This document shows positions 1 to 64,000 of a stretch of DNA of 64,000 nt, piece after piece. The notes beneath the pieces were generated by a model. The model searched no databases. It saw only the letters and a list, made by a program, of their open reading frames with translations, and was not told where the DNA came from. Numbering within the stretch: the first letter of the stretch is position 1; each line of letters opens with the position of its first letter. Position numbers and translations under genes: made by a program. This DNA is from Glaucostegus cemiculus (taxonomy: Eukaryota), in assembly GCA_976551045.1 (NCBI GenBank), contig CDPCPM010000030.1, positions 2,418,001-2,482,000 on the forward strand. Reading direction: 5' to 3'.

Positions 1-953
1 GCTTCGCTGATACTGACAGTCAAGGTTGACAACCAACATCAGATTTATCAATATCAATTTGTTCAATGGCATGGATATCAGGAAAAGTAGGATTTACGGG
101 ATCACTTGCTCAGCCTTGGATTATAGAATGTGAGGAATTTGAATGTTGAGGCTGAGCGATAGGAGACTGACCATCCTGTGGGACAGCTGGTAGCCTTGTG
201 GATTCAGGCACAGATGGAGGGGTGGAAATAAACTGGGCACTTGAACTGTGCGAAGATATTAGTGTACGTGGAAGTTATTGTCTTCCGGAGACCTGGGGTA
301 TCATAGAGTCTATGAATCTTTGGGGTATCGGAGGGTGTTCTGGCATGTGGACATCAGAGTCTGATGCGCGCATGCAGCAATGTGGAGTCCTTATGCAAAG
401 CTTGTGTCGTGGAGCAATGACGGGGGTCACTAACTGCGGTTGTCTTCGGTGGCCTTTGAGTCTGGTGGCACTGAGTGTTGGAGAGGGAGAGGGAGAATGA
501 TGACTTGAGGGAGAGGGTGTAACTTGGAGAGGAATGGAAAGACAGGTCAGAGAGGAGGACTGATGGAGATTAGAGGCAACAATTCCTCAGGAAATGATTG
601 AGGAATGTGGGACGGTTGCTGTGACAGGATGGAGGGGAGAGATTGCTGTGCAGAATGGAGTGACACAATCCCTGATTGAGAACAAACCCACCAGAGTCGG
701 CAAGCTGTGGTATCAGCAGTCTAGATGATTGAAGTGAAAACGAATACCCAAGTTCATGCACTGAAGCTGAAACTGGCTGGGACAGAGGGGAGTGATCTGG
801 AGGGAGAAAGATTCTGAAGGGAGCGGTATTGAACAGAGATGCATGATGTTTGCTTTGCCAAATCTACAGTCGCCTCTTTCCCTCACATCTTTCACAGTCT
901 GATTTCCTGCTTTGCAGCTTCCGGTATCCCATGTATTTCTTCCTTTATTCCAT

Positions 954-1037
954 TCCCAGAGACGTCTATGAGAGAACAGTACAATGGAGCATCAACACAG
1001 GAGGCATCTACAATCCCAGCAGAAAATACGTCTTCAG
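954..1037 (+). pseudogene. Type A pseudo-exon (84 nt)
   Basis: Acceptor CAG>CAT and donor GT>GG (cag|ggacca). Confidence 0.6.
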
Positions 1038-1173
1038 GGACCAAGACATATGTCAATGGGGTTATTCAACCACGATGTGGCCTGGAAGCTCCTGTGAACC
1101 ATGCATTTGTTAGATGTGCATTGCAGCTTGACACGATGGATGGTGTCAGTTCCACCCCTGCTGCTAATTTCAG

Positions 1174-1197
1174 AAGTGCTTGAGACCTCTGAAAATG
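1174..1197 (+). CDS. Candidate 24-nt microexon M (EVLETSEN)
   Basis: tttcag| ... |gtggat; phase 1-1. Confidence 0.35.
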
Positions 1198-1446
1198 GTG
1201 GATGCACTTTCCTGGAATGTGCAAGCATAGACACGAAGATAACAGGGATCCCCAAATTCCGGCACTGTCCTTCCAGATCACAGCTCACAGTCACAGCCAG
1301 GTTCAGCTTCAGAGATCCCGAAGGGAGAGATATTGAACGGTGATGCATGGTGTTGGTTTTCCACAGATGCAAACTTTCCCAAATTCGCAGTCTGATTGTC
1401 CTGTTTTGCGGCTTCCAATATCCATGTCCCTCTCCGTTTGTTTCAG

Positions 1447-1542
1447 TGCCAGAGACTTCCAAAGGGGAACAATCCGGAGGATCATCCAGTGGGGCATCAA
1501 CACAGGAGTCGTATTCAGGCCCAGCAGGGGACACCTCTACAG
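1447..1542 (+). CDS. Exon A 96 nt VPETSKGEQSGGSSSGASTQESYSGPAGDTST
   Basis: tttgtttcag| ... cag|gtacca; phase 1-1, open frame. Confidence 0.75.
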
Positions 1543-1914
1543 GTACCAAGACGTATGTCAATGTGGTCAATCAGAAAAGCTCAGGACTCGAAGCTCTTGC
1601 GAACCATTCAATTGTGAGATGAGCATTTCAGCCGGACATGATTGGTGGTGTGTGTTCAATCCCCTACTGGCAATTTCAGTCGTGACTGAGACCTGTAAAA
1701 AAAGAGAAAGGTTAACTTACACGGAGTGGGCAGCTTTGGTCGGCGGCTGGTGTAATTCAAGATATGGGGTTTTGTCAGTTCATCGATCAGAGGGAATGAA
1801 AACTTGTCTTTGCCCACGCGACATGGAAAGTGGCACGTGACTGTGTTTGGTTTGACCTCCGTCAGGGTTTACAAGGGTCGGATGCACTCCCATGCCTCTG
1901 TTCCATTATTACAG

Positions 1915-2010
1915 TTCTGAAGACTTCCCCGATGGAACAGCCGACTGGATTATCAAATGGAGAGCACACGCAGGAACCGTCCTCTGTCCCCTTGAGTGAG
2001 ACAGCCTCAG
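1915..2010 (+). CDS. Exon B 96 nt VLKTSPMEQPTGLSNGEHTQEPSSVPLSETAS
   Basis: ttattacag| ... cag|gtacga. Confidence 0.75.
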
Positions 2011-3298
2011 GTACGAAGTGTTCAATGTCTGATGGTTCACACAATCTCACTAATGCTGTGATATCGCACCTCCAGCAGACTGATTCAACATCTTGTCGTG
2101 CATTGCAGCAGGGAGTTCAATGACGGTGTTGGTTGTTCATCTCTTCAATCTGTGCCTATATTCATTAGCATCTGAGGTCTCAGCCCTGGACATTCAGTAC
2201 CTTGGAATGAGACTCACTCACGGATGAAGATGAGATGTGTTGACAGTCAGAGCAGCAGATCTGAGACCTGAGGTTAAGTAACTGGGGGATGTTTCATTCA
2301 ACCTTGGGAATAAATGGTATCTTGGTGAGGGAGCGGACGGGAGTCTTCTCTGATACTGACAGTCAAAGCTGACAACCAGCATCATGTTTATCAGTATCAA
2401 TTTGTTCAAAGGCATTGATAGCAGGAAATGTGGGATTTCGGGGATCACTTGGTCAGCCTAGGATGGTAAAATATGAGAAATTTGTATGTTGAGGCTGAGG
2501 GATTGTAGACTGGTCATCCTTTGGGTGAGCGGGTAGCCTTGTGGTTTCAGGCAAAGCTCAAGGGGAGGAAATACACTGGACACTTGAATTGTGCGAAGAT
2601 CAGAGCGGACTTGGAAATAATTGTCTTCAGGACACCTGGGGTATCATGGAGTCTATAAATCGTTGGGGTATCCGAGAGTGCTCTGGCATGTGGACATCAG
2701 AGACTGATGCTCGCATGCAGCAATAAGGAGTCTTTATGCAAAGCTTATGTCGTGGAGCAATGAGGGGGGTCACTAATTGAGGTTGTCTTCGGTGGCCTTT
2801 GAGTCTGGTGGAACTGGATGTTGGAGGGGGTGAGGGAGAATGATGACTTGATGGAGAGGGTGTATCTGGGAGTGTGATGGACAGACTTAGGTCAGAGAGG
2901 AGGACCGATGGAAATGAGAGGCAATAATTCATCTGGAAATTATTGAGGAGTGTGGTACTGTCATTGGGAGAGTATGGAGGGGAGAGACTGCTCTGGAGAA
3001 AGGATTGACATGGACCTGACTGACTAACAAACCCACCAGAGTCTGCAAGCTCTGATATCAGTCGTGTGGATCATTGAAGTGAAAACGAATCCCCAAGTTC
3101 AGACACTGAGCTGAAACAGGCTGTGACGAAAAGGCGTTCTCTGGAAGGAGAGAGCTTCAGAAGGGAGATGTATTGAAAGGAGATGCATGATGTTGGTTTC
3201 TCCGCAGATCCAGCCGCCTCATTACCTTACACCTCTACCTGGCTGATTGCCCTACTTTGCGGCTCCCTGTCTCCCATGTCTTTCTTCCTTTATTCCAG

Positions 3299-3382
3299 TC
3301 CCAGACACATCTAAATTTGTACAATCCAATGGAGCATGGACACAGGAGGTATCTTCTATCTCTGCAGGAAACAAGTCTGCAG
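3299..3382 (+). CDS. Exon A 84 nt VPDTSKFVQSNGAWTQEVSSISAGNKSA
   Basis: tttattccag| ... cag|gtaaca; in-frame 12-nt deletion. Confidence 0.7.
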
Positions 3383-3518
3383 GTAACAAGACATATGTCA
3401 ATGGGGTCATTCAGCAAGGATGTGGCCTGTAATTTCCTGTGAACCATGAAGTTGTTCGATGTGCATTTCAACTTGAGATGATGGATGGAGTCAGTTCCAC
3501 CCCTGCTGCTAATTTCAG

Positions 3519-3542
3519 ATGATCTTGAGAACACTGAAAAGG
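3519..3542 (+). CDS. Candidate 24-nt microexon M (DDLENTEK)
   Basis: tttcag| ... |gtggtt. Confidence 0.35.
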
Positions 3543-4038
3543 GTGGTTGCACTTTCCTGGAATGTGCAACCATTGACGGTGGCTGGCGTAGATCACGATG
3601 TGGAGGTGGGTCAGTGGATCGTGCTGGAGGACTGAGACCTGGTGTTTGTAGTCAAGGGATAGAGAGTGTCCGGTGGGTGTGTTTGAAGTGACTTTCAGGC
3701 AGGAGTTACAAGACTGATTTACAAATTTATGAGCGGTACTGATTGGTGCGAATGCAAGAAACATGTCCTGTTATCTGAAATGAATCTAGAGGACATCATT
3801 TCGGCATGGTTTCAGATAATCTGAAGGGATTTCAGCAAGATGTCTGGGCAGCAGAGGACACTTGGAGTATCCGGGTATAAGGTAGCATGCTGGAGTATAA
3901 GCGCCTTGGAGTACACTAGAGGTTTGGAAGCATGAAGTTAATTCTGCCTCTGAATATAAGAGGGATTTGAATGTCTCTATGACATCAGAGTGCAAGGATT
4001 GTCGGATACACTTCTCTGCCTCTGTTCCGTTATTCCAG

Positions 4039-4134
4039 ACCTGAAAACTTCCCCAATAGAACAGCCGAGTGCAGAATCAACTGGAGAGCCAAACCAGGAA
4101 ACGTCCTCCGTCCCCTTGAGTGAGACAACATCAG
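4039..4134 (+). CDS. Exon B 96 nt DLKTSPIEQPSAESTGEPNQETSSVPLSETTS
   Basis: ttattccag| ... cag|gtacta. Confidence 0.75.
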
Positions 4135-5439
4135 GTACTAAGTCGTGTGTTTCTGAATTTTCATACAATCTCTACGCTGCTGTGATGTAGCACTTAATGC
4201 ACACTAATTCACATTCGTGGCGTGCATTGCCGGTTGGAGGTAAATTACGGTACTGGTTGTTTATCTGTCCACTCTGTGCCGATCTTCAGTTTCATCTGAG
4301 GTCTGCACGCCTGTCAATCAGCACCTTGCTCGGAGCCTCATTCACAGGACTGAATGAGATTTGTTGACAACCGGAGCAGCAGATTTTTGACCTGAGCTGT
4401 GGTAACTCTGGGAATATAAGTGGTCACTTGTGGATGTATAATTGAGATTCAGAAATGAATCGGATATGGGTGAGGGAGCGGACTGGAGACTCCACTGGTG
4501 CTGAGAGCCAGGGTTGTCAATCAGCTGAAAGATTATGAGCTTCACTTTGTTTACAGTCATAGACATCTGGAAATGAGGGTATCGTTGATCATTTGTCGAG
4601 CCTGCGCTGATGAAATATGAGGTGTTACAATGGTGTAGCTGAGGGACAGGAGACTATTCATTTTATGGGTGGGTGGCAGGTACACCTGGTGATTTGAGGC
4701 ACAGAGGGAAGATTTGGAAAACACTGGACATTTGGACCTTGAGAATATTGGATGCTTCGCTGAGGTTGCTGAATTTAGAAGGCGCGGGGAATCAGGGAGA
4801 TTATGATCTGTTGAAGTATGAGACGGTGTTTTATTGGTTTGGGCATAGGAGAATGATTGTGGTTTGAAGCAGTTATGGGTCTTTTTGGAAAGCTTGTGTC
4901 GCGGATAAATGACTGTGGTCACGAACTGAGGTGGCCTTTGTTGCGTTTTGAAGGTAGAAACACAGTGCGTGTTGAAGAGGGTCAAGCCGATTGATGAGTG
5001 GAGGGAATGTGTCTAACTGGGACAGTGATTGACTGAGCTCGGAGATGAGGACAGAAGGAAATGAAAGGGACCGAGAATCGGGGAATGATTGTGGAAGGAG
5101 AGATAGGAAATGTGAGAGGACGGAGAGGAGTGATTGCTGCAGAGAAAGGAGAGACAAGATCCCTGATTGACAGAAAAAACGACAACTTTCAGCTGTGGTA
5201 TCAGAAGTGTTGATCATGTTCAGTCACAGAAGCCGATGTTCAGTCACAAAAGCCGAACTTGGCTGTGAGTGAGAGGAGTAATCTGGAGGGATAGAGCTAC
5301 GGAAGGGAGAGTTATTGAACGGAGACGCATGACGTTTGTTTCTCCACAGTCCCAGCCCCCTCTCCCCCAAACTCCTGTCTGATTTTGATAACCTGCGTTG
5401 TTCCTTCCAATTGTCCATGTCTCTCTTCTTTTATTACAG

Positions 5440-5535
5440 TCCAAGGGACTTCCAAAATGGAAGATTACGGAGGATCAGCGAATGGAGCATCAACACAGGA
5501 GCCGTCTTCCATCCCAGTAGGAGACACGTCGTCAG
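5440..5535 (+). CDS. Exon A 96 nt VQGTSKMEDYGGSANGASTQEPSSIPVGDTSS
   Basis: ttttattacag| ... cag|gtacca. Confidence 0.75.
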
Positions 5536-5901
5536 GTACCAAGACTTATATCAACCTGGTCATTCAGCGAAACTGTGTCCTCGAAGCTCTTGCTAACCAT
5601 TCAATTGTTAGATGTGCAATTCAGCCGGACTTGATTGATAGTGTTCTATCCACTGCTACAAATTCAGAAATGCCTGAGACCTCTAAAAAAGGGAGCTTTC
5701 GCTTCCCAGGAACGGAGAGCCTTGGACGGAGTCCGGTGTAATTTATAATGTTGTGTTTTGTCACTTTACCAATAAGGATGACAGAAATCTGCTGTTGGTC
5801 TTCAAGGCATGGATAGTGGTCAGTGATTGTGTTTGGTGTGACCTTAAGGCAAGGTTTGCAAAGGTCGGATGCACTTCCATGCCTCTGTTCCCTTATTCCA
5901 G

Positions 5902-5997
5902 AACTGAAGACTTCTCCTTTTTACCGGTCGACTGGATCATCAACTGGAGAGACCACGCAGGAACCGACCTATCTCCCATTGAGCGAGACAGTCTCAG
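5902..5997 (+). CDS. Exon B 96 nt ELKTSPFYRSTGSSTGETTQEPTYLPLSETVS
   Basis: cttattccag| ... cag|gtacta. Confidence 0.75.
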
Positions 5998-6150
5998 GTA
6001 CTAAGTCTTGATTGTCTTATATTTCATGCACTCTATCAGAGGCTGTGATCTAGCACATTGCAGACGGATTTTCCTTCGTGGCGTGCATTGCAGCAGGGAG
6101 GTGATTGACGGTGTTGGTTGTTTACCTCTCCCTTCTGTACCCATCGTCAG

Positions 6151-6189
6151 TCGTAACTGAGGTCTCCACGGTTATCAATCATCATCTTG
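6151..6189 (+). CDS. Candidate 39-nt exon D (VVTEVSTVINHHL)
   Basis: Pyrimidine tract + tcag| ... ttg|gtatga; phase 1-1. Confidence 0.4.
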
Positions 6190-7278
6190 GTATGAGCTTC
6201 ATGCCTGGGTCTGGATGAGATTTGTTGGCAACCAGAGCAGCGGAGTTGAGACCTGAGTTTTGGTAACTGGGAGAATTTGATTGCGAATCCTTCAGTCAAT
6301 TCAGGAATAAATGGGATCTGGGTGAGAGAGCGGTCTTGGGGCTTCACTGATGCTGACAGCAAAGTTTGACATCCACCTGCTGGGTTATGAATATCAAATT
6401 CCTCACTGGCATGGATATCAATAAATGTGTGCTGTGGGTAGCTCAGTCTGAATCTTGGATGACTTAATGTGAGATGTTGGGATGATGTTACTGAGTGATA
6501 GGAGACTCGTCATCGTGTGGGTGGGCGGGAATGCCTGGTGGTTTGAGGCACAAATGTAGAGGTGGAAATACAGTGGACACTTGAACTGTGGGAATATAAG
6601 AGGGCAGGTTGTGAATTTTAACAATGGGGTGTCTGGGGCATCATGAAATGCATGAAATCTTCGTATATGGGAGGATGTTCAAGGACCGGATCATCAGAGA
6701 ATGATCAGAGTATGAAGCACTGTTGAGCCTTTGTGAAAAGCTGGTGTACTGGAGCAATGACTGTTGTCAGAAATTGAGGTGTTCTTTGTTGGTCTTTGAG
6801 TGTGGTGACACTGAATGTTGCAGATGGTGATATAGAATGATGACTTGAGGGAGAGGTGGAACTGGGAATCTGATGGCCAGGCGTATGTCAGAGAGCACGG
6901 CTGATGGACATTAGAGGGAATAATTCCTGAGGAAATCATTGGGGAGGGTGTGGTGGGAATTGTGAAAGGTTGGGGATAGGAGTTTGCTCGAGAGAAAGGG
7001 GTGAAAGGGACTGTGATGGACTGCAATCCCTCCGGGGTCTGCAAGCTCGGGATCAGCAGTATGAATCAGTAAAGGCAACAAGAGTCCCCAATTGCAGGCA
7101 CTGAATCTGAACCTGGTTGTGCAGATGAGGTGTGATCGGGCGGGAGGAGCTTCTGAAGGGAGATGGATGATGTTGGTTCTTTCTGTGATCCAATCCCCAC
7201 ATCTCCAATCACCTTTCCCAGTCTGATTGTCCTCCTTTGCAGTTTCCAATCTGCCATGTCTCACTTGCTCTATTCCAG

Positions 7279-7374
7279 ACCCTGAGACTTCCAAAAGTGA
7301 ACAAACCAGAAGAACATCCAATGCAACATCCACTCAGGAGCCGTCTTCTCCTGCAGCAGGAAACCAGTCCTCAG
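7279..7374 (+). CDS. Exon A 96 nt DPETSKSEQTRRTSNATSTQEPSSPAAGNQSS
   Basis: ctattccag| ... cag|gtacca. Confidence 0.75.
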
Positions 7375-7510
7375 GTACCAAGATTTATGTCAATTGGGTC
7401 ATTCGGCAAGGACGTGCCCTCGAGGTCCCTGTCAACCATGCATTCATCAGATGTGGATTTCAGCTTGACATTATTGATGGTTTTAGGTCCACCCAAGCTG
7501 CTAATTTCAG

Positions 7511-7534
7511 AAGTGCCTGAGACCTCTGAATATG
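7511..7534 (+). CDS. Candidate 24-nt microexon M (EVPETSEY)
   Basis: tttcag| ... |gtggga. Confidence 0.35.
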
Positions 7535-8028
7535 GTGGGAGCACATTCACAAATAAGAAACTTGTGGCAGTGGCTTCTCTAGATCACTGTGTAGAGGTGG
7601 TACTGTGGACCAAGCAAGAGGGCCGAGACCTGGTGTTTATCGGCAAGGGATAGGAAATGTCCGGTGGGTGTGTTTGGAATGACATTCAGAAAGGATTTAC
7701 ACGATAATTTATTCGTTTATGAGCTGCACCGATTGGTCTGACTGCAGGCAACATGTCCTTCTATCAGAGGTGAATAGAGAGGACATCAATTCGGAAAGAG
7801 GTCATATAATAAGAAGGGATCACAGCAAGATGTCTGCACAACAGAGGACATTTGGTGTGTCTGTGTTTCGGGGAGCATAATGGAGTGTAAGTGCCCTAGA
7901 GTACACTGGACGTTAGGAAGTACCTGGTGGTTTCTGGTTCTGCACTTTGGTGGCCTTTGGATATCCCTGTGACATCAGAGTGCACAACGCGTCGGATGCG
8001 CTCCCATACGTCTGTTTCTTTGTTCCAG

Positions 8029-8124
8029 ACCTACAGAGTTCGGCAATGGAAGGGCCAAGTAGATCATCAACTGGAGAGCCCACGAAGATACAGTCCTCTG
8101 TCCCCTTGATTGAGACAGCCTCAG
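8029..8124 (+). CDS. Exon B 96 nt DLQSSAMEGPSRSSTGEPTKIQSSVPLIETAS
   Basis: tttgttccag| ... cag|gtacca. Confidence 0.75.
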
Positions 8125-9409
8125 GTACCAAGTCTTGAATGTCTGAAGTTTCACACCATCTCTCTGATTCTGTGATATATCACCTCTTGCAGACTGATTC
8201 AACATCGTGTCGTGCATTGCAGCAGGGAGGTCAATGACGGTGTTGGTTGTTTATCCTTCACTCTGTGCCTATCTTCATTAGCATCCTAGCTCTCAACCGT
8301 GGACCTTCAGACTCTTGGAATGAGACGCATTCACGTGTAAAGATGAGATCTGTTGGCAGTCAGAGCAGCAGATCTGAGTCCTGAGGGTTGGTAACTGGAG
8401 GATGTTTCATTCAAACTCAGGAATAAATGGCATCTCGGTGATGGAGCGGACGGGAGGCTTCGCTGATACTGGCAGTCAAGGTTGACAACCAACATCAGAT
8501 TTATCAATATCAATTTGTTCAATGGCATGGATATCAGGAAAAGTAGGATTTACGGGATCACTTGCTCAGCCCTGGATTATAGAATGTGAGGAATTTGAAT
8601 GTTGAGGCTGAGCGATAGGAGACTGAACATCCTGTGGGACAGCTGGTAGCCTTGTGGATTCAGGCACAGATGGAGGGGTGGAAATAAACTGGGCACTTGA
8701 ACTGTGCGAAGATATTAGTGTACGTGGAAGTTATTGTCTTCCGGAGACCTGGGGTATCATAGAGTCTATGAATCTTTGGGGTATCGGAGGGTGTTCTGGC
8801 ATGTGGACATCAGAGTCTGATGCGCGCATGCAGCAATGTGGAGTCCTTATGCAAAGCTTGTGTCGTGGAGCAATGACGGGGGTCACTAATTGCGGTTGTC
8901 TTCGGTGGCCTTTGAGTCTGGTGGCACTGAGTGTTGGAGAGGGAGAGGGAGAATGATGACTTGAGGGAGAGGGTGTAACTTGGAGAGGAATGGAAAGACA
9001 GGTCAGAGAGGAGGACCGATGGAGATTAGAGGCAACAATTCCTCAGGAAATGATTGAGGAAGATGGGACGGTTGCTGTGACAGGATGGAGGGGAGAGATT
9101 GCTGTGCAGAATGGAGTGACACAATCCCTGATTGAGCACAAACCCACCAGAGTCGGCAAGCTGTGGTATCAGCAGTCTAGATCATTGAAGTGAAAACGAA
9201 TACCCAAGTTCATGCACTGAAGCTGAAATTGGCTGTGACAGAGGGGAGTGATCTGGAGGGAGAAAGATTCTGAAGGGAGCGGTATTGAACAGAGATGCAT
9301 GATGTTTGCCTTGCCAAATCTACAGTCGCCTCTTTCCCTCACATCTTTCACAGTCTGATTTCCTGCTTTGCAGCTTCCGGTATCCCATGTATTTCTTCCT
9401 TTATTCCAT

Positions 9410-9494
9410 TCCCAGAGACGTCTATGAGAGAACAGTATAAATGGAGCATCAACACAGGAGGCATCTACAATCCCAGTAGAAAATATGTTTTCAG
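9410..9494 (+). pseudogene. Type A pseudo-exon (85 nt, frameshifted)
   Basis: Acceptor CAG>CAT plus a 1-nt insertion (gtataaatgg vs gtacaatgg at the 954 copy). Confidence 0.6.
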
Positions 9495-9630
9495 GTACCA
9501 AGACATATGTCAATGGGGTTATTCAACCACGATGTGGCCTGGAAGCTCCTGTGAACCATGCATTTGTTAGATGTGCATTGCAGCTTGACACGATGGATGG
9601 TGTCAGTTCCACCCCTGCTGCTAATTTCAG

Positions 9631-9654
9631 AAGTGCTTGAGACCTCTGAAAATG
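9631..9654 (+). CDS. Candidate 24-nt microexon M (EVLETSEN)
   Basis: tttcag| ... |gtgggt. Confidence 0.4.
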
Positions 9655-9903
9655 GTGGGTGCACTTTCCTGGAATGTGCAAGCATAGACACGAAGATAAC
9701 AGGGATCCCCAAGTTCCGGCACTGTCCTTCCAGATCACAGCTCACAGTCACAGCCAGTTTCAGCTTCAGAGATCCCGAAGGGAGAGATATTGAACGGTGA
9801 TGCATGGTGTTGGTTTTCCACAGATGCAAACTTTCCTAAATTCGCAGTCTGATTGTCCTGTTTTGCGGCTTCCAATCTCCATGTCCCTCTCCGTTTGTTT
9901 CAG

Positions 9904-9999
9904 TCCCAGAGACTTCCAAAGGGGAACAATCCGGAGGATCATCCAGTGGAGCATCAACACAGGAGTCGTATTCAGGCCCAGCAGGGGACACCTCGACAG
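9904..9999 (+). CDS. Exon A 96 nt VPETSKGEQSGGSSSGASTQESYSGPAGDTST
   Basis: tttgtttcag| ... cag|gtacca. Confidence 0.75.
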
Positions 10000-10370
10000 G
10001 TACCAAGACGTATGTCAATGTGGTCAATCAGTAAAGCTCAGGACTCGAAGCTCTTGCGAACCATTCAATTGTGAGATGAGCATTTCAGCCGGACATGATT
10101 GGTGGTGTGTGTTCAATCCCCTACTGGCAATTTCAGTCGTGCCTGAGACCTGTAAAAAAAGAGAAAGGTTAACTTACACGGAGTGGGCAGCTTTGGTCGG
10201 CGGCTGGTGTAATTCAAATATGGGGTTTTGTCAGTTGATCGATCAGAGGGAATGAAAACTTGTCTTTGCCCACGCGACATGGAAAGTGGCACGTGAATGT
10301 GTTTGGTTTGACCTCCGTCAGGGTTTACAAGGGTCGGATGCACTCCCATGCCTCTGTTCCATTATTACAG

Positions 10371-10466
10371 TTCTGAAGACTTCCCTGATGAAACAGCCGA
10401 CTGGATTATCAAATGGAGAGCACACGCAGGAACCGTCCTCTGTCCCCTTGAGTGAGACAGCCTCAG
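10371..10466 (+). CDS. Exon B 96 nt VLKTSLMKQPTGLSNGEHTQEPSSVPLSETAS
   Basis: ttattacag| ... cag|gtacga. Confidence 0.75.
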
Positions 10467-11154
10467 GTACGAAGTGTTCAATGTCTAATATTTCATAAAA
10501 TCTCTCTGATGCTGTGATATAGCACTTATTGTAGACTGATTCACCTTCGTGCCCTGTATTGCAGCAGGGAGTTGAATAATGGTGTTGGACGTATGCAAAG
10601 CTTGTGTCGTGGAGCAATGACGGGGGTCACTAATTGAGGTTGTCTTCGGTGGCCTTTGAGTCTGGTGGAACAGGATGTTGGAGTGGGTGAGGGAGAATGA
10701 TGACTTGATGGACAGGATGTATCTGTGAGAGTGATGGACAGAGATAGGTCAGAGAGGAGGACTGATGGAAATGAGAGGCAATAATTCCTCAGGAAATGAT
10801 TGAAGAAGGTGGTACGGTCATTGGGGAGTATGGAGGGGAGAGACCGCTCTGGGGAAAGGATTGACATGGCCCTGATTGACTAACAAACCCACCAGAGTCT
10901 GCCAGCTCTGATATCAGTCGTGTGGATCATTGAAGTGAAAACGAATCCCCAAGTTCAGACACTGAGCTGAAACAGGCTGTGACGAAAAGGCGTTCTCTGG
11001 AAGGAGAGAGCTTCAGAAGGGAGATGTATTGAAAGGAGTTGCATGATGTTGGTTTCTCCACAGATCCAGCCGCCTCATTACCTTACACCTCTCCCTGGCT
11101 GATTGTCCTACTTTGCGGCTCCCTGTCCCCCATGTCTTTCTTCCTTTATTCCAG

Positions 11155-11238
11155 TCCCAGAGACATCTAAATTTGTACAATCCAATGGAGCATGGACACA
11201 GGAGGTATCTTCTATCTCTGCAGGAAACAAGTCTGCAG
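11155..11238 (+). CDS. Exon A 84 nt VPETSKFVQSNGAWTQEVSSISAGNKSA
   Basis: tttattccag| ... cag|gtaaca. Confidence 0.7.
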
Positions 11239-11374
11239 GTAACAAGACATACGTCAATGGGGTCATTCAGCATGGATGTGTCCTGTAAATTCCTGTGAAC
11301 CATGAATTTGTTCGTTGTGCATTTCAGCTTGAGATGATGGATGGTGTCAGTTCCACCCCTGCTGCTAATTTCAG

Positions 11375-11398
11375 GAGAGCTTGAGAACTCTGAAAAGG
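11375..11398 (+). CDS. Candidate 24-nt microexon M (GELENSEK)
   Basis: tttcag| ... |gtgggt. Confidence 0.4.
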
Positions 11399-11894
11399 GT
11401 GGGTGCACTTTCCTGGAATGTGCAACCATTAACGGTGGCTGGTGTAGATCACGATGTGGAGGTGGGTCCGTGGATCGTGCTGGAGGACCGAGACCTGGTG
11501 TTTGTAGTCAAGGGATAGTGAGTGTCCGATGGGTGTGTTTGAAGTGACTTTCAGGCAGGAGTTACAAGACTGATTTACAAATTTATGAGCGGTACTGATT
11601 GGAGCGAATGCAGGAAACATGTCCTGTTATCTGAAATGAATCTAGAGGACATCATTTCGGCAAGGTTTCAGATAATCTGAATGGATTTCAGCAAGATGTC
11701 TGCGCACCAGAGGACACATGGAGTGTCCGGGTATAAGGTAGCATGATGGAGTATAAGCGCCTTGGAGTACACTAGAGGTTTGGAAGTATGAAGTTAATTC
11801 TGCCTCTGAATATAAGAGGGATTTGAATGTCTCTATGACATCAGAGTGCAAGGATTGTCGGATACACTTCTCTGCCTCTGTTCCGTTATTCCAG

Positions 11895-11990
11895 ACCTGA
11901 AAACTTCCCCAATAGAACAGCCGAGTGCAGAATCAACTGGAGAACCAAACCAGGAAACGTCCTCCGTCCCCTTGAGTGAGACAGCATCAG
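11895..11990 (+). CDS. Exon B 96 nt DLKTSPIEQPSAESTGEPNQETSSVPLSETAS
   Basis: ttattccag| ... cag|gtacta. Confidence 0.75.
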
Positions 11991-13295
11991 GTACTAAGTC
12001 GTGTGTGTCTGAATTTTCATACAATCTCTACGCTCCTGTGATGTAGCACTTAATGCACACTAATTCACATTCGTGGCGTGCATTGCCGGTTGGAGGTAAA
12101 TTACGGTACTGGTTGTTTATCTGTCCACTCTGTGCCGATCTTCAGTTTAATCTGAGGTCTGCACGCCTGTCAATCAGCATCTTGCTCGGAGCCTCATTCA
12201 TAGGACTGAATGAGATTTGTTGACAACCGGTGCAGCAGATTTTACACCTGTGCTGTGGTAACTCTGGGAATATAAGTGGTCACTTGGGGATGTATAATTG
12301 AGATTCAGAAATGAATCGGATATGGGTGAGCGTGCGGACTGGAGACTCCACTGGTGCTGAGAGCCAGGGTTGACAATCAGCTGAAAGATTATGAGCTTCA
12401 CTTTGTTTACAGTCATAGACATCTGGAAATGAGGGCATGGTGGATCATTTGTCGAGCCTGCGCTGATGAAATATGAGGTGTTACAATGGTGTAGCTGAGG
12501 GATAGGGGACTATTCAATTTTTGGGTGGGTGGCAGGTACACCTGGTGATTTGAGGCACAGAGGGAAGGTTTGGAAAACACTGGACATTTGGAGCTTGAGA
12601 ATATTGGATGCTTCGCTGAGGTTGCTGAATTTAGAAGGTGCGGTGAATCAGGGAGGTTATGATCTGTTGCAGTATGAGACGGTATTTTATTGGTTTGGGC
12701 ATAGGAGAATGATTGAGGTTTGAAGCAGTTATGGGTCTTTTTGGAAAGCTTGTGTCGCGGATAAATGACTGTGGTCACGAACTGAGGTGGCCTTTGTTGC
12801 GTTTTGAAGGTAGAAACACAGTGCGTGTTGAAGAGGGTCAAGCCGATTGATGAGTGGAGGGAATGTGTCTAACTGGGACAGTGGTTGACTGAGGTCGGAG
12901 ATGAGGACAGAGGGAAATGAAAGGGACAGAGAATCGGGGAATGATTGTGGAAGGAGAGATAGGAAATGTGAGAGGACGGAGAGGAGTGATTGCTGCAGAG
13001 AAAGGAGAGACACGATCCCTGATTGACAGAAAAAACGACAACTTTCAGCTGTGGGATCAGAAGCGTTCATCATGTTCAGTCACAGAAGCCGATGTTCAGT
13101 CACAAAAGCCGAACCTGGCTGTGAGTGAGAGGAGTAATCTCGAGGGATAGAGCTACGGAAGGGAGAGTTATTGAACGGAGACGCATGACGTTTGTTTCTC
13201 CACAGTCCCAGCCCCCTCTCCCTCAAGCTCCAGTCCGATTTTGATAACCTGCGTTGTTCCTTCCAATTGTCCATGTCTCTCTTCTTTTATTACAG

Positions 13296-13391
13296 TCCAA
13301 GGGACTTCCAAAATGGAAGATTACGGAGGATCAGCGAATGGAGCATCAAGACAGGAGCCGTCTTCCATCCCAGTAGGAGACACGTCGTCAG
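13296..13391 (+). CDS. Exon A 96 nt VQGTSKMEDYGGSANGASRQEPSSIPVGDTSS
   Basis: ttttattacag| ... cag|gtacga. Confidence 0.75.
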
Positions 13392-13757
13392 GTACGAAGA
13401 CTTATATCAACCTGGTCATTCAGCGAAACTGTGCCCTCGACGCTCTTGCTAACCATTCAATTGTTAGATGTGCAATTCAGCCCGACTTGATTGATAGTGT
13501 TCTATCCACTGCTACAAATTCAGAAATGCCTGAGACCTCTAAAAAAGGGAGCTTTCGCTTACCAGGAACGGAGAGCCTTGGACAGACACCGGTGTAATTT
13601 ATAATGTTGTGTTTTGTCAGTTTACCAAAAAGGATGAGAGAAATCTGCTGTTGGTCCTCAAGGCATGGATAGTGGTCGGTGATTGTGTTTGGTGTGACCT
13701 TAAGGCAAGGTTTGCAAACGTCGGATGCACTTCCATGCCTCTGTTCCCTTATTCCAG

Positions 13758-13853
13758 AACTGAAGACTTCTCCTATATACCGGCCGACTGGATCATCAAC
13801 TGGAGAGACCACGCAGGAACCGACCTATCTCCCATTGAGCGAGACAGTCTCAG
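13758..13853 (+). CDS. Exon B 96 nt ELKTSPIYRPTGSSTGETTQEPTYLPLSETVS
   Basis: cttattccag| ... cag|gtacta. Confidence 0.75.
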
Positions 13854-14006
13854 GTACTAAGTCTTGATTGTCTTATATTTCATGCACTCTCTCAGAGGCT
13901 GTGATCTAGCACATTGCAGACGGATTTTCCATCGTGGCGTGCATTGCAGCAGGGAGGTGATTGACGGTGTTGAATGTTTACCTCTCCCTTCTGTACCCAT
14001 CGTCAG

Positions 14007-14045
14007 TCGTAACTGAGGTCTCCACGGTTATCAATCAGCATCTTG
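14007..14045 (+). CDS. Candidate 39-nt exon D (VVTEVSTVINQHL)
   Basis: tcag| ... ttg|gtatga. Confidence 0.4.
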
Positions 14046-15134
14046 GTATGAGCTTCATGCCTGGGTCTGGATGAGATTTGTTGGCAGCCAGAGCAGCGGA
14101 GGTGAGACCTGAGTTTTGGTAACTGGGAGAATTTGATTGCGAATCCTTCAGTCAATTCAGGAATAAATGGGATCTGGGTGAGAGAGCGGTCTTGGGGCTT
14201 CACTGATGCTGACAGCAAAGTTTGACATCCAGCTGCTGGTTTATGAATATCAAATTCCTCATTGGCATGGATATCAATAAATGTGTGCTGTGGGTAGCTC
14301 AGTCTGAATCTGGGATGACTTAATGTGAGATGTTGGGATGATGTTACTGAGGGATAGGAGACTCGTCATCGTGTGGGTGGGCGGGAATGCCTGGTGGTTT
14401 GAGGCGCAAATGTAGAGGTGGAAATACAGTGGACACTTGAACTGTGGGAATATAAGAGGGCAGGTTGTGAATTTTAACAATGGGGTGCCTGGGGCATCAT
14501 GAAATGCATGAAATCTTCGTATATGGGAGGATGTTCAAGGACTGGGGCATCAGAGAATGATCAGAGTATGAAGCACTGTTGAGCCTTTGTGAAAAGCTGG
14601 TGTACTGGAGCAATGACTGTTGTCAGAAATTGAGGTGTTCTTTGTTGGTCTTTGAGTGTGGTGACACTGAATGTTGCAGATGGTGATATAGAATGATGAC
14701 TTGAGGGAGAGGTGGAACTGGGAATCTGATGGCCAGGCGTATGTCAGAGAGCACGGCTGATGGACATTAGAGGGAATAATTCCTGAGGAAATCATTGGGG
14801 AGGGTGTGGTGGGAATTGTGAAAGGTTGGGGATAGGAGTTTGCTCGAGAGAAAGGGGTGAAAGGGACTGTGATGGACTGCAATCCCTCCGGGGTCTGCAA
14901 GCTCGGGATCAGCAGTATGAATCAGTAAAGGCAACAAGAGTCCCTAATTGCAGGCACTGAATCTGAACCTGGTTGTGCAGATGAGGTGTGATCGGGCGGG
15001 AGGAGCTTCTGAAGGGAGATGCATGATGTTGGTTATTTCTGTGATCCAATCCCCTCATCTCCAATCACCTTTCCCAGTCTGATTGTCCTCCTTTGCAGTT
15101 TCCAACCTGCCGTGTCTCACTTCCTCTATTCTAG

Positions 15135-15230
15135 TCCCTGAGACTTCCAAAGGTGAACAAACCAGAAGAACATCCAATGCAACAACAACACAGGAGCCGT
15201 CTCCTCCTGCAGCAGGAAACCAGTCCTCAG
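15135..15230 (+). CDS. Exon A 96 nt VPETSKGEQTRRTSNATTTQEPSPPAAGNQSS
   Basis: ctattctag| ... cag|gtacca. Confidence 0.75.
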
Positions 15231-15366
15231 GTACCAAGATTTATGTCAATTGGGTCATTCGGCAAGGACGTGCCCTCGAGGTCCCAGTCAACCATGCATT
15301 CATCAGATGTGGACTTCAGCTTGACATGATAGATGGTGATAGTTGCACACCAGCTGCCAAATTCAG

Positions 15367-15390
15367 AAGTGCCTGAGACCTCTGAAAATG
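15367..15390 (+). CDS. Candidate 24-nt microexon M (EVPETSEN)
   Basis: attcag| ... |gtggga. Confidence 0.3.
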
Positions 15391-15875
15391 GTGGGAGCAC
15401 TTTCCCAAATGAGCAACCATGGGCAGAGGATGACGTAGATCACGATATGGAGTTGGGCCAGTGGACCGAGCATGAGGGCTGAGACCTGGTGTTTTGTAGT
15501 CAAGTGACAGAATGTGTCCGGTGGGTGTGTTTGGAGTGACATTCATAAAGGATTTACAGGATAATTTATAAGTTTATGAGCTGTACGGATTGGTCTGACT
15601 GCAGGCAACACGTCCTTCAATCAGAAGTAAATGCAGAGGACATCAGTTCGGCAATTGCTCAGACATTTAGAAGGATCCCACAGAATGTCTGCACAGCAGT
15701 GGACATTTGGTGTGCCTGGGTATCGGGGAGGATAATAGAGTGTAATTGCCCTAGAGTACACTGGACGTTCCGCGTGGACTCCAGTTCTGAATATTAGAGG
15801 CTTTTGGATATCCCTGTGACATCAGAGCGCAAAGAGCGTCGGATGCACTCCCATGCCTCTGTTTCCTTGTTCCAG

Positions 15876-15971
15876 ACCTCCAGAGTTTGGCAATGGAACA
15901 GCCGAGTAGAGCAGCAACTGGAGAGCCCACGAAGGATCTGTCCTCTCAGCCCTTGATTGAGACAGCGTCAG
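15876..15971 (+). CDS. Exon B 96 nt DLQSLAMEQPSRAATGEPTKDLSSQPLIETAS
   Basis: cttgttccag| ... cag|gtaaca. Confidence 0.75.
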
Positions 15972-17283
15972 GTAACAACTCCTGAACGTCTGAAGTTTCA
16001 ACAATCTCCCTAATGCTGTGATATCGCACCTGTTGCAAACTGATTCATCTTCGTCTCGTGCATTGCAGCAGGGCGGTGAATGACGGTGTTGGTTGTTTAT
16101 CTGTTCACTCTGTGCTGACCTTCAGTATCATCTGAGGTCTGCACGCCTGTCAATCAGCACCTTGCTAGGAGCCTCATTCATAGCACTGAATGAGATTGGT
16201 TGACAACCAGAGCAGCAGATTTTAGAGCTGAGCTGTGGTAACTGTGGGATTATAAGTGGTCACATGGGGATGTAAAATTGAGCTACAGAAATGAATCGGA
16301 TATGGGTGAGGGAGCGGACGGGAGTCTCAACTGGTGCTGAGAGCTAGGGTTGACAATCAGCTGAAAGATTATGTACTTCACATTGTTCACAGGCATAGAC
16401 ATCAGGAAATGAGGGTATGGTGGATCACTTGTCGAGCCTGCGCTGGTCGAATACGAGGTGTTACAATGGTGTGGCTGAGGGATAGGAGACAGGCCATTTT
16501 TTGGGTGGGTGGCAGGTACACCTGGTGATTTGAGACACAGAGGGAGGGGTTGGAAATGTCTGGACATTTGGACTTTGAGAATATTGGATGCTCCGTTGAG
16601 GTTGTTGAATTTGGTTGGTGCGGGGAATAAGGGAGATCATGTACTGTTGCGGTATGAAAGGGTGTACTTTTGGTTTGGGCAGAGGAGAATGATCGAAGTT
16701 TGAAGCCGTTCTGGGTCTTTTTCGATACCTTGTGTCGTGGAACAAAGACTGGGAACAGGAACTGGGGAAGGCTTTCTTAGCTTTTGAAGTTAGAAACACA
16801 GTGGTTGTTGAAGAGGGTCAAGCCGATTGATGAGTGGAGGGAATGGGTGTGACTGGGAGAGTTATTGACTGACTGAGGTCGGAGTTGAGGACAGAGAGAA
16901 ATGACTGGGAATGGGTCTCGGGGAAAGATTTAGGAAGGAGAGATAGGAAATGTGACAGGACGGAAAGGAGAGATTGCTGCAGAGCAAGGAGAGGCACGAT
17001 CCTTGATTGACAGAAAAACAACCATGGTCTGCAGCTCTGGTATCAGCAGCGTGGATCATTGAAGGGAAGACTGATTCCCATGTTCAGTCACAGAAGCCGA
17101 AATCTTTCTGTGTGTGAGAGGAGTGATGTGGAGGGATAGAGCTACGGAAGGGAGAGTTATTGAGCGGAGAAGCAGACGTTTGTTTCTCCACAGTCCCAGC
17201 CCCTACTCCGCCAAACTCCTGTCTGAGTTTCATAACCTGCATTGTGCCTTCTAATTGTCCATGTCTCTCTTCTTTTATTACAG

Positions 17284-17379
17284 TCCCAGGGACTTCCAAA
17301 ATGGACGATACCGGAGGATCAGAGAATGGAGCATCAACACAGGAGCCGTCTTCCAACCCAGCAGGAGACACGTCCTCAG
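17284..17379 (+). CDS. Exon A 96 nt VPGTSKMDDTGGSENGASTQEPSSNPAGDTSS
   Basis: ttttattacag| ... cag|gtacca. Confidence 0.75.
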
Positions 17380-17751
17380 GTACCAAGACTTATATCAAAG
17401 TGGTCATTCAGCGAAACTGTGACCTCGAAGCTCTTGCGAACAATTCAAATGTTTTATGTGCATTTCAGCCGGACTTGACTGATGGTGTTAGTTCTATCCA
17501 CGGCTGCCAAATTCAGAAATGCCTGAGACCTCTAAAAAAATGGCTGGTTTGCTTACACTACAAGGGCAGCCTTTGACTGAGGCTGGTGTAACTTATAATG
17601 TTGAGTTACGTCAGCATACAAATAAGGAGTACAGAAAACTGCTGTTTGTCCTCAAGGCAGGGAAAGTGGCCGGTGACTGTGTTTGGTTTGACCTATAGGC
17701 AAGATTTGCAAGGGTCGGATGCACTTCCATGCCTCTGTTCCTTTATTCCAG

Positions 17752-17847
17752 AGCTGAAGACTTCCGCTATATACCGTCCGACTGGATCATCAACTGGAGA
17801 GCCCACGCAGGAACCGTCCTCTCTCCCCTTGAGCGACACAGACTCAG
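17752..17847 (+). CDS. Exon B 96 nt ELKTSAIYRPTGSSTGEPTQEPSSLPLSDTDS
   Basis: tttattccag| ... cag|gtacta. Confidence 0.75.
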
Positions 17848-18000
17848 GTACTAAGTCTTGATTGTCTGATATTTCTTGTGATCTCTCTGATGCTGTGATC
17901 TAGCTCATTGTAGACTGATTTTCCCTCGTGGCGTGCATTACAGCAAGGAGGTGAATGACGGTGTTGAATGTTTACCTCTCCCTTCTGTACCCATTGTCAG

Positions 18001-18039
18001 TAGCAACTGAGGTCTCCACGGTTATCAATCAGCACCTTG
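18001..18039 (+). CDS. Candidate 39-nt exon D (VATEVSTVINQHL)
   Basis: tcag| ... ttg|gtatga. Confidence 0.4.
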
Positions 18040-19113
18040 GTATGAGCCTCATACTTGTGTCTGGATGAGACTTGTTGGCATCCAGAGCAGCAGGTCTGAA
18101 CCCTGAGGATTGGTAACCTGCAGAATTTGATTGCCGATTCTTCAGTCAATTCAGGAATAAATGGTACCTGGGTGAGAGAGCGGATTGGTGGCTTCACTGA
18201 TGCTGACAGCCAACTTTGACATCCAGCTGCTAGGTTATGAACATCAACTTCTTCACTGCCATGGATAGCAGGAAATGTGGGCTTTGGAGTATCACTGTCT
18301 GAACGTGGGATGATTGAATATGAGAAGTTGGGATGATGTAACTGAGGGATTGGGGCTGGTCATCGTGTGGATGGGCTGGAATGCCTGGTGCTTTGAGGAG
18401 CAGATGGAGTGGTGGAAATACACTGGACACTTGAACTGTAGTAATAAAGAGGGCACGATGTGATTATTAACATTGACGAGCTCGGGGCATCATAAAGTGT
18501 ATGAATTCTTCGTATATGGGATGATGTTCAAGGAAAATTGCACCAGAGAATGATCAGTGTCTGAAGCACTGTTGAGCCTTCGTGAAAATCCTGTGTCCTG
18601 GAGCAATAACTTTTGTCAGTAATTGAGGTGTTCTTTGTTGGTGTTTGAGTGTGGTGACACTGAGTGTTGCAGTGTGTGAGGTAGAATGATATTTTGAGGC
18701 AGATGTGTAACTGGGAATCTGATGGACAGACATTTTTCAGAGAGCACGACAGATAGACGTTAGAGTGAATACTTCCTCAGGAAATCATTGAGGAAGGTGA
18801 AAGGTTGGGGTGGAGATTTTGCTCAAGAGAATGTGGTGACTGGGAATATGATGGCCTAAAAACCCTCCAGAGTCTGCAAGCTCGGCATCAGCAGTATGAA
18901 TCAGTAAAGGCAACATAAGTCCCCATTTGGAGGCACTGAAGCTGAACCTAGTTGTGCTGATGAGGAGTGATCTGGAGGGAGGAGCTTCTGAAGGGAGATG
19001 CATGATGTTGTTTTTTTCTGTGATCCAATCCCCTCATCTCCAATCACCTTTCCCAGTCTGATTTTCCTCCTTTGCAGCTTCCAATCTGCCATGTCTCACT
19101 CTCTTTATTCCAG

Positions 19114-19629
19114 TCCCAGAGACTTCCAAATCTGGTACTGGGATTGTACACGGTGTAATTGAGAAGATTGAGAGGGGATCTGATTTAAACATACTTGATT
19201 GTTAAGGGATTGGATAAGATAGATACGGGAAATATGTTCCAGATGTTGGAGAAGTCCAGAACCAGAGCGGATGATTTAAGAATTAGGGGTTGGACATTTA
19301 GGACAGAGGTGAGGAAACACTTCTTCTCCCAGAGGGTTGTGAGTTTGTCGAACGCACTGCCTCAGAGGGCAGAGGAGGGCAGTTCTCTGGGCATTGTCAA
19401 GCAGGAGATAGATAGCATTTCTTATAGATAGGGGTATCAAGGGATATGGGGACAAATCAGGAAAGGGATATTGAGTGTTGAAAACTCTGCCATGATCTCA
19501 AAATGGCGGAAGACTCGAAGGGCCGAATGGTCTCCTTCTGCTACTATTTTCTCTTGCCTATTGAATAGAACGTACAATGCAACATCAATACTGGAGACGT
19601 ATTCAACCCCAGAGGAAACCAGTCCTCAT
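19114..19629 (+). pseudogene. Type A exon disrupted by a LINE insertion (possible residual 21-nt exon 19114-19134)
   Basis: Acceptor and first 17 nt (tcccagagacttccaaa) intact, then LINE sequence; the exon resumes at 19567 (agaacgtacaatgc). Confidence 0.7.
19131..19566 (+). mobile_element. 5'-truncated CR1-like LINE, 3' end of ORF2 plus 3' UTR (436 bp)
   Basis: Encodes the CR1 ORF2 C-terminus (RRLRGDL-like start; KGLDKID...FRTEVRKHFFSQRVV...ALP) followed by the 3' UTR motif gaagggccgaatggtct. Confidence 0.9.
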
Positions 19630-19764
19630 GTACCGATATTTATGTCAATTGGTCATTCTCTGAGGAAGTGACCTCGAGGCCACTGTCAACCATGCATTCA
19701 TCCGATGTGGATTTCAGCTTGACATTATTGATGGTGTTAGTTCCACCCAAGCTGCCAATTTTAG

Positions 19765-19788
19765 AAGTACTTGAGACCTATGAACATG
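19765..19788 (+). CDS. Candidate 24-nt microexon M (EVLETYEH)
   Basis: ttttag| ... |gtggga. Confidence 0.3.
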
Positions 19789-20282
19789 GTGGGAGCACTT
19801 CCACAAATAAGAAACTTGGTGCAGTAGCTTCTCTAGATCACTGTGTGGAGGTGGGCCAGTGGACCGAGCAAGAGGCCTGAGACCTGGTGTTTAGCGTCAA
19901 GGGATAGAAAATGTCCGGTGGGTGTGTTTGGCATGACATTCAGAAAGGACTTACACGATAATTTATTCGTTTATAAGCTGCACCGATTGGTCTGACTGCA
20001 GGCAACATGTCCTTCTATCAGAAGTGAATACAGAGGACATCAATTCGGAAAGTGGTCAGATAATAAGAAGGAATCCCAGCAAGATGTCTGCACAGCAGAG
20101 GACATTTGGTGTGTCTGTGTTTCGGGGAGCATAATGCAGTGTAAGTGCCCTGGAGTACACTGGACGTTAGGAAGTACCTGGTGGTTTCTGGTTCTGCACG
20201 TTGGTGGCCTTTGGATATCGCTGTGACATCAGATTGCACAACGCGTCGGATGCGCTCCCATAGCTCTGTTTCTTTGTTCCAG

Positions 20283-20378
20283 ACCTGCAGAGTTCGGCAA
20301 TGGAAGGGCCAAGTAGATCATCAACTGGAGAGCCCACAAAGATACAGTCCTCTGTCCCCTTGATTGAGACAGCCTCAG
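20283..20378 (+). CDS. Exon B 96 nt DLQSSAMEGPSRSSTGEPTKIQSSVPLIETAS
   Basis: tttgttccag| ... cag|gtacca. Confidence 0.75.
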
Positions 20379-21660
20379 GTACCAAGTCTTGAATGTCTGA
20401 AGTTTCACACCATCTCTCTGATTCTGTGATATATCACCTCTTGCAGACTGATTCAACATCGTGTCGTGCATTGCAGCAAGGAGGTGAATGACGGTGTTGG
20501 TTGTTTATCCTTCACTCTGTGCCTATCTTCATTAGCATCCTAGCTCTCAACCGTGGACATTCAGACTCTTGGAATGAGACTCACGTGTAAAGATGAGATC
20601 TGTTGGCAGTCAGAGCAGCAGATCTGAGTCCTGAGGTTTGGTAACTGGCGGATGTTTCATTCAACCTCAGGAATAAATGGCATCTAGGTGAGGGAGCGGA
20701 CGGGAGGCTTCGCTGATACTGACAGTCAAGGTTGACAACCAACATCAGATTTATCAATATCAATTTGTTCAATGGCACGGATATCAGGAAAAGTAGGATT
20801 TACGGGATCACTTGCTCAGCCTTGGTTTATAGAATGTGAGGAATTTGAATGTTGAGGCTGAGTGATAGGAGACTGACCATCCTGTGGGACAGCTGGTAGC
20901 CTTGTGGATTCAGATACAGATCGAGGGGTGGAAATAAACTGGGCACTTTTACTGTGCGAAGATATTAATGTACGTGGAAGTTATTGTCTTCAGGTGACCT
21001 GGGGTATCATAGAGTCTATGAATCTTTGGGGTATCGGAGGGTGTTCTGGCATGTGGACATCAGAGTCTGATGCGCGCATGCAGCAATGTGGAGTCCTTAT
21101 GCAAAGCTTGTGTCGTGGAGCAATGACGAGGGTCACAAATTGCGGTTGTCTTCGGTGGCCTTTGAGTCTGGTGGCACTGAGTGTTGGAGAGGGTGAGGGA
21201 GAATGATGACTTGAGGGAGAGTGTGTAACCTGGAGTGGGATGGAAAGATTTTGGTCAGAGAGGAGGACTGATGGAGATTAGAGGCAACAATTCCTCAAAA
21301 AATGATTAGGGAGGTGGGAGGTTTACTGTGACAGGATGGAGGGGAGAGATTGCTGTGCAGAAATGAGTGACACGATCCCTGATTGAGCACAAACCCACCA
21401 GAGTCGGCAAGCTGTGGTATCAGCAGTGTAGATCATTGAAGTGAAAACGAATACCCAAGTTCATGCGCTGAAGCTGAAACTGGCTGTCACAGAGGGGAGT
21501 GATCTGGAGGGAGAAAGATTCTGAAGGGAGCGGTATTGAACAGAGATGCATGATGTTTGCTTCGCCAAATCTACAGCCGCCTCTTTCCCCCACATCTTTC
21601 CCAGTCTGATTTCCTACTTTGCAGCTTCCGGTATCCCATGTCTTTCTTCCTTTATTCCAT

Positions 21661-21744
21661 TCCCAGAGACTTCTATGAGAGAACAGTTCAATGGAGCATC
21701 AACACAGGAGGCATCTGCAATCCCAGCAGAAAACACGTCTTCAG
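21661..21744 (+). pseudogene. Type A exon with weakened splice sites (84 nt; 78 nt from a backup acceptor at 21667)
   Basis: Acceptor CAG>CAT, donor GT>GC (cag|gcacca); frame still open. Confidence 0.5.
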
Positions 21745-21880
21745 GCACCAAGACATATGTCACTGGGGTCATTCAACCACGATGTTGCCTGGAAACTCCT
21801 GTGAACCATGCATTTGTTAGATGTGCATTGCTGCTTGACACGATGGATGGTGTCAGCTCCACCCCTGCTGCTAATTTCAG

Positions 21881-21904
21881 AAGTGCTTGAGACCTGTGAA
21901 AATG
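21881..21904 (+). CDS. Candidate 24-nt microexon M (EVLETCEN)
   Basis: tttcag| ... |gtgtgt. Confidence 0.35.
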
Positions 21905-22153
21905 GTGTGTGCACTTTCCTGGAATGTTCAACCATAGACACGAAGGTAACAGGAATACCTAAGTTCCGGCACTGTCCTTCCAGATCACAGCTCACAGTCA
22001 CAGCCAGGTTCAGCTTCAAAGATTCCGAAGGGACAGATATTGAACGGTGATGCATGATGTTGGTTTTCCACAGATCCAAACATACCCAAATTCGCAGTCT
22101 GATTGTCCTGCTTTGCGGCTTCCAATCTCCATGTCTCTCTCCGTTTGTTTCAG

Positions 22154-22249
22154 TCCCAGAGACTTCCAAAGGGGAACAATCCGGAGGATCATCCAGTGGA
22201 GCATCAACACAGGAGTCGTATTCAGGCCCAGCAGGGGACAACTCTACAG
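22154..22249 (+). CDS. Exon A 96 nt VPETSKGEQSGGSSSGASTQESYSGPAGDNST
   Basis: tttgtttcag| ... cag|gtacca. Confidence 0.75.
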
Positions 22250-22622
22250 GTACCAAGACGTATGACAATGTGGTCAATCAGAAAAGCTCAGGACTCGAAG
22301 CTCTTGCGAACCATTCAATTGTGAGACGAGCATTTCAGCAGGGCATGATTGGTGGTGTGTGTTCAATCTCCTGCTGGCAATTTCAGTCGTGCCTGAGACC
22401 TGTAAAAAAAGAGAAAGGTTATCTTACACGGAGTGGGCAGCTTTGGTCGGCGGCTGGTGTAATTCAAGATATGGGGTTTTGTCAGTTGATCGATCAGAGG
22501 GAATGAAAACTTGTCTTTGCCCACGCGACATGGAAAGTAGCGCGTCACTGTGTTTGGTTTGACCTTAGGGCAGGGTTTACAAGGGTCGGATGCACTCCCA
22601 TGCCTCTGTTCCATTATTACAG

Positions 22623-22718
22623 ACCTGAAGACTTCCCCGATGGAACAGCCGACTGGATCATCAAATGGAGAGCACACGGAGGAACCGTCCTCTGTCCCCT
22701 TGAGTGAGACAGCCTCAG
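22623..22718 (+). CDS. Exon B 96 nt DLKTSPMEQPTGSSNGEHTEEPSSVPLSETAS
   Basis: ttattacag| ... cag|gtacga. Confidence 0.75.
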
Positions 22719-24017
22719 GTACGAAGTGTTCAATGTCTAATATTTCATACATTCTCTCCGATGCAGTGATATAGCACTTATTGTAGACTGATTCACCTTC
22801 GTGCCCTGTATTGCAGCAGGGAGGTGAATAATGGTGTAGGATGTATATCCATCCCCTCAGTGCCCATCGTCAGTAGTAACTAAGGTCTCCACGGTGGACA
22901 TTCAGCTCCTTGTGATGAGCCGCATACATGGGCCTCGATGCGACTTGTTAGCAGCCAGTGAGCAGAAGAGAGATTTCAGGTTTGGTCACTGGGGGATTTG
23001 AGCGGTCACTGAGGATGTGTCAGACAACTTCAGGAGCAAATGGTATCTGTGTGAGGGATCGAACGGGAGATTTATTTGATGCTGACAGCCAGGGTTTACT
23101 GACAAGGTTGATTCAGGATGGTTATGAATATCACTTTGTTCACTGGCATGGATATCAGGAAATGTGGTCTTCAGCAGTATCAGTAGCTAGCCTGGGATTA
23201 ATGGATATGAGGAGTTTGGATGGTGTGGCTGAGGGATTGGAGACTGGTCATCGTGTGGGTGCGCGGGGATACCTACTGGAGTTAGGCACAGATGGAAGGG
23301 TGGAAAGACTCTGGACACTTGAACTTGGGAACACTAAAGGGTTCTTGGAGGGAATTGTCGGTCAGAATACTGGGGTATCATTGATTGTATGAATTGTTGG
23401 ATTATGAGAGACACTTCTAGGATATGGGCATCGGATGTGCGTGTGACGAAATGTTGAAGCTTTGGGGAAAGGATTCACAGTGTAGCATTGACTGGTGTAA
23501 GTAATTGAGGGTGTCTTTGTTGGTCTCTGATCTTGGTGACACTGAATGTTGGAGAGGCTGAGGTCGAAAGATGCGTTGACGGACAGAGTGTAACGGAGTG
23601 TGATGGGCAGAATGTCAGAGAAGACTGATGAGATTGGAGGGAATAATTACACAGGAAATGATTGAAGAAGCCAGGATGTGAATTGCGACAGGCTGGAGGG
23701 CAGAGGTTACTGTAGAGAAAGGAGATACATGGTACCTGATTGACAACAAACCCACCAGAGTCTGAAAACTCCGGGATCAGCAGTGTCAATCATTGAAGGG
23801 AACACGAATCCCCACGTTCAGGCACCGTCCCTCCAGATCACACCTCTCAGTCACAGCCAGGTTCGGCTTCAGAGATTCTGAAGGCAGAGATATTGAACCA
23901 AGATGCATGATGTTGGTATTCCACGGATCTAGCCCCTTTTTCCCCAAACTCCTTTCCCACTCTGATTGTCCTGCTTTGCCGCTTCCAATCTCCCAAGTTT
24001 CACTCCGTTTATTCCAG

Positions 24018-24113
24018 TCACAGAATCTTCTAAAAAAGAACAATCTGGAATATCACCCAGAGGAGCATCAGCACAGGAGCCATTTTCTATCCCAGCAAGA
24101 AACAAGTCCTCAG
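24018..24113 (+). CDS. Exon A 96 nt VTESSKKEQSGISPRGASAQEPFSIPARNKSS
   Basis: tttattccag| ... cag|gtacca. Confidence 0.75.
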
Positions 24114-24763
24114 GTACCAGGAAATCTGAATATGGGGTCATTCAGGAAGTATGTGGCCTCGAAGCTGCTGTCAATATTGTTTTGTTAGATATGCATTTCA
24201 GATTGACATGATGGATGGAATCAGTTCCACAACCGATGTCAATTTCAGAAGTGTCTGAGACGCCTGGAATGGCTGGGAGTAAGTTCCAGGAATGAGCAAC
24301 CGTGGGCAGAGGCTGGTGTCGATCATGATGTTGTGGTGGTCGAGTGGACGGAGCATGAGAACTTAGACTTAGTGTTTGACTTCAAGGAATAGAAAGTGGC
24401 CGGTGGGTGTGTTTGGAGTGTTCCTCCGACAAGATTTACAAGTTAAATTTATGAAATATGGGCTGTACTGATTGGTTTGACTGCAGGAAACATGACCTGT
24501 TATCAGAAGTAAATACAGAGAACATCAATTCGGCAAGTCTTCTTATATTTAGAAGGGAAACCAGCAGGATGTCTGCACACCAGAGGATACTTGGAGTGTT
24601 TGGGTTTTTGGGAGCACATTGGAGTATCAGTGCCTTGGAGCACACTGGAGATGAGCAAGAATGGAGCGCAATCTGGATCTGAACAAGAGCCTCTGGTGTC
24701 CCTGTGACATCAGCGTGCAAGGAGGGTCGGATGCACTCCCATTCCTCTGTTTCTTTGTTCCAG

Positions 24764-24859
24764 ACCTGCAGAGTTCGGCAATGGAACAGCCGAGTAGATC
24801 ATCAACTGCAGAGCCCACGAAGGATCTGCCCTCTGTCCCCTTGAGTGAGACAGCCTCAG
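24764..24859 (+). CDS. Exon B 96 nt DLQSSAMEQPSRSSTAEPTKDLPSVPLSETAS
   Basis: tttgttccag| ... cag|gtacca. Confidence 0.75.
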
Positions 24860-26136
24860 GTACCAAGTCTTGAATTTCTGAAGGTTGACATAATCTCACT
24901 AATGCTGTGATATCGCACATCTAGCAGACTGATTCAACATCGTGTCGTGCATTGCAGCAGGGAGGTAAATGACGGTGTTGGTTGTTCATCTCTTCAATCT
25001 GTGCCTATATTCATTAGCATCTGAGGTCTCAGCCCTGGACATTCAGTACCTTGGAATGAGACTCACTCACGGATAAAGATGAGATATGTTGTCAGTCAGA
25101 GCAGCAGATCTGAGACCTGAGGTTTTGTAACTGGGGGATGTTTCATTCAACCTTGGGAATAAATGGTATCTGGATGAGGGAGCGGACGGGAGGCATCGCT
25201 GATACTGACAGTCAAGGTTGACAACCAGCATCAGGTTTATCAGTATCAATTTGTTCAACGGCATTGATAGCAGTTTTCGGGGATCACTTGTTCAGCCTAG
25301 GATGGTAAAATATGAGACATTTGCATGTTGAGGCAGAGGGATTGGAGACTGGTCATCCTTTGGGTGTGCGGGTAGCCTTGCGGTTTCAGGCAAAGCTCGA
25401 AAGGAGGAAACACACTTTACACCATCTATGCGAAGATAAGAGCGGACGTGGAAATTATTGTCTTCAGGAGACCTGGGGTATCATGGAGTCTATGAATCGT
25501 TGGGGTATCCGAGAGTGTTCTGGCATGTGGACATCAGAGACTGATGCGCGCATGCAACAATAAGGAGTCTTTATGCAAAGCTTGTGTCGTGGAGCAATGA
25601 GGGGGGGTCGCTAATTGAGGTTGTCTTCGGTGGCCTTTGAGTCTGGTGGAACTGGATGTTGGAGGGGGTGAGGGAGAATGATGATTTGATGGAGAGGGTG
25701 TATCTGGGAGTGTGATGGACAGACTTAGGTCAGAGAGGAGGACTGATGGAAATGAGAGGCAATAATTCCTCAGGAAATGATTGATGAGGGTGGTATGGTC
25801 ATTGGGAGAATATGGAGGGGAGAGTCTGCACTGGAGAAATGATTGACATGGCCCTGATTGACTATCAAACCCACCAGAGTCTGCAAGCTCTGATATCAGT
25901 AGTGTGGATCATTGAAGTGAAAACGAATCCCCAAGTTCAGACACAGAGCTGAATCAGGCTGTGACGGAGAGGAGTGCTCTGGAAGCAGAGAGCTTCTAAA
26001 GGGAGATGTATTGAACGGAGATGCATGATGTTGGTTTCTCCACAGATCCAGCCGCCTCCTTACCTTACACCTCTCCCATTCTGATTGTGCTACTTTGCGG
26101 CTCCGTGTCTCCCATGACTTTCTTCCTTTATTCCAG

Positions 26137-26220
26137 TCCAAGAGACATCTAAATTTGTACAATCCAATGGAGCATGGACACAGGAGGTGTCTTCTATCTC
26201 TGCAGGAAACAAGTCTGCAG
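26137..26220 (+). CDS. Exon A 84 nt VQETSKFVQSNGAWTQEVSSISAGNKSA
   Basis: tttattccag| ... cag|gtaaca. Confidence 0.7.
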
Positions 26221-26356
26221 GTAACAAGACATATGTCAATGGGGTCATTCAGGAAGGATGTGGCCTGTAATTTTCTGTGTACCATGAATTTGTTCGATGT
26301 ACATTTCAGCTTGAGATGATGGATGGCGTCAGTTCCACCTCTGCTGCCAATTTCAG

Positions 26357-26377
26357 ATGAGTTTGAGAACTCATATG
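26357..26377 (+). CDS. Candidate 21-nt microexon M (DEFENSY)
   Basis: tttcag| ... |gtgggt; 3 nt shorter, frame kept. Confidence 0.4.
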
Positions 26378-26872
26378 GTGGGTGCACTTTCCAAGAATGT
26401 GCAACCATTGACGGTGGCAGGCGTAGATCACGATATGCAGGTGGGTCAGTGGATCGTGCTGGAGGACTGAGACCTGGTGTTTGAAGTCAAGGGATAGAGA
26501 GTGTCCGATGGGTGTGTTTGAAGTGACTTTCAGGCAGGAGTTACAAGACTGATTTACAAATTTATGAGCGGTACTGATTGGTGCGAATGCAGGAAACATG
26601 TCCTGTTACTGAAGTGAATCTGGATGACATCATTTTGACAATGTTCCAGATAATTTGAAGGGATTTCAGCAAGATGTCTGCGCACCAGAGGACCCTTGGA
26701 GTGTCGGGGTATAAGTTAGCATGCTGGAGTATAAGCGCCTTGGAGTACACTGGAGGTTTGGAAGCATGGAGTTAATTCTGCCTCTGAAAATAAGAGGGAT
26801 TTGAATGTCTCTATGACATCAGAGTGTAAGGATTGTCAGATACACTTCTCTGCCTCTGTTCCGTTATTTCAG

Positions 26873-26968
26873 ACCTGAAAACTTCCCCAAAAGAACAGCC
26901 GAGTGGAGCATCAACTGGAGAGCCAACCCAGGGAACGTCCTCCGTCGCCTTGAGTGAGACAGCATCAG
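26873..26968 (+). CDS. Exon B 96 nt DLKTSPKEQPSGASTGEPTQGTSSVALSETAS
   Basis: ttatttcag| ... cag|gtacta. Confidence 0.75.
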
Positions 26969-29148
26969 GTACTAAGTCGTGTGTGTCTGAATTTTCATAC
27001 AATCTCTACGATGCTGTGATGTAGAACTTAATACAGACTGATTCACATTCGGGGCGTGCATTGCCGGTTGGAGGTAAATTACGGTACTGGTTGTTTATCT
27101 GTCTACTCTGTGCCGATCGTCAGTACCATCTGAGGTCTGCACGCCTGTCAATCAGCACCTTGCTCGGAGCCTCATTCATAGGACTGAATGAGATTTGTTG
27201 ACAACCGGAGCAGCAGATTTTAGACCTGAGCTGTGGTAACTCTGGGAATATAAGTGGTCACTTGTGGATGTATAATTGAGATTCAGAAATGTAACGGATA
27301 TGGGTGAGGGAGCGGACGGGAGACTCCACTGGTGCTGAGAGCCTGGGTTGACAATCAGTTGAAAGATTATGAACTTCACCTTGTTCACAGGCATAGACAT
27401 CAGGAAATGAGGGTATGGTGGATCACTTGTCGAGCCTGCGCTGATCGAATATGAGGTGTTACAATGGTGTAGCTGAGGGATAGGAGACTATTCATTTTTT
27501 GGGTTTGTGGCAGGTACACCTGGTGATTTGATGTGCAGAGGGAAGGGTTGGAAAACACTGGACATCTGGACCTTGAGAATAATGGATGTTCCGCTGAGGT
27601 TGCTGAATTTAGAAGGTGCAGGGAATCAGGGAGATTATGAACTGTTGCAGTATGAGTCGGTCTTTTATTGGTTTGGGCATAGGAGAATGATCGAGGTTTG
27701 AAGCAGTTGTAGGTCTTTCTGGAAAGCTTGTGTGGCGGATAAATGACTGTGGTCACGAACTGAGGTGGCCTTTGTTGCGTTTTGAAGGTAGAAACAGTGG
27801 GTTTTGAAGAGGGTCAAGCAGATTGATGAGTGGAGGGAATGTGTCTAACTGGGACAGTGATTGACTGAGGTCGGAGATGAGGACAGAGGGAAATGAAAGG
27901 GACAGTGACATCTTCGTCTCGTGCATTGTAGCAGGGAGGTCAATGCCGGTGTTGGTTGTTTATCTGTCCACTCTGTGTTGATCTTCAGAATCATTTGAGG
28001 TCTGCACGCCTGTCAATCAGCACCTGGCTAGGAGCCTCATTCATAGGACTGAATGAGATTGGTTGACAACCAGAGCAGCAGATTTTAGACATGAGCTGTG
28101 GTAACTGTGGGAGTATAAGAGGTCACATGGGGATGTAAAATTGAGCTGCAGAAATGAATCGGATATGGGTGAGGGAGCGGACGGGAGTCTCAACTGGTGC
28201 TGAGAGCCAGGGTTGACAATCAGCTGAAAGATTATGAACTTCACTTTGTTCACAGGCATAGACATCAGGAAATGATTGTATGGTGGATCACTTGTCGAGC
28301 CTGCGCTGATCGAATATGAGGTGTCACAATGGTGTGGCTGAGGGATAGGAGACAGTCCATTTTTTGGGTGGGTGGCAGGTACACCTGGTGATTTGAGGCA
28401 CGGGTTGGGGGGGTTTGGAAAGCTCTGGACATTTGGTCCTTGAGAATATTGTAGGCTCCGTTAAGGTTGTTGAATTTGGGTGGTGCGGGGAATAAGGGAG
28501 ATAATGTACTGTTGCGATATGAGAGGCTGTTTTATTGGTTTGGGCATAGGAGAATGATAGAGGTTTGAAGCAAATCTGGGTCTTTCTAGATAGCTTGTGT
28601 CGTGGAACAAAGACTGGGGACAGGAACCGGGGGAGGCTTTGTTACCTTTTGAAGTTAGAAACACAGTGGGTGTTGAAGAGGTTCAAGCCGATTGATGAAT
28701 GCAGGGAATGGGTGTGACTGGGAGAGTTATTGACTGACTGATGTCGGAGTTGAGGACAGAGAGAAATGACTGGGAAAGAGTCTCGGGGAAAGATTTAGGA
28801 AGGAGAGATAGGAAATGTGACAGGACGGAGAGGAGAGATTGCTGCAGAGCAAGGAGAGAGACGATCCCTGATTGACAGAAAAGCAACCAGAGTCTGTAGC
28901 TCTGGTATCAGCAGCGTGGATCATTGAAGGGAACACTGATTCCCATGATCAGTCACAGAAGCCGAAATCTGTCTGTGAGTGAGAGGAGTGATCTGGATGG
29001 ATAGAGCTACGGAATGGAGAGTTATTGAGCGGGAAAGCAGACGTTTGTTTCTCCACAGTCCCAGCCCCTACTCCGCCAAACTCCTCTCCGAGTTTGATAA
29101 CCTGTGTTGTTCCTTCTAATTGTCCATGTATCTCTTCTTTTATTACAG

Positions 29149-29244
29149 TCCCAGGGAGATCCAAAATGGACGATTCCGGAGGATCAGCGAATGGAGCTTC
29201 AACACAGGAGCCGTCTTCCAACCCAGTAGGAGACACGTCATCAG
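29149..29244 (+). CDS. Exon A 96 nt VPGRSKMDDSGGSANGASTQEPSSNPVGDTSS
   Basis: ttttattacag| ... cag|gtacca. Confidence 0.75.
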
Positions 29245-29617
29245 GTACCAAGACGTATATCAACGTGGTTATTCAGCGAAACTGTGTCCTCGAAGCTCTT
29301 GCGAACCATTCAAATGTTTTATGTGCATTTCAGCCGGACTTGATTGATGGTGTTAGTTCTATCCACGGCTGCCAAATTCAGCAATGCCTGAGACCTCTAA
29401 AAAAAGGGCTGGTTCGCTTACACTGCAAGGGCAGCCTTGGACGGAGGCTGGTGTAACTTATAATGTTGAGTTTCGTCAGCTTACAAATAAGAAGTACAGA
29501 AAACCGCTGTTTGTCCTCAAGGCATGGAAAGTGGCCGGTGACTGTGTTTGGTGTGACCTTAAGGCAAGATTTGCAAAGGGTCGGATGCACTTCCATGCCT
29601 CTGTTCCTTTATTGCAG

Positions 29618-29713
29618 AACTGAAGACTTCCCCTATATACCAGCCGACTGGATCATCAACTGGAGAGGCGACGCAGGAACCGTCCTCTCTCCCCTTGAGC
29701 AATACAGACTCAG
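29618..29713 (+). CDS. Exon B 96 nt ELKTSPIYQPTGSSTGEATQEPSSLPLSNTDS
   Basis: tttattgcag| ... cag|gtacta. Confidence 0.75.
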
Positions 29714-29866
29714 GTACTAAGTCTTGATTGTCTGATATTTCATGCGATCTCTCTGATTTTGTGATCGAGCCCGTTGTAGACTGATTTTCCTTCGTGGCGT
29801 GCATTGCAGCAAGGAGGTGAATGACGGTGTTGAATGTTTACCTCTCCCTTCTGTACACATCGTCAG

Positions 29867-29905
29867 TAGTAACTGAGGTCTCCACGGTTATCAATCAGCA
29901 CCTTG
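29867..29905 (+). CDS. Candidate 39-nt exon D (VVTEVSTVINQHL)
   Basis: tcag| ... ttg|gtatga. Confidence 0.4.
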
Positions 29906-30977
29906 GTATGAGCTTCATACATGTATCTGGATGAGACTTGTTGGCAGCCAGAGCAGCAGATCTGAAACCTGAGGATTGGTAACTGGCAGAATTTGATTGC
30001 GGATCCTTCAGTCAATTCAGGAATAAATGGTACCTGGGTGAGAGAGCGGATGGGTGGCTTCACTGATGCGGACAGGCAAGTTTGACATCCAGCTGCTAGG
30101 TTATGAACATCAATGTCTTCACTGCCATGAATATCAGGAAATGTGGGCTTTGGGGTATCACTGTCTGACCGTGGGATGTTTGAATTTGAGAAGTTGGGAT
30201 GATGTAACTGAGGGATAGGGGCTGATCATCGTGTGGATGGGCTGGAATCCCTGTGGTTTGAGGAGCAGATGGAGTGGTGGAAATACACTGGACACTTGAA
30301 CTGTAGTAATAAAGAGGGCACGATGTGATTATTAACATTGACGAGCTCGGGGCATCATAAAGTGTATGAATTCTTCGTATATGGGAGGATGTTCAAAGAA
30401 TATTGCATCAGAGAATGATCAGAGTATGAAGCACTGTTGAGCCTTAGTGAAAATCTTGTGTCCTGGAGCAATGACTTGTGTCAGTAATTGAGGTGTTCTT
30501 TGTTGGTGTTTGAGTGTGGTGACACTGAGCGTTGCAGTGTGTGAGATAGAATGATATTTTGAGGCAGAGTTGTATCTCGGACCTGATGAACAGACGTATT
30601 TCCGAGAACACGACTGATGGTCGTTAGAGGGAATACTTCCTCAGGAAATCATTGAGGAAGGTGAAAGGTTGGGGTGGATATTTTGCTCAAGAGAATGTGG
30701 TGACTGGGAATATGATGGCCTACAAACCCTCCAGAGTCTGCAAGCTCGGCATCAGCAGTATGAATCAGTAAAGGCAACAAACGTCCATATTTGGAGGCAC
30801 TGAAGCTGAACCTGGTTGTGCTGATGAGGAGTGATCTGGAGGGTGGAGCTTCTGAAGGGAGATGCATGATGTTGTTTTTTTCTGTGATCCAATCCCCTCA
30901 TCTCCAATCACCTTTCCCAGTCTGATTTTCCTCCTTTGCAGCTTCCAATCTGCCATGTCTCACTCTCTTTATTCCAG

Positions 30978-31494
30978 TCCCAGAGACTTCCAAATCTGGT
31001 ACTGGGATTGTTCACGGTGTAATTGAGAAGATTGAGAGGGGATCTGATTTAAACATACTTGATTGTTAAGGGATTGGACAAGATAGATACGGGAAATATG
31101 TTCCAGATGTTGGGGAAGTCCAGAACCAGAGCCCATGATTTAAGAATAAGGGGTTGGCCATTTAGGACAGAGGTGAGGAATAACTTCTTTTCCCAGAGGG
31201 TTGTGAGTTTGTGGAACGCACTGCCTCAGAGGGCAGAGGAGTCCAGTTCTCTGGGCATTTTCAAGCAGGAGATAGATAGGATTTCTCATAGATAGGGGAA
31301 TCAAGGGATATGGGGACAAATCAGGAAAGGGATATTGAGTGTTGAAAAATCTGCCACGATCACAAAATGGCGGAAGACTCGAAGGGCCGAATGGTCTACT
31401 TCTGCTACTATTTTCTCTTGCCTATTGAATAGAACGTACAATGCGACATCAATACTGGAGACGTCTTCAACCCCAGCAGGAACCCAGTCCTCAT
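30978..31494 (+). pseudogene. Type A exon disrupted by the duplicated LINE insertion (possible residual 21-nt exon 30978-30998)
   Basis: Same structure as the 19114 copy; exon resumes at 31431. Confidence 0.7.
30995..31430 (+). mobile_element. 5'-truncated CR1-like LINE 3' end (436 bp), duplicate of 19131-19566
   Basis: KGLDKID...GWPFRTEVRNNFFSQRVVSLWNALP; same junctions as the first copy. Confidence 0.9.
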
Positions 31495-31627
31495 GTACCA
31501 AGATTTATGTCGTGGTCATTCTCTACGTAAGTGACCTGGAGGCCACTGTCAACCATGCATTCATCAGATGTGGATTTCAGCTTGACATTATTGATGGTGT
31601 TAGTTCCACCCAAGCTGCCAATTTCAG

Positions 31628-31651
31628 AAGTGCCTGAGACCTCTGAATATG
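31628..31651 (+). CDS. Candidate 24-nt microexon M (EVPETSEY)
   Basis: tttcag| ... |gtggga. Confidence 0.35.
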
Positions 31652-32145
31652 GTGGGAGCACTTTCACAAATAAGAAACTTGGGGCAGAGGCTTCTCTAGA
31701 TCACTGTCTGGAGGTGGGCCAGTGGAACGAGCAAGAGGGCTGAGACCTGGTGTTTATCGTCAAGGGATAGAAAATGTCCGGTGGGTGTGTTTGGAATGAT
31801 ATTCAGAAAGGACATACACGATAATTTATTCGTTTATGAGCTGCACTGATTGGTCTGACTGCAGGCAACATGTCCTTCTATCAGAAGTGAATACAGAGGA
31901 CATCAATTCTGAAAGTGGTCAGATAATAAGAAGGAATCCCAGCAAGATGTCTGCACAGCAGAGGACATTTGGTGTGTCTGTGTTTCAGGGAGCATAATGG
32001 AGTGTAAGTGCCCTGGAGTACACTGGACGTTATGAAGTACCTGGTGGAATCTGGTTCTGCACGTTGATGGACTTTGGATATCCCTGTGACTTCAGAGTGC
32101 AAAACGCGTCGGATGCACTCCCATAGCTCTGTTTCTTTGTTCCAG

Positions 32146-32241
32146 ACCTGCAGAGTTCGCCAATGGAAGGGCCAAGTAGATCATCAACTGGAGAGCCCAC
32201 GAAGATACAGTCCTCTGTCCCCTTGATTGAGACAACCTCAG
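32146..32241 (+). CDS. Exon B 96 nt DLQSSPMEGPSRSSTGEPTKIQSSVPLIETTS
   Basis: tttgttccag| ... cag|gtaaca. Confidence 0.75.
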
Positions 32242-33534
32242 GTAACATGTCTTGAATGTCTGAAGTTTCATACCATCTCTCTGATTCTGTGATATATCAC
32301 CTCTTGCAGACTGATTCAACATCGTGTCGTGCATTGCAGCAGGGAGGTGAATGACGGTGTTGGTTGTTTATCCTTCACTCTGTGCCTATCTTCATTAGCA
32401 TCTTAGCTCTCAACCGTGGACCTTCAGACTCTTGGAATGAGACTCATTCACGTGTAAATAAATGATCTGTTGGAAGTCAGAGCAGCAGATCTGAGTCCTG
32501 AGGTGTGGTAACTCTAGGATGTTTCTTTCAAACTCAGGAATAAATGGCATCTGGGTGAGGGAGCGGACGGGAGGCTTCGCTGATACTGACAGTCAAGGTT
32601 GACAACCAAAATCAGATTTATCAATATCAATTTGTTCAATGGCATGGATATCAGGAAATGCAGGATTTGCGGGATCACTTGCTCAGCCTTGGATTATAGA
32701 ATGTGAGGAATTTGAATGTTAAGGCTGAGCGATAGGAGACTGACCATCCTGTGGGACAGCTGGGAACCTTGAGGATTCATGCACAGATGGAGGGGTGGAA
32801 ATAAACTGAACACTTGAACTGTGCCAAGATATTAATGTACGTGGAATTTATTGTCTTCAGGAGACCTGGGGTATCATGGAGTCTATGAATCTTTGGGGTA
32901 TCCGAAGGTCTTCTGGCATGTGGACATCAGAGACTGATGCGCACATGCAGCAATGTGGAGTCTTTATGCAAAGCTTGTGTCGTGGAGCAATGACGGGTGT
33001 CACTAATTGAGGTTGTCTTCGGTGGCCTTTGAGTCTGGTGGCACTGAGTTTTGGGGAGGGTGAGGGAGAATGATGACTTGAGGGAGAGGGTGTAACTTGG
33101 AGTGGGATGGAAAGACTTAGGTCAGAGAGGAGGACTGATGGAGATTAGAGGCAACAATTCCTCAGGAAAAGATTGAGGAAGGTGGGACCGTTACTGTGAC
33201 AGGATGGAGGGGAGAGATTGCTGTGCAGAAAGGAGTGACACGATCCCTGATTGAGCATAAACCCACCTGAGTCGGCAAGCTGTCGTATCAGCAGTGTAGA
33301 TTATTGAAGTGAAAACGAATACCCAAGTACATGCACTGAAGCTGAAACTAACGGTTACAGAAGGGAGTGATCTGGAGGGAGAAAGATTGTGAAGGGAGCG
33401 GTATTGTACAGAGATGCATGACGTTTGCTTCGCCAAATCTACAGTCGCCTCTTTCCCCCACATCTTTCCCAGTCTGATTTCCTGCTTTGCTGCTTCCTGT
33501 CTCCCATGTCTTTCTTTCTTTATTCCATTCCCAG

Positions 33535-33612
33535 GGACTTCTATGAGAGAACAGTACAATGGAGCATCAACACGGGCGGCTTCTACTGTCCCAGCAGAAA
33601 ACACGTCTTCAG
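33535..33612 (+). CDS. Type A exon using a backup acceptor (78 nt) GTSMREQYNGASTRAASTVPAENTSS
   Basis: Primary CAG>CAT, but tttattccattcccag| lies 6 nt downstream in frame; donor cag|gtacca intact. Confidence 0.45.
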
Positions 33613-33748
33613 GTACCAAGACATATGTCAATGGGGTCATTCAACCACGATGTGGCCTGGAAGCTGCTGTGAACCATGCATTTGTTAGATGTGCATTTCA
33701 GCTTGACACGATGGATGGTGTCAGTTCCACCCCTGCTGCTAATTTCAG

Positions 33749-33772
33749 AAGAGTTTGAGACCTCTGAAAATG
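33749..33772 (+). CDS. Candidate 24-nt microexon M (EEFETSEN)
   Basis: tttcag| ... |gtgggt. Confidence 0.4.
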
Positions 33773-34021
33773 GTGGGTGCACTTTCCTGGAATGTGCAAC
33801 CATAGACACGAAGGTAATAGGAAACCCCAAGTTCCGGCACTGTCCTTCCAGATCACAGCTCACAGTCATAGCCAGGTTCAGCTTCAGAGATTCTGAAGGG
33901 AGAGATATTGAACGGTGATGCATGATGTTGGTTTTCCTCAGATCCAAACTTTCCCAAATTCGCAATCTGATTGTCCTGCTTTGCGGCTTCCAATCTCCAT
34001 GTCTCTCTCCGTTTGTTTCAG

Positions 34022-34117
34022 TCCCAGAGACATCCAAAGGGGAACAATCCGGAGGATCATCCAATGGAGCATCAACACAGGAGTCGTATTCAGGCCCAGC
34101 AGGGGACACCTCCACAG
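34022..34117 (+). CDS. Exon A 96 nt VPETSKGEQSGGSSNGASTQESYSGPAGDTST
   Basis: tttgtttcag| ... cag|gtacca. Confidence 0.75.
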
Positions 34118-34489
34118 GTACCAAGACGTATGTCAATGCGGTCAATCAGAAAAGCTCAGGACTCGAAGCTCTTGCGAACCATTCAATTGTGAGATGAACA
34201 TTTCAGCCGGACGTGATTGGTGGTGTGTGTTCAGTCCCCTGCTGGCAATTTCAGTAGTGCCTGAGACCTGTAAAAAAGAGAAAGGTTAACTTACTCGGAG
34301 TGGGCAGCTTTGGTCGGCGTCTGGTGTAATTCATGATATGGGGTTTTGTCAGTTTTTCGAACAGAGGGAATGAAAACTTGTCTTTGCCCACACGGCATGG
34401 AAAGTGGTGCGTGACTGTATTTGGTTTGACTATCGGTCAGGGTTTACAAGGGTCGGATGCACTCCCATGCCTCTGTTCCATTATTACAG

Positions 34490-34585
34490 ACCTGAAGACT
34501 TCCGCGATGGAACAGCCGACTGGATCATCAAATGGAGAGCACACGCAGGTTCCTTCCTCTTTCCCCTTGAATGAGACATCCTCAG
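34490..34585 (+). CDS. Exon B 96 nt DLKTSAMEQPTGSSNGEHTQVPSSFPLNETSS
   Basis: ttattacag| ... cag|gtacga. Confidence 0.75.
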
Positions 34586-35883
34586 GTACGAAGTGTTCAA
34601 TGTCTAATATTTCATACACTCTCTCTGATGCGGTGATATAGCACTTACTGTGGGCTGATTCACCTTCGTGCCCTGTATTGCAGCAGGGAGGTGAATAATG
34701 TTGTTGGATGTATATCCATCCCATCTGTGCCCATCGTCAGTAGTAACTAAGGTCTCCACGGTGGACATTCTGCACCTTGTGATGAGCCGCATACATGGGT
34801 CTGGGTGTGACTTGTTGGCAGCCAGTGCAGCAGAAGAGTGATTTGAGGTTTGGTTACTGGGGGATTTGAGCCGTCACTGAAGATGTGTCAGTCAGATTCA
34901 GGAGCAAATGATATTTGTGTGAGGGAGCGAACGGGAGATTTCTCTGATGCTGACAGCCAGGGTTGACTGACAAGTTTGATTCAGCAAGGTTATGAATATC
35001 AGTTTGTTCACTGGCATGGATATCAGGAAATTTGGTCTTTAGCATAATCAGTAGGTAGCCTGGGATTATTGAATATGAGGAGTTTGGATGGTGTTGCTGA
35101 GGGATAGGAGACTGGTCATCGTTGGGTGCGCGGGGATACCTGCTGGATTTAGGCACAGATGGAGGGGGAAAGACACTGGACACACCAACTTTGGGAACAC
35201 TAAAGGGTTCTTGGAAGGTATTGTCGGTCAGAATCCTGGTGTATCATTGATTGTATGAATTGTTGGGTTATGAGAGGGTGTTCTAGGATATGGGCATCGG
35301 ATGTGCGTGTGACGAAATGTTGAATCTTTGGGGAAAGCATTCACAGTGGAGCATTGACTGGTGTAAGTAATTGAGGTTGTCTTTGTTGGTCTCTGAGCGT
35401 GGTGACACTGAATGTTGGATAGTCTGATGTAGAAAGATGCTTTGACGTACAGAGTGTAACGGAGTGCGATGGGCAGAATATCAGAGAAGACTGATGAGAT
35501 TGGAGGGAATAATTACACAGGAAATGATTAAAGAAGCCAGGATGTGAATTGCGACAGTCTGGAGGGCAGATGTTACTGTAGGGAATGGAGATACATGGTA
35601 CCTGATTGACAGCAAACCCACCAGAGTCTGCAAACTCCGGTATCAGCAGTGTCAATCATTTAAGGCAACACGAATCCCCACGTTCAGGCACCGTCTCTCC
35701 AGATCACACCTCTCAGTCACAGCCACGTTCAGCTTCAGAGATTCTGAAGGTAGAGATATTGAACCAAGATGCATGATGTTGGTTTGCCACGGATCTAGCC
35801 CCTTTTTCCCCAAACTCCTTTCCCACTCTGATTTCCCCGCTTTGCCGCTTCCAATCTCCCAAGTCTCTTTCCGTTTATTCCAG

Positions 35884-35979
35884 TCACAGATACTTCTAAA
35901 AAGGATCAATCAGGAATATCACCCAGTGGAGCATCAGCACTGGAGCCATTTTCTATCTCAGCAGGAAACACGTCCTCAG
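35884..35979 (+). CDS. Exon A 96 nt VTDTSKKDQSGISPSGASALEPFSISAGNTSS
   Basis: tttattccag| ... cag|gtacca. Confidence 0.75.
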
Positions 35980-36633
35980 GTACCAGGAAATCTGAATATG
36001 AGGTCATTCAGGAAGGATGTGGCCTCGAAGCTCCTGTCAACGTTCATTTGTTAGATATGCATTTCAGCTTGACTTGGTGGATGGTATCAGTTCCACAACC
36101 GATATCAATTTTAGAAGTGTCTGAGACGTCTGAAATGGCTGGGAGTAAGTTCCCGGAATGAGCAACCGTGGGCAGAGACTGGTGTAGATCATGATGTTGT
36201 GGTGGTCGAGTGGACGGAGCATGAGAACTTAGACTTAGTGTTTGTCTTCAAGGGATAGAAAGTGGCCGGTGGGTGTGTTTGGAGTGTTCCTCCGTCAAGA
36301 TTTACAAGTCAAATTTATGAATTATGACCTGTACTGATTGGTTTGACTGCAGGAAACATGACCTGTTATCAGAAGTAAATACAGAGGACATCAATTCGGC
36401 AAGTCTTCTTATATTTAGAAGGGAAACCAGCAAGATGTCTGCACACCAGAGGATACTTGGAGTTTTTGGGTATTTGGGAGCACGTTGGAGTGTCAGTGCC
36501 TTGGAGCACTCTGGAGGTTAGCAGGAATGGAGTGCACTCTGGCTCTGAACATCAAAGGGCCTCTGCTGTTCCTGTGACATCAGCGTGCAGGGAGGGTCGG
36601 ATGCACTCCCATGCCTCTGTTCCTTTATTCCAG

Positions 36634-36729
36634 ACCTGAAGACTTCCCCAGTGAAACAGCCGAATGGATCATCAACTGGAGAGCCAACGCAGGAACTGTT
36701 CTCTGTCCACTTGACTGAAACAGCCTCAG
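36634..36729 (+). CDS. Exon B 96 nt DLKTSPVKQPNGSSTGEPTQELFSVHLTETAS
   Basis: tttattccag| ... cag|gtacta. Confidence 0.75.
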
Positions 36730-36999
36730 GTACTATGTCTTGAGTGTACGATGTACATTACAATCGCTTTGATGCTGTGATATAACAGATATTGCAGACT
36801 GATTCACCTTCGTGGACTCTTTGTGCCTATCTAAGCAGCATGTGAGGTCTCCAAGGAGGACATGCAGCTCATTGGTACGAACCTCATTCATGGGTCTCGA
36901 TGAAATTCGTGGCCAGCCAGAGCAGCAGAACTGAGTCCTGAGGTTTTGTAACTGGGGTAATTTGAGTGGTGATGTTTCAGTCAACATGAGGAATAAATG

Positions 37000-37206
37000 C
37001 AGTGGAGGCCAATTCTCTGGACACTTTCAAGAAGGAGCAAGATAGGATTCTTGTGGATGAGGGAATCAAGGGATATGGGGACAAAGCAGGAATAAGATAT
37101 CGATAGTTGATGATCAGCCATGATCTCAAAATGGCGGTGCAGAATCGAAGGGCCAAATGGTCTACCTCTGCGCCTATTTTCTATTGTCTATTATTGTCTA
37201 TTGTCT
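37000..37206 (+). mobile_element. Short 3' fragment of the same CR1-like LINE family, with (CTATTGT)n tail
   Basis: Homologous to ~19370-19566; microsatellite tail ctattgtctattattgtctattgtct; target-site duplication ATAAATG at 36993-36999 and 37207-37213. Confidence 0.9.
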
Positions 37207-37735
37207 ATAAATGGGATCTGGGTGTGAGAGCGCACGGAAGGCTTCACTGATGCTGACATCCAAGGTTGACAACCAGCGGCAAGGTTAACAATATCAATTT
37301 GTTCACTGGCATGGACATCCGGAAAAATAGGCTTGAGGGGATCACTGGATGAGCCCGGGATGATTTAATGTGTAGACGTTGGATGATGTGGCTCAAGGAT
37401 AGGAAATTCTATGTCGTGCCCGTGCGTGGGAATGCCCAATGGTTTGAGGCATAGCGAGACGGGTGGAAATACACTGGACATTTGATTCATGCGAATATTG
37501 GAGGGCACGTGGACGTTATTGACTTGAGGTGGCCTGGTGTGTTATGCAGTATGAGAAGGTATTCTAGGATTTGGGCATTAGAGAATGATGGGCCAATGAT
37601 GCAATGTTGAGTCTCTGTGGAATGTTTCATTCGTGGACAAATGACTGGGGTCAGTAATTGATGTCGTCCTTGATGGTCTTTGATTGTGGTGACACTGAGT
37701 GTTGGAGAGGTGAGTTAGAATGATGACTTGAGGGA

Positions 37736-38512
37736 ATCCTCTTATTCTTCCATCCCTGTAGATCGCCTTGGAGTTTTCCTTAATGCTTCCCACCAAGGCC
37801 TTCTCATATCCCCTTCTGGCTCTCCTAATCTCTTTCTTATGTTCCTTCATATTAGCCTTGTATTCTTCCAGATCACTAACATTACCTAGCTCCCTGTACC
37901 TTTTGTGCGCTTTTCTTTTCTCCTTAACTAGCTTTATGATAGCCTCCGTGCACCACGGTTCCCGCATCCTCTCACGACTTCCCTGTCTCAATGGAACATG
38001 TCTGTGAAGAGCTTCACGCAAATACCCCCTGAATATCTGCCACATATCTTCTGTACTTTTCCCAGAGAACATCTGCTCCCAATTTAGTCTTCCAATTTCT
38101 TACCTGAGGCCCTCATAATTCCCTCTACTCCAATTATACACTTTTCTAATGTGTCTGTTCCTATCTCTCTCCATTCCCAACATAAAGGAGATAGAATTAT
38201 GGTCACTATCACCAAAATGTTCTCCCACCGAGAGATCTGACACCTGACCAGGTTCATTACCCAGTACCAACTCCAACACAGCCTCTCTTCTCGTAGGACT
38301 GTCCACATACTGTGTCAAGAACCCTTCTTGAGCACACCTAACAAACTCCAGCCCATCTAAACCCCTCACCGTCTGGAGACGCCAGTCGACATTTGGGAAA
38401 TTAAAATACCCCATCACCACAACTCTATTATTCTCACATTTTTTCTAGGATCTTCCTCCCTATCTGCTCCCCAATAACACTGTCACTATCGGGCGGCCTA
38501 TAAAAAAACCCT
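37736..38512 (-). mobile_element. Internal CR1-like LINE ORF2 fragment (AP-endonuclease C-terminal half plus linker), no RT and no 3' tail
   Basis: Minus-strand motifs YRPP, MGYFNFPNVDW (GDFN), PTRREAVLELVLGNE, GDSDHNSI, then EPW...KKEIRRARRGYE. Confidence 0.9.
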
Positions 38513-38580
38513 ATATCCTTCTGACATAGGAGTGTTAGGAGGGTCGGATGCACTCTCGTGCCTCTGTTCCGTTATTCTAG

Positions 38581-38676
38581 AGATCAAAACTTCCCCAATG
38601 GAACAGCCGGGTGGATCATCAGCTGAAGAGCCCACACAGGAACCGTCCTCTGTCCCCTTGAGTGAAACAGCCTCAG
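38581..38676 (+). CDS. Exon B 96 nt EIKTSPMEQPGGSSAEEPTQEPSSVPLSETAS
   Basis: ttattctag| ... cag|gtgcta. Confidence 0.7.
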
Positions 38677-38830
38677 GTGCTAAATGTCCAGTGTCTAATG
38701 TTTCATACAATTTCTCTGATGCTCTGATATAGCACTTATTGCAGACTGATTCACCTTCGTGGCCTGCATTGCAGCAGGAGGTGAATGACGGTGTTGGATG
38801 TATTTCCCTCCCATCTGTGTCCATCGTCAG

Positions 38831-38869
38831 TAGTTACTGAGCTCTCCACGCTGGTCATTCAGCACCTTG
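38831..38869 (+). CDS. Candidate 39-nt exon D (VVTELSTLVIQHL)
   Basis: tcag| ... ttg|gtatga. Confidence 0.4.
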
Positions 38870-39984
38870 GTATGAGCTTCATACATGGGTCTTGGTGCGA
38901 CTTGTTGGCAGCCAGTGCAGCAGAAGGGAGACCTGAAGTTTGGTAACTGGGGAATTTGAGTGGTCACTGATGATGTGTCAGTCATCTTGAGGAGTAAGTG
39001 GGATCTGTGTGAGGAAGCGAACGGGAGACCTCACTGATGCTGACAGCCAATGTAGACAATGACAGGCAAGGTTATGAATATCAATTTGTTCACTGGCATG
39101 GATATCAGGAAATGTGGTCTTTAGGAGGACCACTGGCTGAGCCGAGGATGATTGAATGTGAGGTGTTTGGATGGCGTGGCTAAGGGATAGGAGACTGGTC
39201 GTCGTGTGGGTGCGCGGGCATACCTGCTGGATTGAGGCACAGGTGGACGGGGGAAGGACATTGGACACTTGTACTTAGGGAATACTGAAGGGTTCTTGGA
39301 GGGTATTGTCTTTCGGAAGCCTGGGGTATCTCGGAGTGTATGAATTGCTGGGGTATGAGAGAATGTTCTAGGATTTGGACATCGGATATGCGTATGAAAA
39401 AATGTTGAGTCTTTGGGGAAAGCATTTACAGTGGAGCATTTATAGTTGACTGGTGTCGGTTATTGTGGTTGTCTTTGTTGGTCTTTGTATGTGGTGACAC
39501 TGAATGTTGGAAAGGGTGAGGTAGAAAGGTGTTTTGAGGGAGAGGGTGTAACTGGGAGTGTGATGGGCAGACGTCGGTCGCAGCGGTTAACTGATGCAGT
39601 TTGGAGGGAATAATATCACCGGAAATGATTGAGGATGGCGTTTAAGTAACTGTGAAAGGATGGAAGGGCGAGATTGCTGTAGGGAAAGGAGATGCTCGAT
39701 CCAATATTGACCACAAACCCACCGGAGTCTGGAAACTCCGTTATCAGCAGTTTCGATCATTGAAGGGAACACGAATCCCCAAGTTCAGCCACAGTCCCTC
39801 CAGATCACAACTCTCAGTCATAGCCAGGTTCAGCTTCAGAGATTCGGAAGGGAGAGAAATTGAACCAAGATGCATGATGTTAGTTTTCCACAGATCCAGC
39901 CGGCTCTTCCCCAAACTCCTTTTCTACTCTGATTTTCCTGCTTTGCAGCTTCCAATCTCCCATGACTCTCTCCATTTATTACAG

Positions 39985-40072
39985 TCCCAGAGACATCCAA
40001 AAAGTAACAATCCGGAGGTTCACCCAATGCAGCATCAGCACAGGAGCCGTCTTCTATTCTAGAAGGAAACTC
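39985..40072 (+). pseudogene. Type A pseudo-exon, donor deleted
   Basis: Acceptor ttattacag intact; about 25 nt spanning tcag|gtaccaagac are missing (ggaaactcccatggggtcatt). Confidence 0.65.
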
Positions 40073-40193
40073 CCATGGGGTCATTCAGCAAGGTTGTGTC
40101 CTCGAAGCTCCTGTCAACCATACATTTGTTAGATGTGTCATTTCATCTTGACATGATGGATGGTATCATTTCCACCCCTGAATACAATTTCAG

Positions 40194-40217
40194 AAGTGCC
40201 TGAGACCCCTGAAATGG
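40194..40217 (+). CDS. Candidate 24-nt microexon M (EVPETPEM)
   Basis: tttcag| ... G|gtgagt (consensus donor). Confidence 0.5.
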
Positions 40218-40673
40218 GTGAGTGCACGTTCCGGAATGAGCAACCATGGGCAGAAGCTGGTGTAGATCACGAAGTTGTGGTCGGCCAGTGGACCAAGCAG
40301 GAGGACATAGACCTCAAGGGATAGAAAGTGGCCGGTGTGTGTGTTTGCAGTGCTCCTCTGGCAAGATTTACAAGACGAATTTATGCATTTCGGAGCTGTA
40401 CTGATTGGATTGACTGCAGGAAACATGTCCTGTTATCAGAAGTAAATACAGAGAACATAAATTCGGCAAGGGGTCAGATATTTAGAAGGGATTCCAGCAA
40501 GTGTCTCGGTATCTGGGAGCATGTTGGAGTGTGTGGGCCTTGGAGTACACTGGAGGTTAGGAAGAATGAAGTGCACTCTGGCTCTGAACATAAAAATGCC
40601 TCTGGATGTCTCTGTAACATCAGAGTGCAAGGAGGATCGGATGCACTCCCATGCCTTTATTCCTTTATTCCCG

Positions 40674-40769
40674 TCCTGAAGCCTTCCCCAATGAAACAGC
40701 CGAGTAGATCATCAACTGGAGAGCCCACACAAGAACCGTTCTCTGTCCACTTGAGTAAAGCACCTTCAG
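40674..40769 (+). pseudogene. Type B exon with dead acceptor
   Basis: tttattcccg in place of tttattccag; frame open, donor intact. Confidence 0.55.
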
Positions 40770-42020
40770 GTACTAAGTCTTGAGTGTCTAATGTTCATTA
40801 CAAATCTCTGATGCTGTGATATAGCAATTATTGCAGAGTTATTCACCTTCGTGGACCGTCTGTCCCTATGTTCAGCTGCATCTGAGGTCTCCAAGGTGGT
40901 CATGTAGCTCCTTGATATGAGCCTCATTCATGTGTCTCGGTGAGATTTGTTGTCAGCCCGGGCAGCAGAACTGAGACCAGAGGTTTTGTAACTGGGGAAT
41001 TTGAGTGGTGATGTTTCAGTCAACCTGCAGAATAAATGCGATCTGGATGAGGGAGCGGACGGGAAGGCTTCACTGATTCTGACGGCCAATGTTGATAACC
41101 AGAGACAAGGTTATGAATATCAATTTGTTCACTGGCATGGAAATCAGGAAATATGGGCTTTAGTGGATCACTGGCTGAGCCCGAGATGATTGAATGTGTG
41201 GACGTTGGATGGTGTGGCTGAGGGATAGGAGATTGTTAGTCGTGCCGGTGCGTGGGAATGCCTAGTGGTTTGAGGCATAGCTAGATGGGTGGAAATACAC
41301 TGGACGTTTTATTTATGCGCATATTAGAGGGCACCTGGACGTTATTGACTTTCGGAGGCCTGGTGTGTTATGCAGTGTATGAATTATTGCAGTATGCGAA
41401 GGTATTCTAGGATTTGGGCATTAGAGAATGATGTGCCAATGCAGAAATGTTGAGTCTCTGGAATATTTCAGTCGTGGACAAATGACTGGGCTCAGTAATT
41501 GAGGTTGCCTTTGGTGGTCTTTGAGTGTGGTGACACTGAGTGTTGGAGAGCAGAGGTATAATGATGACTTGAGGGAGAGGATGAAGCTGGGAGTATGATG
41601 GACAGAATTAGGTCAGAGCGGTGGACTGGTGGAGATGAGATGAATAATTACTCAGGAAATGATTGAGGAAGGTTGTAGGGATCTCTGACAGGATGGGGTA
41701 GAGAGATTGTGGAGAAAGGAGGTACCCCGTCCCTGATTGAACACAAACCCACCAGATTCTGCAAGCTCCGCTATCAGCAGTGTCGAACATTGATGGGAAC
41801 ACTAATCCCCAAGTTCAGGCACTGAAGCTGAACCTGAACCTAGCTGTGACTGAGGGGAGTGATCTGGAGATTCAGTGCTTCGGAAGGGAGAGATGTTGAA
41901 CGGAGATATATGATGTTGGTTCCACCAAAGATCCAATCCCCTCTTCCCAAACTGCTTTCCCACTCTGATTGTACTGCTTTGCTGCTTCCAATCTCCCATA
42001 TCTCTCTTCGTTTATTCCAG

Positions 42021-42116
42021 TCCCAAAGACTTCCACAAGGGAACAATCCGGAGGATCATCCAATGAAGCATCATCACAGAATCCGTCTTCTAACCCAGCA
42101 GGAAACAGGACCTCAG
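42021..42116 (+). CDS. Exon A 96 nt VPKTSTREQSGGSSNEASSQNPSSNPAGNRTS
   Basis: tttattccag| ... cag|gtacca. Confidence 0.75.
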
Positions 42117-42758
42117 GTACCAAGATGACGTCAATGAGGTCATTTAGCAAGGCAGTGGCTTCGAAGCTCCTGTCAGCCATGCATTTGTTGTATGTGCATT
42201 TCAGTATGACCTGATTGATGGTGTTATTTCCACACCTACTGCCAACTTCAGAAGTGCCTGACATCTCTGGAAACGGAAGGTACATGGGCAACCATGAACG
42301 GAAGCTGGTGTAGATCACGATGTTGATGTGGGCCAGTCGATCGTGCAGGAGGACTGAGACATTGTGTTTGTATTCATGGGATGGAAAGTGGCCGGTGTGT
42401 GTGTTTGAAGTGACTTTCAGACAGCATTCACAAGACTAATTTCTTAATTTTTGAGCAGTACTGATTGGTGTGACTGCAGGAAACAAGTCCTGTTATGAGA
42501 AGTGAATACAGGGATATCAATTGGGTAAGATTTCATATATTTTGAAGGTATTCCAGCAAAATGTCTGCACACCAGCGCACGCTTGGAATATGAGTATCAG
42601 GGAGCATGTTGGAGTGTCTGTTCTTTGGAGCACCCAGGGTGTTAGGAAAAGTTGTGTGCACTCAGGCTATGAACATCATAGGACACTTGGGTATCCCTGT
42701 GACAGAGGAGTGTAAGGAGGGTCGGATGCACTCCCATGTCTCTGCTCCGTTATTCCAG

Positions 42759-42854
42759 AACTGAAAACTTCCCCAATGGAACAGCCGAGTGGGTCATCAT
42801 CCGAAGAGCCCTCACAGGAACCGTCCTCCGTCCCCTTGAGTGAGAAAGCCTCAG
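42759..42854 (+). pseudogene. Type B exon with dead donor
   Basis: cag|gaacga (GT>GA); acceptor intact, frame open. Confidence 0.55.
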
Positions 42855-44128
42855 GAACGAAGTCGTGTGTGTTTGATTTTTCATACAATCTCTCCGATGC
42901 TGTGATATAATGCAGACTGATTCAATTTCGTGGCCGGCATTGCCGCTGGGTGGTACATGACGGTTCTGGTTGTTTATTTCTCCACTCTGTGCCGATCTTC
43001 AGTATCGTCTAAGGTCTCCGCGCCTGTCAATCAGCACCTTGGCAGGAGCCTCATTCATAGGATTGAATGAGATTGGTTGACAACCAGAGCAACAGATTTT
43101 CGACCTGAGCTTTGGTAACTGTGGGAATATAAGTGGTCACTAAGGTGTGTTTATCTGAGTTTCAGAAATGAATCGGATCTGGGTGAGCGAGCGGACGGGA
43201 GTCTCAACTGGTGCTGAGAGCCAGGGTTGACAACCAGCTGAACGTCAATGAACTTCATTTTGTTCACTGGCATAGCCAACAGGAAATGTGGGGATGGTGG
43301 TTCACTTGTCGAGCCTGCGCTGATTGAATCTGAGGTATTACAGTTGGGTGGCTGAGGGATAGGAGACTCGTCATTTTGTGGGTGGGGCCAAGTATACCTG
43401 GTGATTTGAGGCACAGAGGGTTCGGTGGGTTACACTGGACATTTGGACCTTGAGAATTTTAGAGGCTACGTTGAGGCTGTTGAATTTGTCGGCGGCTGGG
43501 TATAAGGGAGATTATGAACTGTTGCGGTATGAGATGGTGTGTTGAATTTGAGCCTCAGAGGATGATCGAGGTTTGAAGCAATTCTGAGTCTTTCCTCAAA
43601 GCTTGTGTCGTGGGGAAATGACTGTGGTCAGGAACTGTGGGTGGCTTTGCTGGACATTGCAGTTAGATGCACAATTGGTGTTGGAGAGGGTGAAGCCGAT
43701 TGATGAGTGGAGGGAATGTGCGTAACTGGGAGAGTGATTGACTGACTGAGATCGGAGATGAGGACAGGGAGAAATGAGAGGGACAGAGAATCATGGAATG
43801 ATTGAGGAAGGACAGGTGGGAAATGTGACAGGACAGAGAGCAGAGGCTGCTGTAGAGAGAGTCACTATCACTGATTGACAGAAAACCCACCAGCGTCTGC
43901 AGCTCTGATATCAGCAGCGTGGATCATTGAAAGGAACACAGATTCCCATGTTCTGTCATTGAAACCGAACCTGTCTGTGAGTGAGAGGAGTGATCTGGAG
44001 TGACAGAGCTACGGAAGCGAGAGTTATTGAACGGAGACGCATGACGTTTGTTTTTCCACAGACCCAGTCCCCACTCACCCAAACTCCTGTTGGTTCCAAT
44101 TGTCCATATCTTTCTTCTGTTATTCCAG

Positions 44129-44224
44129 TCACAGCGGGTTCGAAAAGGGAAACATCCGATGGATCAGCGAATGGAGAATCAACACAGGAACCGTCACCCA
44201 TCCCAGCAGGAGACACGTCCTCAG
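44129..44224 (+). CDS. Exon A 96 nt VTAGSKRETSDGSANGESTQEPSPIPAGDTSS
   Basis: ttattccag| ... cag|gtatta. Confidence 0.75.
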
Positions 44225-44440
44225 GTATTAAGACTTATGTCAATGTCGTCAATCAGCAAAGGTGTGGCCTCGAAGCTCCTGTGAACCATTCAACTGTTTC
44301 ATCTGCATTTCAGCCGGACATGATTGATGGTGTTATTTCTTTCCCCTGCTGCCAATTTCAGAAGTGCCTGAGACCTATAAAAAAGGGCGGGTTCTCTGAC
44401 CCTGAATAGGCAGCTTTGGATAGAATCTGGTGTAATTCAA

Positions 44441-44533
44441 AGCCCAGTAATTTCTAGTGTAGGGATATGTTCGGCACAGATTTGTGGGCGATGGTCCTGA
44501 ATTGTGCTGTAATTCTTCTATGTTCTATATTCT
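44441..44533 (+). mobile_element. ~90-bp 3' tail fragment of a CR1-like LINE or partner SINE
   Basis: Absent from other units; ttcggcacag..ttgtgggcgatggtcctg..ttgtgctgta followed by a (TTCTATG)-like tail. Confidence 0.7.
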
Positions 44534-44690
44534 AAGATGTGATGATTTGTCAGTTTACCGATAAGGAGGACTGAGAACTGGTGTTTGTCCTCAAGGCATG
44601 GAAAGCGGCCGAGGACTGTGTTTGGTGTGACTTTAAGGCAGGATTTACAAGGGTTGCATGCACTTCCATGCCTCTTTTCCTTTATTCCAG

Positions 44691-44786
44691 TCCTGAAGAC
44701 TTCCCCTATAGAACAGCCGAGTGGATCATCAACTGGAGCGCCCAAGCAGGAAACGTCCTCTGTCCCCTTGAGTGAGACAGACTCAG
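44691..44786 (+). CDS. Exon B 96 nt VLKTSPIEQPSGSSTGAPKQETSSVPLSETDS
   Basis: tttattccag| ... cag|gtactg. Confidence 0.75.
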
Positions 44787-45173
44787 GTACTGTCATGATT
44801 GTCTGATATTTCATACAATCTCTCTGATACTGTGATCTAGCACTTATTGCAGACTGATTCGACTTCCTGCCGTGCATTGCAGCAAGGAGGTGAATAACGG
44901 TGTTGGTTGTTTATCTCTCCCTCCTGTTCCCATCTTCAGTAGTAACTGAGGTGTCCACGGTGATCTTAGCAACTTAGTATGAGCCTCATACATGGGTCTA
45001 GATGAGTCTTATTGGCAGCCAGAACAGCAAATCTGAGACCTTCCGATTGGTAATTGGGGCAATTTGGGGAATTTCCAATCAATTCAGGTGTAAATGTTAT
45101 CTGGGTGAGATAGCGGAAGGGAGACTTCACTGATATTCACAATCAAGCTTGACAACCAGCATCAGGTTTATCA

Positions 45174-45287
45174 CAAGATCACAAGATCACAAGCTAATGG
45201 AGCAGAAGCAGGCCAGTCGGCCCATCGAGTCTGCTCCAAAGGGAAGGAAGGGTGGGGAAAAAAGAGGTTAAGGGAAAAAAAAAACAA
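45174..45287 (-). mobile_element. Short 3' fragment of a CR1-like LINE with (GATCTTGT)n tail
   Basis: (acaagatc)n then ggagcagaagcaggccagtcggcccatcgagtctgctcc, the same 3' end as the 47686 element; TSD TATCA at 45169-45173 and 45288-45292. Confidence 0.85.
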
Positions 45288-46192
45288 TATCAATATCAAT
45301 ATGTTCAAATGCATGGATATCAGGAAATGTGGGATTTAGGGGATCACTTGCGCAGTCTGGGATGATAGGACGTGAGGAATTTGGATGTGAAGGCTGAGGG
45401 ATAGGAGACTGGTCATCCTGTGGTTGCGCGAGTAGCCTTGTGGTTTCAAGCACAGATGGAGGGGAGGAAATGAACTGGAGAATTGAATTGTGCGAAGATG
45501 TGAGTGTACGTAGAAGTTATTGTCATTAGGACACCTGGGGTGTTCTGGCGTCTATGAATCGTTGGGCGCTCCGAAGCTTTCTAGCATTTGGACATCAGAG
45601 AATGGTGTGGGGAGGAAGCAATGAGGCGTCTTTATGCGAAGCTTGTGTCGTGGAGAAATGACTGGTGTCACTAATTGAGTTTGTCTTTGGTGGCCTTTGA
45701 GTCTAGTGGCACTGAGTGTTGGAGAGGGTGAGGGAAAATGATGACTTGAGGGAGTGAAACTGGGAGTGTGATGGACAGACTTCGGTTAGAGAGGAGGACT
45801 AATGAAGATGAGAGGCAATAATTACTCAGGAAATGACTGAGGAAGGTGGGGCGGTAACTGTGACAGGTTGGAGGGGAGAGATTGCTGTGGAGGCAGGAGA
45901 GACACGGTCCCTGATTCACCATAAACCCACCAGAATCTACAAGCTCTTGTATCAGCAGTGTGAAACATTGAAGTGAACACGAATCCCCAAGTTCAGGCAC
46001 TAAAGCTGAACCTGGCTGTGACAGAGAGGCGTGACCTGGAGGGAGAGAGCTTCTGAAAGGAGAGGTATTGAACTGAGATGCATGATGTTGGTTTCTCCAC
46101 AGATCCAGCCGCCTCCTTACCTTACACTTTCCCAGTCTGATTGTCATGCATTGCAGCCTCCTGTCTCCCATGCCTTTCTTCCTTTATTCCAG

Positions 46193-46288
46193 TCATAGAG
46201 ACTTCGAAAATTGAACAATCTGGAGGTCCATCCAATGAAATATCAGCACAGGAGGCGTCATCTGTCCCAGCAGGGAACACGTCTTCAG
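46193..46288 (+). CDS. Exon A 96 nt VIETSKIEQSGGPSNEISAQEASSVPAGNTSS
   Basis: tttattccag| ... cag|gtacca. Confidence 0.75.
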
Positions 46289-46424
46289 GTACCAAGATAT
46301 ATGTCAATGTGGTCATTCAGCAAGGATGTGGCCTAGAAACTCCAGAGAATAATGAATTTGTTAAATGTGCATTTTAGCGTGACACGATGCATGGTGTCAG
46401 ATCCACCCCTGCTGCTAATCTCAG

Positions 46425-46448
46425 AAGAGCTTGAGACCTCTGAAAACG
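46425..46448 (+). CDS. Candidate 24-nt microexon M (EELETSEN)
   Basis: tctcag| ... |gtgggt. Confidence 0.4.
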
Positions 46449-46939
46449 GTGGGTGCACTTTCCTAAATTCCGCAAGCATTGACAGAGGCTGTCGTAGATG
46501 GCGACGAGGAGGTGGGCCAGTGGACCGAGCAGGAGGACTGAGACCTCGTGTTTGTAGTCAAGAGATAGAAAGTGTCGGGTGTGTGTGTTTGACGTGATTT
46601 TCAGGCAGGATTTACAAGACTAATTTATAAAAATATGTGTGGTACTGATTGGTGTGACTGCAGGAAACATATCTTTTTGTCAGAAATGAATGTAGAGGAC
46701 TTCGGTTCGGCATGGTTTCAGATATTCCGGATTCCAGCAAGAGGTCTGCACCCAAGAGGACACTTGGAGTATATGGGTGTAAGGGTGCATTTTGGAGTGT
46801 CAGGGCATTGGAGTACACTGGAGGTGAGGAAGCATGGGGTGGACTCTTGCTCTGAAGTAGGAGGGATTTGGATGTCCCTGTGACATCAGACTGCAGGGAG
46901 GGACGGATACACTTCTCTGCCTCTTTCCCTTTATTCCAG

Positions 46940-47035
46940 ACCACAGGACACCCCTAATGGAACAGCCAAATGAATCGTCAATTGGAGAGCCCACGCAGGA
47001 ACCGTCCTCTGTGCCCTTGAGTGAGACAGACTCAG
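46940..47035 (+). CDS. Exon B 96 nt DHRTPLMEQPNESSIGEPTQEPSSVPLSETDS
   Basis: tttattccag| ... cag|gtacta. Confidence 0.75.
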
Positions 47036-47685
47036 GTACTAAGTCTTGAATGCCTGATCTTTAGTACAATCTCTCTGAAGTTCTGAAAAAGCATTTATTG
47101 CAGACTCATTCACGTTCGTGGGGTGCATTGCGCAGGGAGGTGAATGGCGGTGTTCATTGTTCATCTCTCCCCTTTGTGCCTATCTTCAGCAGCATCTGAA
47201 TGTCTCCATTCAAAACTTTGGTATCAGCGTCATTCATGAGTCCAGATGAGATTGGTTTCAGGCAGTGCAGCAGAACTTAGACCTGAGGTTTGTTATCTAA
47301 GGAAATAAGAGTGAGGATTTTTCAATCAACTTCGGGAATAAATGGTGTTTGGCTGAGGGAGCGGACAGGAGGCTCCACTGATACAGACAGCCACGGTTGA
47401 CAAACAGAGGAACGTTTTGAATATTAATGTTTTCACTGAATTGGATATCAGGAAATGAGGGCTTTAGGGGATCATTGGCTGAGCCTCGGTTGATTGAATT
47501 TGAGGAGTTTTGACGGTGTAGCTGAGGGATAGAAGACTGTTCATCGTGTGGGTGCGCGGGGATGCCTAATGGTTTTAGGCACAGATGGAGATGTGGAAAT
47601 ACACTTCAACTGTGGGATTATTAGAGGGTACATGGAGGTTATAGACTTTAGGACGCCTGATGTATCATGGAGTGTATGAGTTGTT

Positions 47686-50479
47686 CACAAGATCACAAGA
47701 CAAGGGAGCAGAAGTACGCCATTCGGACTATCGAGTCTGCTCCACATGGAAAGATTTTTTTTTTTTCCGGGAAGAACAAATAACTTATTCTATCACCAAG
47801 ACACGGATGTATCTCCGTATCTCTTGATACCTTGAATAATTGGTTATATATCTGGCTTCTCGTAAAACACCACCATCCGGCCTCCACTGCTTTCTGTGGC
47901 AAGGAATTCCATAACTTCAGAACCTTGTTTTAAGCCATTTCTCGTCATCCCTGTTTTAGAACAGTGCCCTCTAATTCTAGGATTGTGCTCTCTGGTCCTG
48001 GAATCACCCACCAAGGGAAACAGCCAAATCTATTCTGTTCAGTCCTTTCAACGTTTTAAATGTTCCTAAGAGGTTCCCCCCTCACTCTTCTGTACTCCAG
48101 CGAGTACAGTTCAAGTGCAGATGGACGCTCATCATATGTCAGCCTTTAAACCCAGGAATCATCCTCCTGAATCTCTTCTGAATCCTTTCCAACATCAACA
48201 CATCATTCCGAAGATATAGGGCGAAATAACTGTACACTGTATTCCAAATGAGGCCTCATCAGTGCCCCGTATATTACTCATCAACACTTCCTTGCTTTTA
48301 TACATTATAACCCTCGAAATGAATGCAAACGTAGCATTCGCTTTCCTTACCGCCGGTCCGACCTGCTGGTTAACTTTTAGGTTATCCGATACGAGTACAC
48401 CCAAGTCCCTTTGTACTTCTGTACTTTGATTTTTTTCTCGCTCTAGATAATAATCTGCCCGATTATTTCTGTTTCCAAAATGTACAACTGAACATTTCTC
48501 AACATTGTATCTCATCTGCCATTTCCTCGCCCAATCTCCTGGACTAGCTGAGGCTCTCTGAATCTTTCCTGTTTCTTCAATACTCGCCACTACTCCACCT
48601 ATCTAAGTATCATCCGCAAACTTGGACAGAAAACCATTGACTCCATCATCTAAGTAGTTAATGTACAGGGTAACAAGTAGCATTCCCAAAACCAACCCCT
48701 GCCTAACACCCAAGAAAGCGGCAGCCAACCAGAACAGAATGCTTTTCTTCCCATCCTCTGCTTTCTGCCAACCAACCAACGCTTCACTCGTTCTATTATC
48801 ATACCAGTTATTCCGTGACCACTCATCTTATTAATCAGTCCCTTGTGTGGCACCTTGTCGAATGCCTTCTGAAAGTCCAAATGCACGACATCTACCGCCT
48901 CTCCCTTATCCACCAGACCTGAGATTTCTTCAAAAATCTCCAATTAGATGGTCAGGCAGAATCTTCCCTTCACGAAACCATGTTGGCTTGGACCTATCTT
49001 GCCTTGCACCTCTAGGTATTCCATCACCTGGTCCTTGAGGATCGATTCAAATAACATTCCCACCACAGACGTAAGACTGATAGGTCTGTAATTTACTTTA
49101 TGCTGTCTCCCACCTTTCCTATACAGCAAAACTACATTTGCGACACTCGAGTACTCCGGAACCACGCTGGAGTCTCTCGATTCCTGAATATTATCACCAA
49201 TGCCTCCGCTATCTCTAAAGACACTTCCTTCAGTACCGGGGATGTACCTCATCCCGTCGTGGAGACTTATCAGTCTTTAGCACATTCAGCTTCCCCAACA
49301 CATTCTGTCTCGTAATCTTAACTGAACTCAGTTCCATCCCTTGAGGCCTTTGACACACGGGATATTGCTGATGTCCTCCACTTGCATCGGTCTTCACGGT
49401 CTCTTTATCAACTCTTTATCAAGCATCTCTTAATCAACTATTATAATCTCTCCCGCAACATTGTCTACTGGTCCAAGATAAACCCTCGTCTCTCTTGTAC
49501 TCCTATAATATATTAAAAAAAAAATATCCTTCCGAATAGTTACTGTCAACTTATTTTCATTATTCCTCTTTTCTTTCCTCATGAACTTCTTAGTTTCTTT
49601 CTGTTGGTTTTTAAAAGTTTCCCAGCCTTCTGTTTTCCCACTACTTTTTGCTTCCTTGTGTGCCCTCCCTTTTATTCTTATTTTAGCCTTCACCTCTCTC
49701 CTTATCCCCATTTTTGTCTTATTTCCATTCAAAACATTTTTTTTTCTTGGAATATACCTATCCTGCATTTTCCTTGCTTCTTGTGGAAATTCCATCCATT
49801 TCTGTTCTGCCGTCCTTCCAGATAGCTTACATTTGAGCCAGCTACTCTCCCATCCTACTGTGATTCCCCTTGTTCCACTGAAATATCAACGCTCCAGTTA
49901 TCAGCTTCTCTTTCTCAAAATTAAAACTGAACTCAATCATATTGTGATAACTGGTTCCGAATGCTTCCTTTACCTTCAGTTCCCTAATCACCTCCGGTTC
50001 ATTACACAGCCCTCAATCCAAAACAGCCGATACCCTGGTGGGCTCATCAACCAGTTGTTCCAGAAACCTTCCCGTAGACCTTCTGCAAAATCACTCTCCC
50101 CAGAACCGCTGCCTCGCTGGATTTTCCAGTGCACCTCCATGTTAACATCTCCCATAATTATCATAACATTGTCAATCTGATATGCTTTTTCTACCTCTAA
50201 CTGCAACTTATGATCTACTTCCTGGCTATTATTAGGGGGCCTATATATAACTGCTACTACTGCCCTCTTGCTCTTGCAGTTCCTTAACTCCACCCATATG
50301 GATTCTACCTCTTCTGACCCAATGCCCTTCCTTTCTATTGATTTTATATAATTACTAAACATCATGGCCACACCACCCCCTCTGCCAACCCGACTATCCT
50401 TCCTGTACACTGTGTACCCCTGGACACTGAGTTCCCAATCACATTCGTCAGAAAGCCACGACTCAGTGATTGCCCAGAG
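47686..50479 (-). mobile_element. Degenerate 5'-truncated CR1-like LINE (ORF2 endonuclease + reverse transcriptase + 3' UTR), ~2.8 kb
   Basis: Minus-strand motifs ITESW, YRKDSRVGRGGGVA, IYRPP, MGDVN (EN); NYRPISLTS, QHGF, LDFQKAFDKV, KFADD at ~48610-48623 (RT); RDLGV. Many frameshifts; (GATCTTGT)n tail at ~47686-47700. Confidence 0.95.
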
Positions 50480-51114
50480 GTTGGGATATGCGAGGGTGTT
50501 CTAGCATTTGCGCATTAGTCTATGATGTGCATATGACGCACAGTTGAGACTTCTTGGAAAGATTGTGCCTTGCAGCTATGACTGGGCTCAGTGTTAGAGT
50601 TTGTCTTTAGTGTTCTTTGAGTGTGGTGACACTGGGTGTTGGAGAGGGTGAGGAACAATGATGACTTGAGGGAGAGGGTGCAACAGGTAATGTGATGGTA
50701 GACTCAGGCGAGAGAAGAGGACTGATGGAGATTAAAGGGAATAATTACTCAGGAACTGATTGAGGAAAGTGGGATGGGAGCTGTGACAGGATGGAGGGAA
50801 GAGATTGATGTAGAGAAAGTAAACACGGTCCCCGATTGACCACTAACACACCAGAGACTGAAAGCTCAGGTATCAGCCTTGTTAATCATTGAAGGGAACA
50901 AGAATCCCCAAGTTCAGGAACTGAAGCTGAACCTGGCTGTGACTGAGTGCAGTGATCTGGAGGGACACTGCTTCGGAAAGGAGAGATATTGCATAAAGAT
51001 GCATGATGTTGGTTTCTTCAAAAATCCAGCCCACACTTCAACTCACACCGTTCCCAGTCTGATTGTCCTGCTTTGCGTCTTCCAATCTCCCATGTCTCTG
51101 TTTCTTTATTCCAG

Positions 51115-51210
51115 TGTCAGAGACTTCCAACGCGGAACAATCCGGAGGATCATCCAATGGAACATCAACTCAGGAGCCGTCTTCTATCTCAGCAGGAAAC
51201 ATGTCCTCAG
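51115..51210 (+). CDS. Exon A 96 nt VSETSNAEQSGGSSNGTSTQEPSSISAGNMSS
   Basis: tttattccag| ... cag|gtacca. Confidence 0.75.
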
Positions 51211-51342
51211 GTACCAAAACTAATGTCAATGGTGTCATTCAACAAGGATGTGGCCTCGAAGCTCCTGTGAACGATTCACTTGTTAAGCATTTCACCTTGG
51301 CATGATTGATGGTGTTAGGTGCACCCCTACTGCCAATTCCAG

Positions 51343-51366
51343 AAGTGTCTGAGACCTCTGAAAATA
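51343..51366 (+). CDS. Candidate 24-nt microexon M (EVSETSEN)
   Basis: ttccag| ... A|gtggta (weak donor). Confidence 0.25.
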
Positions 51367-51856
51367 GTGGTACACTTTTCCGCAGTGGGAGACCATGGAC
51401 CATAGTGTAGATCATTATGTGGAGCTGGGCCAATAGACTGAGCAGGAGAACAGAGACGTGATGATTGTAGACAAGGCTCTGGAAGTGTCCGTTGGCTGTG
51501 TTTGCAATGACCTTCAGGCCGTTTTAGAGTACAAATTTATAACTTTATGGGTTGTACTGATTGGGTGACTGCAGGAAACATATCCTGATATCATAGGTGA
51601 ATGCAGATGACATCAATTTGACAAAGGTTCAGGTATTTAAAGGGGATTCCAGCAAGATGACTGCACACCAGAGGACACTTGGAGTTTCTGAGTATCAGGG
51701 AGCATGTTGGAGTGTCAGTGCCTTGGAGTACACTGGCGGTTAGGAAAAATGGAGTGCACTCTGGCTCTGAACATAAGAGGGCCTTTGGATATCCCTGTGA
51801 CATCAGAGTGCAAGGAAGGTCAGATACACACCTATGCCTCTGTTCCTTTATTGCAG

Positions 51857-51952
51857 AACTGCAGAATTCCACAATGAAACAGACGAGTGGATCATTAACT
51901 GGAGAGCCTACGCAGGATCCGTCTTCTGTCACCTTGAGTGAGATAGCCTCAG
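51857..51952 (+). CDS. Exon B 96 nt ELQNSTMKQTSGSLTGEPTQDPSSVTLSEIAS
   Basis: tttattgcag| ... cag|gtgcta. Confidence 0.7.
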
Positions 51953-53246
51953 GTGCTATGTCTTGAGTGTTTGATGTTTCAAACAATCTCTCTGGTGCCA
52001 TGATATAGCACTTACTGCAGACTGATTCACCTTCATGGCGTGCATTGCCGCAGGGAGGTGAATAACGGTGCTGGTCGTTTATCTCTCCCCGCTGTGCCTA
52101 TCTTTTGTAACAACTGAGATCTCCACGGAGGACATTCAACACCTTAGTGTCAGCGTCATTCATGGGTCTGGATGATATTTGTTGGCAGGCCGAACAGCAG
52201 AACTGAGGCTTGAGGTTTGGACACTGTGGGAATATAAATGGGGATATTTCAGTCAACTTCAGGAATAAATAGGATCTGGGTGAGGGAGCGGACGGGAAGC
52301 TTCACCGATCCTGACAGCCAAGGCTGACAACCAGCGGTAAGATTATGAATCTAAATTTATTCACGGGCATGGATTTCAGGATGTGTGGTCTTTCGCGGAT
52401 CACTGGCTGAGTCCGGGATGGTTGAATGTGAGGAAATTGGATGGTGTGGCTGAGGGGTAGGAGACTGGTCATGGTATGGGTGCGCGGGGATGCCTGGTGA
52501 TTTGATGCACATATGAGGGGTGAAAATATACTCGACCCTTGAACTGTGGAATTATAAGAGGGTAAATGGAGATTACTGACTTTAGAAGTCCCGGGGCATT
52601 ACGGCCTGTATGAACTGTTGGGGTATGAAAGGACGTTGTAGTATAAGGACAGCAGAGAATGTTGTACGTTTGAAGCAATGTTGTGTCTTTGTGGAAAGCT
52701 TGTGTCGTGGAGCAATGACTGGTGTCAGCAACTGTGGTTGTCTTTGGTAGTCTTTGAGTGTGGTGACACCGACTGTTCAAACCGATGAGCAAGAATGATG
52801 AATTGAGTAGAGGGTGTAACCGAGTATGTGATGCACAGAATTAGGTCAGAGAGGAGGACTGATGGAGATGAGAGGGAATAATTACTCAGGAAATTATTGA
52901 GGAAGGAAGTATGTGAACTGTGACACGATGGCGGGGAGAGATTGTTGGAGAGTCACGGTCCGTGATTGTCCAGAAACATAGCAGTGTCTGCAAGCTCTGG
53001 TATCAGCTGTGTGGATCATTAAATTGAAACCCCATCCCCAACGTCAAGGCACCGAAGCTGAAGTTGACTGTGACTGAGAGGAGTGATCTGGAGGGACAGA
53101 GCTTCGGAAGGAAGAAATATTGAACGGAGATGCAGCATATTGGTTTCTTCACAGATCCAGCCCCTTTCTTCCCCAATCACCTTTCCCACTCTGATTGTCC
53201 TGCTTTGCTGCTTCCAATTTCCAATGTCTCTCTTCCTTTATTCCAG

Positions 53247-53342
53247 TCCCAGAGACTTCCAAAAACGAAAAATCTGGAGGATCATTCAAAGGAGCATCAA
53301 CTCATGAACCGTCTTCAATCCCAGCAGGAACCACGTCCTCAG
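53247..53342 (+). CDS. Exon A 96 nt VPETSKNEKSGGSFKGASTHEPSSIPAGTTSS
   Basis: tttattccag| ... cag|gtagca. Confidence 0.72.
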
Positions 53343-53995
53343 GTAGCAAGACTTATGTCAATGACGTCATTCAGCAAGGCTGTTGCCTCGAAGCACCTGG
53401 AAACGATTTAATTGTTGCATGTGCATTTTAACATGACATGATTGATGGTGTTATATCCACTCTTGCTGCCAATTTCAGAAGTGCCTGAGACCTCTTAAAA
53501 GGGTGGGTGCACTTTCCTTGAACGCGCAACCATGAATGGAAGCTGGTGGAGATCACCATGTGGAGGTGGGTCAGTGGACGAGTAGGAGGAATGAGAACTG
53601 GTGTTTGTAGTCAAGGGATAGAAAGTGGCTGTGGGAGTGTTTGGAGTGACGTTCAGGCAGGATTTACAAGACAAATTTATATATTTATGATCTGTACTGA
53701 CTGGTCTGGCGGCAGGAAACATGTCCTGTTATCAGAAGGGTATACAGAGGACATAATTTCGTCAAGGATTCAGATATTTAGAAGGGTGTTCAGCAGGATG
53801 TCAGAACAACAGTGGACATTTTGAGTACCTGGGTATCAGGGATCATGTTGGAGTGTCAGTGTCTTTAAGCAAACTGTCCGTTGAGAAGAAAGTAGTGGAG
53901 TTTGGCTCGGAACATATGAGGACCTGTGAATATCCTGTGACATCAGAGTGTAAGGAGGTTCGGATGCACTCCTATGCCTTTGTCCTTTAATCCAG

Positions 53996-54091
53996 ACCTG
54001 AAGACCTCCGTAATGGAACAGCCGAGTGTTCCATCAACTGAAGAGCCAACGCAGGAATCGATCTCTCTCCCCTTGGGTGAGACAGCCTCTG
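53996..54091 (+). CDS. Exon B 96 nt DLKTSVMEQPSVPSTEEPTQESISLPLGETAS
   Basis: tttaatccag| ... ctg|gtgcta (weak donor). Confidence 0.6.
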
Positions 54092-54236
54092 GTGCTAAGT
54101 CTTGAGTTGTCTGTTGTTTCTCAGATGTTGTGATATAGCGCTTAAGGCACACTGACTCACCTTCGTGGCGTGCATTGCCGCAGGGAGGTGAATAACGGTG
54201 TCGTTGTCTATCCATCCTCTCTGTGCCGATCTTCAG

Positions 54237-54275
54237 TGGCATCTGTCGTCTCCATGGTTGACATACAGCACCTTC
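54237..54275 (+). CDS. Candidate 39-nt exon D (VASVVSMVDIQHL)
   Basis: tcttcag| ... |gtacga. Confidence 0.3.
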
Positions 54276-55354
54276 GTACGAGCCTCATTCATGGGTCTGT
54301 ATGAAATTGGTTGGCAGCCCGGACAGCAGAACTGAGACCTGAGTTTAGGTAACTGGGGAAATTGAAGTGGTGATGTTTCAGTTAACTTCATGAACAAATG
54401 TGTTCTGTGTGAGATAGTTGACGGGCGTCTCCACTAATGCTGACAGCCAAGGTTGACAACCAGCGGCAAGGTTATGAATATAAATTCGTTCACTGGCATG
54501 GATATCACGGCTTTGGGGATCACTGGCTAATCCTTGGATGATTAAATGTGAGGGGTTTGCAAGATGTCCCTGAGGGAAAGGAGCCGAGTCGTCATACGGG
54601 TGTGCGGGGATGCCTGGTTGTCTGATACATAAATGTAGGGGTGGAAATACACTGATCACTTGAACAGTGGGTATATTATAGGATACGTGGAGGTTATTGA
54701 CTTTAGGAGGCCTGGGTTAGAATGAAGTGTATGAATTTTTGGGGTATGAGAGGGTGTTCTTGGATTCGGATATCAGAGAATGATGTGTGCATGAAGCAAT
54801 GTTGAGCCTTTGTAGAAAGCTTGTGTCTTGGAGCTTTGACTGGTGTCTGTAACTGAGGTACACATTGGTGGTCTTTGAGTGTGGTGACACTGAATGTTGT
54901 TCACGGTGAGGTAGAGTGATGACGAGGGTAAGTGTGTAACTGGTATTGTGGTGGACAGATTTAGGTCAGATAAGAGGTCTGATGGTAATTGAAGGGAATG
55001 ATGATTGAGGAAGGTGGGATGACTGCTGTGACAGGATGGGAGGAAAGATTGGTGAAGGAGAGACACTGTCCCTGATTGACAACTTACCATCCAGAGTCTG
55101 AAAGGTCTGGTATCAGCGGTGTGGATCATTGATTAGAACACGAATCCGCAAGGTCAGGCACTGAGGTTGAACCTGGCTGTGACTAAGAGGAGTGATATTT
55201 TGATCTCCGGAAGAGAGAGATATTGAACGGAGATACATGATGCTGGTTTCTCCACAGGTCCAGCGCCCTCTTCCCCAAATACCTTTCCCAGTCTGATTGT
55301 CCTGCTTTGCGGCTTCCAAACTCCCATGTCTCTCTTCCTTTATTCCATTCCCAG

Positions 55355-55444
55355 AGACATCCAAAGTTGAACAATCTAGTGGATCGTCCAATGGAGCATC
55401 AATACAGGGCCCATCTTCTATCCCAGCAGGAAACACGTCTTCAG
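55355..55444 (+). CDS. Type A exon using a backup acceptor (90 nt) ETSKVEQSSGSSNGASIQGPSSIPAGNTSS
   Basis: Primary CAG>CAT; in-frame tcccag| 6 nt downstream; donor cag|gtacca. Confidence 0.5.
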
Positions 55445-55475
55445 GTACCAAGACTTATATCAAAGGGGTCATTTA

Positions 55476-55749
55476 TATGGGCTACACGATAGCTTAGCGG
55501 TTAGCGCGACGCTGTTACAGCGCCAGCGATCGGGGTTCGATTCCCGTCGCTGTCTGTAAGGAGTTTGTACATTCTCCCGTGTCTGTGTGGGTTTCCTCCG
55601 GGTACCCCCGTTTCCTCCCACATTCTGATAGACCTACGGGTAGGTTAGTTTGGGGATTTAAAATGGGTGGCGTGGAATGGGAGGGCCGAAAGGGCCTGTT
55701 ACCACGCTGTAAATAAAATATTAATAAAATGTTAAAAGTAAAAAAGTTA
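55476..55749 (+). mobile_element. tRNA-derived V-SINE (resembles the elasmobranch HE1 type)
   Basis: Pol III A box TAGCTTAGCGG (55490-55500) and B box GGTTCGATTCC (55534-55544); V-domain ggagtttgtacattctcccgtgtctgtgtgggtttcctccggg..tttcctccca; LINE-like gggccgaaagggcctg; A-rich tail; TSD ATTTA at 55471-55475 and 55750-55754. Confidence 0.9.
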
Positions 55750-55859
55750 ATTTAGTAAGTATGTGTCCTCGAAGCTCCTGTAAACCATACATTTGTTAGA
55801 TGTGAATTTAGGCTTCACCTGATTGATGGTGATCGTTCTACCACTGCTGCCAATTTCAG

Positions 55860-55883
55860 AAGTGCCTGAGGCGTCTGAAAAGG
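55860..55883 (+). CDS. Candidate 24-nt microexon M (EVPEASEK)
   Basis: tttcag| ... |gtggat. Confidence 0.35.
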
Positions 55884-56367
55884 GTGGATGCACTTTCCCG
55901 GAATGCGTAACGATGGTCGGAGGCTGGTGTAGATCACGTTGTGGTCGTGGGTCAGTGAACCGAGCAGTGGGACTGAGACCCTGCGTTTGTGGTCAAAGGA
56001 CAGGAAGTGGCCAGTGGGTGTGTTTTGAGTGTCATTCAGGCAGGATTTACGAAACGAATTTATAAATTTTTCGCTTTACTGATTGGTTCGACTGCAGGAA
56101 ACATGTCCTGTTATCAGAAGGAAATACAGAGGACATCAATTCGGCAAGGGTTCATATATTTGGAGGGATTTCAGCAAGTTGTCTGCACAGCAGAGAACAC
56201 TTGGACTGTCTGGGTATCAGGGAGCATGTTGGAGTGTCAGTGCCTTGGAGTACACTGGAGGTTAGGAAGAATGGAGTGCACTCTGGCTCTGAACATAAGA
56301 GGGCCTTTCGATATCCCTGTGATGGGAGGGTCGGATCCATTCTCATGCCTCTGTTCGTTTATTACAG

Positions 56368-56463
56368 ACCTGAAGACTTCTCCAATGGAGCAACCGAGTG
56401 GATCATCAACTGGAGAGCCCACGCAGGAACCGTCCTCTGTTCACTTGACTGAGAGACCCTCAG
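56368..56463 (+). CDS. Exon B 96 nt DLKTSPMEQPSGSSTGEPTQEPSSVHLTERPS
   Basis: tttattacag| ... cag|gtacta. Confidence 0.75.
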
Positions 56464-57431
56464 GTACTAAGTCTCCTCGGTGGACATTCAGCACCTTGGT
56501 ATGATCCTCATTCATGGGTGGAGATGAGATTTGTTGGCATCCAGAGTAGCAGAACTGAGATCTGAGGTTTGGTAACTGGGGGACCTTGCATAGTCACTGT
56601 GGATGTTTTCAGTCAACATCAGTAATTAATGGTATCTGGTTGAGGGAGAGGACAGGACGCTTCGCCGATGCGGACAGCCGAGAGTGACAACCAGCGGCAA
56701 GGTTATGAGTATCATTTTTTTTCACTGGCGTGGATATCAGGACATGTGATCTTTCGACGTTCAGTGGCTGAGCCTGGAATTATTGAATGTAAGGAGTTTG
56801 GATGTTGTGGCTGAGGGATAGGAAACTGGTCATTGTTTGGATGCGCGGGAAGCCTGTTGGTTTGCGGCACTGATGGTGTTGCGGAAATAAACTGGACACT
56901 TTATCTGTGGGAATATTGGAGGTTACGTGGAGGTTAGTGACTTTCGGAGGCCTGGGGTATCATGGCTTGATGACTTGAGGGAAAGGGTGTAACTGGAACT
57001 GTGACGGACAACTTTGTTCAGAGAGGTGGACTGATGGGGATGAGAGGGAATATGTACTTAGGAAATGATTTAGGGACGTAGAATGGGAACTGTGCCAGAT
57101 TGGAGGAGAATTTTGATGAATGGAAAGGAGAGACACGGTCCCTGCTTGACAACAAACATACCAGAGTCTGCAAGCACTGATATCAGCAGTGTGGACCCTT
57201 GAAGGGATCACGAATCCCCAACTTAAGGTACTAAAGCTGAACCTGGCTGTGATTGAGAGGAGTGATGTGGAGGGACAGAGCTTCGGAAGGAAGAGATATT
57301 GAACTGAGAAGCATGATGCTGATTTCCCCTCAGATCCCACCTCCTCTTGTGCAAACACTTTTCCTAGTCTGATTGTCCTGCCTTGCCGTCTTACAAACTC
57401 CCATGTCTCTCTTCCTTTATTCCATTCCCAG

Positions 57432-57521
57432 ACACTTCCAACATAAATCAATCAGGAGCATCATCCAATGGAGCATCAAAACAGGATCCGGCTTCTATCC
57501 CAGCTGGAAATACGTCCTCAG
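57432..57521 (+). CDS. Type A exon using a backup acceptor (90 nt) DTSNINQSGASSNGASKQDPASIPAGNTSS
   Basis: Primary CAG>CAT; in-frame tcccag| 6 nt downstream; donor cag|gtatca. Confidence 0.5.
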
Positions 57522-58072
57522 GTATCAAGACTTATTTCAATGGAGTCATTCAGCATGGATGTAGCCTCGAAGCTCCTGTCAACCATGCATTTGTTAGATA
57601 TGCAGTTCAGCTTGACATGATCAATGGTGTTAGTTCCACCTCTGCGGCCAATTTCGAAAGTGCCCGAGACCTCTGAAAAACGTGGGTGCACTTTCTCGGA
57701 ATGGGCAACCATGGACGGAGGCTGGAGTAGTTCAAGAAGTGGAGGGGGGGCAGTGGATCGAGTAGGAGGACTGTGACCTTGTGTTTGTAGTAAAGGGATA
57801 GAATGTGGCCCCTGCTTGTGTTTCTCGTGACTTTCAGGCAGGATTTGGAAGAACTAATTCATAAATTTATGAGCTGTACTGATTGGTTTGACTGCAGGAA
57901 ACGTGTCTGGGTATCAGGGAGAATGATGAAGTTTTGAAGCCTTGGAGTACCCGGAGGTTAATAAGAATGAGGTCCATCTGGCTCTGAAAGTAAGATGGCC
58001 CATTGATATCCCAATGACATCAGGGTGCAAGGAGGGTCGCATGCACTCCCATCCTCTGTTCCTTTTTTCCAG

Positions 58073-58168
58073 ATCTAAAGACCTCTCTAATGGAACAGCC
58101 GGGTGGTTCTTCAACTGGAGAGAAAACGCAGGAACCGTTTTCCGTCCGCTTGAGTGTGACAGCCTCAG
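58073..58168 (+). CDS. Exon B 96 nt with GC donor DLKTSLMEQPGGSSTGEKTQEPFSVRLSVTAS
   Basis: ttttttccag| ... cag|gcacta (non-canonical, may be inactive). Confidence 0.45.
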
Positions 58169-58323
58169 GCACTAAGTCTTGTGTGTCTGATATTTCATAC
58201 AATCTCTCCGATGCTGTGATATAGCACTTATTGGAGACTGATTCACCTTCGCTGCGTGCATTGCTGCAGGGAGGTGAATGACGGTTTTGAATGTTTCGCT
58301 CTCCTCTCTGTGCCAATCTTCAG

Positions 58324-58362
58324 TAGCATCTGAAGTATCCAAACCTGTCAATCAATACCTTG
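58324..58362 (+). CDS. Candidate 39-nt exon D (VASEVSKPVNQYL)
   Basis: tcttcag| ... ttg|gtatgg. Confidence 0.4.
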
Positions 58363-59493
58363 GTATGGGTCTCATTCATGGGACTGAATGAGATTGGTTG
58401 ACAACCAGAATTTAGACCTGAGTTTTGGTAACTATGAGAATATAAATGGTCACTTGGGGATGTTTAATTCAACTTCTGGAATGAATTGGATCAGAGTGAG
58501 GGAGTGGACGGGTGTCTCTACTGGTGCTGAGAGCCAGAGTTGACAACCAGCTGAAAGCTTATGAACATCAATTTATTCAAAGGTATGGATATCAGGAAAT
58601 GTGGGCATGAGTGTTCACTTTCCGAGTCTGCGCTGATTGAATATGAGGTGTGGAAATGGGGTGGCTAAGGGATAGGGGGTCTGGTCATTTCGTGGGAGGG
58701 GCCAGGTAATCCTGGTGATTTGAGGCACAGAGGGAGGGTTGCAAAAACACTGGACATTACGACTTTGCGAATAATAGAGGGAACGTTGAAGATGTTGAAT
58801 TTGGAAGGTGTTGTGTAGTAGGGTGTTTAGAAAGTGTTGGGTAATGTGAGGGTGTTGTTTAATTTGAGGTTCAGAATATTATCGAGGTTTGAAGCAATGC
58901 TGGGTTTTTCTGGGAAGCTTGTGTCTTGGAGCAATGACTGGGGTCAGGAACAGTGTGGCTTTGGTGGGTTTTGATGGTTGATGCACAGTGCGTGTTGGAG
59001 AGGTGAAGCAGAATGTTGAGTGGCTGGAAAGGGTGTAACTGGGAGAGTGACTGACTGAATTCAGAGAGGAGGACAGACAGAAATGAAAGGCACAGAGACG
59101 GGAGTTTGTCCTCGAGGCGCGGAAAGTGGCCGGTGATTCTGCTGGGAGTGACTTTCAGGCAGGATTTACAAGACAGTGTTATAAAATTATGAGCTGCATG
59201 ATTGGTTTGACTGCAGGAAACATGTCATGTTATAAGAATTGAATACAGAGGACATCAGTTCGGCAAGTGTTCATATATATAGGGGTGATTTCAGCAAGTT
59301 GTCTGCACACCAGATGACTGAGTGTCCGGTATCAGGGTGCATGTTGGAGTGTCCATGTGTTAGAGTGCACTGGACTCTAGGGACAATGGAGAGCACACTG
59401 GCACTCAACATAAGAGGACCATTGGAGGTCCCTGCGACATCAGAGTGCAAGGAGAGTTAGATGCACACCCATGCCTCTGCTCCTTTATTGCAG

Positions 59494-59589
59494 ATCTGAA
59501 GACATCCCCAATGGAACAACCGAGTGGATCATCAACTGGAGAGGCAAAGCAGGAAACGTCCTCTGTCCCCTTGAGTGAGATAGCCTCAG
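59494..59589 (+). CDS. Exon B 96 nt DLKTSPMEQPSGSSTGEAKQETSSVPLSEIAS
   Basis: tttattgcag| ... cag|gtacta. Confidence 0.75.
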
Positions 59590-59742
59590 GTACTATGTCC
59601 TGAGTGTCTACTGTCAGATACAATCTCTGATGCGGTGATATAGCACTTATTGCAGACTGATTCACTTGCGGGGCCTGCTGTGCAGCAGGAAGGCGAATGA
59701 CGGTGCTGGTTGTTTATCAATCCACTCTGTGTCTATATTCAG

Positions 59743-59781
59743 TATCATCTCAGGTCTCCATGTTGGACAACCAGTACCTTG
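59743..59781 (+). CDS. Candidate 39-nt exon D (VSSQVSMLDNQYL)
   Basis: tattcag| ... ttg|gtatta. Confidence 0.35.
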
Positions 59782-60840
59782 GTATTAGCCTCATTCAAAG
59801 GGCAGGATGTGATTGATTGACAGCCAGAGCAGCAGAGCTGAGACATGAGGATTAGTAACTGGGGAAATTTGAGTGTGAATGTTTCATTCAACTTCAGGAA
59901 AGAATGGGATCTGGGTGACGAAGCGACGGCAATCTTCACTGATGCTGAGCGCAAAGGTTGACAACCAGCTGCAAGGTTATGAACACCAATTTATTCACTG
60001 GCATGGATATCAGCAAATGTTGCATCAGGGATTACTGGCTGATCCTGGGCTGATTGAATAGGAAGAGTTGCAATGGGGTGGCCGAGGGAGAGGAGACTGG
60101 TCATTGTTTGGGGATGACCAGGTGCATCTGGTGATCTTAGGCACGGAGGGAGCGGTGGGAATACACTGGCCATTTGGGCTCAGAGAATATTCGAGTGCAA
60201 GCGAAGGTTAATGAATTTGGGAGGCGTGGGCATGAAGTGTTGGCGTGTTGTTGGATTTGGGCATGTTCGTGGTTTGAAGCAATGTTTGGTCTTTCTGGAA
60301 AGCTTGCGTCGTGGATCAATGACTGGGGTCAGGGAGTGAGGATGTCTTTGGTGGGCTTTGAAGGTGGAAGCACTGTGGGTGTTGGAGAGGGTGAAACCGA
60401 ATGAAGCGTGGAGAGGAAGAGTGTAACCGGGAGAGTGGTTGACTGTCTGAGGTCAGAGAGAAGGACAGACGGAAAGCAGAGGGATTATGACTCAGGAATT
60501 GCAAGTGGAAAGAGACATGGACACAGTGACAGGATTGAGGGGAGATGTTGCTAGAGAGAAAGGAGAGACATTATCCCAAATTGATAACATACCCACCAGA
60601 GTCAGCAAGCTGTGGTATCAGCAGCGTGGATCATAGAATGGAACACAGATCCCCAAGTTCCGTCACCAAAGCTGAACCTGGCTGTAACTGAGGGGTACGA
60701 TCTTAGGGACAGAGCTTCGGATGGGATAGTTATTGAACGGAGTTGCATGGTGGTTTCCCAGCAGATCCAGCCCCCTCCCCCCAAGCATCTTTCCCAGTTT
60801 GATTGTCCTTCTCTCCCATCTCTGTCTTCATTTATTCCAG

Positions 60841-60936
60841 ATCCATCGACATCCAAAAGGGAACACTTCGGAGGAGCATCCAGTAGAGCACCAATACAGG
60901 AGCCGTCTTCTCTCCTATCATCAAACACGTCCTCAG
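60841..60936 (+). CDS. Exon A 96 nt DPSTSKREHFGGASSRAPIQEPSSLLSSNTSS
   Basis: tttattccag| ... cag|gtacaa. Confidence 0.72.
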
Positions 60937-61588
60937 GTACAAAAACTGATGTTAATGGGTCATTCAGCAAGTATGTGGCCTCGAAGCGCCTATGAACCAT
61001 TCATTTCTGAGATGTGCATTTCAGTTTGGAATGATTAGTGGTGTTATTTCACACCTGCTGCCACTTTCGGAAGTGCCTGAGACTTCTGAAAAGGGTGGAT
61101 GCACTTTCCTGGAATAGGCAAACATGGACGGAGGCTGCTGTAGATCACGATTTGGAGGCGGGCCAGTTGACCGAGCCAGTGGACTTAGAACTGGTGTTTG
61201 TGGCCAACGGGTAGAAAGATGTTGCGGGTATGTCAGCAGTGACATTCAGGCAGGATGTACAAAGCTAATTTATATCTTTGAGCGGTATTGATTCTCTTAA
61301 CTGCAGGAAACATGTCCTGATATCAGAAGTGAACACAATGGACATTAATTGGGCAAGGGGTCAGATATAGTGAAGGGATTCCAGCATGACGTCTGCACAC
61401 CAGAGGACACTTGGAGTGTCTGGATATCAGGGAGCATGTTGGAGTGTTAGTGCTTTGAATTACACTGTAGGTTAGGAAAATCGTTGTCATCTCTGGCTCT
61501 GAGCATTAGAGGACGCTCTGACACCCCTGTAACATCAGAGCGCAAGGAGCGTCGGATGAACTCCCATGCCTTGCTTTCTTTTTTACAG

Positions 61589-61684
61589 ACTGGAATAATT
61601 CCCCAATGGAGCAGCCGAGTGGAGCATCAACTGGAGATCCAACGCTGGAAAGGACCTCTGTCCCTTTGAGTGAGACAGCCTCAG
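61589..61684 (+). CDS. Exon B 96 nt DWNNSPMEQPSGASTGDPTLERTSVPLSETAS
   Basis: tttttttacag| ... cag|gtacaa. Confidence 0.72.
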
Positions 61685-62246
61685 GTACAAAGTCTTGAGT
61701 GCCTGATATTTCATTACAATCTCTCTGATGCTGTGAAATACAATTATTGCAGACTGATTCACTTTCCTGTCGCACATTGCCGCAGAGAGGTGAGGCCGGT
61801 GTTGATTGTTTTTCTTTCCCCTCTGTGACTATCTTCAGCAGCATCTAACGCCTGACAATCAGCATCTTAGTATGAGCCTCGTACATGAGACAGGATGAGA
61901 TTTGTTGACATCCAGAGCAACAGATTTTAGATCTGAGCATTGTTAACAGTGGGAATATAATTGGTCATTTGGGGATGTTTCATTCTACGAGAGGAAAGCA
62001 TTGGATCTCGGTGATAGATCTGACTGGAATCACCACTGATTCTAAGAGTCAGGGTTGACATCCAGCGGAAAGGTCATGAACATCAATTTGTTCACTGGCA
62101 TGGATATCCGGAAATGTGGGCATCAAGGTTCACTTGTCGAGCCTGCGCTGATTGAATAGGAGTAGTTGCAATGGGGTGCCAGATGGATAGGAGACTGGTC
62201 GTTGTGTGGGTGGGGGTAAATATACATTGTCATATGAGGCACAGAT

Positions 62247-62323
62247 ATGAGCCTTCGTGCAAAGCTACCCATTCCGGGAAAGAGAAACAGCCCTTTGCAG
62301 AGGTCTCAGCTGCATCTGGGATT
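62247..62323 (-). repeat. Inverted ~77-bp insertion copied from the microexon-M region of the array
   Basis: Reverse complement aatcccagatgcagctgagacctctgcaaagggctgtttctctttcccggaatgggtagctttgcacgaaggctc aligns to the M region (e.g. ~29375-29450). Confidence 0.8.
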
Positions 62324-63014
62324 ACATTGGACATTTGGACTTTGAGAATATTAGAGGGTACTTGGGGGATATTGAATTTGGAAGGCGTGAGATATCCGGG
62401 AGTGTATTAAGTGTTGGGTTCTGAAGGTGTTGTTTAATTGGAGGTTCAGTATATTATCGAGGTTTAAAGCAATGTTGTTTTTTTCTGGGAAGCTGGTGTC
62501 GTGGAGCAATGACTGGGATCAGGAACTGAGGTGGCTTTGGTTGGTTTCAACGCGGAAGCTCAGTGGGTATGGCAGAAGTTGAAGGAGAAGGATGAGTAGC
62601 GGGGAAGTGTGTAAATTGGAGAGTGATTGACTGACAGAGGCCAGAGAGGAGGACAGAGAGAAATGAGAGGGCGAGAGACTTATGGAATGATTGAGGAAGG
62701 AGAGATGGGAACTGTGACAGGACGGAGAAAGGAGAGACATAATATCTTATTGACCACAAACCTACGCTCAGGAATCAGCAGCGTGGATCATTGAAGGGAA
62801 CACTGATCCCATGTTCAGTCATTTTCGCCGGACCTGAATGTGACTGAGAGGAGTAATCAGGAGGGACAGATTTTCAGAAGGGAGAGTTATTGAACGGAGT
62901 CGCATGATGTTGTTTTCTCCATAGACTCAGCCTCCACTCCCCCAAACTCCAGTCCTAGTCAGATGACCTGCTTTGCTGCTTCCAATTGTCGATTTCTCTC
63001 TTCATTTATTCTAG

Positions 63015-63110
63015 TGCCAGATATCTCCAGAGGGGAAGCATCCGGAGGATCATCGAAGGAGGCATCAATACAGGAAGAGTCTTCAGTCCCAGCAGGAGAC
63101 ACGTCCTCAG
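63015..63110 (+). CDS. Exon A 96 nt VPDISRGEASGGSSKEASIQEESSVPAGDTSS
   Basis: tttattctag| ... cag|gtacca. Confidence 0.75.
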
Positions 63111-64000
63111 GTACCAAGACTTATGTCAATGTGGTCATTCAGTGAAACTGCGGCCTCTAAGCACCTGTGAACCACTCAATTGTTATTTGTGAATTTCAGT
63201 GTTATTTCAGTGTGCATTTCAGTAGAACATGATTGATAGCGTTCGTTCCATACTCTGCTGCCAATTTCAGAAGAACCTGAGACCTCTTAAAAGGGAGGGT
63301 TCACTTACCTGGAATGGACAGACTTGGACGGAGGCTGGTGTAGGTCACGATGTGGAGGACGGTCAGAGGACCCATCATGAGGAATAACAACTGGTGTTTA
63401 CTCACGGCATGGAATGTGGCCGGTGACTCTGTCTGGTGTGACCTTCAGGCAGGATTTAAAAGACTGTTTTACACATTTATGAGCTGTACTGAGTGTTTTG
63501 ACTGGAGGAAACATGTCCTGTTATAAGAAGTGAATAAAGAGGACATCAATTCGACAAGGGTTCAGATATTTCTACGAGACTCTAGCAAGATGTCTGCACA
63601 TCAGAGGACACTTGGAGTGTCTAGGTATCTGGGAGCATGTTGGAATGTCAGTTATGTCACTGGGGTCATTCACCAAAGTTATGACCTCAAGATTCCTGAG
63701 AACCATTCAATTGTTAGATGTGCATTTCAGCGGGGCATGATTGATGGTCTTAGTTCTCTACCCTGCTGCCAATTTCAGAATGTTCGAGACTTCTGAAAAG
63801 GGTGGGTTCACTGCCCCGGAATGGACAGACTTGGAAGTAGGATGGTGCAGGTCAAGATGTGGAGGTGGGACATTGGACAGATCAGGAGGACAGAGACCTG
63901 GTGATTGTAGTCAAGGGATGAAGTCAGTCGGTGGGTATGTTTGCAGTGGCCTGCAGACAAGATTTACAAGCCTGATGTTATCAATCAATGATCTGTACTG

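Follow-up and report, generated by a model that had tools for sequence, protein, structure and literature searches.

Domains of the D10C type are known from GP2 and uromodulin (PF23283; PMC8930769), the latter being the urinary protein that traps bacteria. The omcins of zebrafish are a lineage-specific expansion of tandem-D10C genes, and one of them, omc5, has an antibacterial role and carries EGF IV, ZP and a predicted GPI anchor. They were described as teleost-specific, in a text without mention of sharks or cartilaginous fish (PMC11415648). Mucin domains built from one exon per repeat are known as well. The PTS domain of chicken Muc13 is encoded in this way by 12 or more 20-aa repeats, the protein has SEA and transmembrane domains, and its authors proposed that its length is controlled by splicing (PMC1552070). 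In chicken MUC2 the PTS region is likewise spread over many exons (PMC3549977).

We analyzed a 64-kb stretch of Glaucostegus cemiculus DNA (the window; C30:2418001-2482000 in contig coordinates), which lies wholly within one predicted gene on the + strand. This giant gene resembles Muc13 in having one exon per repeat, and gel-forming mucins of the MUC2 type in having a large Cys-free PTS core between Cys-rich ends. Unlike Muc13, it has about 100 exons of 32 codons, a D10C head and a predicted secreted product. Unlike the gel-forming mucins, it lacks VWD, CysD and cystine-knot domains, and its STP content is only 46%. With the omcins it shares a lineage-specific expansion of tandem-D10C genes, but the elasmobranch family differs in its tail and in having a repeat stalk.

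There were 61 profile matches in the window, corresponding to 59 segments, as two segments were each split by an insertion. We found 48 of the 59 segments intact: 44 canonical copies of 96 nt, one 96-nt copy with CAG/GC (58073) and three canonical copies of 84 nt (3299, 11155 and 26137). These 48 open units comprise 1,524 codons, are phase 1-1 throughout and have no stop and no Cys. The census reproduced the segment number, the breakdown, the phase and the absence of stops and Cys reported in the initial annotation, together with its exon boundaries 1542/1915, 2010/3299 and 4134/5440. We named the first exon of each unit B and the second A; exons called A in the initial annotation are B here. 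The intact exons, all on the + strand, are B1447-1542, A1915-2010, B3299-3382, A4039-4134, B5440-5535, A5902-5997, B7279-7374, A8029-8124, B9904-9999, A10371-10466, B11155-11238, A11895-11990, B13296-13391, A13758-13853, B15135-15230, A15876-15971, B17284-17379, A17752-17847, A20283-20378, B22154-22249, A22623-22718, B24018-24113, A24764-24859, B26137-26220, A26873-26968, B29149-29244, A29618-29713, A32146-32241, B34022-34117, A34490-34585, B35884-35979, A36634-36729, A38581-38676, B42021-42116, B44129-44224, A44691-44786, B46193-46288, A46940-47035, B51115-51210, A51857-51952, B53247-53342, A53996-54091, A56368-56463, A58073-58168 (GC donor), A59494-59589, B60841-60936, A61589-61684 and B63015-63110.

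The other copies in the window are also on the + strand. Dead 84-nt copies lie at 954-1037 (acceptor CAT, donor GG) and 21661-21744 (acceptor CAT, donor GC), and a dead, frameshifted copy of 85 nt with acceptor CAT lies at 9410-9494. The dead copies at 19114-19629 and 30978-31494 are split by the same ~430-nt 3' fragment of a retroposon (19135-19566 and 30999-31430, respectively), and the insertion in the latter was duplicated together with its block. The dead copy at 39985-40084 has an in-frame stop and a deleted donor. Acceptor CAT is followed, 6 nt downstream, by an AG that would preserve the frame in an 84-nt copy at 33529-33612, and by an in-frame AG at +6 in the repeat copies at 55349-55444 and 57426-57521. 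Two further repeat copies have acceptor CCG (40674-40769) and donor GA (42759-42854). The copy at 9410 had been taken for the sole broken one, but those at 39985, 19114 and 30978 are broken too, and each of the four also lacks a splice site.

Dead or weak splice sites were found in 6 of 7 broken-frame copies (Fisher P = 1.4e-4). Three frame-broken copies have kept AG/GT; with the window numbering extrapolated, they lie at -47029 (stop), -36979 (110 nt) and 79715 (stop), and a full-length product would need all three to be skipped. Donors with a +3 pyrimidine occur in two of the three; copy -36979 has a normal donor, three separate indels and a long run of C that may reflect slippage in the assembly. 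Since copies -47029 and -36979 lie upstream of the window with broken frames, the protein would be truncated unless both are skipped. A CTRAY branch-like motif was present upstream of 47/60 copies of one type and 2/61 of the other, in agreement with the CTGAT motif that the initial annotation had placed before its A exons. Donors were off the textbook consensus, with GTACCA in 50 and GTACTA in 21 of 124.

The array of repeat exons covers 151 kb (C30:2357961-2509135) and has 125 copies, 100 of them intact. The gene model around it has 111 exons in one continuous frame, spans 196 kb and encodes ~3,580 aa. A likely 5' UTR exon ends at C30:2314010, and the ATG/signal-peptide exon is at C30:2316395-2316443. 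It is followed by an inverted remnant of D10C #1 on the - strand (about C30:2323484-2326701), by the exons of D10C #2 (C30:2328892-2329024, 2329328-2329404 and 2331033-2331212) and D10C #3 (C30:2341558-2341699, 2342125-2342201 and 2343019-2343180), and by linker exons (C30:2356345-2356437 and 2357125-2357205). Past the array there are tail exons at C30:2509875-2509990 and 2511938-2512027 (stop), and AATAAA signals at C30:2512450 and 2512463. The UTR exon, signal exon, D10C #2 and #3, tail and polyA signals are intact, with the coding parts in frame. We did not locate a promoter; the TATA-like word found at C30:2313786 lacks conservation among paralogs. The search outside the window for signal-peptide, TM and folded-domain exons, suggested earlier, thus yielded a signal exon, two D10C domains and a Cys tail, and no TM.

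Selection on the repeat frame was assessed by pairwise comparison of 117 real copies along 115 tree edges. Substitutions per site amounted to 0.129 in exons, 0.139 in introns, 0.035 in AG and 0.066 in GT. There were 0.92 indels per kb in exons vs 6.58 in introns. Frameshifting indels numbered 5 among 10,915 sites in exons, compared with 186 among 31,169 in introns. In the coding frame we observed 2 stops where 64.6 were expected, and no Cys where 18.9 were expected; for the window alone, the stops were 0 vs 33.8 expected. The comparison of stop and indel rates between exons and flanks, which the initial annotation had proposed as its check, therefore came out in its favour. A second count gave 2 of 32 possible stop variants, 0 of 11 for Cys and 76 of 147 synonymous ones. 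Stops were also missing from young edges (<6% apart; 0 vs 3.4 expected, P = 0.033, the P-values taking edges as independent, though copies convert and duplicate) and from edges 6-15% apart (0 vs 8.8 expected), while on the youngest edges (<3% apart; 0 vs 0.5 expected) changes were too few to test. Stop depletion was absent in the other five frames of the repeat units, and on this ground we rejected antisense or other-frame coding. Omega was 1.11 across repeat exons, so residues drift freely. By these counts, the repeat frame is under selection against stops, frameshifts and Cys, and not against other amino-acid change.

Exon profiles of the D10C family matched uromodulin (E 6.8e-11) and GP2 (E 1.4e-5) in the PDB, and single D10C exons of the giant gene scored 15-15.5 bits, under the Pfam cut-off of 27. 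The predicted model of relative P0106 (partial domain) matched the GP2 decoy module (Foldseek E 3.5e-7; Z 11.3, rmsd 1.8, 95 aligned); the D10C fold is thus predicted on this relative, not on the giant gene's own domains. Domain and fold are homologous to those of GP2/uromodulin and the C1-C8, C4-C10 and C5-C7 cysteines are kept (pairing scheme from PMC8930769), whereas the C2-C9 and C3-C6 pairs are missing from D10C #2 in our alignments. The family further differs in its tandem D10C domains, its long Ser/Thr/Pro stalk and the lack of ZP, EGF and GPI. In place of ten cysteines and five disulfides, D10C #2 keeps six cysteines (three pairs) and one extra. A conserved Trp, the WYRF motif and one of the six cysteines are missing from D10C #3, and D10C #1 was lost through inversion. 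D10C #2 of the giant gene has no sequon at a place where 4/4 paralogs have one. The sequon equivalent to that of the FimH-binding glycan (GP2 N65 / UMOD N275) is absent from both D10C domains of the giant gene; it was found in 9/16 public relatives and 15/29 family domains. For D10C #3, pN/pS did not separate the giant gene (about 0.64-0.75) from the paralogs (0.47-0.77); for D10C #2 it was somewhat higher (0.7-1.3 vs 0.4-0.8), on small counts. Taking these alignments together, we conclude that the head of the giant copy is eroding.

An eroded head would be expected of a recently dead gene or null allele, whose array was selected during growth and whose locus is now silent or truncated. Further signs are that 25 of 125 copies are not intact and that AG/GT is retained in three frame-broken copies, of which one has a normal donor. 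Moreover, loss of members does occur in the family, as one of the four examined paralogs has a stop in D10C #3. We nevertheless regard a dead gene as unlikely, since stop depletion persists on edges <6% and 6-15% apart, and the gene retains an intact UTR exon, signal exon, tail and polyA signals as well as its two surviving D10C domains. Of the broken copies, two have +3 pyrimidine donors, and -36979 with its separate indels looks like a long-skipped exon.

The stalk has 3,182 codons with S+T 35.6%, S+T+P 45.6%, D+E 12% and one Cys; Ser makes up 23.8% and Thr 11.7%, and the pI is ~4.4. Together with the signal exon, this long, repetitive, Cys-free Pro/Thr/Ser-rich region would qualify as a mucin PTS domain, and from its composition dense O-GalNAc glycosylation is likely. 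A ZP module (with EGF IV) was not found, the frame ending about 68 residues past the last repeat. The model has no TM or SEA, as there is no hydrophobic segment past the signal peptide, and no GPI signal, the tail being hydrophilic and basic; beyond residue 30, hydropathy over 19 residues peaks at 0.99. VWD and cystine-knot exons were absent from the model and from 8 relatives. Tail and repeats gave nothing over the Pfam cut-off, and the ESM Atlas no usable match for the tail (a 0.76 MUC20 row was below chance level). The C-terminal Cys domain, not folded alone, is predicted to be helical, with generic helical matches only (Z 5.6 or less). Its three Cys may link chains.

Ser-Gly with acidic neighbours is a xylosylation signal. 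Of the 100 intact exons, 51 have Ser-Gly, with 63 sites in all; 50 of the sites are preceded by an acidic residue and 38 are SGG/SGS. These sites, the acidic pI and the excess of Ser over Thr would suit a glycosaminoglycan-bearing proteoglycan core (of matrix, egg jelly or uterine fluid) instead of a mucosal O-GalNAc mucin. However, conservation of the Ser-Gly columns does not exceed that of adjacent columns (omega ~1; column counts) and about half of the exons have no such site, and we give a proteoglycan a small probability.

The Glaucostegus cemiculus genome gave 82 tail-exon matches; for D10C exons there were 150 or more. The spliced order D10C, repeats and tail is shared by public elasmobranch models P0169, P0170 (with signal peptide) and P0083 (partial). 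Relatives include P0169 of Hemitrygon, XP_072894999.1, XP_062892797.1 ('mucin-5AC-like'), XP_055492300.1 and XP_041038350.1, and public labels are inconsistent (uncharacterised, GP2-like, OIT3-like, mucin-5AC-like). In 8/8 relatives D8C_UMOD was the sole Pfam family above cut-off, with no ZP. On this evidence the giant gene is a ZP-less, GP2/uromodulin-related D10C member of a large elasmobranch family. Among the 150 profile matches, relatives have at most ~7 recognisable repeats, and the longest Cys-free STP-rich run among 194 proteins compared was about 340 residues, vs ~3,180 in the giant gene. Word-matching searches of proteins, started from a D10C exon and from a repeat exon of the window, gave no match; as weak evidence, this does not mark the gene as unannotated. 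We found no paper on the family, its architecture or its scale among the papers listed, which were main texts mostly from outside subscription journals.

RefSeq isoforms of the relatives differ by single repeat or D10C exons, and 3/13 isoform pairs differ by one 28-34-aa repeat unit, which gives indirect support to the possibility that any subset of repeat exons is spliced. The isoforms, the symmetry of all exons and the departure of donors from the consensus might indicate a variable-cassette gene, with few of the ~100 exons per transcript and many short isoforms instead of a giant chain. We consider this quite improbable: the exons are of low complexity, have no Cys and have not diversified to distinct specificities, and nearly all splice-competent copies are stop-free, so each would be translated often enough for selection.

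Finally, a non-coding satellite with a frame left open by chance or as a by-product of homogenisation has a negligible probability, because in spite of equal exon and intron substitution rates and an omega of ~1, stops, Cys and frameshifts are missing frame-specifically, AG/GT is conserved and the array is in frame with both the signal peptide before it and the conserved tail after it. The same frame-specific purifying selection and complete in-frame gene uphold the exon-per-repeat coding of a Ser/Thr/Pro/Gly/Glu-rich region that the initial annotation had claimed. We think it probable that the 96-nt units are frame-protected exon-like cassettes of a gene for a predicted secreted, mucin-like protein, likely with heavy O-glycosylation and at most ~3,580 residues long. 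In the proposed mechanism, unequal crossing-over would have multiplied a ~2-kb unit of one B exon, one A exon and their introns, copying blocks of about 5 to 12 kb at a time. As each exon is phase 1-1, the frame survives gain, loss and skipping of exons. The product would likely be a mucus or decoy protein, in which the stalk may provide a long, glycosylated spacer or a constituent of mucus. The ancestral state of the family may have been D10C decoy domains shown on a repeat stalk, not on a ZP filament; with the head of the giant copy relaxed, we propose that its product is mostly bulk mucin.

In summary, a satellite-looking stretch becomes a ~196-kb, 111-exon gene model tied to an inconsistently labelled family. 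Exon-per-repeat mucin domains were already known from chicken Muc13 (PMC1552070); in the literature covered, we met neither the architecture of the family nor its scale. The array is an unusually clean natural data set, in which a disordered glycoprotein stalk keeps its frame, Cys absence and splice sites, not residue identity. Its 100 exons can largely be told apart, which makes the old idea that splicing controls mucin length directly testable. Tentatively, and with less confidence than in the cassettes themselves, we suggest that elasmobranchs have an undescribed, massively expanded mucosal family with uromodulin-type decoy domains, an exon-modular mucin stalk and a new helical Cys tail, and no ZP filament. 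Its giant member with ~100 cassette exons may be shedding the decoy function, as a mucin of independent origin whose length is set by splicing. If true, this would be a candidate mucosal defence family of elasmobranchs, parallel to the teleost omcins and built without ZP.

The repeat unit is about 2 kb long and carries two 96-nt exon-like segments (B first, A second); we searched the window with a profile built from six of its own copies. There were 61 matches, all on the + strand, which resolved into 59 segments. The census of the initial annotation was exact: 44 units are canonical with a length of 96 nt, another has a GC donor, and three are 84 nt long. These were phase 1-1, as it had stated, and neither a stop nor a Cys was present in their 1,524 codons. 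It had also named 9410 as the sole broken copy. This did not hold, as the copy at 39985 contains a stop and lacks its donor, and a retroposon fragment interrupts those at 19114 and 30978. A splice site was lost in 11 window copies. Exact words recurred at periods of 7,856, 8,456, ~11,865 and ~12,250 nt, which indicates block duplication. Most nearest siblings within duplicated blocks were 92-98% similar and older copies 70-83%. Retroelement insertions, which we take to be of CR1/SINE type, were observed in array introns at 47686-50479, 37000-37206, 37737-38512 and 55474-55749.

The search was extended to 464 kb around the window (G000:C30:2418001-2482000; positions below 1 or above 64000 are contig C30 positions minus 2418000). 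We detected 128 + strand matches between -60068 and about 91150, plus a single inverted orphan. The array amounted to 125 copies, and 100 of the 124 fully aligned rows were intact. The orphan (L009:5457-7024; G000:C30:2303457-2305024, - strand) lies ~11 kb upstream of the signal-peptide exon, is 92.7% similar to the copy at -37738, and its exon is apparently still open. The flanks contained LINEs and a cluster of simple GPCR genes; together with the relatives described further on, this suggests an elasmobranch source. Several GPCR-like ORFs (L026:5669-6340; L027:6564-7484, - strand; L032:5859-6362, + strand) are presumably of a type expanded in cartilaginous fish. We also observed a provirus-like element at L029:2342-8593, with gag-, pol- and env-like ORFs split across several frames, and a LINE-1-type element with long stretches of ORF1 and ORF2 (L002:8136-L003:3301).

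Selection was assessed on 117 real copies (59 of type A and 58 of type B) compared along a minimum spanning tree, with neutral rates taken from 160-nt flanks. We omitted three copies split by insertions, a partial one, the last one of the array and the three oldest at the 5' end. Exons and introns changed at a similar pace (0.129 and 0.139 substitutions per site, respectively), and omega of the repeat exons was 1.11. The change rate at splice sites was 0.035 for AG and 0.066 for GT. There were 5 frameshifting indels in 10,915 exon sites, while 186 were found in 31,169 intron sites. In the coding frame we observed 2 stops against ~65 expected and no Cys against ~19 expected; tree edges depend on one another to some extent, which makes P-values approximate, yet this is a large gap. 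The same comparison revealed no stop depletion in the other five frames. In the window only, there were 0 stops against 33.8 expected. Edges below 6% divergence gave 0 against 3.4 (P = 0.033), and those below 3% were uninformative. Counting distinct variant codons separately gave 2/32 for stops, 0/11 for Cys and 76/147 for synonymous variants. Of the 96 copies whose donor is normal, one had a broken frame; among the 22 whose sites are dead, GC or +3-pyrimidine, six did. The absence of Cys variants would fit an oxidising secretory route.

After the last repeat unit (91040-91135) comes an exon of 116 nt (91875-91990), then the terminal exon at 93938-94027 with its stop codon and two AATAAA. The upstream anatomy was worked out from paralogs, in four of which the signal-peptide exon is conserved (at -101605 in this gene); a UTR exon is conserved as well. 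Paralogs have three D10C domains (the GP2/uromodulin decoy type), with three exons per domain, and a small number of repeat exons after them. In this gene, D10C #1 has its exons a and b in inverted orientation and no longer has exon c, and the frame is kept because the domain is phase 1-1. The other two domains occupy -89108 to -86788 (D10C #2) and -76442 to -74820 (D10C #3). The resulting model has 111 exons and an open frame from the ATG through the tail. The predicted protein (3,552 codons plus 29, ~3,580 aa) has a pI of ~4.4 and 44 sequons, with no hydrophobic segment after the signal peptide in this model. Two older-type linker exons of this gene (L023:6720-6800 and L014:9640-9730) have lost donors that some paralogs keep. 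A 48-nt intronic minisatellite precedes exon b of D10C #3 (L063:~1900-3700, that is C416:361900-363700; L013:3780-3940), reaching some 35-40 copies in one paralog.

In PDB, the only matches of the D10C exon profiles at E<=1 were uromodulin and GP2. The predicted model of a relative (mean pLDDT 63) matched the GP2 decoy module; its tail was predicted to be helical, and no specific fold match was found for it. When aligned to the five disulfide pairs listed in PMC8930769, D10C #2 keeps C1-C8, C4-C10 and C5-C7 and is without C2-C9 and C3-C6. A family sequon two residues after C1 aligns with GP2 N65, given there as the FimH-binding site. D10C #2 has it in 4/4 paralogs, as do 15 of the 29 domains from 16 public relatives, but this gene has lost it. 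In this gene, D10C #3 forms a long branch, and conserved residues are missing from it.

Genome-wide, the D10C exon gave at least 150 matches and the 38-aa tail exon 82 (E<=10), many of the latter apparently near-identical duplicates, so the gene number is below 82. Near-identical sets of family copies lie on C34, C140, C260, C463, C306 and other contigs, reflecting either recent segmental duplication or retained haplotypes. Repeat matches numbered 3 to 8 in five of the six paralog loci first fetched, and 18 (L092-L093, C184:800803-817950) and 32 (L097-L106, C110:2267120-2355500, with a D10C exon within the array) in two others.

Among the best 150 proteins of a profile search, 19 contained the repeat or tail, and none had more than 7 recognisable repeats. 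The relatives looked up were RefSeq models from Hemitrygon, Hypanus, Mobula, Rhinoraja, Leucoraja, Chiloscyllium, Carcharodon and Mustelus. Their labels are uncharacterised, GP2-like, OIT3-like, uromodulin-like or mucin-5AC-like, and they share the exon junctions of the gene. Three of 13 isoform pairs differed by one 28-34-aa repeat unit and two by a D10C exon; the others differed at the ends or were not resolved. RefSeq isoforms of this sort are usually backed by RNA reads. A second subfamily (proteins P0018, P0048, P0010 and P0020) ends in another tail of ~50 residues that lacks the three Cys.

Exon-per-repeat mucin coding is already known, as described for chicken Muc13 (PMC1552070), and the PTS region of chicken MUC2 is described as having many exons (PMC3549977). 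Short family members are already public as automated models. In the literature searched we found no precedent for D10C, exon-repeat stalk and helical tail without ZP, for the elasmobranch expansion of the family or for a 100-exon member.

The anatomy of the gene and the selection on its repeat exons were directly observed, while secretion, glycosylation, splicing, tissue and ligand of the product are what we infer. The main doubt comes from three broken copies that retain AG/GT; two of them lie upstream of the window and have to be left out in splicing. The product is most likely a secreted mucin-like glycoprotein, in which a D10C head would be followed by a disordered stalk of ~3,200 residues and a small Cys tail. 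The family does not belong with GP2, uromodulin or the zebrafish omcins (PMC11415648), because it is without ZP and GPI. It plausibly works like them (for multivalent display, see 10.1101/2025.05.09.653020). Since this copy has lost the decoy sequon, it more probably acts as a bulk mucin than in FimH-type capture.
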